A stretch of 64,000 nt of DNA from Stegostoma tigrinum (GCF_030684315.1 NC_081357.1:126618808-126682807); one strand, 5' to 3'. Shown: positions 1-64,000, counted from the first letter of the stretch. A program made the numbers and translations. The notes: generated from the sequence alone by a model not told the origin.

Positions 1-989
1 AGTCAGTGGTGAGTGGGGTTCCACAGGGCTCTGTCCTTGGGCCTCTACTGTTTGTAATTTTTATTAATGACTTGGACGAGGGAATTGAAGGATGGGTCAG
101 CAAGTTTGCAGACGACACAAAGGTCGGAGGTGTCGTTGACAGTGTAGAGGGCTGTTGTAGGCTGCAGCGGGACATTGACAGGATGCAGAGATGGGCTGAG
201 AGGTGGCAGATGGAGTTCAACCTGGATAAATGCGAGGTGATGCATTTTGGAAGGTCGAATTTGAAAGCTGAGTACAGGATTAAGGATAGGATTCTTGGCA
301 GCGTGGAGGAACAGAGGGATCTTGGTGTGCAGATACATAGATCCCTTAAAATGGCCACCCAAGTGGACAGGGTTGTTAAGAAAGCATATGGTGTTTTGGC
401 TTTCATTAACAGGGGGATTGAGTTTAAGAGTCGTGAGATCTTGTTGCAGCTCTATAAAACTTTGGTTAGACCGCACTTGGAATACTGCGTCCAGTTCTGG
501 GCGCCCTATTATAGGAAAGATGTGGATGCTTTGGAGAGGGTTCAGAGGAGGTTTACCAGGATGCTGCCTGGACTGGAGGGCTTATCTTATGAAGAGAGGT
601 TGACTGAGCTCGGTCTCTTTTCATTGGAGAAAAGGAGGAGGAGAGGGGACCTAATTGAGGTATACAAGATAATGAGAGGCATAGATAGAGTTGATAGCCA
701 GAGACTATTTCCCAGGGCAGAAATGGCTAGCACGAGGGGTCATAGTTTTAAGCTGGTTGGTGGAAAGTATAGAGGGGATGTCAGAGGCAGGTTCTTTACG
801 CAGAGAGTTGTGAGAGCATGGAATGCGTTGCCAGCAGCAGTTGTGGAAGCAAGGTCATTGGGGTCATTTAAGAGACTGCTGGACATGTATATGGTCACAG
901 AAATTTGAGGGTGCATACATGAGGATCAATGGTCGGCACAACATTGTGGGCTGAAGGGCCTGTTCTGTGCTGTACTGTTCTATGTTCTA
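1..989 (+). mobile_element. CR1-clade LINE, 3' portion (young copy), running off the window start
   Basis: Uninterrupted RT C-terminal ORF, then a short 3' UTR ending in a CR1-type short-repeat tail (ctgtactgttctatgttcta) next to the N gap. Confidence 0.95.
6..908 (+). CDS. CR1 ORF2 reverse transcriptase C-terminal half (partial)
   Basis: Motifs SGVPQGSVLGPLLF, FADDTK, RPHLEYCVQFW, LERVQRRFTRM, TRGH and FFTQRVV, with no stop over 300 aa. Confidence 0.93.
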   Translation: MVSGVPQGSVLGPLLFVIFINDLDEGIEGWVSKFADDTKVGGVVDSVEGCCRLQRDIDRMQRWAERWQMEFNLDKCEVMHFGRSNLKAEYRIKDRILGSVEEQRDLGVQIHRSLKMATQVDRVVKKAYGVLAFINRGIEFKSREILLQLYKTLVRPHLEYCVQFWAPYYRKDVDALERVQRRFTRMLPGLEGLSYEERLTELGLFSLEKRRRRGDLIEVYKIMRGIDRVDSQRLFPRAEMASTRGHSFKLVGGKYRGDVRGRFFTQRVVRAWNALPAAVVEARSLGSFKRLLDMYMVTEI

Positions 990-1124
990 NNNNNNNNNNN
1001 NNNNNNNNNNNNNNNNNNNNNNNNNNNNNNNNNNNNNNNNNNNNNNNNNNNNNNNNNNNNNNNNNNNNNNNNNNNNNNNNNNNNNNNNNNNNNNNNNNNN
1101 NNNNNNNNNNNNNNNNNNNNNNNN
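990..1124. other. Assembly gap (135 N)
   Basis: Run of N characters. Confidence 1.
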
Positions 1125-1714
1125 CAGAATTGAGGGTCACAAACATAGCAGGACAGCTGTCTGTTGAAAATGTTATCTCCAGAAGTGAACCCAGGAGTGT
1201 AATGGACAATTTTGTATATGATGCTGCAACAATGATATTGGGAGTTATATGCAATCAGGGCTCAAAGGAGAGGAGAATGAAAGCATTATTATAGAGCTGC
1301 AATCAGTATTCTGTATATCAGAATTTAAAAAGAGCTGACAGGACTCTGAGAGAGAGGGAGAGTTACTGACAGGTAAGGTAAAGATAGAGATTCACAACAA
1401 GGGCATGGTAGCTAGGTAGAGCAAGAGTACAGCACAGACACATAAACCAGGTAACCATAAGCCATGAGCCCATTGAAGCAACAGTTAAACAGGCTTTGAT
1501 CTATGGAAGTGGCACAGTGCATGGATCCAGCTGTAGCAGCATGTAGTACAGCAACATCAGTGTTCATTCAAACAAGGAGGGTGAAGGGGAGAGTCCTGAC
1601 AATGTTTCAATGATGTTGTAGCATTAGTGTTTACCAAAAAAAGTCAGCAAAGTATCTTAAAGGTGCAGTAATATCAGCATCTGTATTGAAATATTGGTGT
1701 CAGTAACTTAGATC

Positions 1715-2440
1715 CATCACAGAGGTATTACAGCTCAGGAGGAGGCCAATCAACCCATTTTTGCTTCAAATTAGTAACATTATGTATTGCTAATTTCCTG
1801 CTTTCTCCCCATATCCTCCCACAGGATTTCTATCCAAATAACCTCCAACACCCTTTTGAATGCCTCAGGTGAGACTGCCCCCACAACACATTCCAGCAGC
1901 GCATTCCATTCATTAGCTATTCACTGTATCAACAGATTTTTTTCTTAGCTTGCATTTCCTTCGTTTGCGTATCACTTTCAATCTGTCCCTTTTGGTTCTT
2001 TGTCCTTTCACAAGAGGGAACTTTTCTCCCTATACACTCTATCTAGTCTCCGCATGATTTTGAAAACCTGTGTCAGAACTCTTCTTAGCCTTCAAGGAGA
2101 ACAGCCCCAACTTCTTTACTCCTTGTGACTGAAATTTCTCATCCTGAATCCATTTTTGTAAATTGCTTCTGGGTGCTCTCCAATGTGTTCAAATACTTCC
2201 CATAATGTGGTCCCTAAGTCAATACACAACACTTCATCTGAGGCCTAATATGCATCCTTATCCAATGTTCAACACCAACTCCTTGCTTTGGTACTCTCCA
2301 TGTCTGTGTGATAAAGCTGAGGAGATTGTAAGCCTTATTCATTGCTCTCTGAACCTACTCTGCCATCCTCAGTGATCTGTGCATATATGCACCCGGATTC
2401 CTCCATTTCTGCACCTCCTTTAGAACTGTATCCTCTATTT
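1715..2440 (-). mobile_element. Old degenerate CR1 3' fragment
   Basis: The reverse complement resembles the CR1 ORF2 end and 3' UTR seen elsewhere in the window; heavily mutated. Confidence 0.55.
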
Positions 2441-2999
2441 AATACCGTCTTTCAATATTCAAAGCTCAAAGGTAAATACCAAGAAGAAAGATCAGTGGCA
2501 TTGAATTTACGCAACGCATTTTGGATCACCGTTACCCGTGGGCGTGACTATATTATACACCACATCCTGGAACCAGACTAGGTTGGAATTTTTAGACCTG
2601 ATTTTATTTGACAATTTACACACATACACTGTATTTGTCTTTGTCTATATGTGTAATTAAAGTGATAAAGTGTGCACTTACTTAAAATGTACTGAATATA
2701 AGTCTTGCCTTACAGTCATCCCTAACTAGTGTTTTCCTTAATGTACAAGTTACATGGTACTTGAACATAGGCTCCAGTCCACCATGTACCCTCTACTCAA
2801 TATTTACTGAGCTCTTCATTCTTTTGTAGAACTACTGTATTGATTGCCAAAACATTAGTGGTTTTCCTGGGATGGTAACCCACAGGGGTTTGTTATTTTT
2901 TTCACATACAAATAAAGATCATCTCATTTTGCTTGGTGTCGGTTATTATCGCTACATTTTTCATGCCTTCTTCTTTTATTTTTCTTTGATTTTTGAATT

Positions 3000-5900
3000 T
3001 TGGATCATTGGGATCTTATCTTCTGGGACAGAAGAGTCCTGTTAAAAATGGACAGGTTTCACCTGAACTGGAGAGGGACCAATATTCAGGTGGGGAGATT
3101 TGCTTTTTCTATTTGGGAACCATTAAACTAGTGGGGAGGCAGGTTGGAGAGATCCTCAGTAGTAGTAAGAATAGGAAGGCATTTGAGGATGGTTCTGAAG
3201 TCAAAGAGAGCAAGTTAATTAGAAAAGGCAGGCAAGAGCAAGTCAGAGAATGAGGGAACGCTGAAGTATTAAACTGCATGTATTTCAGTGCAAGAGGTGT
3301 TACAAGTACAGCAGATGAACTCAGGGCATGTATGGGACTGAAACATCAGAGCTATTATGACTCATAGATGACGGAGAGACAGGACTGGGAACTCAATGTT
3401 CTGAGGTTCAGATCCCATATGAAGGATAGAAAGGGAGGCAAGAAAAGGGGGGGAGTGGCATTCTTCATTAGAGAAAACATTACTGCTGTACTCAGAGAGG
3501 ATACTTCTGAGAGATCATTCAGTGGGTGGAACTCAGAAATAAGAAAGGGACAATCACTTTGATGGGATTGTGTGATAGCGTCTCCCACCCCAATAGTCAG
3601 CAGGAAGCTGAGAAGCAGACGTGTAGAGAGATCTCAGATATGTGTCAGAATAACTGGGTTGTAATAGTAGGGGATTTTAACTTTCCAAACATTGCCTGGG
3701 ACTACCATAATGCAAAGGGCTTGGAAACTGAGGAATTTGTTAAATGTGTTCAATAAATTTTTTTTATTGATATGTAAATGTAGCTAACAGAAAAGGAGCA
3801 AAAATTGATCTTTTAGGAAATAAGGGCAGGACAAGTGATGAAAGAAAAACAAAGTTCCTGTGAAGGAGAAAAGAGTTAACGTTTTGGGTCCGGTAACCCT
3901 TCCTCAGAACAGAAGGTGGCCGGGAAATCGTCAGTTTATCTGCAGAAAATAGCGAGGGGGTTGGGGTAGGGAGTAAACAATAGGGAGAGAGCTCAAAGAG
4001 AGAGAAAGACAGTTGGACAGACAAAGGAGTTGCTAATGATCAGGTTCAGAAGGCGAATAATTGTTAATGGGGACTGTTAATGACTAACAACAGGATGTGT
4101 GTAATGGCAGACTATGTGGTAACAAGGCCTCGTGTGTGGGGTGGGGGTCTGGGACATGAGAGAGTTTAGGCCCTAAAATTATTGAACTCAATATTGAGTC
4201 CAGAAGGCTGTATGGTCCCCACACAGAAAATGAGGTGTTGTTAATGTTAGTGGGGGAATACTTTGGGACTAGTGATCATAATTCTTTAAAGTAGTTTTAA
4301 AATAGTTGTGGAAAAGGACCAGCCTAATATAAAAGTTAAAGTTCTTAATTGGAGTAAGGCAAATTTTGACAGCCTGAGACATAAACTTTCAGAAGTTGAT
4401 TGAGGTATTCAGTTTGCAGGAAAAGGATAATTGGCAAATTAGAGGCTTTCAAGAGTGTGATAATGTGAGTTCAGAGGCATTGTGTGTTGGTTTGAATGAA
4501 ATATAAGGCTGGCAAGAGCAGGTAACAATGAATGAATAAAGATATTGAGGAACAAGTCTAAAATAAGAAGGAGACATATGTTAGGTATAGACAACTGAGA
4601 TCAAGTGAATCCCTTGAAGAGTACAAGGAGTTGAAGGGCCTTCACAAGAGGGAAATCAGGAGGCCAAAAAGGGGATAAACGATAGCGTTGGTAGATAAGG
4701 TAAAGGATAATCCTAAGAGATGCTACAAGTACATTAAGAACAAAACAGCAACTAGAGAGACAATAGGGCTGCTTAAACATTAATGAGGTGGTTGATGGAA
4801 CCACAGGAAATAGGAGAGTTGCTAGATGAGTATCTTGTGTCAGCTTTTACTTTGGAGAAAGATGTGGAGACTAGGGAATTTGGGAAAATCAGTACTGATG
4901 TCCCAACAGTACTCATGACAGAAGAGGCGGAGGTCCTAAAAAACATAAACGTAGATAAATCTCCGGGACCCATCAAGTGTATTCCAGGACATTGTGGGAA
5001 CTTAGGAAAGAAATTAGGGGACACCTAGCGGAGATATTTATATAATCTATAGCCAAGGGTGAGGCACTGGAAGACTGGAGGGTGGCTAATGTGCCAATGT
5101 TTAAGAAAGGCTATAAGGAGAAGCCTGGGCACTATAGACCAACAAGTCTGACATCAGTGGTGGGTAAATTGTTGGAGATGATCCTGAGAGATAGGATTTA
5201 CATACATTTGGAGAGGCAAGGACTGATTCAGGATAGTAGGCAAGGATTTGTGCGTGGGAAATTGTGTCTCATAAACTTGATTGAGTTTTTTGAGGAGGTG
5301 ACCAAACAAATTGATGATGTTAGAGCAGTAGACAGTTATTTTACACCGACTTTAGTAAAGCTTTTGATAAGGTTTTGCATGATAGACTGATTAGTAAAGT
5401 TAGGTCATGTGGGATTCAGAGAGAGCTTGTCAATTAAACATAGGAAGCATGGTTAGCATGTTTATGGTTGACGCCAAGATTGGTTGTATAGTCGGCAGTA
5501 AAGAAGGTTATCTAAGATTACAATGGGACCTGATCAGATGGGCCAGTAGGCTGAGGAGTGGTAGATGGAATTTAATTTGGATAAATGCGAGTTATTCCAT
5601 TTAGGTAAAACAAACAAGGGCAGGACTTACACGGTTTATGATAGGGCTAGGTGGTATTGTCAAACAGAGAGATCAGATATGTAATTCTTTGAAAGTTGTG
5701 TCACATGTAGACAGGGTAGTTGAGAAGACATTTGCGATGCTTATCTCCATCACTCAGACCGTTGAGAATAGGAGTTGGAACGTCAGGTTGAGGTTGTACA
5801 CAATGTTGGTGTAGCCACTGTTGGAGTATCGTGTGCAGTTCTGATTACCCTGCTATAGGAGGGATATTAGTGAATTGAAGAGAGTTCAGAAAAGATTTAC

Positions 5901-6356
5901 CAGGATGTTGCCAAGTTTGGAGGGGTATGAGTTATAAAAAGGGACTTTTCTCACTGGAGCTCAGAGATTGAGGGGTGATCTTATAGAGGTTTATAAAATC
6001 AGGAGGGGCTTAAATAAGGTGAATAGCAAGGTGTTTCCTTAGCATGGGGGAATTCAAAACTAGGGGACATATTTTTAAGGTGAGAGGAGAAAAATTTAGA
6101 AAACAAATGAGGGGCAATTTTTTTGCTCAGAGGGTAGTTCATGTGTGGAATGAACTTCCTGAGAAACTGGCAGATGCAGGTACAGTTACAACGTTTAAAA
6201 GATATTTGGATAAATTCATGAATAGGAAAGGTTTGGAGGGATATAGACCAAATGCAAACAAGTGGGACTAGTTTGGTTTGGCAAACTTGGTTAGAATGGA
6301 TGATTTGGACCAAAGAGCCTGTTTCCATGCCATATGATTATATGACTGTATGACTA
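3000..6356 (+). mobile_element. Degenerate CR1 LINE (end of ORF1 region, APE endonuclease, RT, 3' tail), internally deleted and interrupted
   Basis: Fragments DRKGGKKRGGVAF, VIVGDFNFPNI, NVDKSPGP, KPGHYRPTSLTSVVGKLLE and TRGHIFKV...FFAQRVV; tail atgattatatgactgtatgact; many stops and frameshifts. Confidence 0.92.
3858..4243 (-). mobile_element. Penelope-like (Neptune-type) 3' end with hammerhead motif, inserted in CR1
   Basis: The minus strand encodes QHLIFCVGTIQPSGLNIEFNNFR (GIY-YIG C-terminus), followed by CTGAGGA-AGGGTTACCGGACCC-AAAACGTTAAC at 3907-3877. Confidence 0.85.
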
Positions 6357-7164
6357 CTTTTTAAATGGGCTTCTCCTTAAGATTATAAACATTAGTATTT
6401 CTCTGTAAATGTAAGTGACACAATGGCACACAAGGAAGTTTGGTTTTATTTTAATTTTATAATTTAGATGCCTAAATTTCAATTTCATCTTTGCCACTCT
6501 GATCTGAAAGAACCCTTTCTAAATAATCAATGTTGTTTTTATGATCAGTGCTTGCACACAGTAGTGCAGATATGGCATCCCCAGTGAAATGTGTGAGCTC
6601 AGTCCGAACTATATGATTTATACTCAAATGTTCCTGTGATGCTTTCTGAAATACTTCTGTATATTCAGCTGTAATCGACAGCAGAATTATAGCAAATTAT
6701 TAGCAATTACACTCAAATAATTTTCATCTTCCATTTTAACTGATGGGCCTTTTTCTACTGAAAGATATTTTATTGGGCCAGTCTCCTGATTTTGTGGTCT
6801 GGTTGGTGGTATTCACAAAGCAGAATCACCAACCTGGGCATCCAATGAATCTGCATGACAGGCAGAAGGGAACAATTAAGCATTCATAAAAGTTTGAAGG
6901 AGCCACTTACCTTCTCAGCCTCGTCACATTCCAGGTTTTCTACACTCAGTCAGCCACAGAGTTACACTTGCCTGGTTCTGCTAGAAGTGTTTCTTTAGGT
7001 TTAAGGATGTTTTGGAATGACTGTTAGACCCTTTGCTGTTTGATGGCATTGATCCAGCTACAGTGAGTCAATGCTCATTCCATCAGAGTATTCTCACCAC
7101 TGTGCCACTGCTGTATCAGAAAAGGGGTGTGGACTCTGACCCAGAGTATTGTTTTAAACCCATC

Positions 7165-8055
7165 CATTTACTTCCCTCCCTCCTCGCTATCCAAGACCCT
7201 AGACACCTTCCGGCTGAATCAATGATTTATTTGCACTTCACTCAATCTAGTCTACTGTCTTCGCTGCTCACATTATGGTCTTCCTGACACCGTAGAAATG
7301 AATTACAACTGCTGTGCCAAAATCCTATGCTCTGATTGCAAAAATGACCCTGAGTTTTTAGTTCCTTGCTACTGTAACACACCACCATGTTCCCTGGCCA
7401 GGGATCTCTGTTTCAGGCTTGCTGCAATGCTCCAGCGAAGCTGAGCACCTCATTTTCCACTTGGGAGCTCTACGGACTCAATACCAAGTTTAACAATTTT
7501 AGGACTTCAGGCACCTTTTGCCATGTCCTTACCCCAACCACCACCCATCAGGCCTAGTCCTCACCTGGGTTGCTAACACAAACAACCCATTGTCAGCTGC
7601 AAAGAGTCCCCATTAGCAGCTACCCATTCCCCCAGCCTGACCTTTACCCATTCATTTGTCTACAAACTGTTTCCTTCTCTCAGAGATAGCAGGAGCTGCA
7701 GATGCTGGAGAATCTGAGATAACAAGGTGTGGAGCTGGATGAACACAGCAGGCCAAGCAGTATCAGAGGGGCAGGAAGACTGCATTTTGGGCCTAGGGTC
7801 AAGGCCTGAAATGTCAGCCTCCCTGTTCCTTTGATGCTGCTTGACCTACTGTTTCCTTCTCTCTCTGGGTTCCATTGCCACCTACCCAACCTACCTGCAG
7901 CACATATACCAACAATTTCCCATCTACAGTCAGGTCTGAGGAAACACCACTGTATCTGAATCATTAACCCTGATTTCTTTCTACAGTGGCTGCCAGATCT
8001 GCTGCGTTTCTCCAGCAATTTCTGTTTTTACTTTGGATTTATTTCATTATTTTGC
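7165..8055 (+). mobile_element. Degenerate Neptune-type Penelope 3' end (GIY-YIG remnant + pLTR)
   Basis: Remnant TSLNLVYCLRCS and EHLIFHLG..FNNFR; decayed hammerhead near 7936; 3' pLTR similar to family B. Confidence 0.75.
7682..7847. mobile_element. Palindromic Penelope-pLTR element, family A
   Basis: Inverted arms; perfect 16-bp TSD actgtttccttctctc at 7666-7681 and 7848-7863. Confidence 0.9.
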
Positions 8056-8145
8056 TGTTTTATATGACTGAATTTGAAGTTATGATTCAGTTACAGAAGC
8101 TGATAGTAGTTAGGCTTCATTGAGCATGGCAATATCAGGCTGTTA

Positions 8146-8383
8146 AAAAACAAATGAACTGCGTATGCTGTAAGTCTGGAACAAGAACAAAGTCGCTGGA
8201 AAAGCTCAGCAGGTCTGGCAGCATCTGTGAAGGAAAAATACAGAGTTAAGATTTCAGGTCCGGTGTTCTGTCTCATTTCAGTTCTGAGGAAGGGTCACTG
8301 GACCGGAAATATTAACTCTGTCTTATCCTTCACAGATACTGCCAGACCTGCTGAGCTTTTCCAGCAACTTTGTTTTTGTTCCT
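8146..8383. mobile_element. Palindromic Penelope-pLTR element, family B, hammerhead at centre
   Basis: Inverted arms of about 90 bp; gttCTGAGGAagggtcactggaccgGAAATATTaac from 8281; flanking repeat aatatcagg at 8131 and 8384. Confidence 0.88.
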
Positions 8384-8394
8384 AATATCAGGTG

Positions 8395-8620
8395 TGTTAT
8401 GTGACTATGGGCCAGCTCTCTCAATTTTTTTGCACAAGTCTTCAGATGCTGGTGGTGAGGAATTTGCACAATTCAGTGTGTGCTTTTGTTGCTTCTCATG
8501 GTAAGGTCAATGCCGACTTGCCTGGTTTTATTCTTAATAAATGATGAAGCCACAAGTATGTGTATTGACTCCCTGAAGAGCTTGATTGCTGAACTTAAAG
8601 TTCCTTTTGGTTGGTAATAC
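8395..8620 (-). mobile_element. Degenerate fragment of the LINE family at 22345-23578 (5'/endonuclease start)
   Basis: Reverse-complement resemblance to about 22450-22590. Confidence 0.4.
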
Positions 8621-9778
8621 ACATGAGGTATCATATTTGGCATTTCATCTCCCATTGTTCTTGCCAGTTTTGCAATTTCGGAAAGTCACCTTGCAATTAA
8701 TTGACATGATCTTGAGTTTTTCCTGACACATAGACCACAAAATGTTACAACCAGTCCTGAGACGAGGTTCCTTAATGTATTACCAATCCAGACAGAGTAC
8801 GTGAAATTGTCAAAATCCCAGGTGAGGAGGGTAAACTGGCTCTCACCCTCTGTAGTTCGAACAAGGCTATATTGAAAAGGCACCCTTTACCTTGTGAATT
8901 CCTTCCTCCCACACCAAATTAATTAGTTTTTTTGGAAGTAGCCAACTGAACCAGGCTTTCTTGAGTTAATGAAAGGTGAGTATATTAGCTATTAAACACG
9001 TAAAACAGAATATTGCAACACATGTACACAGGTTTTACCACACTGTGTGAGATACAAACCACCATCAACAAACCACAGGCCCGCAAAACAGCAAAACAAA
9101 ACGGCTGCAAGATTGTAAGGGTAATGATAAATGATGCACACAACCGTCTCCACAACTGCAACAGAGAAATTACGCACCAAAAAACTTTATTCCTGGAAGC
9201 TACCAATCAAGACTGGACAACGGTCATGGAGCGAGCCATCAACATCAGCCAACAGACCACAAGAGCCTAGAAAAGACAGACCCTTCAAGACAAGCTCGCC
9301 ACACTTTCCCACAAAAATGACATCAGAACAGGCACCTGGATAAGAAACCTCTCTGACAGGAAAGTGACAGACACAGAAAAAGCCATTCTCTCAGAGGACT
9401 GAATTACAACTACAGGGACGCCAAAAAAACAGAGTTCCTAGCCACACTAAGGACCAACAATATCAACAAAGAAACACAACAAACAATAAGACAGACAGTA
9501 ATCCCGACACTAGCCAGAAGGAGCAAACGCAACACCCTCAACACATTGAAAAGACAGGCCCTGGAAGGCGTGAATAAGGACAAGAACATTACAATATTAC
9601 CCGCAGACAAAGGGCACAAGACAGTGATACAGAATAAAAAGGACTACATTTCCAAGGCACAGGCACTGCTCGCTGACGAGAACACATACTGGCCAGTACA
9701 AACTGATCCGACACCGTTACTCAGCAACAAAATCCTCTACTCGCTAAAAAGACTTAAACAGACAGGACAGATCAACAA

Positions 9779-9871
9779 GATAATAAAATGTGAGGCTGGA
9801 TGAACACAGCAGGCCAAGCAGCATCTCAGGAGCACAAAAGCTGACGTTTCGGGCCTAGACCCTTCATCTCT
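9779..9871 (-). mobile_element. 93-bp single-arm family A hammerhead element inserted in the Penelope ORF
   Basis: Perfect 15-bp TSD aggacagatcaacaa (9764-9778, 9872-9886); minus strand GATGAagggtctaggcccGAAACGTC. Confidence 0.93.
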
Positions 9872-10789
9872 AGGACAGATCAACAAAGCAGACTTCTTAA
9901 GAAAGAAACCCAAAGGAACCAAAACACCCAGATTCTACGGCCTCCCGAAAGTGCACAAACCGGAAGTACCCCTCAGGCCCATAGTGTCCCTACCGGGCAC
10001 TCCATCGCACAGATTAGCCAAGGAACCACAAAGCAGACTAAGGCACCTAGTCAACAAGTCACCCCACTCTATCCGCTCTGCCCAAGAATTCCTCAACTCC
10101 TTCAAAGACATAAGGATAGATGACGAAGAGACCATGACATTGTTTGAGGTCACTGCCCTATTTACATCAATAGACATACCACTAGCAAGGGAAACAAGGA
10201 CAGAAAACTGGAACAAGAGCAAGACTCCAGTAAAACCATCTCCACAGGCAACATCCTGAAACCACTGGACCTATGCCTCACCACCTACTTCACTTTCAAT
10301 GGCCATACATACAAACAAATCAACGGGACACCCACAGGATCACCAATCTCCGGACTCATAGCAGGGGCAGTGATGCAAAGACTAGAAAAACGTCCCTTCT
10401 GCAAATCCAACCAAAACTATGGATACGCTATGTGGATGACACCTTTGTCACCATTAAACAGACCAAACTAGAGGAGACATAAAAACTTATAAACAACACA
10501 TTGGAATAAAATTAGACAGAGAGGAGGAGAAGAACAAACAGCTCCCATTCCTGGACATCATGATAGAGCGCAAGACAAATGGGGAACTGCACATGAAAGT
10601 ACACAGAAAAGCCACACACACAAACCAGGTACTGAGCTTCCATCCCAGCACACACAAACAAAGCTGCGTGCGAACACTATTTAAAGGGGCAACAACACAC
10701 TGCAGCAACATGGAACTATACCAAAAGGAAGAACAATACCTCTTCCGGGTTTTCCAGGATAATGGGTATCCAACAAACTGGGTCAGAAG

Positions 10790-11350
10790 ATGCTACACGC
10801 CCCCAATGCACTCATCACACTACCCTACATCAGGAACATAACAAAACTAACCACAAGACTCCTACGACTGCTGGGTATCAGGGTGGCACACAACCCCACC
10901 TCAACCCTACGACAAGTGCTCACCCGAACTAAAGACCGACTCCCCGCCATGGACAGGACCAATGTCATCTACAAGATCCCCTGCAGAGACTGCGAGAAAC
11001 ACTACATCGGACAAACAGGAAGGAAACTAATAACAAGAGTGCATGCACACCAACTGGCTACAAAAAGACACGGCCAATACTCACTCATCTCAATCCACAT
11101 GGACAAGGAGAACCACCAATTTGACGGGGACAACACCAAAATCCTGGAACAAGCTAAGCAGAGACAGGCACCGGAATTCCTAGAAGCCCAGCACTCCACG
11201 AAGAAAGACATCAATAAACGCATAGAACTCGACCCCATATACACTCCACTACAAAGGAAAACCGGAAGTCAGGCAATCGAGCTGAATGGACCTCAGAGTT
11301 TAAAAACCAGGCGGGAAAACACACCAACGCTTCATTGGAGGTTGCAGTGA
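10790..11350 (+). pseudogene. Penelope GIY-YIG endonuclease domain remnant
   Basis: LPYI...VIYKIPC..C...YIGQTGR.L..R..H...E motif pattern. Confidence 0.9.
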
Positions 11351-11794
11351 GGATGTTACCAAGCACAATAATGAAATATCTGTGGAAGAACAAACCAGCT
11401 CGTTGAGCCAACCAGCCTCAACATCCACAACCCGAGCTACAGATCTACTCCGTAACCTTAGACATGCATGCGATGATTAAAAATAAGGAATGAGCCTTAA
11501 AAAAGATAGAAGTAAAATAAAAATGTACAAATGAGTCTCTCAAATCTGTGAAGAGTAAATGTTGGAATATCATGGCCTTTATATTTGTTGATGCCAGTGG
11601 TACAGCTGTTGGTAGGCAAGTAGTTGATTTTTAAATTAGACAAATAAATGTTTGGAAAATATGACTTTCATTATCTGTCACAATGCCAAACATTCCTCAT
11701 TAGAAATCCAAGACCGTATTTGGCTTTTTGGATCAGCTTAACTTCTTACGTCCTGTTTCATTGTTTGCTGGCTTGCAGCATTCAGAATGATAGA

Positions 11795-12705
11795 GTCACT
11801 TTGGATAACTTCTCCTTGAACACCTTTCGCTTCCTTCAGGCTGAAGGTGTGGCTGGGCATGGGCCCCAGTTATGCCTGTCTCTTTGTGAGGTATGTGGAA
11901 TATTCTTTGTTCCAGTTCTATTCTGGGCCCCACTCACAACTCTTTCCCTGGTATATTGGTAACATCATTGATGCTGCTTCCTTCTTTCATCCAGAATTGG
12001 AAAAATTAATCAGTTTTGCTTCCAATTTCTATCGTGCTCTCGCCTTTATTTCCCTTCCTCGGCATCTCTGTTTCCATTTCTGGTGATAGGCTGGCCAGTA
12101 ATATCCATTATGAACACATTGACTCCCACTGTTACTTGACTATACATTCTCACACCCCCACTTCCCATAAAGACTGTTTTCCATTTTCCCAGTTCCTCCA
12201 CCTTGGTTACATCTGTTCTGATGGTGCTAGCTTCCACAGGGGCCTCCGAAATGTCCACCTCCTTCCTCAGCTGAGGATTACTCAATCAATGTGGCTGACA
12301 GGGTCCTCAGCTGAGTCCGACCCATCTCCTGCACTCTGGCCCTCACCCTCCCCTTCTCTCCCACAACAGCGATAGTGCCCCCCAGTCCCGTCAGCATCCA
12401 CATCCAGAGGATCATTACCACCATTTTTGCCATATCCAATGATATGCCCCTGCCAGGCATATATTACCCTCCTCTCCCTTGTCAGCCCTCTGCAGCGATC
12501 ATTCCCTTTGGGAAACCCCGGACCACTCCTCCTCCATTCCCAATACCCTCCCAACGCCCTATGGCACCTTCATCTGCCATTGCAGAAGGCGCAACACCTG
12601 CTGATTTACTTGCTCCCTCCTCAAGTCCCCAAACACACCTTCCAGATGAGTTTTTCCAACAATTCTAGTTTTGGTGTCCATTGATGTCCCAGGGCTCACA
12701 ATCTA
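11795..12705 (+). mobile_element. Degenerate Neptune-type Penelope RT fragment
   Basis: TLDNFSLN..FLQ..GVA / MGPSYACLFV.YVE..LF / W-YIGNII (decayed YIDD) / PFLGISVSISGDRL / PFSQFL. Confidence 0.85.
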
Positions 12706-12912
12706 TCTTCATGCCAGCTAACACCTGCAAATAGTCTCACTTTCTTTTTAACATCGTTGAAATGATTTTATTTTAATCTAAGTCAAGATGCATAAAAGTT
12801 CCAATGCAGTTCCTTGTGGCACCTCCTGGGAGACAGCTGTAACAGAGTGTGATTCCCCATCACGCCCACTGATAGATGATTGGTTTCATTCAGATTCAGT
12901 TTAATAATATTT

Positions 12913-13275
12913 CTGTTTTTTCTTTATTCATTCACGGGATGAGGGGGTCACTGGCTAGACAGCATTTATTGCTCAGCCCTAATTGCCCACAGGGCAGTTC
13001 AGAGTTAATTACATTGCTGGGGGTCTGGAGTCACATGTAGGCTAGGCTAAATAAGGATGACAGTTTCCCTTCCTAAAGGACATTAGTGAACCAGGTGGGT
13101 TTTTTCTGACAATCGACAATGGATTCATGGTCATCATTAGATTCTTAATTACAGATATTTTATTGAATTCAAATTCCACTATCTGCTGTGGCAGGATTCA
13201 AACCCAGGTCCTCAGAACATTATCTGGGTCTCTGGTTTAACAGTTCAGTGATAATACCATTAGGTCATTGCCTCC
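12913..13275 (-). mobile_element. tRNA-derived DeuSINE-like SINE (SacSINE1-like)
   Basis: Minus strand: A/B-box head (ctaatggtattat...gggtttgaatcc), central domain, and LINE-type tail gggcaattaggg...catcccgtgaatgaataaag(a)n. Confidence 0.8.
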
Positions 13276-13581
13276 TCCTGGTTCCATCATTGTGAAATTT
13301 CATGAGGTACATTGTCGAAAGATTTTGAGAAACTTACTACCGCCATCCAAATCCCTGCATTGCTTTTTTCGAGACTTGAAGCCAGTTTACTAACATTCTG
13401 TAAAAGCTGTGTTTTTGGTGAGAAAGCTGAAAATCCACAAGGATAGCAGCTTCACAGTGCTTCCTGAGACATGAATCAATAATGCATTCAAGCAATTTGC
13501 AAAGACCTAAGTAAGAGATACTGGTGCTTTGTTTTTATTTTGGATGATTTACTTCTTTTCTTCTAATCAATCCATTCAGAG

Positions 13582-13668
13582 ACATTACAAAACACCTCCG
13601 GAGCAGCAAGGACTGAAACCTGTGCCTCCTGGCTCAGAGGTAGAGACAATGCTACCGCACCACAACAG
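13582..13668 (-). mobile_element. tRNA-derived SINE head fragment
   Basis: Minus strand tgtggtgcggtagcatt...caggtttcagtcc; resembles 29500-29595. Confidence 0.5.
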
Positions 13669-14639
13669 CTTTGTTTGGCTGATTTTGTGGACCTGGAAAT
13701 AAACATAAAGGACACTTATTGGGGATCAAGCGATACCTGAGTTAAACTTGGCTGAAGAAGGTTTAAGTGCAATCTCCTCGGCTTCTTATCTTTGGACAAC
13801 CCTGTCATTCCAGGAATTAAGCCAACGAACATTCACAGTACATCTTACTGAAGTTTCAATACATATAAAGTATCCTTACATCTCAACAAAATACTAAAGA
13901 AATCTTCTATAACCACAGAAAAACAGGCAGCTGTGAACACTGAAGAGGAAGCTTTCAGGAAGCTTGGAAAATCCATGTGATTTAAATTAATCATAAGTGC
14001 GGTCAAAATCTCATGAAAAGCCACTGGTTAAAAATTCTGGATCAAGTTACACAAGTATTGAAACATAACTAAATAAATTAAGAAAACTTGATGAATTGGA
14101 GCCAATTTCCAGACAAGTTGAGATTTTCACTGACTTTCACAAGCTCATTCCCACATACTCCTTCCCATCAAAATTCTGCCTGTGGCAATATTGAGCAATA
14201 TTAACAAAAAGCACACTATATTTATAGAGTAAAAAACAGTGTTTGGGGAAAACAGAACATGTAAATTCAGATCATTTATAAAGACATGTGTCACCATGCA
14301 ACGAGTTCAATAAATGAATGAAAGAGCTTGCCAAAGATAATTTCATAAAAACAATGCTTGTTTAAGTAAAGAATTGACTAGAAAAAGTGCAATTAATGCA
14401 AAATAAGACTTCAATATTGGTTTTGAGATTTTATTGCCTGTCATACTTAAAAGCTTTAAGTAGCAGTGTTGAAAATCTATGGATCCTGTGTCTGGGAAAA
14501 ATGCAAACTACATGAAAGATTTCATGATATTTTGAGATTTCTTGGCAATGTATTAACAATTGGAGAGCATAGATGTAGGGGATAAAGGGCAAAATATTAG
14601 AAGAATGATTGTATTTGTGTACAGGTTGTGGGTAAAATT

Positions 14640-14860
14640 ATAAAGCTGCATTTATTATCTGCCACTCAGTAGGTGATGTTGGGCATTATGACTGAACTGC
14701 TGTTGTCCTTGCATCAATAGACATTCCCTAGCAATGTTAATTAGAGAATTTAAGTATTTTGATTCAGTAACAACAAAGAGAGAGGAGTATCACATCTCAA
14801 TGTGGGTGGGTGAGTGACTTGGGGGGAGACCTGAGGATGAAGGTAATACCATCTAACTGG
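14640..14860 (-). mobile_element. Old LINE 3' fragment (family of 22345-23578)
   Basis: Resembles 33600-33850 and the reverse complement of about 23330-23540. Confidence 0.45.
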
Positions 14861-15954
14861 TAGAAACCCATAGATCTGTAGATTGTTGAATGCTTGCACA
14901 ATTGAGAAATTTCCTGGTAATTCCAATATATCTCTGTGGAAGGCAGATTTTCCTCCTTCTTCAGCTTTACTCTATACCAGATAAATAATTTGTTATTCTG
15001 TTCTCAGCTACAAACAATGGTATTATTGCTTTTGTAATAACACGCATGTCTAACTATGGATATGATATATAGTACAAACTGCTATCTTGCGCCATCATAA
15101 TGGTTGTATTTATTTACAGGTTGTTGGTGACATTGTAAAGCTAGTTTTATTATTTGCCTCTGAGAAGGTGGTGTTGGGCATTATGGGCATTACCATGCAC
15201 CAATATGCACATAAGGACTGCCACTACAAATTCATTTATTTGGATGAGTTAACACCAAATGATAAAGAAATTTTCACTGCAAAAATGTTGTTCTGGTAGA
15301 TGCAAAAATATAATATAACTACATGTAAAGATAGAGTATTTAATTTAGATTTACCCACTGAAGTTTTAAATCTGTAGGATAAGTTCAAGTCCAACCGGAA
15401 TGTCAAAATGGAAATCCCCTGTTCTATTGGCTGAAGCATGCAAGATGAAATGAATCTGAACTTTGGCAATTCAATTTGTAGCAAGTTCATAATGCATAAC
15501 TGCCTGCAATTTGACAGAAATCACCACTAATTTGGCAATCTTGACATTTGGAAATATTACAACTAATTTGAAGTTTGAAAATATAGGTGTCCTGTGGATG
15601 AAATGATGTTGACATTCAGACCCATTGGCAAAATAGAGCAACTTTAATGCCTAGATTATCCTCTAACTTGATTTGAGAATATCCATTGCATGGCTAAACA
15701 AATTTCTCTTCTGAGTATGGGGCCCTTGGAGGATGTGACTGGGCTATTGGTATGGGGAACAGAGATATAGAACATGATTTATATCAATTATTCACATCAG
15801 CTTTTTTGGTGGAGGACACTGTAACATCCCAAAGATATCAGATAAATAAGATGTTAATGGGAGAAAAAGTAAGTCTCTGTCACAAGAGATAAAATTCTTG
15901 ATAAAATAATGAAATAGAAGGCAGACAAGTTACTAGGACAGGATGGCCTTGCAT

Positions 15955-16875
15955 CGAGTCATAGAATCATAGAAGTTTACTGCATGGAAACAGGCCCTTC
16001 AACCTAAATTGTCCATACTGCCCATTCTTCACAATTAAATTAGTCCCATTTGCCTGTGTTTGGCCCATATCTCTCCATACATATCCTATCCATGTACCTG
16101 TCTAAATGTTTCTTAAATGATGAAATTATACTTACCCCCACCACTACCCCTGGCAGACAATTCCAGACACTCACCACCCTCTGTGTGAAAACATTGACTC
16201 CCGGGCCCTTTTGTATCTTTCCCCTCTCACCTTAAACCTGTGCCACCTGGTTTTTAGATTCTTCTACCAGGGAGGAAAGCTGTTGGCTGTATACTCATCG
16301 ATCCTCTCATTTTATGCACCTCTATATGGTCAACGCTTGGTCTCATATGCTCCAGGGAAAAATGTCCCATCCTACCTAGCATCTCCTTATAACTCAAACC
16401 TTCCAGTTCAGGGAGCATCCTAGCAAATCTTTTCTGCACTCTTTCAAGTTTAATAATATCCTTTCAATAGTTAGGTGACCAGAACTGCATCCAAACATGG
16501 CCTTACCAATGGCTTGTACAGCTGCAACAAGATGTCCCAAACCCTGTACTCAAGCATACCGAAAGCTGCCTTCACCACCCTGTCTACCTGTGACTCCACT
16601 TTCAAGGAGCTCTGAAACTGTACTCTTAGATCTCTAGTTCTATAACACTTCCCGGGGTCCTACCATTGACTGTATGAGTCCAGCTCTGGTTTGAATTACC
16701 AAATTACCACCTTTCATTTATCTAAATTAACCTCCATCTGTCATTCCTCAGCTCACTGGCCCAATTGATCAAGGTCTTGCTGTATTTCCAGACGACCTGC
16801 TTCACTGCCCACTGGTGTCATCCATGACCTTACTAACCAGACCTCCTAAATTCTTATCCAAATCATTCGTATAAA
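15955..16875 (-). mobile_element. CR1 3' fragment
   Basis: QKRFARMLPELEGLSYKE; tail agtcatagaatcatagaa at the left end. Confidence 0.9.
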
Positions 16876-16996
16876 TTGCATTTCAGGAGGGTTCAAGCAG
16901 TTTAGAAAATAGAGTCACGGAGATCTGCAACATAGAAAAAGGTCCTTCAAACCATCAAGTACGTGCCAGTTAAAAACAATCATCAACCAATTTAAA

Positions 16997-17167
16997 TAAA
17001 TACCAAAAGAACTGCGGAAGCTGTAAATCAGGAACAAAGTTAACGTTTCAGGTCCGGTGACCCTTCCTCAGAACTGAGGAAGGGTCATCGGACCCGAAAT
17101 GTTAATTCTGTTTTCTCCTCCACAGATGGTGCCAGACTGCTGAGCTTTTCCAGCAACTTTGTTTTTG
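16997..17167. mobile_element. Palindromic family B element with two head-to-head hammerhead cores
   Basis: Minus CTGAGGAagggtcaccggacctGAAACGTTaac (17071-17039) and plus CTGAGGAagggtcatcggacccGAAATGTTaat (17074-17106). Confidence 0.9.
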
Positions 17168-17589
17168 AGCCAAACAATCTAAACCCTTTTTCTATCATTT
17201 GATTCGTAGCCATAGATACCTTGGCATCACTTGTGTGCATCTAAATACATATTAAGTGTTATGTGGGTTCCTGCCCTTAGGGCCCTTTCAGGCATATGGA
17301 ATCTTACAGAATAGAATAGAATGGAAATTTATTGTCACATGCATTTTTACTGAAAAACTCAGCGAAAAAATTATAAGTCACCCCATCAGGGTGCTTAGAG
17401 AATGGTGGGCTCGGCTTGAGGGGCTGAATGGCTTACTCCTGTCCCTGTTTCTTTTGTTCTTTTCAGGGCTTGGGAGTCAGCTAAGAGCACCAGAAATAGT
17501 AATCTGAGAACCTGTTTTGCAAGATTCTTCTAACTCCTAACCTTGCATTTTCACAAGCAGCCATAGATTCATACTTTCAAAGTAAATAG

Positions 17590-18155
17590 TTGCGGGAGTA
17601 GGCCATTCAGCCCTTTCAGCCTGCACTACCATTCGATATGATGGTTGTTGATCATGCAATCTCAGTATCCCACTCCATTCCCTTTAGCCACAAAAGGCCA
17701 TGTCCAGCTCCCTCTTGAATATATCTAATGAACTGTCCCCAACAGCTTTCTGTGGGAGAGAATCCCACAGGGTCGCAACTCTCTGAGTGAGAACATTCTT
17801 CCTCATCTCAGTCCTGAATGGCTTAATTCTTATTCTCGGGCTGTGACCCCTTGTTCTAGACTTTCCCAACATCAAGAACATTCTTCCTGCATCTAGCCTG
17901 TCCAGTCTCATCAGGATTTTGTATGTTCCTGTGACATTCCGCTTCATTCTTCTTCATTCCGGTGAATACAAGCTCAGTTGATCTGGTCTTTTTCCAAATG
18001 TCAGTTCTGCCATCCCGGGAATCGGTCTGGTGAACTTTCGCTAGACTCCCTCAATAGCAAGAATGTCCTTCCTCAGAAAAGAAGACCAAAACTGCACACA
18101 ATTTTCAAGGTGTGGCCTCACCAAGCCCTATATATCTGCAGAACGACATCCTTAC
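17590..18155 (-). mobile_element. CR1 3' fragment
   Basis: YKILMRLDRLDAGRMF...TRGHSPRI...TQRVATLWDSLP. Confidence 0.9.
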
Positions 18156-18404
18156 TTCCAGTCATTGCAGTTGTTGAGTTGCAAATTTCAGTACAGTCTC
18201 TTGCCCTTCACCTCAATCAGCTGAAGTATCCTTTACACTGCCCATGCTCTGAGATGATTGTATTCAGACAGGAGCATTTACAGTTTTAAAGACAAGTTCA
18301 AGGTGGTGATTATGCTCTAATTTGACAGCAAACATTTGATCTAGTTAGGCAGTGGTATCAAAAGTTTTATGCTTTAGGCTACATAAATTAGGGGAGAATT
18401 CATA

Positions 18405-18555
18405 TCGAGTCATAGAGACATAGAGCTGCACAGCATGGAAATAGGCCTTTTGGTCCAACTTGTCCATGCTGACCAGATATCCGAAATTAATCTTGTCCCA
18501 TTTGCCTGCATTTGGCTCGTATCACCTCTAAACCCTTCCTATTTATTTACCCATC
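18405..18555 (-). mobile_element. CR1 3' UTR fragment
   Basis: gagtcatagagacatagag tail and similarity to 19693-19850. Confidence 0.8.
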
Positions 18556-19692
18556 AAAGGAGAACGGGGTCTAGAAATGGAAATTTAAAGATGTAAGAGT
18601 GTTTGAATTGGTAATTGTATTAATTTTGTTTTGGCAAACACTTCTTTGGGATTTGGTTCAGTTTTTGGAAGATGGTGCTTGGGTTTTCTGTGCAGTTTTT
18701 GGGAGGCATGTGTTTGGGATTTGTGCATTTGAAAATGCTTGGAACTTCTGTTGCCTACACAAGAAGGTAAGGTATCTTTCAGTTTGTGCTAGGAATCACA
18801 ACAAGAGCTGGGTAGGATGATACAATCCTTATCCTTAATCATACACAATGCTTAAAGATTTTGCTTGTACTCGATGAGTCGTTAGCATTAATGAGACATA
18901 CTTGTTTTCCTTTACAAGGTGATTGAGGCCAAACATTTCTAACAGGCTAATAATATCAATGATCCCTTGTTCTAGACCCATACTTTCAGTTGTTTCTGTC
19001 TATCCTGTCCCATTGTTTCATAATTTTATACAATTCTGCCATTTCCAGCAATCTGTATTCATTTAATCGTAACAGTCAAGACTTCAATTCCTCTGGAGGA
19101 TCAGAGGCACTAAAACCTTAAGCTTTGTTGCATGGTCAATGCTAATAACACCTTAAAAGTCCTGCAGGTTTTGTAATATCTGAACTTTTGCTTTTTCCTC
19201 TTTATCGTTCATGCCTGAAAATCTTTACTTTTTCAAAAACAGTCCCCGAATGAAGACTACCACTGAGGCATCTTCGCCTCTACAATTTGCTACTATTGAG
19301 CTACTATAAGTAGTCAACATTGTTTGGAAAGCAAATCATTAAAGGAGAAGGAAATGAACTTGTTGCTGAATATCAGACCCTTGCTATGGGCAGCATTTGG
19401 GGATTACTGACTGTGTTTACCAGGTAAATATTGTCTCCTTTCAGTTCCGAGATAAATACCATGAGGGAGGAGATTGAAGAATAGCATTTTCCACATTTAC
19501 ATGACTGCGAATGAATGGTTGCTTCGGCTGTAACTAGTTATCGTCTACGTGGTGGATTTTGCCCATCTGCATCCCAGACCTCAAGGGTATAGGGAATTGG
19601 AAAAATGAACCATTTTTTCCTGAGAGCTAGAATACCATTACAACACCTTTGGCTCAAAACTTAATGATGCTACTTTTACTGTTGACATATTA

Positions 19693-20645
19693 TAGAGTCA
19701 CCAAGCTAAAGAGCCATAGAGCTGTACAGCGTGGAATAGACCCTTCAGTCCAACTCATCTATGCCGACCAGATATCTTAAATTAATTAGTCACATTTGTC
19801 AGCATTTGGCCCATGTCCATCTAAACCCTTCCTATTCATGTACCTATCCAGATGCCTTTTAAATGGTGTAATTGTTCCAGTGTCCACCACTTCATCTGGC
19901 AGCTCATTCCATTCACACACCAGCCTCTGCATGAAAAAGTTACCCCTTAGGTCCCTTTTAAATCTTTCCCCTCTCACCATAAACCTATGCCCTCTAGTTT
20001 TAGACTTCCTGACCCTGGGGAAAAGACCTTGACTACTCACCCTAACCACGCCCCTCATGGTTTTATAAACTCCCATAAGGTCACCACTCAGCCTCTGACA
20101 CTCCAGGCAAAGTAGCCACAGTCTATTCAGCCTCTCTCTACAGCTCAAACCCTCCAGTCCTGGCAACATCCTTGTAAATCTTTTCTAAACCCTTTCAAGT
20201 TTCACAATATCCTTCTTGTAGCAGGGTGATCAGAATTGCACACAGCATTCCAATAGTGGCCTAACTGATGTCCTGTACAGCCATGACATGATTTTCCAAC
20301 ACCTATAATCAATACACTGACCAAGAAAGACAAGCGTACCAAATGCTGCCTTCACTATCCTGTTGACCTGCAGCTCCACTGTCAAAAGGCTACGAACCTG
20401 TGCTCCAAGGTCTCTATTTTTGGCAACACTCCCCAGGAGCTTACCATCAAATGTATAAGCCCTGCCCTGATTTGCCTTTCCACAATGCATCACCTCATGT
20501 TTATCTGAATTAAATTCCATTTGTCATCCCTTAGCCCATTGGCCAATTTGATCAAGATCCTGTTGTACTCTGAGTACCAGCTTCACTGTCCACCACACCT
20601 CCAATTTTGGAATCATCTGCAAACGTACTAACCATACCTCTTATG
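19693..20645 (-). mobile_element. CR1 3' fragment (RT C-terminus)
   Basis: VSTFADDSKIGG, RPLLECCVQF, TRGHRF and FFMQRLV. Confidence 0.92.
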
Positions 20646-21109
20646 TTCATAATAAAACAACTTGTAAAGTTGTAGGCTCCAAGACAACATGATTTTTTTG
20701 CTCTAAGTAAACAAGAGAGGAGTGATACATGAGTTTTTTGAAATTTTTGCATCTGTGCTGTGGTAGAATTCAATATGTCATAAATAATATGTCAGAATGA
20801 CCAAGACAAGGCAGTCTAGTTTTAAATCATTTGCCTTTATTACTTAAAAATGAATAATAGAGAGTCTACACTGATAGGGAGGGAAATAGCTGAGTTGGGG
20901 AAAGAGGAGAGAGTTGAGAATTGGGAGCTGTGGGCTTGGAAGAAACCCCTATACCGGCTTGTTGATTGTTGCACTTTTATAGACAAGTGTAATGGGTGAG
21001 TAGACTTCAATGTTTTAAAGTGTAATAGGTATTTCTAATTGACTGATATGTCCTGAGATCGCTTCAGCTCCTTATCATTCATTGAGAGACTGCCTTCCAT
21101 ATGCGGAGG

Positions 21110-21395
21110 AGCTGGCAATGTCACTGGAGTTGGAATCCAGAAATCCTAATTCGAGGAGAATGAGATTGAATCCCAGATAGTGAAAATTGAATTCAGTAAA
21201 AATCTGTAATTGAGGGTTGCCCTAATTGCTATCCATTTGATTCCCTAGTGCCCTATACAGAAGAAAATCTACTTACGTGGTTTGGCCTACATGTAATTTA
21301 AGGCCCAAAGAAAAATGATTGACTTTTAGTATCCCTTTGGACAATTAGGGATGAGCAATAAACACTGGATAAAATGGTTGACACACCCTATGGAT
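21110..21395 (+). mobile_element. Degenerate DeuSINE-like SINE
   Basis: Collinear with the reverse complement of 12913-13275 (ttgaattcagtaaaaatctg, ggcctacatgt, ggacaattagggatgagcaataaa). Confidence 0.7.
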
Positions 21396-21679
21396 TATCA
21401 AATACCTTGTGTCAACCTTCATTAGTGATGCCAGAAAACAACAAGGCCAGGCAGACACAAGTTCAAGACAGAATCTGTTCTGGTTATGGCTGACTTGGAT
21501 GCAAGAACCTAACAATATGGACCACAAAGAAGCCCACAACAGACTAAATCTGCTTACCCAGACTGTTAAATCCTGTGGAATCCTCGGTCAGTACATTTAA
21601 GATCAGTCTCAATGGAAGAATTAGGAAACTGGATTTTAGATGCAATTGGTATGCAATTGACAAGTGCAAAAGATGGGGC

Positions 21680-22340
21680 CACATTAAAAGTTATTATTGA
21701 AAATAAAAGTCAGGGGTAGCAAATTGGTGTGAATGAAAGGTTTGCAGGCAAACAGGAAGCAGAAGGTAGGTAAAACTGGATCTTCTTCAGAATGGAAAGG
21801 TACGCCACATAAGTCAGAGCTAGGACCTCAACTATTCAAGAATTTTCATAAATAATTTAGATGAAGAAGTAGCAAGCATAAATTAGTTGATGACACACAG
21901 AGAGTTAGGAAAATAAGCTGTGAAGAGGACACAGCTTGGTTGTGAAAAGATATTGATAGAATCAGATTGCAAGCAAAGATGCAGCTAATGGAATATGATG
22001 TAATAAAATGTGAAATTGTCATTTTAACAGGAAGAGTAAAAGGAAAAACATTATCTATTTGGTGAGACATTGCAGAGCTCTGAGATACAGAGGGATTTGG
22101 ATGCTTTTGTGTATAAAGTGCAAAATGTTAGTATGCAGGTGCAACAAGCAGTTATGAAAGCTAATGGAGTGTTATCATTTATCACGAGGAGTTCTGAACA
22201 CAAAAACATTATGCTTCTGCAATGCAGGGGCCTATTGAGGCTGCATCATGAGTACCGTGCGCAGATTTGGCCATCTTATTGAAGGATGGATGTAAATCTA
22301 CTGGAGACAGTTCATAGAATGTTTACTTTGGCTAATACAT
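21680..22340 (+). mobile_element. Degenerate CR1 RT fragment
   Basis: QRDL...QVQQAVMKANGVLSFITR and HHEYRAQIWP. Confidence 0.8.
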
Positions 22341-22344
22341 GGAA

Positions 22345-23578
22345 GAGGTGGCGGCTCCTCATCTGCTCTACACGTGACTCCAGACCTACAGCAATGTGGT
22401 TGACTCTCAATTGCCCACGGAAATGGCCTCACAAGCCATTCAGTTGTACATATCACGACAAAGTTTCAGAGAAATGAAACTGGATAGATGTCCTGGGATT
22501 GGCCTAGGCACCGGAAATGGCAGGAACAGCGCTGTTGACCCTGTAAAGTCCTCCTCGCTAACAGTGGGAGAGCTGTATCACAGACTAATCAAGCAACAGC
22601 CTGACATAGTCATACTCATGGAATCATACCTTACAGACAATATCCCAGACACCACCGTCACCATTCCTGGATATGTCCTGTCCCACCAGCAGGTCAGAGC
22701 CAGCAGAGGTGGTGGCGCAGTGATATATAGTGGGAAGGGCGTTGGGCTGGGAGTCCTCAACATTGCCTCTAGACTCTATGGAGTCTCGTGGCTTCAGCTT
22801 AACCATGGGAAAGGAAACCTTCTGCTGGTTACCACATACTGTCCTCCCTCAGCTGCTGAATCAATACTCCCCCCTGTTGAATTGCACATGGAGGAAGCAC
22901 TTTGGATAGCAAGGGAACAAAATGTACTCTGGGTCAGGGATTTCAATATCCACCACCAAGACTGGCTCAGCAGCAGTAATACCGATCGAGCTGGTTGGCT
23001 CCTAAAGGACATAGCCTCTAGACTGGGTTTGCAGCAGGTGGCGAAGGAGCCCACGAGAGGGAAAAACATGCTTGACTTTATCCTTACCAATCTGCCAGCT
23101 GCAGATGCATCTGTCCATGACAGAATCAGTAAGAGTGACCATTGCACAGTCCTCGTGGAGTGGCACTACATCCACAAACATTCACTCCGTCTGCCACCGA
23201 CACTCAGTAGCAGCAGTGTGTACCATCTACAAGATGCCCAGCAGAAGTTAACCAAAGATCCTCAGACAGCACCTTCCAAATCCACGGCCACTTCCATCTA
23301 GAAGGACAAGGGCAGCAGATACATGGGAGCACCACCCCCAGCATGTTCCCCTCCAAGCCACTCACCATCCTGACTTGGAATCTTTGTTGTCATTCTTCAC
23401 TGTCACTGGGTCAAAATCTTGGAATTCCCTCTTCAATAGCATTGTGGGTAAATCCACAGAAGGCAGACTTCAATGGTTCAAGGCAGCTCACTGCCACCTT
23501 TTCAGGGGCAAATTGGGATGGGCAATAAGTCCTGGACACCCAGTGATGCCAACATCCCACGAAATGATTAAAAAAATC
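22345..23578 (+). mobile_element. Internally deleted CR1/L2-group LINE: 5' UTR + APE endonuclease joined to the post-RT 3' end
   Basis: Endonuclease motifs PDIVILMESYL, RGGGAVIY, (G>R)DFNIHH, PTRGKNMLDFILTN and SDH; abrupt junction near 23160; tail matches the DeuSINE tail. Confidence 0.85.
22396..23301 (+). pseudogene. APE-type (exo/endo/phosphatase) LINE endonuclease ORF remnant
   Basis: 301-codon ORF; only about 22560-23160 is endonuclease-like, and the remainder appears to be out-of-frame LINE 3' sequence. Confidence 0.75.
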
Positions 23579-24044
23579 AGAGATTGCAATGTTGTTGTTG
23601 TAAATTGATAGCTTAGCAGCAACGCCAGTTGTACATATTCCTTATTTTTTAAATCTTCACCAAATCCTTTCAATGTCCAGAAGCCAACTCCCACCCTGGC
23701 AAAAAAACCAAGACCTTTATATGAAATAAACCCCGACAGAGAGTCATCCAACATCGAAGAACAAAACGTACCCAAATTTTATTTTTGTAACATAAACTCA
23801 ACATCAAATTGATGTAAAAAAGACACTCAATTTTTTAAAAAATTACTAACATTGCTCACCAGGAACGGTGTAAATGGAAATTAGAGAAGGGGTATGGTAC
23901 AAGAGTGAGGATTATATCACAATGGTATTGGTGGAGGAAATAACGTACCTAGGCTCCTCAGTACCCACCTCTCACGAAAAGCTTCAAGACTCCTAGTGAA
24001 AGTTATGTGCTCCTTCTCTAAGGACCGTCAGGCACAAAGAGAAG

Positions 24045-24960
24045 AGAGAATTAGAATTAGGTTTGTGTCGCATGTACTTAAGAATAGAAGTACAGGAGTA
24101 GAGGGAAACATTTACAATGTCACCCCACATGGTGTTATCTCAGGTACAAACATTAGGTACAAAATAGAGGGACACCAAACAGTTACATTAACTTACTGCC
24201 ATTTATAGTAAAAGTTAGAAAAATAAGAACTAACGTTAAGAAGATAAACATAACAGTCTTTCTATGAAGGGCCTGCAGTAGATCAGCACATGGGGTGCTT
24301 CCACACATCATCTAAGTGGGCTCGTAAGTTGCTGACCGCTCACGCCGGTCTCCAGTTCAACAAACATCCCTGCTCTGCACTGGACATGCTGGCTATCTCT
24401 GTGCTCCCGGCCATCCCCCACACCTCCCCGTGCCCCTGGCCATTGCCCACTCCTCTCCGTGTTGACTGGCCATCTCTCACTCCTCTCTGTGCCCCCTGGC
24501 CATCCCCCACTTCTCTCCATGCTCACTGGCCATGCCCCAATCCTCTCCGTGCTCACTGGCCATCCCCCACTTCTCTCCATGCTCACTGGCCATGCCCCAA
24601 TCCTCTCCATGCTCACTGGCCATCCCCCACTCCTCTCTGTGCTCACTGGCCATCTCCCCCACTCCTCTCCGTGCCCACTGGCCATCTCCCCCACTCCTCT
24701 CCATGCTCACTGGCCATTCCCCACCCCTCTCCGTGCCCCCTGGCCATCTCCCACTCCTCTCTGTGCTCACTGGCCATCCCCCACTCCTCTCTGTGCTCAC
24801 TGGCCTTCCCCACTCTGTGAACACTGGCCAATCCCACTCCATGCTCATGGCCCATCCCCGCTCCTTGTTCACTGGCCAGCCCTGCTCCGTGCTCACTGGC
24901 TATATCCGCTTCTCTCCGCTCACAGCCTCCAGCGATGGAAATTATAATCCTCTTCAAGGC
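24045..24960 (-). mobile_element. Non-autonomous element with Rex1-like 3' tail, containing a minisatellite
   Basis: Left end agaattagaattaggtttgtgtcgcatgtac is the reverse complement of a gtacatgcgaca...ctaattct tail shared with 26516-27061 and 57020-57125; right boundary uncertain. Confidence 0.5.
24398..24900. repeat. 30-bp C-rich minisatellite (about 16-17 units)
   Basis: Consensus gctcactggccatcccccactcctctccat/gt. Confidence 0.95.
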
Positions 24961-25324
24961 CTGCTGCCTGGATCTGTTGATGGCTACTTTATCCATGAGT
25001 AAGGTCCTTGAAAACAGCCATCACTGTCCCTCTGGACTGGGTGCCTGTAGTTCAGGAATGAGTGGCTCAAATGCTATCAAAAGAACAGTAAACTGTCTTT
25101 AAGAGAGCTGAACGAGGATGCAAACACCCAAAACAAATATATACATGGTGCAAAGGCCCCACATCCTTGCATAAATGATGAACTATTATTTTATGTTTTA
25201 TGATAGCTTATAATTTAAGCGATAATATTTCATTTTTTTCACCAAATTACCCAATCACACAAAAGAACTCGGGTTTATATTTTTTATTTGAGAAAAAAGA
25301 ACCCCACTGAATCACCCAATTAGG

Positions 25325-25402
25325 TAGAGTCATACAGCACAGAAACACACTGTGGTCTAACCGGTCCATGCCGACCATAATCCCAAACTAAGCCAGTCCC
25401 AT
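25325..25402 (-). mobile_element. CR1 3' tail fragment
   Basis: agagtcatacagcacagaaaca...cccaaactaagccagtccca. Confidence 0.7.
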
Positions 25403-25403
25403 C

Positions 25404-26082
25404 AAATCCTGATGAAAGGTCTAGGCCGGAAACATCAACTTTCTTGCTCCTCTGATGCTGCCTGGCCTGCTGAGTTCCTCCAGCCCCACATTGTGTTCCC
25501 TCTGATGCTGCCTGGCCTGCTGAGTTCCTCCAGCCCCACATTGTGTTCCCTCTGATGCTGCCTGGCCTGCTGAGTTCCTCCAGCCCCACATTGTGTTCCC
25601 TCTGATGCTGCCTGGCCTGCTGAGTTCCTCCAGCCCCACACTGTGTTCCCTCTGATGCTGCCTGGCCTGCTGAGTTCCTCCAGCCCCACACTGTGTTCCC
25701 TCTGATGCTGCCTGGCCTGCTGAGTTCCTCCAGCCCCACACTGTGTTCCCTCTGATGCTGCCTGGCCTGCTGAGTTCCTTCAGCCCCACATTGTGTTCCC
25801 TCTGATGCGGCCTGGCCTGCTGAGTTCCTCTAGCCCCACACTGTTCTCCCTCTGATGCTGCCTGGCCTGCTGAGTTCCTCCAGCCCCACACTGTGTTCCT
25901 TCTGATGCTGCCTGGCCGGCTGAGTTCCTCCAGCTCCACACTGTGTTCCCTCTGAAGCTGCCTGGCCTGCTGAGTTCCCCAGCTCCACACTGTGTTCCCT
26001 CTGATGCTGCCTGGCCTGCTGAGTTCCTCCAGCCCCACACTATATCGATTCTGACTCCAGCATCTCCAGTTCTTGCGATCTC
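25404..26082 (+). mobile_element. Family A hammerhead pLTR with internal tandem amplification
   Basis: CTGATGAaaggtctaggccgGAAACATC at 25409-25436, then the array, then the pLTR end ctccagcatctccagttc. Confidence 0.88.
25451..26040. repeat. 50-bp tandem array, 11 full units + 1 partial
   Basis: Unit tctgatgctgcctggcctgctgagttcctccagccccaca(t/c)tgtgttccc, near-identical copies. Confidence 0.97.
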
Positions 26083-26094
26083 TTTACTCACCAC

Positions 26095-26310
26095 AGTATT
26101 CTTTACTCAGAGAGTAGTAAGGGAATGGAACGCTTTGCCTACAACGGTAGTAGATTCGCCAACTTTAGGTACATTTAAGTCGTCATTGGATAAGCATATG
26201 GACGTACATGGAATAGTGTAAGTTAGATGGGCTTGAGATCGGTATGACAGGTTGGCACAACATTGAGGGCCGAAGGGCCTGTACTGTGCTGTAATGTTCT
26301 ATGTTCTATG
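26095..26310 (+). mobile_element. Young CR1 3' end
   Basis: FFTQRVVREWNALP...FKSSLDKHM; tail aatgttctatgttctat. Confidence 0.9.
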
Positions 26311-27420
26311 GTCTTAGCCTCTGATTTGTTTTAGTGTCCTCTGTGTTTATGTGATGAATCCAGCTGAATTTCTGGTCAATGGGTAATCCCAAGCGTGTTA
26401 GTAGTGGAGGATTCTGGGATGGTAATGCCATTGAATGTGGTAGATTTTATCTTATTGGAGATGCCATTGCATGGCTTTGTGTGGCGCAAATATTACTTGG
26501 CACTTGCTCGCAAGCTGGCGGTAGGGTGGGAATCCCCAGGCAGAGTTCGTCTTCTCTTGTTCTTTTTCTTTTTTCACTCCTTCCCTTTGCTCCCTTTTGT
26601 GCTTTCCTTCTTCTCTTCTCCGTTGTCAGACAGTTAGCCCAAGCCAGACACAAACGACCAGCCTCCTGGAGCAGAGCTTGGTGGGAGCGGCCTGGAGCGG
26701 AGTGTGGCAGCAGCCATTGGTCAGACCATATGAAAGCCCCTAGCACTGGTCTGCAGTGGAGAGCCCTTGGAGAGAGACTGTGAGGTTTGTCTTTCTAACT
26801 TTGCTTTTTGGTTTTGTGACCTATGGTTGTACTCTGTACAGCTGTAATGTAACTTTACTTCAAGATTTTTTTTCTGCAACTAAGGATTGTAACTACGTAC
26901 CTTGTACCTGAAATGGTGGTGGGTGTTGGTGATATTATTACTCTGTAACTGAAGAAGCTGTGCCTAGGGAACTTTGTATCTAAGGTGGTGCTTTAATTGG
27001 TGACTTATGTCCTCTTTACTGTAATCCTTTGAATACGTGACAATGAAGCTAATTATAATTCACTTGTCAATTCAATTGCTCAGCTTTTGTTGCATTTGAA
27101 CACAGACTGCATCAATATTTGAGGAGCAATGAATGGTGCTAGACTTTGTGCAATCATCAGCGACCATCCCCACCTCTGACCTTATGATGAAGTAGCTGAA
27201 GATGATTGGGCCTAGGACACTACCCTGAGGATCGCTTTGGGGATGTACTGGAGCTGAGATGGCTGACCTCCAATAACCGCAACCATTTTGCTATGTGCCA
27301 GGTAGGACTCCAAACAAATTTGCCCCCGGTACACATTGCTTTTGGTTTTGCTGGGGTTCCTCAATGCCACACCCAGTGGAATGAAGCTTTGATGTCAAAG
27401 GCAATCACTCTCACCTCACC
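26311..27420 (-). mobile_element. Degenerate LINE RT fragments (CR1/L2 group) split by a later insertion
   Basis: Minus-strand remnants VALDIKASFHWVWH and VPK..LR(G)VVS.AQ/MVADDC at 27100-27420; continues at 26311-26515. Confidence 0.55.
26516..27061 (+). mobile_element. Non-coding element with Rex1-like tail
   Basis: GC-rich start, pyrimidine tract, ends tacgtgacaatgaagctaattataattc; interrupts an older LINE. Confidence 0.55.
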
Positions 27421-27810
27421 TGTGGAGAAGCTCAGCAGGTCTGTCAAAATCTGTGGAGAGAAAAGCAGAATTAAATTTTTGACTCCAGAAATTCTACTTT
27501 GGGACAGCTAGGACTTTTGGGAATCAAGTTTGGAAACACGCAAAAGACTGTAGAAATTTTGGAAACTTCCTCTACAAATGGTAGTTGATTCTGGGTTTGA
27601 TGTCTGAGATGAATAATTTCAGTTATCCAAAATTATCAATGGGTATAGATCAAAGATAGGGGATAGGTCACAGATCAGTCTTGGTCACATTGAATGGTGC
27701 AACTAGCTTATGGAGAGGATAGGTTGCAGGCTAAATAGATATTATAGATCCAAGATGGCAACAGAGTAGGATGCTCCAGACAGAGTGCATCTGCCCCAAC
27801 TGTTCCTTTT

Positions 27811-27894
27811 CAGACAGTCACCTGAGGGTAGAATTGAACCCAGGTCCCTGGCACTGTGAGGCAGCAGTGCTAACCACTGAGACACCATGCCACC
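27811..27894 (-). mobile_element. HE1/V-SINE 5' fragment
   Basis: Minus strand ggtggcatggtgtctcagtggttagcactgctgcctcacag...gggttcaattc. Confidence 0.85.
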
Positions 27895-28996
27895 TTGACT
27901 GGCTAGCAAAATCACTGATATAATTATTTTGGAGTTAACAAGATGGTGATGCCTATTCTGTGGCTTCAATAATTCACAAAAATCCTCCCCCTCTTGCACC
28001 GATTTCTCTAGAGTCGTGGGCATCACATATTCCAGGTCAAGGGGCTACTCCCTTAACACAACACTCAGGAATCGGTCCTCCAGTACACTATGAAACAAAT
28101 ATCTATGAGAAGAGTAATACTGGGCTTAATGGCTTAATGCATAACTTCAGTGCAATCACACACAGTAACCACTTTCCTGTGCACCAATTTTGGCAGCAAA
28201 TGACAAATAATCAAGAACTGAAAGCCATGACAAAGCTCAGAAATATTTCTCATCACAGTCAATGATATCACTAGTTTTCAAACTGAGGGGATGGTCAGGG
28301 TTCAATGGCCTCAAACTAACAGGAGCAGTATTTTCCCTCAGGGGTTTTGTTGACATTCATTGCAGGGACATTTGGTCTCTACATATTGAATTAATTCACT
28401 GCTGTAGCACCAGCTCATGAAATATTAAAATGGATTACATATACAAATCGATAAACAGAAATAGATGCATGCAGCAGTATGTTAATGCAGTAGGAATTTA
28501 CCTGGATGTCAAAATACATCGATTGTCATTTAAAGCAAAGTATCACTTTAAGCGCATTGCCACAAGTCAAGAATAATTCCAAAAGTTGAATTATTACTGC
28601 AAATTATTTCCCAGCATATAAATACTCTTATCTAATTAGCATAGCCATCCAGTGCGCCTCATAAATTTCTATCAATCGGGTGGCACTAATTTGATATACA
28701 GTGACATTAGCTCTTTGGCTAACTCTTCAATCATTCAATGAGAGCAATTCATTCTACTACCTGGGCTCTTGTTGAGTTATCAGTACTTCATTGCAGTCCA
28801 CTATGCCAATTTAGAGTTGTAAATCTGGCAAATCTTATTGATGTAAATAGGTGGAGACCAATTAGGTTAGATTTCTCCTTGCCTTTTGCCTTGCACTCAT
28901 TTCCACAGAATAAAATACCCTTAATGGGCAGTTATTTGATTTAAGCTTCAGTCTGGCCTGTGCTTCAAAATGCCAACGTGAGCTGCATTCTCGAAC

Positions 28997-29270
28997 GTAG
29001 AACAGCGCGGCACAGGAACAGGTGCTTTGGCCACGATGTTGTGCAGAATATGACACCAAGTTAAACTAATTGCTTTTTCTTGCCAACAGCCAATGTCCCT
29101 CCAGCCCTTGCTTTTTAATGTGCTTATCTAAAAGCCCCTTATGCCTCTATTGTATCTGCTGCCACCACTAACCCTGGAAGTGCATCCCAGGCAACTAACA
29201 CTCTCTGTGTAAAAATCTTGCCCTTCACATCTCCTTTGAACTTTCACTCTCTTACCTTAAATGCTTGTCC
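28997..29270 (-). mobile_element. CR1 3' end, degenerate
   Basis: tagaacagcgcggcacaggaacagg tail; resembles other CR1 ends. Confidence 0.7.
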
Positions 29271-29329
29271 CAGTATGTCACTAAAGTTATGTCACTAACA
29301 TGCAGGTACGACTAACTCATGTCTGAGCA

Positions 29330-29463
29330 GAGGTAACACAGTGTGGAGCTGGTGGAGCGCAGCAGGCCAGGCAATTTTGGAGGAGCAGGAGAGTTGACGT
29401 TTTGGGTCGGGACCCTTCTTAAGAAATCTGTGTGTTCTCTTTGACTCCAGTAGTTCTTACTAT
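29330..29463. mobile_element. Family A pLTR element (minus arm + short plus arm)
   Basis: 14-bp TSD ctcat(g/t)tctgagca at 29316-29329 and 29464-29477; decayed minus-strand hammerhead. Confidence 0.8.
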
Positions 29464-29499
29464 CTCATTTCTGAGCAAGTTGTTTAATGACAATTTTAG

Positions 29500-29595
29500 A
29501 GTGTCTTGTGGTGCAGTGGTAGCATCCATACCTCTGGGTCAGAAGGTCTGACTCCAGAGGTGTGTAATTACATGCCTGGGCAGGTTGATTAGAAT
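29500..29595 (+). mobile_element. tRNA-derived SINE head fragment
   Basis: A-box tgtggtgcagtggtagcatcc. Confidence 0.5.
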
Positions 29596-30574
29596 ACCTT
29601 ACTTTTAGCCCATCGGTGATGTTTATACTTACAACATGTTCAACTTTGTAACAGTCTGGTTATTGATTATAGTTAACGTTGGAAATAAAATTGGGAGGAA
29701 TATAAAAAGGGCTTCTGAAATGCTGCCAGTTTTATACTGTGATAAAAATCCTCAACATCTCCTCTTGATAGTATCCCTTCAATTTCTTTCAGCAATTTTT
29801 CACCCACACGTAACTATTTTTTATTGCTACATACTTACATGCCTTTATAGACGATGCTAGTGTACTGTACATAGCAACACACTATTATTATTTCTGTCAG
29901 CGATGCACTTGTTTCAGTCGATATATGAGTCTATGAACATACAAATTATATTGAGACAAAGGTTGTTTGGCCCCCTGAGCCTGCTGTGCGATTTGCTAAA
30001 TGCATGGCTGATCTGATGTGTCCTCAATTGAATTTTCCTGCCTGTCCCCGAGACCCAGACATTTTGGAATCTGTTGACTCAGCGCAGCTAGTATGAGACA
30101 CTTCTTTTTTTATTTTTTGCATGGGAAACTGACCTTTCCCCCACATAGTTCAATTTCTACAGCAATTTAATTTTCGTTAGCATAGCATAATGTTGCTAAT
30201 AACCATTCATATGGGAAAGGATAAGCACATCGTTTCAGGATTGCTTGTAACATTTTAGTATTTGGAATTTAACTGCAAGGACAGAGTTATGTTAAATGTA
30301 TTTTAGCCAATTCGTGACTGTTTTTCTTAAAATTGTAAGGTTGTCTTGAGCCTTGTGTTTTAGAAATAACCATTCTCTAACAGCAGGCAAAGCAGCCTTG
30401 AGATGCACACCTAATCCTGCAGCTCTTCTCCCCATTTCCGGACATACATCCCTATTGTTGTGAAGTCTGCTGCATTGATATGGCTGGATTTATGAATAAC
30501 CTAATCCATCAAATGTTATCACTCTGTGCATTGGATAGATGCAAAATACTCTGAACCTATCTAATGCCCTGATC

Positions 30575-30612
30575 TGTGTGTGTGTGTGCACGTGCGCGCA
30601 AAAGTGTGTGGG
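30575..30612. repeat. (TG)n microsatellite
   Basis: tgtgtgtgtgtgtgcacgtgcgcgc. Confidence 0.8.
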
Positions 30613-33094
30613 TGGGAATGTCTGGGCTGAGTATCAATGCTACGGTCTCTTTAATGTTTAAGTCAAATGCATGATGTTTTGATCGGGGGAAAGAGGAACT
30701 ATCGAATTTTAACCTCCATCAGCTGATTATTACACGAATGTTCATGGGCTAAAATATTTTCAGTATAAAAAGCTAAAGTGGGCATTAACTGGCGTCAGTG
30801 GTCACCTAACCTCCTTGTGAGGCAGATGCGGATCAAACAAAACCATCTACATTCACGTTGTACCCAGAGACGTCAAAACCAAGCAACTGAGTCACCCTCA
30901 AGGACATCACCTCCAATTTGACAGCAAGAGAGGAAGCAGCAGGGGATAAATCGAGGCCCAGAATCAGGGAGCCAGAACTTCAACACAGGCAGCAGAGGAA
31001 AAGTGAAAGTCAGGACTAATATATTATGTAATATAAGGAGATGAAGTAGTGTAAGGGAAGTAAATATAAGCAAACCATGTTTAGGATTTTGAAAGTAAGA
31101 CTAAATAAGTTTACATTTAAGATATAGCAGCACAGGTTGGTCAAGTGGAATGTGTGGCCTGTAATATTTGTAAAGTCAAAAACTGTACCAAGGCCTTAGA
31201 TGGCCACATGTGTAAGAAGTGCTCCCAGCTGCTGAAACTTGAGCTCTGGGGTTCAGAGGGTGAGAAGAGGCTGGGGTCAATATGACATCCATGAGGCTGA
31301 GTGCTTGGTGGATGCTATGTTCAGAGAGCTGGCCCTTACAGCTTCAAAGCCTGCAAGAAGGAAGGGAAGTAGTGACTGGCAAGCTGTCCAAGAAAAACAG
31401 ACAGATAATGCAGGAATCCCACTCACACATTGGTTTGCTAATCTGGAAGCTGATTTGGGAATGCAGTCGGAGCATATTTGTGGCATTGCGAATGGCCCAT
31501 CTGTTCAGAAATAGCGGAAGATGGAAGGAGAAGTGACAGTGACAGGATATTCCTTAGTTAGGGGACAGATAGTTGTTTTTATGGTTGTAAATGTGTCTCC
31601 CGGATGGTGTGCTGCCTCCCTGGTTTCAGGATCAAGGCTGTCACAGAGCAGCTTCAGCATATTCATTTGGGGCACAGTGAACAGTGAAAGATCATAATCC
31701 ACATTGGTACCAATATCTTAGGGGCATGAGCTCCTGTAATCATAATCTAGGGAACTAAGTAGAATGTTGTCAAGTAGTAGTCCAATTGTAGTAATATCCA
31801 GATTACTCCAGTCCAACTTGTAAGTGAGGAGAGAAATATAAGGGTAATGCAGATGAATGCTTGGCTGGAAGGAGTATTGCAGGAGGGGGAGCTTTAGATT
31901 TCTGGGACTTTGGGACAGCCTCTGCCCCAGATGGCACCAGTACAAAACAGATGGATTGCATCTGAACTGAGTTCCTCGCAGTATGTTTTGTTTATGCTGT
32001 TGAGAGGGCTTTAACTGAAACTGTCAGGGATCTGGGGATAAAGAGAGAATAGTGGAGGAGGAGACTAGGGTGCACAAAAAAATAGATACAATCGGCACTA
32101 ACATAGACACTAGCAAGCTAATAAATGCATTGGGCGTAAGGATGAAAGTAATTTCGTCTAAATCATAGTTTGTATGTACGTATGTATGTGAATTCACAGA
32201 GTATAGCAAATAAGATTGGGAAGATACAAACAAAGATTAACTTGTGGAAATGTGATGTTATATTGATAAGTATCTGGCTCAAGGAAGGACAAGTCTGGGT
32301 GTTATATATTCCTGGGTATAATTTGTTCAGGAAAGATGGAAAAAGAAGCAAAGGAGAGAAGGAAGTAGTATTGATTAAGGATAGCATTATAGGGCCGCAG
32401 AAAGGGAATGTTTCAGTGGGTTCAAACACAGAATCAATTTGATTAGAGCTAACTACCAAAAATGTACAGTTACATAACTAAGTGTATGGGCCATCAGCTA
32501 GTGACAAAGATGTAGAACAACAAGTATTTGGGGAAGTGAAAGGGAGATACCAACACTGGAGAGTAGTTATGATGGGAAACTTCATTTACCCAAGTATTGA
32601 CTGTGATGCTGCCAACATAAGGAACAGTGAGGGGTCAGTGTAACAACCTTGTGTTCAGGTGAGTTCCCACCATGTGTCTAGTCTAACAGCAAAGAATGAA
32701 CTGTTGGACTGGTGTCTTGGGCCGAATGTCAGTACGGTGGTGGTGATCATTGTATAGTAACTTTATTGTACATAGTGGGGAATGATAAGCATCAATCCAG
32801 CATATGAAAGATCAATGGCAGAGAGCTGGCAAGGGGCAAGGACAGAGCTGGGCAGGATTGATTGGAAGGAGGGTTTGGAGGAAGAACTATAAGCAAACTG
32901 TGGTCTAGGTTCAAAGAGGGGATGGTTCCGGAACAGTTGAGATATAATGCCTTAAATGAGAAAGGTAACATGAAAAATTCTAGAGCTTCTTGGATAACAA
33001 ATGAAGTAGAAATTAAGATAAAGAATAAAAATTGTGCATATTACGGGCATTGTGTGAGAAGTACTGAAGCAGCAAATTACTGCAGCTGCTGAAA

Positions 33095-33243
33095 AATGTA
33101 CTGAAGGTGAAAATGCTGGAAATTACCGTTGGCCAGACCTCAGCTGTTCTGATGAAGTCATCTAGACTTGAAACATTAGCTTCCTCTCTCTCCATGGATA
33201 CTGCTTAATCCTGCTATGACTTCCAGTATTTTTTTTGCTTTCA
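33095..33243. mobile_element. Hammerhead pLTR element, family D
   Basis: CTGATGA-AGTC-atcta-GACTT-GAAAC-ATT at 33149-33177, with a short inverted arm upstream. Confidence 0.7.
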
Positions 33244-33571
33244 AGAAGACACAGAAGGCTCAGAGGGGAGGTAAGGAAGCAAATAATAGAAGTAGAGAGG
33301 AATTATGAAGAAAGACTTGCAGCTAGCATAAGGGATGCCCCAAAGTCTTCTATACATACATAAATTGTATAAAGACTAGTAAACAGAGGAGTAGGGTGTT
33401 TTAAATAATACTTTAAATCTGTCTTAACCAAAAGGAAGATGCTACCCAGGCCATGGTCACTGAGAAAGACAATCTGTCACTGAAAGCATTCAAAGTTAGT
33501 GAGGGACAAGTGTTAGATAGACTGTTAAAGTTGGCAAGGCTCTGTGATTTGGTGAGATGCATACAAAGATG

Positions 33572-33880
33572 TTTTCTTTTTGTTTAACAGAGTGTTCGGG
33601 TGTCTCTGGCTGGGTCAGTATTAATTGCCCATTCCTAGTTTTCCTTGAGAAGGTGATGGTGAGTTGCCATCTTTAACCACTACTGTCCATATACTGTAGG
33701 TAGACACACAATGTTGATGAGGACGGAATTCCTGAATTTTGACCCAATGACGCTGAAGGAACGGTGATATATTCCCAAGTGAAGATGTTGAATGATTTGG
33801 AGGGAACTTGCTGGTGCTGGTGTTCGCATATATCGGCTGCCCTTGTCTTTCTAGTTTGAACTGTTTGTGGAGAAAGCTTG
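33572..33880 (-). mobile_element. 3' end of the LINE family at 22345-23578, inserted in CR1
   Basis: The reverse complement matches about 23290-23575 (ctagaaagacaagggcagc..., aagttccctccaa...). Confidence 0.75.
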
Positions 33881-35959
33881 AGGTGAGTCATCTCAGTCAG
33901 AAGAACACTTAAAGACAATTTCAAATAGGGGTGCAATTCTAAACGGGGTGCGGGAGTAAAAGGGCTGGGACGTATCTGAGCACAGATCACTAAAGGTAAC
34001 AGGACGCATTGAGAACAATTAGTACAGAGTATCGCGTCCTCAGCTTCATTAATTGGGGTGTAGAGTAGAAAAACAAGGCAGTGACATTGAATGTGCATGA
34101 GATGCTTGATGGATGTCATTGTGTACAATTCTAGATGCCATATTATTCAAAGGATTTGAATGCATTGGAGAGAGTGCAAGATTAGTTCCAGTGATGAAGA
34201 ATTTCAGTTATGAGGTTAGATTAAAAGAATTGGGACTGCTGTCCTTGTAGAGATGAAGGCATAAAGGTAATCTGATAGAGGTTTTCAAATCTTGAGGCTG
34301 CTAGATTGAAAGGGTAGGACAAAAGTACTCCTACTCATAGAGGATTAAGAATCAAAAGGCGCAAATTTAGCAATTTGCAAAAGAAGCCAGTACAAAGTGA
34401 AAAAAACATTTTCACTCAGTGATTACTTTGGGCCTGAAATGTTCTGACTGACTGTGTGGTGCAGGCAGAATTAATTGAAGCACACAAGAGGGCATTCGAT
34501 GATTATTTTGATAGACACAGTGCATCGAGTTTTGGGGAAAGAAGAGCAGGAAATTGGCAGTTGGTAACGATGCCCCTTTGAAGAACCAGAGCAGACACGA
34601 TGGGCCAAATTACATCCTTCTGCACTGTAATGCTCTGATTCTGTGAAGGAATGCTTGTCTCCAGTTTACTTCATATCTGTATAATTTCACACATCGAGAT
34701 GTGTTCGGCTTCTCTATCAATTCAGTAGCTTGAAAAGACAATGAAGCATGGCTGAGGAATACACACTGAAATATAATTCAGTAGATACCTTTGAGCAGCA
34801 GAGCAGACCGAAGGGAAAATGAACTTGACAGCAGGAACTGATTTCACTTGCCCTGACTATTTCTCTCATCAGTTCAGAACATTGCATCTAGTGAGAAAGG
34901 AAATTGGGAGATTCATTGAGACCTCAAAATATTTACTGATTCCCCTCCTGCTGAGTGTACAGATTGCCCTATTAAGTAACTGTGGTCTCACGTTAAGGAC
35001 CTAACTTAAGGACTCTAAGGATTGTTCAGTTGCATAATCTTTACTTTTCCTGTCTGTACTGGACGCTGTCCCTTTTAAACTTATTACTTGTGATTCTATG
35101 TATGTTTAATGTTGCATTTAAAAAAAATGTGGGATTATTAACCATTTTTCTCTTTCTAATGATCTCAATTAATGTTGTTACTGAGCAAGTCAGACCCCAG
35201 GCTGTAGTGTGACTTGATAGATCATATTTTGGTTTATGTACTGATTTTAACAAAACAGTCATTCACCACTATACAAATGTGCAATTTAGTTTTACACATA
35301 AAAGAGAAATTTATTGAGTAAACAAAATGAAGATAAAATAGAGTAAACCAAGCTATTTACATATAACAAAAATTTAAAGATTGCACAGTGCATAGTAAAG
35401 TATAATGCCATTAAATCCAAAAGCACATTTTTATAACACACACACACCAGTGAGAATTCCCTTCTGTTCCACATCTCTACAGCCTAATTAACTCATGTCT
35501 TCACTTCCCCCTCTTGAGAATCTGATAGCTCTTTCTTTGATTCATCATATAACTCAGCATAAACTTTCTCAGCTCTACTGATCCACTTCAGGGTTTCAAC
35601 CAATCACTTCTAGACTTGAGCTTCTAAACTAAACTCTTTGCCCCGATCACATTTTCTGTGGGACATCCATTTCTTGCAGATTATCATTGTAACGTTAATT
35701 CAGGAAAATTGTGATGGTTTTCTATTGCATCTGCTGGCTAATCCTACATCTGAATTCACATGGGATCGTGTAGAAATGTCACACAATACTAAATATATGA
35801 GGAAGACTGAGGCACCTGTGTACTTTAGTTTGATAGAATGCAAGTATCCCTCTTGCTTTTGGAATAGGTAATTCACTTAATGGAGTTCAATAAAGAATAT
35901 CAGGTTGCAGAAGTGACTTATGGGAGTGGTTCCAGGAAAGAGAAAGTTCAATCCTGAGG

Positions 35960-36335
35960 ATAGATTGAAGAAGCTGAGAGGAGGTTCAATAGATTTATAA
36001 AAATCATGAGTGTCCTGTATACAGTAGAGAGCATGAAGCTGTTACTGCTTCTACAAGGGACAAAAACAAGAGGGCATGGATTCAAAGCAATGTACAAAAG
36101 AAGCAAGGGTGATGTGAGAAAAAAAATCAGTGAGTTAGTTGGGTTCTGGAATGCACAGCGTGGAAATGTGGTGGAGACAGGGTTAATTGGGGCATTCAAG
36201 AGGGAATGGATGTTTATTTAGATAGAAATTGTGCGCATGCATTTGGAGATAAAGCAGGAGATTGGCTTTGGGCATTGATGCGTGTTTGAAGAGCTAGCTC
36301 AGGCATGGTTGGCCAAATGGCTGCACTGTAACTAT
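35960..36335 (+). mobile_element. CR1 3' fragment
   Basis: TKTRGHGFK...GFWNA. Confidence 0.75.
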
Positions 36336-36407
36336 TCGGAGACTCTGGGATACTCTGCGATAATAGAAAGAGAAATGATTTCCACTGGAGGGGCATGAAT
36401 TCTCTCA

Positions 36408-36614
36408 CAAAAACAGAAACTTCAGGAGAAACTCTGCAGGACTGTCAGCATCTGTGGAGAGAAAGCAGAGTTAACATTTTATGTCCGGTGACCCTTCAGT
36501 TCTGAATTCAATTCATTCTACACATTCATTCTGCTGCCAGAGCTGTTGTGTTTCTCCAGTAATTTTTGTTTTTGTTTCAGATTTCCAGCATCTGTAATTC
36601 TGCGTTTTATTTTT
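36408..36614. mobile_element. Palindromic family B element (decayed)
   Basis: Inverted arms; partial hammerhead gtccggtgacccttc. Confidence 0.75.
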
Positions 36615-37168
36615 GCGCTACCTCCCAATTTTTGTCTAAGTGTACTGTTTTTACAATTAACAGGAACTGAGATCTACAAGAGGTAATCACTGGGAGCCTT
36701 AGTGAAAGAAAATGCATGATTACAAAATGTATGAATCCATGCAAGAATAGACTTATGGCGCTTTTGCAGTTCACTGGGACCTCCCATGTATTTCCCTTTG
36801 TTGGCCTGGTGGATTAGAAGGGAATCTACCATTATGCCAGGTAGCTCTGAGGAGTGACCAGGAGCAGTATTGGCAGACATTTGATGAATGGGGTGCAAGT
36901 TAAAGTCATTGGGGAATGCGATGCTGAATTAATGTTGCACAAAGTTAAAGTTAAGATAAAGTCCTCTGAGCCTGATCTGACCTCTGAGTAACATTGTAGT
37001 TAAGGACTTGAATTTCTATAACTGATGTTAGGGCTGCTGGTGGTGAAGTTGTGGTTGGAAAAGTCTATTGTTAATTTCTGTATGTATATTCTGAACCCCT
37101 TGAGTATTGCAACACAATGAAATATACAATTAATCGTATCAGTGGTTCTGATGAGACTGCCGATTCAA

Positions 37169-37247
37169 CAGTAAAAACCAAAAGAACTGCGGATGCCGTA
37201 AATCAGGAACAAAAACAGGAGCTTCTCCAGAAAGTTTGTTTTTGTTC
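37169..37247. mobile_element. Mini family B palindrome lacking the hammerhead
   Basis: 9-bp TSD ccgattcaa (37160-37168, 37248-37256); arms ggaacaaaaaca / tgtttttgttcc. Confidence 0.75.
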
Positions 37248-39920
37248 CCGATTCAAGAGGTTTTGTGGAGGAGTGTTTAATGTGTTCTGTGCTATATGCT
37301 TGTGTGCAATGGGGGAAAGCAATTGGATAGATAACTGAAGAGAAAAAGAAAACCTCCAGGACTACCAGGAAAAGGCTGGGGAGTGGGGTTAGTTGGATTG
37401 CCCTTGAAAAGAGCTGGCATGGACATGACAAGCTGACTGAAATCCTTCTGTGCGACAACCATTTAATAATTTCATTCGTGTCCAATATTATTTTGCATGT
37501 ACTAATCTGCTTATTTATGTCTGCTTTGACACAAAAATGGTAAAAGTTGAGCATGTCTTTGACAGTAATGTCACTGATTGGAGAGGTATGTAGAGTGAAT
37601 AGGTGAACAGCTGCCCCTGTCATGGTAGCAATAGATCAAAAGGCTGTGTATGCTGCAGCCTTTCTGATTTTACATCTGGGATCTTTTGACTGCAGGCAAC
37701 AATGCACTGGGGTAGAAAAGAAATGTAGGAATTATAGTACTGTGTTTTTATAGGATTTATTTTGCTTCATAACAAAATATTTAGTGTTTTTTTTAAGTGG
37801 AACTTATAAAAAAAGAGCTAGTACATGATTAAAAACTTATGATTGATAGTGCTGTTTTGTTTGCCATGTGTGCCCTTGATGCGCTCATCAGTGAACCTTG
37901 TTCCACACAGGCTGGTTACAGGCACTTGGGGACCTGTAATTATCAAGATATACCGTATTCAATTAAAATTTCAACTACATAGAGGATACATGAAGGATAA
38001 AGACATGATTTGTGTTGGATTGGTACCTTTGAACATTATTGAATTTTTTCATGATGGAATGCAATAAACAAATATAACCCCTGAATAAATGCCTTCTGCT
38101 TCTTTAGGTCAAAATTTATACGATTAAATAAATATCCCTGTTGAAGCCTGAATAAAACATGAACAAAATAGTCAGTAAACCAAATTAAAATAACATATCT
38201 CTGATCAAACAGTCTTGTTTTATCTTTTTATTGTTCAATTTGAAAACCACAGCTTGATAATAAATGCACTTCCATGCTTTCTATTTTGATTCCTATGTTG
38301 TAAGTTCAAAAATTGAGAGAACATATGTTTAGTCCAGGGTATACATTTGAACATAATGAGTGCATAGAGTATACCTTTAACTACCTGTTCATGTTTTGTT
38401 AGTCCAAAGGTAATGTTTTGAGCCTGAATAGTTTAAGAGTGAAAGAAGAAATGCCAGGCCAGATGAAAGACACAGTAGGTTAAAAATGACAGATCAAGTC
38501 ATCCTTTATTAGGCCCAACCAAGCCAACATGGATTTAATGAAAATTATTGCCATTGGCTGGAAGGAACTCATTTTGGAGATAATCACATAAACGGGTGAC
38601 TCTACTTCCCAGGGGCTATTTGTTAGACAACATGAGAAATCTAAATGATTTAACCTAGAATTTTTTCATGTTAAGATATTACGTTTCATTTCATAAAATC
38701 ATTACAATGTCATGGTGGAATATAGTGCATTTATTCTTTAAAGACTTTTGTCCTGTATAGGATATTCAGAGCTGTTGAATTTTACTTTCATGCCACATGA
38801 AACAGAAAGAGAACCATAAGTTTCTTTAAGGCCTTGGGCAAGTAGAAAGAGATGATAAAACAAATGTCACCTTGCTGCATGATTTCTTTGCAGATTGCCT
38901 TAAGATCTATCTGGAATACACTAGTGCTTTTTATTACTAGAGTTATTTCAATGTCGATATTCTTCAGTCTGCTTTCAGAAGCAATGAGACTTGTACTCTT
39001 TGTACCCAGTGTCTATAAAGATGAATTTTCCTTCCTTCCTGGTAGACTACAACTCAGTTAAATTCACTCAAATTAATGGTTCTTTCTCTAGTCTAAGCCC
39101 AAAATGTTATCGTGCAATGACTACCATAGAGTCTGATAACCATTAAAAAGAAATTGAAGTTTCATTTATTGAGCTGAAAGAATAACACTTGAGGATTTTA
39201 AAACATTAATTATGAGAAATAAAAACCATGATGATTTAAATTAATTATAGACTAACTACTTTTATTTCAGCAATTTCTAATTTAAACTCCAGAAAGAATC
39301 ATTCCCCATTTATACTTATAACACGGGGGACTCAGCGTGGAATTCGCCCTTACAGCAAACAATCCACAGTTACTTCAAGCTTCCAATGGTTTCTATATCC
39401 TTACTTTGTTGAGTAGTAACACTGGATGACTATCTTTTCCTTGTTTTACAGACAGTTCTTAAAATTCACGACCAGCAATAACACGGTTATAATAATAGCT
39501 CTTTTCCCAGCTAAGAAAATACCAGGACAAATTTTCTGGTATTCTGAGATGTCTGTGGGATTTTCTTCTTGTATATTTGCCTGTTATAGCTTGCAAAGTC
39601 TGCACTGGATCTTTGCTGTCTGTCTGAATTCATTGATCTTTAGGTCAATCTGTAACCCGATCTCAAAAATGTCTCCCCAACCTTCTTCGCCAAATCAATC
39701 CAGAAAGAAATATATGTTCCTCAATCAACATTACATAAACAAGCCATCTTTGTCAGTTTAAATTGGCAATGTGCTTTTACAAGAATTGTTTGGCTCTAAA
39801 GTGCTTTGGGGCACACTGCAGTTATGAAGGGACAAAATGTTCATTTTTCTTTTCAATGACTACCAGATTTTCAACCTTCTTGAGACACCCCCCTGAAACA
39901 GGTATAACACTGCTTTACAT

Positions 39921-40112
39921 AGGTGTAGCACTGGATGAGCACACCAGGCCAGGCAGCATCAGAGGAGCAGGAAAGCCAGTGTTTCTGGTCTGGATCCTTC
40001 TTCAGAAATTTCTGTATTTCTGAAGAAGAGTCCAGACCTGAAATGTCAGCTTTCCTGCTCTTCGGATGCTGCCTGGCCTGCTGTGTTCATCCAGCTCTAC
40101 ACCTTCTTATCT
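39921..40112. mobile_element. Palindromic family A element with two decayed hammerheads
   Basis: Inverted arms; CTGAAGAagagtccagacctGAAATGTC from 40020. Confidence 0.85.
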
Positions 40113-42814
40113 CTATTGCTGCTTTAGCTCCTCGAGCTGTCTGCAGTCTTTGATATCATTGATCAGATCTTGCTCCTCTACTGGTGTCCCACTAGACGGA
40201 GCTGCTTTCATTCTTATGTGTGTAAGTATTTGTGTGTTTGAGGAGTGGCTGTGTTGTGCTTAAATTTTAGTGATTGGGAAAAATGGCATCATTTGCTTTT
40301 TGATTTAAACCTACAAGAAAGTCTGCTTCCTGCCTGTTCTTTAGCCACAGCACTTGAAAGGTTTAATATAGCCCTTCTTAAATATATATCTTATTGTGGC
40401 CGGCTAAGAGGGAGAAAAAAAGGGGAAAACTTTCCCACATCTCTCCCCATCTGCAAGAGACAACCTATTTGTGTCATGACTAACACCATATATTTCTATC
40501 TTGATTATACTGCTTGAGCTCACTCCTTTCTTAGCTCATCTACTGTTGAAACCCTCCCCATGGCTTACTTAGCTCTAGAATTGATTGTTCCAATGTGCTG
40601 CAAACTGATCTCTCACTGTGCCAACTTACAAGTGTGGGAAATGTGGTGGATTGCCTGCCCCTCAAGCAACCAATTAACACTTAATCATCCAGTTAGGATT
40701 CAAGGGTAACTAGAAAAAGTAATTGCCCAGCAGGTGATGCCGACGTTCCATCAATGAACAAAAAAAAGTGTAATGGATGGAGAGAAAGTTACAGGAGTAA
40801 AGGTTAATATTTACAAAAGGAGTGCAGAGGATGAGATTTCTAAACATTTAAGTGATGAGCAACTTTATTAATGGATCATATTGTGTATTATGAGAGCAGG
40901 CAAGGTTTCTCTGCTGCCAATAATGTCTTAAATTATCTGAGAAACGAAGTACTCAAAGCTCTTCTGAACCATTGAGATTATCCTAAGTGCACATCAATTA
41001 TATAAGATATAACTCTCCATGGTGTACTGTGTGGTAAGTAAGGAAATAGAGGGAGGTTTGGATTCAGTATTGTCTGCAGGAAAACATCTGATCTGGAGAT
41101 CTAGGATGCTTAATATGATTTTCCTTTTGCAGAGTATGACGTTATCTACTGAGCTGATTCCCCAGTTTGGTACTTCTGGTGAGAATCAGTGTCCACAGGG
41201 AACTCTGACTGGAAAATCAGGGACTATGATGTGGACGTGGAGTGGGAGCAGAGCTCCTGCAGTTATAAATGAAATGATGAAAGCTACTTTACTGCAGGAA
41301 CTCACAATCATCGTTTTATTCCATTTGCTGCCTGAGAAGCTGTGAGATTGATAATTTAGGTGAGCTGCCAGTCTGGAAACTCAACACAAACACAAAGGTG
41401 ATTATAGCACAAGTGAATGGGTGTTCACGTAAAAGTGACCCCCCCGCAATACAATTCCCAAAGCTTGACCAAATGTCAAGACCCTAGATCCTACTGCCCC
41501 CAAGGCGTTCGGTGATATTACCTCACTCTGTGCACATTGAAACTGTCCCAGATGTGAGTGAGGCTGAAATTTCTTCCTAACATACCTCTCAGAGGAGTGA
41601 GGGGAATGATTGAAGTGAAGTATTTTAATTGACGTGGAGATGTATTCCCTGTCCACCTGTCCAATACAGTTGGCAGAGGTCTCCCAGTACCAGAGGAAAG
41701 CCCGACTGCAGCAGGAGGTAAGTAATTGGGAGGCTGTGTCAGTAAAGTGCCTTTCTTAGCCAGTTTCTAAAAACTTCAATTGAAAAACAGAATGGGAAAA
41801 AACAGTCAGGCCATCACTGAATGTTGGGGGTAAGCTGTACGCGTTCATGGGGAGTTCCTATTTGGCTATTGCCTCCGGGCAGATTGGTACAGTGTGTAGC
41901 CCTGTCAGGAGATCTGGCATCACAGCCTGCTCCTGGATTTCCACCTCCTGACAGTTAGATCTATGTCTCCTTCTGACCCGTCACATCACGTTGGGAAACA
42001 GACCGGAAAACTCTAAACATACCGAACGTAAGATTCTTCATGACCCTATCGCCTGCCGGTCTTGTGCTGCCTTACCTGGCTCCAAACCTTCCCCCACTGC
42101 CTCACTCAGGAGGCCGGTACTCCTGCCCTGAGGCAGAGACACTATGGCTGATGCTGGTGATTTTGGGTCGTACCTTACCACCATTCCTGACTTTGTGCAA
42201 AGCTGTATTTTCCCCATGTCATCCACAGTTTGATGCTTAGATGTGCTGTTTCAGTTATGGCTGCTCTCATTCCCTCCAACAGAAACAGCATTAGAAGCCC
42301 AGAACCAGCTAGGATCCTACCTATTTCTTGTGCCTCAGCACCATTTAATAAACTCAGTCAGAGCTGAACGTGTACATCATTCTTTCTTGCTATAAGGTTC
42401 TTTATTGCTAATCTCATTGCTAATATGTAGGCCTCATTGTGACTTTATGCCAGTGTGGGCATTAGCTGGCTTCCAATAAAAGCAAAGATAGGTATTCTCG
42501 TCTTCAGGCTTGCTGGGGCAATGGGAGTGGAAGGCAATGTGTGCCAGTGAGGTGAGGCTTAAAGATTCAGAGTTAGATGGTAGTCACTCACTCACAACAA
42601 TGAGGAGAGGCAGTACACAGAAGGTCCATTGGAGGAGGCTAGGGGACCACATCTGCTCTGAGAAGCATTCAGATCTGATCATTTCTAGCACCATTTAATT
42701 GTTGTACCTCTCGTGACTGTGGAAGCCTAGCCAGCCAGCATTGTATTCAGCTCAGGCTCCCAGATTGAACTGTGTAAGGATGGCACACGTACATGCATTT
42801 ACTATCATCATTAT

Positions 42815-44405
42815 CTGACAGGATCAGACAGAGTCAGCATGGATAAATGAAAGGAAAATGATGTTTGACCAATCTGCTGGAATTTGTCAAGGAGGTATCC
42901 AGTCGAGTTGTTAAAGGGGAGCCAGTGGATGTGGTTTACTTGGACCTTCAGAGGCTTTTGATGAAATCCCACACAAGAGATTGACATGCAAAATTAAAGC
43001 GCATGGGATCGGGGTAGTGTATTGAAATGGACAACTGGTTAGCAGATAGGAAATAAAGAGTGGTAGTAAGTTTGGTTTTCTGAGTGTGAAGCAGTGCTTG
43101 GTGGGATATTGTAGGATCACTGCTTGGACCCCAATGATTCACAATATATAATTAATGATTTAGGTGAGGAAACTGAATGCGATATCTCCAGGTTTGCAGA
43201 CAACACAAAGCTGTGTGGGAGGGTGAACTGTGAGGAGGGTGCAAAGATGCTTCTAAGGTTTTGGAGTAGATCAATAGCTCAGGTTGTGGGTGCTGAGGTT
43301 GGTTGGCTCGCTGAGCTGGTTTATTCTTCTGCAGACATTTTGTTACTGTGCTGGGTAACATCCTCAGTGCAGCCTCTGATGAAGCATCGGTGTGTTTTCC
43401 CGCCTGGTTTTTAAACTCTGGGGTCCATTGTGATGGATTGCCTCACTTCCGGATTTCCTCCACTGTGGAATGTGTATGGGGTCGAGTTCAATGTGTTTAT
43501 TAATAGTCTGCTTCATGGAGTGCCATGCTTTCAGGAATTCTCGTGCTTGTCTCCGCTTAACCTGCCCCAGGATCTTGGTGTTGTCTTGGTGATGCTTCAG
43601 TGAGATTTGAACAAGTTCTGTGATTGGACAAATGCATGGCAGATGAGGTAAATTGTGGATAATTATGGGGTTATCCTCTTTGGTAGCAAAGACAAGAAAG
43701 CTGCTTAATTATCTGAATGGTGATAGATTGGGAATGGGAGGTTGCACTGGGATCTGAAAAGAAGACTATTGATGCAGCAGGCAGTAAAGAGGGCAAATGA
43801 TATGTTGATCTTCACAGTGAGAGGATTTGAGCTCGAGAGTAGGGATGTCTTGCTGTAATTGTACAGGGCTTTGGTGAGACCACACCTGGAGTACTGTATG
43901 CAGTCTTGGCCTCTATCTTTGTGGAAGGATGTTTTGGCTAAAATGAGATTGTGGTGAAGGTTTCCCAGACTGATTCCTGGGATGGCAGGACTGACTTGAG
44001 AGACTGGATTGTATATTCACTGGAGTTTAGAAAATTAAAGGGGGAGTCTCATAGAAGACTATAAAATTCTAACAGGACTAGAAGAGTAAATGGAGGAAAG
44101 ATGTTCTCAAAGACCTGGAAGTCTTGAAACAGATGTCACAGTCGAAAGATACGTGGTAGGCCACTGAGAACCAAATGAAGAGTAATTTCTTCATCTAAAG
44201 AGTAATCTACCTGTGGAATTCTCTGCCACATTAAGGTTGAAGCCAAAACATTATGTTTTCAAGGTCTGAGGGCTGAAGAAATCAAAGGGTGTGGGGAGAG
44301 ATCAATACCAGGGTACTGAACTGGATGATCTGCCATGATCATATTAAAGGACAGAACAGGGTTGAAAGGCTGACTGGCCGATCCCTGCTCCTTTTTTCTA
44401 CATTT
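42815..44405 (+). mobile_element. Degenerate CR1 RT region
   Basis: YLDLQ.AFDEIPHKRL, SRFADNTKL and RPHLEYCMQSW. Confidence 0.88.
43254..43590 (-). mobile_element. Poseidon-type Penelope 3' end inserted in CR1
   Basis: Reverse complement of about 11130-11460; 8-bp TSD gatgcttc (43246-43253, 43591-43598). Confidence 0.9.
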
Positions 44406-45268
44406 TTGGATTTCTTTTACATTTTAATCCACCTCCACTTACAACACTCTCCTATCAAAACTGGGGAATAGAAGATTAATATTGACCCTTGTGTGTATAC
44501 ATTTCAAATAATCTTTATACTGGGATGATTTTCATTTTGGCTACAATTCAGCTTTCAGTGTTCTTTCTTCTTCTCAGATGTGTGGTGGCCTCCTGGGGAA
44601 TGTCAGTATGGGCCCGGATTGATTTTTTTTCAGGTTTAACTTTATACTGAGTTCACAAAATCCTGTTGAAATGAATTGAGAATGAGACAGGCTGAGAGAC
44701 AAGGACACTGTTGCAAAGCTCGTATCTTTGGCTGTGCTGCGAATTTACCCAAGATATTGGCTAATGGTGCATAACCCCTTGCATTTACAGACAATTCACT
44801 ATCTTGTCCCTTCACGCACTAACCAATATCCTTTGGTTATTCTGACATTCCTGGTGCATTGAACAATATTCGACATGCTAGGAAAAAAATAAAAAATGAT
44901 AGGTAAAACATTGGGTGAAGTTTTCTTCTTGACTTGCCTGCAGAGCTAGTTGGGGAGGATTAGTGTGTAGAAAACTTGGAAGTCAAGGTTCCAGCTTAGA
45001 ATTTTGAATGTGAAGCATCTATAGCATGTGTGTGACATCACTGATGAGCTCCCCACTCAGACACTAGTCTGATTGGCAGGGAGGTGCTATCTTATCCCTG
45101 AGTGTTTGGTAGAGGGAGGGAGATTTGTTCTTTGTTTACAGGGAGGTCTAATTCCCAGGGCCCCAGAATGGGAGGTACAAGTTTATGATGGGAAATGGAG
45201 ATCAAATGGAGAGGTTGGTGGGGTGACTGAAAGTCACAGAGGTTTGGGCACGCAGGCAAATTGAACCA

Positions 45269-46089
45269 GAGATAATGGGAACTGCAGATGCTGGAGAATC
45301 CGAGCTAACAAAGTGTGGAGCTGGATGAACGCAGAAGGCCAAGCAGCATCTCAGGAGCACAAAAGCTGACGTTTTGGGCCTAGACCCTTCATCAGAAAAG
45401 CTTTTTTTTCTGCATGTCCATGGTGAAAATGAAGCATTGGGGACCGGGGAAATGCTTGGGGACCGCTTTGCAGAACACCTACGCTTGGTTCGCAATAAAC
45501 AACTGCACCTCTCAGTCGCAAACCATTTCAACTCCCCCTCCCATTCCATAGATGACATGTCCATCCTGGGCCTCCTGCGTGCCACAATGATGCCACCTGT
45601 AGGTTGCAAGAACAGCAACTCACGTTCCGCTTGGGAACCCTGCAGCCCAATGGTATCAATGTGGATTTCACCAGCTTTGAAATCTCCCCTCCCCCCACTA
45701 CATCCCAAAACCAGCCCAGCTCATCCCCGCCTGCCTAAACTGTTCTTCCTCTCATCTATCTCCTCCTCCCACCTCAAGCCGCACTTCCATTCCCAACCTA
45801 CTAACCTCATCCCGCCTCCTTGACCTGTCCGTCCTTCCCAGACTGATCTATCCTCTCCCCGCCTATGCTCTCCTCTCCACCTATCTTATCCTCTATCCAT
45901 CTTCAGTCCACCTCCCCCCTCTCTTCCTATTTATTTCAGAACCCTCTCCCCATCCCCCTCTCTGATGAAGGGTCTAGGCCCGAAACATCAGCTTTTGTGC
46001 TCCTGAGATGCTGCTTGGCCTGCTGTGTTCATCCAGCTCCACACTTTGTTATCTCGGATTCTCCAGCATCTGTAGTTCCCATTATCTCT
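45269..46089 (+). mobile_element. Neptune-type Penelope 3' end with inverted 5' pLTR (family A parent)
   Basis: LGDRFAEHL..V...VANHFNSPSHS / LGTLQPNGINVDF; hammerhead 45962-45989; terminal inverted copy of about 125 bp at 45269-45395. Confidence 0.92.
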
Positions 46090-47093
46090 ATTCCCTGGAC
46101 TATTGTAATTTTGGCTGCTCAGAACCCACATTCAAGTTAAGGTTAGATTTCACAGGGATTAAAGGCTTTTACATGGCAATCAAACACATCAAGTTAATTC
46201 ATTTAGTAACCCAAATACAATAGAAAAGCTGAACTAATGTAATTTGCCGATAATGGAATAAGATATACACAAAGATACACCCTTGCAGAATGTTTCACCT
46301 GGATTCCAATTGTTAAGGTTGGATTTGAACCTGTGTTGTTTGGATTATCAGTCTAACAATTGCTGCGCTGGACTTATTACACTTTCAATCAAAAAGTTTC
46401 TTGTCTGGGAACAGTTGTCACCTTGGCATTTTGCTGGCTAGGCTCGTGTATGAAACTTGACACAGATCCACTTTGTCTTCTTTGGGCTGTACAAGTTGCA
46501 CGTATGTTCAATAACAACAAGTCATTTATATAGTGCCTTTAAAGTAGTAAAGCATCAAGAGGTGTTCAACATAAGCATCATAAAACAAAGTATATTACAG
46601 AATAATTTAAGATGGTAATAGGTTAGGCGACCAAAAGCTTGATAGAAAGATAGGTTTTCAGAGAATCGTAAAGCAGATAAGTGAGGTATAGGGGCACGGG
46701 TGAATAGGGAGGGCATTCCGAAGCTCAGTGACTAAAAATTGTCGCATCCCAATAAATTGCTGCTACATGTTAGGCATGTACCTGTTTGATTTAAACTCAT
46801 CCTCTGGCTTACAATCTAAATCTTTGTCTGATAAAATGCGGGTTCAGCCTGCTTTTTGAATGAGACCAAGATGTAGCTGCCAAAGATACATTGCAGTAAA
46901 TTTGTGTACAGTATACAGTCTATGATCTCTGCAACATCGATTCGCTGAGAAGATATTGAAAAGGAAATGGCATAGTCAAGAGCATAGGAGATAGAGGGTC
47001 TGCCTACTGGAGTGGTTGATTTTGTGAAACCTATATAAAGTATCTGAAGCAAAAACACAATAACATGACTGTAGTGAGAACTTACTGTAACAG

Positions 47094-47303
47094 TGATAAT
47101 AGGAACTGCAGATGCTGGAGAACCCAAGATAATAAAATGTGAGGCTGGATGAACACAGCAGGCCCAGTGGCATTCTCAGGAGCACAAAAGCTGATGTTTC
47201 GGGCCTAGACTCTTCATCAGAGAGGATGAAGGGTCTAGGCCCGAAACGTCAGCTTTTGTGCTCCTGAGATGCTGCTGGGCCTGCTGTGTTCATCCAGCCT
47301 CAC
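47094..47303. mobile_element. Palindromic family A element
   Basis: Perfect 14-bp TSD acttactgtaacag (47080-47093, 47304-47317); head-to-head hammerhead cores at 47191-47220 (minus) and 47225-47250 (plus, lacking the first CT). Confidence 0.93.
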
Positions 47304-47619
47304 ACTTACTGTAACAGCATTGTTTCTGCTAACTTCTGGAGGCTGGGTGTAATTACAGCACATTCCCAATTTTCTACTTAAAATGATTACACTGGTAGGA
47401 GCCATTTGGATAATACTAAAAGTGCAATTCATGAATATGAATAAGCAATTTGTTTTACAAAATACACCCCCCACCCCCACCCACCATTGGACTGGCTGGG
47501 ACCATAATCTCAGTAAGGCAGGACTCCAGTCAAACTAAATCTCAGTCAGTGGTTTGCTTGGAACATGGCTGCAAAAGTCGTATTCACTCTGAATTTGTCT
47601 CTCTCTGTCAATACATATT

Positions 47620-48240
47620 ACTACTGTAACAGGAAGGATAATATTAAACTGGAAAGGGTTCAGAAAAGATTTACCAGGATATTGCCAGAATGGCTTACAA
47701 AGATAGGCTGGATAGGTTGGGGGATTCTGAAGAAGGGCCTAGGCCCGAAACATCAGCTTTCCTGCTCCTATGATGCTGCTTGGCCTGCTGTGTTCATCCA
47801 GCTCTACACCTTGTTATCTATGGATAGGCTGGGGCGTTTTTTCACAGCAGCATAGGAGGTTAAAGGGTGACCTTACAGAAATTTATAAAATCATGACAGG
47901 CATTGTTTCGGTGAATAGTGAAGGTCTTTTCTCTAAGGTGGGGGAGTCTGAAACTAGAGGACATATGTTTAAGGTGAGGGGAGAAAGATTTAAAAAGTAA
48001 ATGAAGGGTGACTTTTTTACATAACGAATAGTTCGTGTGTCAAAAGAACTGCCAGAGGAAGTGGTGGATACAGGTACAGTTACAACATTTAAAAGACATT
48101 TGGACAAGTTCATGAATAGGAAAGGTTTGGACGGATATGGGCCAAATGCAGGCAGGTGGGACTAGTTAAGTTTGGAAATATTATTAAAATGTTCCAGTTA
48201 GGTCTATTTCTATGCTGTATGATACTATGACTCTATGACT
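47620..48240 (+). mobile_element. CR1 3' fragment
   Basis: KLERVQKRFTRILP and TRGHMFKV; tail ctatgactctatgact. Confidence 0.9.
47723..47820 (+). mobile_element. Single-arm family A hammerhead element inserted in CR1
   Basis: TSD tggatagg(t/c)tgggg (47709-47722, 47821-47834); CTGAAGAagggcctaggcccGAAACATC. Confidence 0.9.
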
Positions 48241-48619
48241 ACTCACAGAAAACTTAAAAATGCTTCCTGCCAGGAGCTGAGTGTGGATCTGTGTAATAAT
48301 GGAGTCCAGATTTTTACTTCTGGAAAATATTTGTTATCTAGGCAGTTCTATGTCTGTTTACTTTAATGAATTTGACTTTACCAAATTATACAAGCAGATG
48401 TGGAAAAATGAGTTTCAAAACTGAAATACTCAGATCTGTCATGTGGTAAAATCGCAGTTCAATGCTTTGGATTGGATTTTCACAGAGAAAACAGGAAGAT
48501 CAGATTGGAAAGCTTCCCACACTGGCAGAACCACCCCTAGATCAAGCTCACACCGTAACATCTTCATTCTGGGGAGTTGGGTACAAGTTTGAGCCAGGCC
48601 TTTGTTCAGCCGTTCTGAG

Positions 48620-48916
48620 CTCCATACAGTGCTGAAGCAGGCCATTCGGCCCAATGAGTCTCCACTGGTCCTCCGAAAAACATCCCACCCAGACCCACTC
48701 CCTGCATTTCCCATCCGGGATGCTATGGACAGTTTAGCATGGCCAATTGACCTAACCTGCGCATCTTTGGACTGTGGGAGGAAACCGGAGCACCCGGATG
48801 AAACCCACGCAGACATGGGGAGAATGTGCAAACTCCACACAGACATTTGCTCGCAGCTGGAATTGAACCCGGGTCCCTGGTGCTGTGAGGCTGCAGTGCT
48901 AACCACTGTGCCACCA
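48620..48916 (-). mobile_element. HE1-like V-SINE
   Basis: tRNA head, V-domain tgtgtggagtttgcacattctccccatgtctgcgtgggttt, CR1-type tail. Confidence 0.9.
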
Positions 48917-49640
48917 TGTCAGTGATATCACTGTTTATTGGGTCCAGCTTCAACAGGACTGTTAGACCCTCAAATACTTGGAAATGCCACCTGACTGGAC
49001 GGCTGATTGGTGACTGAAGCTTGGGACTAGTTTGAGAGAGTACATTTGGTTAACTGTGCTAAACCCCCTGACTCACAGGTGTCCCATGGACCGCTCCCCA
49101 AAGACTTACAGGCATGTTGCCTTGCTTGTTTCAGATGCCATGTGTTTGGTGTGTATAATGAGGTCATGTGGCACAGCAGACTGGCATATGACAAGATGCA
49201 CATGCCCTCGGCTGAGGACAGCTGCACAGCACAGCCACCTCTGTCTGGTGGTATGATTATATCAATCGCCAAGGCATGACACTTCAAGGCTTGGGCGCTG
49301 TAGATATGCCATTAGGTCTGGTGACTGGGTGCTGGCAGCCCTGGTTGGTAGCCTGCTGCACAGCTTGCACTAGTGCCAGTTGTTGTGTCACATTTGTACT
49401 TAGTGCAGGAATACAGTGCTGTTTGCGGGTGTGCCCTGCCAGGCAAGTCTACACTTGCAGGGAGCAGTGCCAATGCATTGGAAGATTCCCGGACGGTGGT
49501 GACATGGAAAATGGAGTGCCAATGTATGTGGTTGAAGGGTATGTGTGACTGGTGCTGATACACTGTACCTTACACTGCAATTTGTCCATGAGCACGGTGA
49601 AGGTCTTGGAGTAAGGGGTGAGTTGAACCCGTCAAAAACT

Positions 49641-49851
49641 TAGAGATACTAGGAACTGCTGATGCTGGAGAATCTGAGATAACAGGGTGTAGAGCTGGAT
49701 GAACACAGCAGGCCAAGCAGCGTCAGAGGAGCAGGAAGGCTGATGTCTCTGGCCTAGACCTTTCTGATGAAGGGTTTAGGCCCGAAAGGTCAGCTTTTGT
49801 GCTCCTAAGATGCTGCTTGGCCTGCTGTGTTCATCCAGCTTCACACTTTGT
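49641..49851. mobile_element. Palindromic family A element with arms from two subfamilies
   Basis: Inverted arms; plus-strand CTGATGAagggtttaggcccGAAAGGTC near 49764. Confidence 0.88.
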
Positions 49852-50352
49852 TCTACTGCTTGACTAACTGCTTGAGATGCGCAAGATGATCTTGATATCG
49901 CAATAAGTCACTCAAACATATTACCTGATTTTACCACACATCTCACCATAGCCCACATTGCTCAGAAACTGATCATATTTCCACCAGTGTTGTAAGAATT
50001 GCTCATATCGTATTGCATAGAGAATGCAGCAATCACTCTGCAGTGCCGCACAAGAAACAGTGAGATGAATAACGTTCTGATCTGATTTTAATGGCATTGG
50101 CTGAAGGTAATTGTTTTCTAACAGTTCAAAAGTAGTGAAACAAAAACCGTATTTTTCCAAAAAAGAAATTTCTATCCTCTTCTTCCTGCAATGGATTCAC
50201 AATAAATTTGATTCCTTTAGACTGAAAAACAGTTTCAATAGCCTGTTCTAAAGTATAACTAGCGGTTACTTGAAGATTGTAAATTACAACACCAGTCTAA
50301 TAAAGCTTGCACATCCTCCATAGTTATCAGTTTGACAAGCACTACCTGGGAA

Positions 50353-50528
50353 TGGATGTCTATTTATAAATATAAATTGATAAATGGAAAGCCAGCGCTT
50401 CGTCGGAGGCTCACTGATGATGTTACCTAGAATGGTGACGAAACGTCTGAAAACGAACCTTCCAGCTCAGCGAGCAAACTCACATCCAGAAACTCAACCT
50501 GAGCTACAAATCTTCTCAGAACTCGCTA
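50353..50528 (+). mobile_element. Solo Poseidon-type pLTR
   Basis: Similar to 11320-11460; TSD ac(t/c)acctgggaa at 50341-50352 and 50529-50540. Confidence 0.85.
50411..50450 (+). ncRNA. Minimal type I hammerhead ribozyme motif (intact core)
   Basis: tca-CTGATGA-t-GTTACC-tagaat-GGTGAC-GAAAC-GTC-tga: stem I TCA/TGA, 6-bp stem II, GUC cleavage triplet. Confidence 0.8.
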
Positions 50529-51669
50529 ACCACCTGGGAAGTGACTGAAGATTGTATATGTAGCAATGCTGCCTTGAAAGTTTACAAAGTTCTTATCTGG
50601 TATCAGCTATTTGCCAAGGGCTTGCTCCTGGCTGGCTTGGGAAGCCAACACATTCCAACCAAAAATAATGACCCATAGCCCAGGACGTTGACAAAGATGT
50701 GAAAATATTTTTGCTTAAACTTTACTAATTAAATAGCGGTCCTTTACTGGCGTTGAAGTAGAAACACAATTATAAGAAAGCCTGAAGAGAAATGTACATT
50801 CAAAGGGCAATATAGTTGGTGCATTCGAAGGTATTCGAAGGTGTGTTAAATCTTGAATTCTTGCATCCAAAATGATGCTACTTTTAGTTGCCATGTTTTT
50901 TAAACAAAATTCAGAAAGGTAAATATAAAAGTGAGTTTGGATTTTATCTGTTTTCTGGATGTGGACAATGCTAGCAAAGTTATGTATTGTGGCCAAACCC
51001 ATTGATTTGTGCAAGCTTTTAACAGATGGAACAATCCATCACTTCTCCAACAAGGTCAATTTCCACATCCCTCAAATAATCTGATTCAATGGAATTTTAA
51101 CCCACTCGGGCCTAGCTCTTACATACATTGTATGGATTTTATGCCTGTGCAAGAGCATAGTACACAAGCCATACCCACTGCTATAGATCTTCACTGGAAA
51201 CTTAGTAGCAATAGGGCACATTTGGGTTGCCTGTCCCTTGGGTCATTTGAGGCCTGTAAATATCCAATTCGTGGTCACTGGAGGACCTCCTCATTATTGC
51301 TGGTGGCATTTTACCAGTGGCATGGATGTCCAGACTATTGGCAAGGCTGCCAACCTGGCAATCTCACTAAGGGGTCACCAGACTTCAATCAGCCCAATGG
51401 AAGTTCTTCACTCCCCCCCCTACCCGAGCCACCTACCACTACACATAAAGACACTCAATGATGGCTGCCATCCTTGGTTCTCTCCCTCAAAATCCTGGCT
51501 CTCCATTTGCAGCTTCTGCACACCCTTCATGTCACTTACACTGCATTCTGGCCTAGAGGGGCCAACTGGCTACAATTCTGGCAGTGCCCCATGTTCCTGG
51601 AGGTGCTGCAGTGACTTCAATGACCAGTAGCTATCATTAGTCGGTAGTTCTCAGAGTTGGAACATCCTC

Positions 51670-51770
51670 TCAGAGTTCTTCATCAGCTAACCTATACCAG
51701 ACTCAAAACATTAACTCTGTTTCTCTCTCCATAGATGCTGACAGACCTGTTGAGTTTCTCCTGCACTTTC
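51670..51770 (+). mobile_element. Decayed hammerhead pLTR fragment (family B/D)
   Basis: ccagactcaaaacattaactctgtttctctctccatagatgctgacagacctg. Confidence 0.6.
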
Positions 51771-51834
51771 AGGAATATTGTTATGTGGACTACTGTTTAC
51801 CAAAGAGAGTTCCAATTTCCTAACACCTTTTATG

Positions 51835-52205
51835 TCATAGAATCAAAGAGTCATCCAGTATAGGAGTGGTCCTTCAGCCCATCAAGTCTGTACTGCCAAA
51901 GGTATACTGCTACCTACTCTAGTCCCACTTCCCCATACTAGGCCCATGGTTTTGAATGTTATGACAATTCACATGGTGAAACAAATATTTTTTAACGGTT
52001 CTGAGGTTTCCTACCTCAATTATCCTCCCAGGCAGCGCATTCCAGATTCCCACCATCTTCAGGGTGAAAAAAAAAGTTTCCTCTAAACTTCTTGTTCTTC
52101 ACTTTAAAATTATGCCCCCTTGTTATTCACCCTTCAACTGAGGGTATCAGGCGCTTTCTATTCACCCTGTCCATGCACCTCTTAATCTTGTACACATCTG
52201 TAGAA
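51835..52205 (-). mobile_element. CR1 3' fragment
   Basis: gtcatagaatcaaagagtcat tail; ORF2 end remnants. Confidence 0.7.
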
Positions 52206-52319
52206 ATGTTCTTCGCTGTATTCCAGAAAGTTCTTGTTCCAATGTTTAGCTTTGACTCTCCCTCTCATCCCAGGCTTCCAAGCCAGCAGAAATCTTTTCT
52301 CCGTATGTACTTTTCCTTA

Positions 52320-52705
52320 ATATCTTGAAATAACCCGATATCCATCACACAAACCAGGCTTCCATCTACTGGCTACCTCTGGACTTCCCACTGCATTGGG
52401 AAATCAGCCAACATAATCAAAGACCCCTCCCACCCTGGCTTTGCTCCCTTCCACCCTCTTCTGTTGAGCAGAACATGTAATACCGACAGATTCAAGAACA
52501 GCTTCTTCCCTGCTGTTCTCAGACTTTGGATCAAATGTTAATGTTAATCTTTCTTTCTGCACCTTTCCCATGGCTTTAACACTGTACTCTGCACTCTGTC
52601 CTGCTTCCCTGATGCACCTTGTATGGCACCATCTGCCTGTAGTGCTCACAAATCAACATTTTACACTGTGTCGCGGTACATGTGACAACAATAAATCAAA
52701 CAAAC
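52320..52705 (+). mobile_element. Rex1/Babar LINE 3' end
   Basis: SANIIKDPSHPG..F.PL.. and TDRFKNSFFPAVLRL; tail gtacatgtgacaacaataaatcaaac. Confidence 0.85.
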
Positions 52706-54323
52706 TAACCTGCAAAATTTCAGTGAGTGCAACTTTAGTTTATACATTTCTCTTTGTAATTTAACCTTTGGGGTCCTGGTATAATTTGACTAAAGTTTTC
52801 CTGCACTCCTTCTAAGACCAACAACTCCTTCTGAAAATTATTCCCTCATGGTTACTTCCATCACCTCAGCAAATAATTTAATCATGTTCATCAGGTCTGA
52901 GCTACAAATTGCCTCAGCTGAAACATTCAAAGTTTACAGTTATTCTACTCTTCATGAGAGGGCTAAATTCTTGCTGCCCACCCCCACACCATCATTCTCA
53001 AGAGTGGGATTCAAAGTGGCAGCTGGCTTAGAGATTGACTGGCTCAGGAAGAGTGCCAATTTCAGGTTGCCAGTACTGGCCCCAGCAATTTTCACCAAAG
53101 CAGGGAAAGTGTGGGCCTAGCATCGAATTCCCCTTCCTATTGAGGCCAACTAAATTAGTTAAATAAAAACTCAATACGAGATTTTTGGAGGAGGAGAATA
53201 GGTTATCTATAAGGCGTATGGGTTATGACAAATCCCTATGTTTGGCAGGACTTGAGCCTGGACCTTCTAGCACAGAGTTTGGATCACAACAACCCCCCAA
53301 CAAGAGCTCTTTCTGTGAAGCCTTTAGAAGTTGCTGGTAATGACTCCTGATTCCATCTTTGTTAGTTGCCTAATGGTGCACGACCATATATCTAATAGTG
53401 GTCGTCAGTGTTTCAAATTGACAAACATGACCAAGAATCTGGATTTAGGTGAGGCTGGCTTCGCTACGATGAGACTGCCTGCATAGCTGTCCAAACCAAG
53501 AATGAGGTTGGCAAGGCCAAGTTGGGCTGTTCTTTATTAGTCAAGCCATTTGATACCTTATTAAGATATTGTTGCTATTTTAAATATGCACACAATTGGT
53601 TGAGATGAACATTTCAGTATGGTTGATACAAATATAGTTTATGTCATTTGTGTGCTCCTTAATCTATATGTTACAATTTGTATATAATACAAAGCTGGTT
53701 CATAAACATGATCTTATCTTTTCTATGAATCTGATCATGCTTTTCTGTTGATATTTTGATAGTTGTAGGCTCTGACCACCAGGTGGCTCTGTGGGCAAGT
53801 TTCTGAGGTCCCCCAAACTCTTTTGCTATCTTATAATTGAAAAAAATCACATCCAACAATTAACCATGTGCAATAACGCAGATGATTGAAATGACCTTAA
53901 ATTGTGATAATAAATAAGTACGTGTGTTTAAAAAATAGTTTCAAAGAAACGTATATCCTTACTATCTCCAATCTGTATAGAAGATTCTTCATCAGGTATT
54001 GAAATATCCCTGTACTGTGTTTGATGAACAGAATTTCAACAAAACAGTGATAATAAAGCTATTTTTTGATAGGGCAGGAAACATCAAAATGAGTGTAGAA
54101 ATGAAAATCTATGTAAAAAAGTAACAATTCTGTGATTAACATGTCACTGATCTATACTTAAGTATCTCCGAATTTTGATATCATACAAAAAATTGATTAA
54201 TGAACCTTAGTAAAGGACAGGGGGTACTGACTTGTGAAAATCCAACAATTAGAAATTCATGTAAATTACACAGCAGTAGAAGATTGTTGAGTGCATGTTA
54301 TTTCAAGCTTGATATGAGGGAGG

Positions 54324-54956
54324 TGTGATGACGCTGTCGCATTAAGAGGTTATTTTGTCCTGGTTTTTTTTGTAAGGCAGCGGTATAAAAAAAGGTCTAC
54401 TGAGAGCCACTTAAATAAACAGCTTGGGAGGCCTTGGGTTTTATTTTAATATAGCCTGAATGAATTCAGCCAGTTCTCACAGATCAGGATTGCTAGTTTT
54501 TTTTCTGGTTTTTCAATTTAAGCAGAAGCTATTAGAGTCTCAACAGAGTTGGAAACTTCAGTGCATGTCTCCTGGCTGCTACTCTCTCTAAATTTTCCTT
54601 TGACGTTTTTCCCTCTTAGATGGGAGAACTGCATGTGAAAATCTGTGCCTGAATGTTTCTTTTTGCTACGGTGTATATTAATGGGATGTTATTATAATAG
54701 AACAGTTAATTACTAATAGTATTGCATCTATTATCCCGTTGAGTTTTCCAACAGAATTAAGTTATTCCAAATTCTTTCTTCTTTGGTTGTATTTTAATTA
54801 TAATGTTTAAATAAGTTATATCTTGCTTAAGTTCGAATAGTTTTGACCAGTTGCATTGCATCAGGAAGAGGCACTTCACATTTGCTTTTAAAATAAGAAA
54901 ATGTTAGGATCTAGGCTACTTTCTTAAAACGTTTTGAGAGGGTCTGATCTGCAACA
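54324..54956 (+). mobile_element. Solo LTR (Gypsy/ERV-like)
   Basis: Starts TGTGAT, ends CAACA; 4-bp TSD GAGG (54320-54323, 54957-54960); TATA-like tataaaa near 54385; strand tentative. Confidence 0.7.
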
Positions 54957-55652
54957 GAGGGGAAAGAAATAATGTCCCTTTAAAGGGCAACTGTCTTATC
55001 TCTGCTTTTTATTTATTTATTATGAATTAACTGAAGAGCTCACTGTCACAAATTTAAAATGTGTATCTTTAGACAGAGTCTGCACGTCAGAGGGCATAAT
55101 GCTAGTGGAAGCTAGAAAGTTGCAAATAAATCTCCAAAGATCCAGGAATAAATTACATAATTTAATAAGTATCTAGGACTGATAAAATCAGATTAAACAA
55201 AATAAATGCTAACTGCAGATGGTAATGGTTTAACTACAATTTCTGGCTGAATAATTCACTAGGAACTGATTTGTAGTTTCTCCCATAATATTCCCTACAG
55301 TCACTCAATGACGTTTATTCAAGATGGGTTCTGAGCATCCAGCTCAGTCCTGATACGGCACATCTTTTTGCATGGCCACCTGATTGATCTTTATTTGCGG
55401 TATCCTTTTTCTATCTGTTTTGGTTCTTCCGTGTGAACCAATTGGGGGTGCGATGTAGACCTGACTAGATTTTTTTCTCAATTCTGGCCTCCAAATTTTT
55501 TGCGCATCGAGACTATGCTTTGTGCACTGGACTACGTGAGAAACTGGTCTGATCTGCCACTCTGTTGTTTAGAATGTTGATCAGCTTCCAGCAGATGCTC
55601 ACCCTTATTGATGTTCCCTGCCAAAACTGGAACTGAACTATTATAGTGGCTT

Positions 55653-55871
55653 GAGTGAGGTAGTAGGAACTGCTGATGCTTGAGAATCTGAGATAACACG
55701 GTATAAAGCTGGATGAACACAGCAGGCCAAGCAGAATCAGAGGGGCAGGAAAGTTGACATTTTGGGTAGAGACCCTTCTTCTAAGGAAGGCTCTTGACCT
55801 GAAACGTCAACTTTCCTGCTCCTCTGATGCTGCTTGGCCTGCTGTGTTCATCCAGTCTCACTCCGTGTTAT
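55653..55871. mobile_element. Palindromic family A element
   Basis: 15-bp TSD ctattata(g/c)tggctt (55638-55652, 55872-55886); inverted arms meeting at the hammerhead. Confidence 0.9.
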
Positions 55872-56057
55872 CTATTATACTGGCTTTACTGCTTTAACTC
55901 CTATCTGACAGCTGGCTCAAAAAAGAAAACACACTAATGTAAACTAAAAGCAAAAATTTCTGGAAAAAACCAGCAAGGCAGGCAATATTGGTAAAGTGAA
56001 GATCAAAGTTAGTGAGTAGGGTTTTAGAAGACTCTGCTGTTGGTGAGCACAGAGGTC

Positions 56058-56660
56058 ATAAATCACATGACACCAGATTATGATCCAACAGGTACATTTG
56101 AAAACACAAGCTTTCAGATCCTTGCTCCTTCTTCAGGCATTAGTGAGGTGGTGTCAAACATAGAACTTATAAATAAAGGATCAAAATTTCACACCACTGA
56201 TGAGGATGTATTAAAGAAACCTAAGCTACTGTTAAGTCATTAATCAGTTAGAAGGTTGTAATTGATTAATATGTGTATGTAAATCCCTAAATTTCTTTCA
56301 AATCACTGCCCTGAGAGAACTAAAGGCTTTATCTATGTAAAGAAGAGGTGACATTTTAGGTCAGACAATGCATTTTAGGAATGAGGCCTTTTTTAGAATC
56401 TGTTTGTGTTCTGGTTTCAAGTCAGACTGGTTTTATTTATAAAGTAGGAATTTATAAAATGCCATGTTGGCTGACTGTCTGTAAATTGCGTGCTTTCTGA
56501 ATAAAATAGAATGTATCTGCAAGTACAAGTTCACCTCATAGATACATATGCGCACATGTGTGTCTGTGTATGTGTGTGTGTAGGCAAGTGAGAATGAGTC
56601 TGGGTGTGTGTGCGTGTGAGTGTGTGTGCGTGTGTGCGTGCGCGTGTATTTGTGTGAGAA
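56058..56660 (-). mobile_element. Penelope-like 3' UTR/pLTR, family C, with (CA)n tract
   Basis: Minus strand CTGAAGA-aggagcaaggatct-GAAAGCTT at 56136-56108; imperfect (TG)n at 56556-56656. Confidence 0.7.
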
Positions 56661-57019
56661 CAGAGACATTTAAACTTGGAATTCCTTGCTGCTGCCTGTC
56701 ACAATGGCACATATTCCTGCTTCCAAAACAGTTACAAGGAGGTAAGATCGTAATTAAAGTGTCCACCTATCCGCAAGAATTGGGTAAATAATGGAGGTCA
56801 TGCTAGGACATTATAGATGAAACCACTCTTATGCTGACGCTCATTTTACAGATAGCAGACAGCAATGGCTGACAAAAGGCCAGCAAGATGCAGTGGTCAC
56901 CTTTAACAATGGCCAATATTATTGAATTCTGAATGACCACATGCTCCCCTGCAGAGAGGTCGTGCCTCTCCACAAAGAGTGGAATGGCAGCTGTGACCAT
57001 TTTGCATTCTTAAAGATTT

Positions 57020-57125
57020 TAGAGTTAGAATTAGATTTATTGTCGCATGTACTCAAGTACAGAGATACTTGAGTGCAGTGAGAAATGTCTAATGTTGTCG
57101 TTTCTTGCAACATCTTAGGTAACAA
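57020..57125 (-). mobile_element. Rex1-like-tailed element 3' end
   Basis: agaattagatttattgtcgcatgtac plus hairpin actcaagta/tacttgagt. Confidence 0.6.
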
Positions 57126-57159
57126 AGCAGTAAGAGGGAGCCTCCAATGTTGAGTTAGG

Positions 57160-57270
57160 ACTCTTCATCAAGTCAATTTTCCTGCTCCTTTGATGTTGCC
57201 TGGCCTGTTGTGTTCCTCCAAATCCTCACCGTGTTGCCTCTGACTTCAGCATCTGCAGTTCTTACTCTTC
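57160..57270 (+). mobile_element. Family A pLTR fragment
   Basis: ttcctgctcctttgatgttgcctggcctgttgtgttc...cagcatctgcagttc. Confidence 0.75.
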
Positions 57271-58199
57271 AGTACTTTCTCACTCCCTCTTACCTACTTC
57301 AACAGGCTGCAGCTTTCTCACTGCTTGAGGGCTTTCTATTGGCTCTTCATCCTTGCAAAGCCACCCTTGGTTGGATGGTGGACATGCCCTTTGGCCACTA
57401 ATCCCGCAAACCCGCAAAAGTCACATTGAGAATGTCATACCCAAAGCTCTAAAACAAAACTTCTGCTCACTCTGTGAGGTCAGTGAACTTTTGCCAAGGC
57501 TGGACAATGCTAGAGATGTGATATGTTTTAAGTAAGTGCAAGAAAAGTCCAGGGGTCAAACACAGAACAAAGAGAAAGACTGTGATGTAGTGGAAGGTAG
57601 GAAATGACTAACAGACTGGCAGTACAAAATGAAATTAAGTAGCAAATGGGACATGAAAAACAGCAGAAGTTGAATTGATTGGAGGTGTAAGTAGAACAAG
57701 AAAATTCAAGCTGATTAAAAACAATTGTGCCACTTAAAATAACATCTTTTCTCTCTATCTCTCCTAGGGCCTGTGTTTACACTTCTTTATTTCTCCTATT
57801 GCAGGCATGTTGCTCTTCAAAATCCCAACATCCAAATCCACAACTTGTTCAGCTTTCCTAATCTCGTGCCATTGTCTGAAGCACAACTCTTTCATAGATA
57901 AGCTCGTAGCTTTCTCTTGTGCCTTTTTATGGCATTCACTGAAAGTTGTATCGAGGCACTAATCACTGCTTGCTTATCAACAATATTCCTTCTTGGGCCA
58001 GCCACCACCGCCACAATCATCATCTTCCTCTAGGATGCCCGTTTAATTGTGAATACTCCCCTTGTTACGCAAAGGTTCACTCATGGGCTCTGTGGGAACC
58101 TGGATGGGATGGGACATAATTAGATTATGAGGAGTTATTTTAAATATGATTAATAATTTAGACATCGTTTCGAGCTAATCCTTGTTTTCACCGGCAGTA

Positions 58200-58560
58200 C
58201 CAGGAACTCCCTTATTCAAGAAGAGAGAGAGACAGAAAGAAGGAAACTATTGGTCAGTTCGCTTGATGCTTGCTGTGGAGAAGATGTTGGGTTTGATATT
58301 GATTTCTGGAATGAGCAGGTGGTCATGTGTGGAAAAGTTGGACAAATTGTGCTTATTTTCACAGGAGCTTAGAAGGGTGAAGGATGATTTCTTTGAAGTC
58401 TATAAGATCTTGTATAGTCTTGGTATGATGAATGTGGAAATCATGTTTCATTTTGTGGGTAAGTCGAAATCTAAGGGCACTGAGTTAAAATTAAGGGGTC
58501 ACCTCTTTAGGTCAGAAAAGAACATTTTTCTCTTGGCTGGTGGTGCAACTTAAGACCTTT
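58200..58560 (+). mobile_element. Degenerate CR1 fragments
   Basis: PLFKK...GNYWSVRL and LFS.ELRRVKDDFFEVYKI. Confidence 0.75.
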
Positions 58561-59520
58561 CTGCCTTAACAAAATATTGTTAAAAGCAGAGGGGAAAGTG
58601 CAATTAGAAAACACATCAGCCACGATGCTATTGAATGGCAGACTCAGTTTGACGATTCCAATTGCTTTCTTCATTCTGAATTTACTTGTTCCATTGGACA
58701 TACTTCTGTTACTGAGCCAACAGAACTGGCAAAGTAAAGTAATTTTAAAGTTATTTTGGGCTTGATTGGCTTGGCTCTCTCTCCTTGCATTTATATGTTT
58801 TGTTGATTGCACATTGTTAATTTTCTGTTTTCAAATTCACAGTGATTTTATCATTGGAACTTTAACTTTTGTTTTTCTTAATGTTCTTAATACATTCACT
58901 TAATACATGCTGCCTTTGTTCATGATCTGTTGCTCCTTTCCGAATATGTAATTTTCAACTAATCCTGTATCAATGTGACACAGAAATTGCAGAAAAGTGA
59001 TGACTGAAACACAAAGTACAAATTAGTTGTCATGTTTAACGGTATATCACGGGCAGATTTAGCACAATATCGATCATGGTGTGCCAGAAAATACACACTT
59101 TTATAGCAACAGAATTTATTTAATGTACATCAGGTTCACCAACAAGGGGCCTGATTCATCCACATTTGGATTTTATGATCAGGCATTTTAGGATCTTTAA
59201 GAGAGCTTTGGAAATTAATTCTGTGAAACTGTTCATTAATTTTTGAAACCATAAATAAGTAGCGATTAAATTATCAATATTTCTTTCCCATTTGTAAAAC
59301 ATTCATACTTTTTTAAAAAGTTGGCAATATATTGCAAGATGATATGCAAAATGCAGTATTTCATGAGCAGTGCTTGATATATATAGCAATAATAGAGAAG
59401 AGTGGTGTTAAGATGCAGTCTTGGGAGTTGACAACACACTGAGTATAAAAAGGTAACAATTAAAAGCAGCAACAGGCCATAATAGCCTGCTCTGCCGTTC
59501 AAAACAATGTTCTTCAACCC

Positions 59521-59878
59521 TGGCACAGTGGCTCAGTGGTTTGCACTGCTGCCTCACAGCACCTGGGATCTGGGTTCAATTTCGCCCTCAGGTGACTGTC
59601 TGAGGGGAGTTTGTATGTTGTCCCCGTGTCTGTGTGGGTTTCCTCTGGGTGCTCCAGTTTCCTCCTGCAGTCTAAAGATGTGCACTTTAGGTGGATTGGT
59701 CCTGCTAAATTGCCCGTAGTGCCTGGGGATGTGTAGGTAGGTGAGTTCGCTATGGGGAATGAAAGGTTACAGGGATAGGGTAGGGCTGTGGGTCCAGATG
59801 GGACACGCTTCAGAGAGTCGATGTGGACTCAATGGGCTGAATGGCCTGCTTCCACAATGTAGGGATTCTATGATTCAA
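59521..59878 (+). mobile_element. HE1-like V-SINE, full length
   Basis: tggcacagtggctcagtgg head, V-domain, tail gggattctatgattc. Confidence 0.9.
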
Positions 59879-60589
59879 CTGAAGTTTCCCACCTTCTTCT
59901 CACATCCCTAAAACGCTAGAAAGCTATCTTTTCCATCCTTAAATGTACTCAGTGTTGGATTATCCTCAAACCTGTGGTTACCCCACAGGGTTGTGGATAC
60001 TCTGGTTAATGATCTGAGTGGGTAAATTGCATCATGAACATATGAATGGGGTAAACCTCTTGAGGTTTTTGTGAGGATATCACTGGCAGAGCAGATAAGA
60101 GGTAATGAGTGAATGTGACCTAGTTGGGTTTTTTGAATGGAGTGGGGAGGTCCTTCTTAATACGCCATGGGAGTTACAAGAAGAGTGATGTTTTGCTGCT
60201 ATATCCAATTATTTGTGTGTGGGATTCTCACTTCCCATATGGCTGTTGGCCTTCCCACTATTGCGTCCACTTTGGTATTTTGGAAAATTGTCCTTGGGCA
60301 TTTAATTGTTTAAAAAGGCTCCTAGCCTCTATTTCAGAGGCAATTCACCACAGGTCCCGCTGCTATTCTGATATAGCTCGCTATTCCTGCACCTCTCCCC
60401 AAGCATCCCCTGCCCCCTATCTCCCAAGCTGGCAGCTAAGGTTGGGAAAATCCCACTCTACGTCCTTGTAGTGGTTGTGAGGTGTCAACTATTTATCTCT
60501 ATTTATGCTCCCAGCTCATCTATTTTACTACAATTATTTTGTGCAAATTTAGATCATTTTGGTTCTTTTTATTGTTATTTTTACATGGA

Positions 60590-61280
60590 TATTATGCATA
60601 AGTAAAAGAGACATAAAGTTATCTCGGATGAACCCTGGTATGGAGGGGATGTCTAATGATTAAAAATTTTAAAAATTGTGACCCTACACATTGGAGTTTG
60701 AATTATTGATTGATTTATTGTCACGTGTACTGTAATACAGTAAAAATCTTTGTTTACAATGATACAGGCAGGTCATAGTAAGCAAAAATGTGGAGATCAA
60801 AAAGACTTAGACAGTGGCATACAGGTTACATTGTACAGGGCGTGCACGCGGAGAGATCAATATTAGCAAGATTTAGAAGACTGAAAGATGATCTCATTGA
60901 AACATTTAGGATTTTTAAAGGGCTCAACAGGGTATATGTTGAGGGGACATTTCCCCTCGTGAGAGAGTCTAGGATCAGGGGGCAGAGTCTCAGAATAAAG
61001 AGGTGTCAATTTAAGACTGAGATGAGGAGGAATTTCCACGCTTGGAGGATTGTGTGTCTTTGGAACTCCTTGCCACAGAGAGCTGTGAGGCAGAGTCCTT
61101 CTATACATTTAAACTGATATAGATAGATTCCTGATCCATCAGGGAAATCAGAGTTGTGGGAAAATTGAGGAAAGTGGGCGTGAGGAATGTTAGATAAGCC
61201 ATGATCCTATTGATTGCTGGAGCAGGGTCAAGGGGCTGAACAGTCTACTCCTGTTCCTATCACTAATGGCCTTATGGTTT
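60590..61280 (+). mobile_element. CR1 3' fragment interrupted at about 60700-60868 by a minus-strand Rex1-type tail
   Basis: FRRLKDDLIETFRIFKG...LWNSLPQ; insert begins attgattgatttattgtcacgtgtac. Confidence 0.8.
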
Positions 61281-62193
61281 TATTGTGTGGGAAGGTACAT
61301 TCTGACAACTGAAAACATTAATTTTCAAGGTTCTTTATTTTAAAAGAAAATCAGAAAACATTGCATTCAACATTTGTGATTGGGTTTCTCGCTGTTAGTT
61401 TGGTTTCTACTAATCTTTCTCTTGGTTGTAAATAATCAAAATGTTCATTTTAAATTAACAAAATAAAAATTAATGTTGGTTTTCAGTACACATGACAATC
61501 AATCAATTAACCAAAAACATGCCCTTTCAGTTTGTCTGAGATTTCTCTCTTTGAGAAAAGAGTTAGCTTCAGTCAACATAAGAAAACCTGTGGGGCTTTT
61601 TTACTGTTATAGTTAATGGGCTTGTTAGATCTTTAGATTTTAGAACAAAACTGGGTGGTAAGATTGGGCACAAATTTCACTGAGTTAGTTTAAATTCAAC
61701 CAATTAATTTGTGTTCATAGAAAATTGAATGTTCCATTAAAGGTCCATAGTCCTTCCCATGTATTTGATCTCTTTTCACCAAACTTGAAAATCCAATATT
61801 CCCAAACAATAACAGAAAGATTTGCTACTTTAGAAAGAAATCCATCGTCAGTTTTGTTTCTTTGTCTTTACCATTTAGCTTAGCACATTTTCTGTAAAGC
61901 TCATAAATAGTTTTTGTTCAAAAAATATGTTTGAAACATTTAAAAATATATTTGAAACTTCACATGGTTATCTCGTTTGTATTCTTATCATTTTCAAAAA
62001 TGTGTTGAATGCGTTATTGTTTTGGCTGTAATTTAACTTTTCTAAATAAAAGATAAACAATGAACAACTTTCAGTTTAAAAAATGAAAACTCGAAAATAT
62101 TTAATGCAAGGGTTTGAAACATGATTCCTTTGTTTGTTCTTTCACAGCCTCTCTGTACTAAGAATGCTGACCGAACTTGACTGGAATGGGGTT

Positions 62194-62271
62194 TTAACAA
62201 TATTTTCTTCGTATTTCCTTTAAATCTTCTTCAATCATTTTGAAAAACAACACTTCAGGCCTTGATGTGAG
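62194..62271 (-). CDS. Candidate terminal coding exon of an unidentified host gene (LTSRPEVLFFKMIEEDLKEIRRKYC*)
   Basis: Minus strand: branch-like ctaat, pyrimidine tract tttctcttcAG acceptor, 25 codons + TAA, then non-repetitive AT-rich UTR-like DNA; no homolog recognised. Confidence 0.4.
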   Translation of the reverse strand, partial: LTSRPEVLFFKMIEEDLKEIRRKYC

Positions 62272-62982
62272 CTGAAGAGAAATATATTAGCAACAGGATT
62301 GACTGATAGCATTGTGAGATATTGAACAGAATCTACCTTCATTGAGAACAGAAACATATTCCTCGAAAAAGGCATTGAATCTAAACTCAAACAATTGAGA
62401 TAAGTTGAAACTGTTGAGGAAAACTAAATGACTAAGACAACAACTTAATGAGTACATTAAACTCATTATTGTGTTTATTCAAGAAATACCAGTAATGACC
62501 AGCTCTCCCTGCTCACACTCAAGAGTTTTCTATTGATTCTGTATACACCAAATGATCAGTAACAAGACTGGAAATAATAAGTTTAGTTTCTTTATTGATT
62601 TTTCATAGAAATTGTATTCATTAAATAGGGTTAAATCCATTTACATTATACCAATGCATTATTGTGAAACGATTCTTTTTATGCTACTGTTTAATTTGGT
62701 GCGAAAAGAACTTTACAAGGATGTTACCGAGACTGGCAGGGAGAGGCTGGGCAGGCTGGGATATTTTTCACCAGAGTGTAGGAGGCAGAGAGCTGATAGT
62801 ATTGTCCAGAAGTATATCTCCTTTCCTTCATTTTCACCAGGTCAAATTCCAGGAACTCCTTCCCCAACAGCAATGTGGCTATGCCTACATCTGGTGGAGT
62901 GTAGCAATTTGAGAAAGTAGCCACTGTGCCTGTGTTGCTAAGACCACAAGAAAGAATATTAAGAAACAATGATTGTAGTCTG

Positions 62983-63679
62983 AGATGACAAAGTGTGGAG
63001 CTGGATGAACACAGCAGGCCAAGCAGCATCTCAGGAGCTCAAAAGCTGACGTTTCAGGCCTAGACCCTTCATCAGAGAGGGGGATGAGGAGAGGGAACTG
63101 GAATAAATAGGGAGAGAGGGGGAGGTGGACCAGGGAGGGAGAGAAAACAAGATAGGTAGAGAGGAGAGTATAGGTGAGGAGGTAGGGAGGGGATAGGTCA
63201 GTCCAGGGAAGACGGACAGGTCAAGGAGGTGGGATGAGGTGGTAGGTAGGAAATAGACGTGCGGCTTGAGGTGGGAGGAAGGGATGGGTGAGAGGAAGAA
63301 CAGGTTAGGGAAGGAGAGACAAGCTGGGCTGGTTTTGGGATGCAGTGGGGTGAGGGGACGAGCTTGCTGGTTTTGTGATGCAGTGGGGGAAGGGGAGATT
63401 TTGAAACTTGTGAAGTTCACATTGATACCATTGGGCTGCAGGGTTCCCAAGCGGAATATGAGTTGCTGTTCCTACAACCTTCGAGTGGCATCATTGTGGC
63501 ACTGCAGGAGGCCCATGATGGACATGTTGTCTGAGGAATGGGAGGGGGAATTGAAATGGTTCGTGACTCGTTTGTGATTCGTGCAGTTGTTTGTTGCGAA
63601 CCGAGCGGAGGTGTTCTGCAAAGCGGTCCCCAAGCCTCCGTTTGGTTTCCCCATTTCCCATTATCAATGTTCCCATTAT
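62983..63679 (-). mobile_element. Neptune-type Penelope 3' end (family A parent), 5'-truncated
   Basis: GETKRRLGDRFAEHL, NHFNSPSHS and LGTLQPNGINVNF; perfect 16-bp TSD caatgattgtagtctg (62967-62982, 63680-63695). Confidence 0.93.
63045..63078 (-). ncRNA. Minimal hammerhead ribozyme motif (intact core)
   Basis: ct-CTGATGA-a-GGGT-ctag-GCCT-GAAAC-GTC-ag. Confidence 0.75.
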
Positions 63680-64000
63680 CAATGATTGTAGTCTGTTGGT
63701 CTGTTGGTCATGAGTGAGCCACACTGGGTAGGGGACAGGATGTTCTCACTGAGTGACCATTGAAAAATCGTCAGTCCCAGCCAAACCTCACAATCAGCCT
63801 TTGCCAAACATTCATTGCAGGCAGTCAATACTGATTGTTTTCACAGCACTACCAGTAATAAATCCCACCTACAATTTCTCACTGGCAAATTACCCAGCAT
63901 TTTCAGTACGTTCAACACAAGACATCTGGTTGATTCACCTTTAAGTGCTGACTTTGTGTTGCGAATGATTTTAGTTAATAATTCATTATTTTATTTAATT

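Follow-up and report, generated by a model that had tools for sequence, protein, structure and literature searches.

The density of hammerhead ribozyme motifs in a 64-kb stretch of shark DNA (the window, meaning the whole stretch analyzed) raises the question of whether these motifs belong to a separate mobile ribozyme system or are left behind by the replication of full Penelope-like elements (PLEs). We counted 25 Penelope-derived insertion loci, mostly decayed, at about one per 2.6 kb (roughly one copy per 3 kb had been put forward in a preliminary description), and these are likely by-products of full-element replication rather than a separate system. The motifs themselves are genuine and not due to chance. 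A strict descriptor (CUGANGA, stem II of at least 4 bp, GAAA, and NUH) finds seven loci, whereas 100 dinucleotide shuffles gave 0.12 on average and never more than one, and a profile built from A, B, and D arms gives 41 rows at E<=1 in the window (2 of them weak, with E of 0.14 and 0.22, and 11 being repeat units of one tandem array) and none on the reversed window. An Rfam search of the window at E<=10 returned ten matches with no hammerhead family among them. About 20 loci with intact or decayed cores had been claimed, and each of the 14 positions given for them carries such a core, CUGANGA and GAAA both being intact at 12; the core at 3881 has AAAA in place of GAAA, and the one at 9845 lacks C3-U4 because the copy begins at G5. 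Other CUGANGA...GAAA matches, such as those at 13940, 14831, 34872, 50545, and 56197, were discarded for having no stem II, a single relaxed match at 3312 was set aside as likely due to chance, and an exact A-core pattern had no match in metagenome contigs. The 25 loci are as follows.

3845..4260, minus strand: long B copy with a Neptune-type ORF end (P0006 tblastn match 4240-4172, translation, and pLTR alignment), pLTR, hammerhead (C3 at 3907, GAAA decayed to AAAA), and tail with an internal deletion
7205..8032, plus strand: related long copy "E", ORF remnant (P0006 match 7205-7282), pLTR alignable to B and interrupted by an A pair, decayed core with C3 at 7936
7682..7847, unstranded: A2 inverted pair, tails outward, truncated cores, 16-bp target duplication
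8140..8383, unstranded: B inverted pair, 9-bp target duplication, core 8284 (+) with the stem II closing pair broken
9357..11462, plus strand: Poseidon-type element, frameshifted RT/GIY-YIG ORF (P0003/P0005 tblastn matches 10011-11344; Pfam on the P0003/P0005 proteins), then pLTR and decayed hammerhead 11347
9779..9871, minus strand: solo A1 copy of 93 bp within the Poseidon ORF, 15-bp target duplication, core beginning at G5
16992..17170, unstranded: B inverted pair, cores 17071 (-; complete, closed by a G.U pair) and 17074 (+), weak target duplication (8 bp, one mismatch)
25409..26072, plus strand: A2 copy, tail expanded to an 11.9 x 50-bp array without ribozyme
27423..27481, minus strand: decayed B-type fragment
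29330..29427, minus strand: solo A2 copy, decayed core, target duplication not found
33090..33240, unstranded: "D", B-related, core 33149 (+), short inverted tail piece upstream
36407..36610, unstranded: decayed B-type inverted pair
37172..37247, unstranded: B inverted pair of coreless tails, 12-bp target duplication with one mismatch
39918..40118, unstranded: A2 inverted pair, cores 40005 (-) and 40020 (+), 8-bp target duplication
43254..43590, minus strand: Poseidon-type 3' fragment, ORF end and pLTR, decayed core 43367, 8-bp target duplication
45268..46089, unstranded: A1, long copy comprising a GIY-YIG ORF end (P0006 matches 45341-45732), pyrimidine-rich pLTR, core 45962 (+), and tail, fused to an inverted short arm with core 45395 (-); target duplication looked for and not found
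47094..47303, unstranded: A1 inverted pair, core 47220 (-), 14-bp target duplication
47723..47820, plus strand: solo A2 copy of 98 bp within a LINE remnant, core 47727, 14-bp target duplication with one mismatch
49641..49852, unstranded: inverted pair, left arm A2, right arm A1, core 49764 (+); target duplication looked for and not found
50392..50528, plus strand: short Poseidon-type copy, C3 at 50414, 6-bp stem II, ACGU, predicted cleavage after 50447
51670..51769, plus strand: decayed B/D-type copy with a small inverted core piece
55653..55871, unstranded: A2 inverted pair, decayed cores, 15-bp target duplication with one mismatch
56060..56160, minus strand: "C", single copy, core 56136, decayed stem II, (CA)n tract upstream at 56557-56656; ORF link sought and none found
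57142..57261, plus strand: decayed A-type tail, inverted core piece upstream
62979..63652, minus strand: long A1 copy, GIY-YIG ORF end (P0006 matches 63652-63346), pLTR, complete core 63075 closed by a G.U pair, short tail

Judged by sequence, these are the minimal type I hammerhead motifs of PLE pLTRs, as had been proposed, the motif lying directly behind RT/GIY-YIG ORF ends. Matches to P0006 (RVT_1 plus GIY-YIG) are found directly upstream of the pLTRs of cores 45962, 63075, 3907, and 7936, and matches to P0003 upstream of cores 11347 and 43367, with whose Poseidon pLTRs the copy at 50414 aligns; the window holds long ORF-linked copies of the A, B, and Poseidon types. The relatives P0004-P0006 carry RVT_1 and GIY-YIG, only some reaching Pfam cut-offs, and map upstream of the pLTRs in A, B, E, and Poseidon copies, not in C; Pfam on ten broken window frames returned nothing relevant. 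A CX2-5CxxC linker between RT and EN, a feature of the Neptune clade (PMC8557442), is present in P0006, the closest relative, the A and B copies of the window retaining the EN end only. P0003 has no Zn-finger-like linker, and it is from this absence, together with the label in the preliminary description, that 9357-11462, 43254-43590, and 50392-50528 are called Poseidon. The mobilization by Penelope RT/GIY-YIG that had been suggested is likely.

The families had been presented as five unrelated ones, which the alignments contradict. The tails of A and B align (score 52, shuffles reaching 28 at most), as do their pLTRs and ORF ends, and D, supposedly a separate family, is identical to the B reference at 71 of 97 positions, so that we reject the unrelatedness of A, B, and D. 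The only mutually non-alignable groups are A/B/D/E, Poseidon, and C: A, B, and D appear as one Neptune-type lineage, Poseidon as a separate one, and C as one unlinked copy. The cores ascribed to C and D are present, but each of the two is a single copy in the window. Diagnostic letters are common to A1 copies of both lengths; the window contains no long A2 copy, and the only hint of one comes from the letters at loose ends in X6 and X16, runs from other organisms.

Regarding the ribozyme itself, A, B, Poseidon, and C all have the extra base that had been reported after A9 and before stem II. Stem II complementarity, described as kept, is broken at 25409, 40005, 8284, 47220, and 33149, and its supposed covariation is not supported within A/B/D/E, where the alignment score exceeds all slid controls yet is reached by 75 of 500 shuffles; stem pairing is maintained in the three non-alignable lineages. 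A palindromic stem III, said to be universal, occurs in only 9 of 21 arms, most others having ACAT or ATGT because of CpG decay. CpG decay also explains why most cores are broken: elements are broken in 19 of the 21 A/B/D/E arms and all kept in two (63075 and 17071), as well as in the Poseidon-type copy 50414, the sole fully canonical minimal hammerhead in the window. Departures from the subfamily majority affect 22 of the 68 CpG cells of the core, compared with 82 of 969 tail cells; outside CpG, the core is better preserved than this tail (4 of 147, p=0.012), the arms having been chosen by core and the tail rate being inflated by subfamily differences. Such preservation could reflect selection on short copies. 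Monomer folding gave no significant z-score (z -1.5 to +0.8), and any putative ribozyme function, weak and aided by dimers or protein, probably resides in the source elements and not in the copies.

The copy ends are more informative. The short copies had been described as flanked by target duplications, which is the case in part: clear duplications of 8-16 bp (score >=8) exist at 9 of 25 loci, compared with 18 of 400 random placements, and the other 16 loci have no clear one. The short copies were already short at insertion, as two solo ones, of 93 and 98 bp, lie within other elements between duplications of 14-15 bp. In family A the 5' ends concentrate at the ribozyme's 5' edge, a few bases from C3: of the A arms in the window, 15 short ones begin to align between about 6 nt before and 12 nt after C3, two long arms extend at least 300 nt further upstream, and no A arm starts in between (matches at 26003 and 57183 are tail-only). 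The start of the short copies lies some 29 nt before the cleavage site, which they span. Short B and D arms match the long B copy for just 3-6 nt before C3, a family B boundary drawn from four window arms, the genome-scale 5' boundary being that of family A only. The 3' ends fall at two tail sites about 35 nt apart. In run X1 (254,919 contigs, the counts being lower bounds among the ends listed), loose 3' ends lie at 46053-46055 (at least 1271, 1922, and 2960 contigs) and 46089 (at least 1477), and the largest 5' loose end among those listed is at 45961, one base before C3. The cleavage site was rejected as the main 5' boundary, only minor joints being seen at 45990 in X1 contigs. Contigs of the presumed-RNA runs X15 and X16 cover the repeat and are not informative on ends or expression. 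Finally, in the 11 inverted pairs both tails face the flanks, and in 8 of them the optional tail is on one arm only, giving one long and one short arm.

We consider it probable that the short units arose when the RT/GIY-YIG of full elements copied the front part of the element RNA in its uncleaved form. GIY-YIG would nick the two target strands with an 8-16 nt stagger; from each 3'-OH, reverse transcription would start at one or the other tail site, with the cDNA running off at the RNA start, or stalling, just before C3. A single primed strand would then give a solo copy of 93-130 bp, two primed strands a head-to-head pair, and priming at the downstream pLTR a long copy, so that a separate master element would not be required. 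Points that speak against this reading include the 5' peak of at least 812 contigs versus at least 7,630 at four 3' positions, in end counts where clipping can fuse starts a few bases apart, as well as the head-to-tail joints described below, the better-kept non-CpG core positions, the lack of a long A2 copy in the window, and the 16 loci without a clear duplication. The PAc protein nicks and extends both strands, with internal starts at two tail sites and uncleaved RNA (PMC11167929), and PLEs typically leave inverted copies that are 5'-truncated and have a tail on one side (PMC8557442, PMC3846280); published self-priming on an antisense template also accounts for palindromic junctions (PMC3846280). 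More tentatively, and with some doubt, the 5' end of the uncleaved RNA might lie at the first ribozyme bases, with both nicks priming, the 93-130 bp swarm consisting of strong-stop-like cDNAs, and some 94-98 nt units having become self-propagating tandem retrozymes, the smallest of their kind. If true, dual-nick priming on an RNA starting at the ribozyme would be a Penelope step apparently undescribed in the accessible parts of these reports, and such a history would show directly how retrozymes arise from PLEs.

Minimal hammerheads with the same anatomy, solo copies, and inverted pairs are already published for PLEs, and since motif, anatomy, and mass solo occurrence are thus known, the headline is not new. 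The accessible text on metazoan PLEs (Cervera and De la Pena 2014, PMC4209133) describes the same core boxes, extra base between 9 and 10.1, G10.1-C11.1, palindromic 15.2-16.2 without a real helix III, several consensus families per genome with mostly solo copies, opposite-strand pairs 100-700 bp apart, and fish Poseidon and Neptune elements; that text names no shark host and maps no solo-copy ends, as done here, and the stem sizes differ, with stem II of 4-6 bp and stem I of only 2-4 bp in our copies. Insertions of EN+ PLEs with inverted pLTRs are likewise 5'-truncated and inverted, with palindromic junctions, a one-sided optional tail of 30-40 bp, and duplications of 8-10 bp (PMC8557442, PMC3846280), whereas here duplications reach 16 bp, both arms are usually just ribozyme and tail (<250 bp in total), and the 5' ends are concentrated at the core. 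PAc (Poseidon, Anolis carolinensis) resembles our copies in two RT start sites bounding the tail, with both strands primed, an uncleaved RNA template, and a weak protein-assisted ribozyme, but these are in vitro data on Poseidon, our copies being mostly Neptune-type, and the accessible text reports no natural 5' run-off boundary (PMC11167929). Non-LTR retrozymes are also related to PLE pLTRs, non-coding, and dispersed as monomers with type I hammerheads; they form head-to-tail units with a canonical ribozyme in each and circular RNAs (PMC7229834; bioRxiv 2026.07.22.740005), unlike the window, which has no ribozyme-bearing head-to-tail array, with only rare contig joints elsewhere. The value therefore lies in the copy ends, which bear on PLE integration and on the role of the hammerhead: the combination, in thousands of copies, of a constant start just ahead of the core, a cleavage site left intact, and inverted arms of unequal length leads to sharp, testable predictions on the RNA start, the priming of both strands, and the dispensability of cleavage.

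Alternatively, the copies could stem from short non-autonomous SINE- or retrozyme-like masters of about 94-130 nt, self-transcribed, self-cleaving as dimers, perhaps circularized, and mobilized by Penelope in trans, much as had been claimed; we regard this as unlikely. Discrete copy ends, the solo 93- and 98-bp copies with their duplications, and the better-kept non-CpG core sites would fit such masters, as would the rise in X1 summed depth (not copy number) from about 2.7M at 45910-45934 to 25M at 45960-45984, and PLE-derived retrozymes have been reported in vertebrates, one chondrichthyan included (bioRxiv 2026.07.22.740005). A circular or tandem short template would also yield head-to-tail joints, and joints of a 94-98 nt unit (46054/46055 to 45958-45961) do occur in at least 63 X1 contigs, in four rows, because of which a small retrozyme-like fraction may exist. 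However, two distinct 3' ends are incompatible with one circle, the 5' boundary differs from the cleavage site, which the copies span, short A1 copies share their diagnostic letters with ORF-linked long ones, and most cores are broken. None of the eight tandem-repeat rows of the window contains a ribozyme, the 50-bp array at 25449-26041 being rejected as a retrozyme for want of a core. Schistosome ribozyme SINEs are an example of a Pol III-type SINE; here, none of six units has an exact box B, and box A is matched only with one mismatch.

Less probable still is ordinary severe 5' truncation from the downstream pLTR tail, with the RT dropping off or switching at the ribozyme or the pyrimidine tract and palindromes formed by self-priming or microhomology, in which case the boundary would carry no information on the RNA start. 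Heavy 5' truncation is indeed typical of PLEs (PMC8557442), the junctions at 7795/7796 and 49762-49764 have microhomology overlaps, and 5' starts are scattered over about 18 nt, but no arm begins within 300 nt upstream of the core, both arms of pairs end at tail sites, and predicted folding is so weak that a strong structural block is not evident. As for chance matches or assembly artefacts, a reading with next to no credit left, the lack of an Rfam hammerhead match and the non-significant monomer folds are outweighed by the descriptor excess, the ORF-end matches, the pLTR position in two PLE clades with the anatomy of published minimal hammerheads, and the recurrence of identical contig ends in independent sequencing runs, which refute it.

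The microRNA-like Rfam matches at 55740, 49728, and 47183 correspond to inverted pairs of the Penelope-derived copies.

The hammerhead-bearing Penelope feature in the window is real. Both strands hold 26 CUGANGA...GAAA matches, of which 7 loci are left after requiring a stem II of at least 4 bp and an NUH, when dinucleotide shuffles (n = 100) give a mean of 0.12 and a maximum of 1. A profile built on 14 arms (ribozyme-plus-tail copies) of the Neptune-type Penelope-like groups A, B and D was run against the window and the reversed window, and returned 41 and 0 rows, respectively. Where the preliminary description had placed ribozymes, a core or decayed core was recovered at 14/14 coordinates, with both boxes kept in 12/14. 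Overall, the window carries 25 insertion loci, about 1 per 2.6 kb, Poseidon-type and C copies included; no hammerhead family was found in it by Rfam at E ≤ 10.

The elements likely to have supplied these copies were sought through protein relatives of the ORF remnants (P0006, P0003, P0005), for which the relevant features are as follows (cores named by their C3 position).

45962, 63075, 3907 and 7936: cores ending pLTRs, with P0006 mapping immediately upstream
10011-11344: match of P0003 and P0005; decayed core of the pLTR at 11347
43585-43370: additional match of P0003; decayed core of the pLTR at 43367
45925-45940, 63110-63097 (-) and about 3955-3940 (-): pyrimidine tracts of long A and B copies, ending in CAG and lying some 20-35 nt ahead of C3
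11795-12634: remnant of a Neptune-type RT, decayed, matched by P0006, with neither pLTR nor ribozyme adjoining

Because these proteins map next to ribozyme-bearing pLTRs, the ribozyme belongs to the pLTR of autonomous-type elements within the window. P0006 combines RVT_1 and GIY-YIG domains with a CX4CxxC linker, a Neptune feature according to PMC8557442; P0003 and P0005 are without this linker, and the pLTRs at their match sites align with the short copy 50392-50528. The clade names Neptune and Poseidon, as applied to window copies from sequence, are provisional, and no ORF link was found in the window for C, a single copy at 56136. For two ORF remnants, the source records place the protein relatives in Chiloscyllium, Hemiscyllium, Stegostoma and Rhincodon. 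P0002, a Chiloscyllium protein carrying the annotation of a MAP3K7 isoform, contains Poseidon-like sequence, through either annotation read-through or an exonised element. The pyrimidine tracts may be splice acceptors, by analogy with an intron of D. virilis whose end lies at helix I (PMC4209133).

The five unrelated families initially proposed collapse into three lineages that do not align with one another, C being a lineage of one copy. Indeed, A and B are homologous across ORF end, pLTR and tail (tail alignment score 52 vs a shuffle maximum of 28) and D shows 71/97 matches to the B reference, the other comparisons among A, B, Poseidon and C scoring at shuffle level. Within A, 8 tail columns separate A1 (7 arms) from A2 (10 arms). 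Stem II is wholly different between lineages and still paired, which supports the motif. Within A/B/D/E (E being a further Neptune-type group), 82.5% of cells pair in the 21 arms but the covariation score, above all six slid controls, is equalled or beaten by 75/500 shuffles.

Among the same 21 arms, 63075 and 17071 alone combine two intact boxes with four stem II pairs, the palindrome and UH, each having a G.U at 10.1-11.1; the Poseidon-type 50414 is a fully canonical hammerhead. The palindromic stem III, formerly ascribed to all families, is kept in 9/21 arms, stem I has 2-4 bp next to the core, and predicted monomer folds are no better than shuffles. The four CpG core positions are off the subfamily majority in 22/68 cells (82/969 in the tail), and the remaining core positions in 4/147 only (p = 0.012), which argues against purely neutral decay. 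We read this non-CpG conservation as constraint in the source elements together with ascertainment, selection on the short copies being a possible alternative.

The part of the finding worth a bench test is the fixed ends. Of the A arms in the window, 15 short ones start within an interval running from about 6 nt upstream of C3 to 12 nt downstream of it, 2 others run on for at least 300 nt and none starts in between, 2 further A matches being tail-only. Upstream of C3, short B and D arms match the long B copy over at most 3-6 nt, and the short Poseidon copy begins about 22 nt before C3, retaining a longer stem I strand. Solo copies of 93 bp within a Poseidon ORF and 98 bp within a LINE remnant show that the units went in already short. 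Target duplications of 8-16 bp flank 9/25 loci vs 18/400 random placements, with none passing at the remaining 16. Eleven inverted pairs have their arms head-to-head and tails outward, and the optional tail is found on one arm in 8, both in 1 and neither in 2 (at threshold). One pair, at 49641-49852, is of mixed subfamilies (left arm A2, 7/8 columns; right arm A1, 7/8); no target duplication was found there, and it could reflect a single event involving two RNAs or the insertion of one copy into another. A copies also lie nested in other Penelope-like elements, at 9779-9871 (Poseidon ORF) and 7682-7847 (E pLTR).

In sequencing run X1, 254,919 contigs aligned to 45410-46130 at 80% likeness. Among the positions listed, loose 3' ends fall at 46053-46055 (6,153 contigs) and 46089 (1,477), and the largest loose 5' end, roughly ten times smaller than the 3' peaks, at 45961 (812 contigs), which precedes C3 by 1 base and the predicted cleavage site by 29. 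Contigs of this kind would tend to mask palindromic junctions. A 94-98 nt unit is joined head-to-tail in 63 contigs (4 rows).

With regard to mechanism, we consider it probable that the short copies arose by run-off synthesis on the front pLTR of the element RNA. Everything in the core that precedes the cleavage site is present in the copies, which means that their template had either escaped cleavage or been religated. Both arms of a pair are joined to target DNA by their 3' end, which fits priming from both nicked strands. As reported in PMC11167929, each of the two strands is nicked and extended by the purified Poseidon protein of Anolis carolinensis; synthesis begins at two internal sites bounding the tail, and cDNA length tracks the template 5' end, cleavage being dispensable. 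Taken together, these points favour run-off over both alternatives. We infer that both nicked target strands would prime in vivo and that the RNA 5' end would sit at the run-off boundary; any cleavage is likewise presumed. The tail-to-tail joints of X1 (46045-46054 to 46088-46090, short to long 3' end; the best row counting 55 contigs), of which the window has no example, are not explained by the run-off model.

A separate SINE or retrozyme master, the main explanation in the preliminary description, now seems unlikely. Retrozymes are defined by tandem units bearing the ribozyme (PMC7229834), whereas the window holds no such tandem, and no Pol III box B was found in the six units tested; the copies are therefore filed neither as retrozymes nor as SINEs. 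bioRxiv 2026.07.22.740005 derives retrozymes from pLTRs and includes one chondrichthyan. Stalling or self-priming is less probable still, the uncleaved template, the joining of both arms and the Anolis protein's behaviour favouring run-off.

Motif anatomy, solo copies and inverted pairs are already known for Penelope-like elements. PMC4209133 describes minimal hammerheads with the extra base, G10.1-C11.1, palindromic 15.2-16.2 and several families per genome, as well as opposite-strand pairs and, for coelacanth and Xenopus, solo copies by thousands. Inverted truncated copies with a tail on one side are likewise described in PMC8557442 and PMC3846280. Among the open-access papers listed on Penelope hammerheads, solo pLTRs and shark or cartilaginous elements, we found no report of these shark families or of the fixed 5' boundary.

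Other repeats share the window.

25449-26041: 50-bp unit from the A2 tail, 11.9 copies, 95% matches; a minisatellite born of a Penelope tail, without ribozyme
3-908, 5046-6284, 19772-20554 and 47624-48179: mutually related LINE RT remnants, presumably CR1-type
48723-48922, 59520-59719 and 27811-27892: another dispersed repeat of about 200 bp, which we take to be SINE-like
24396-24815: 30-bp minisatellite, 14 copies
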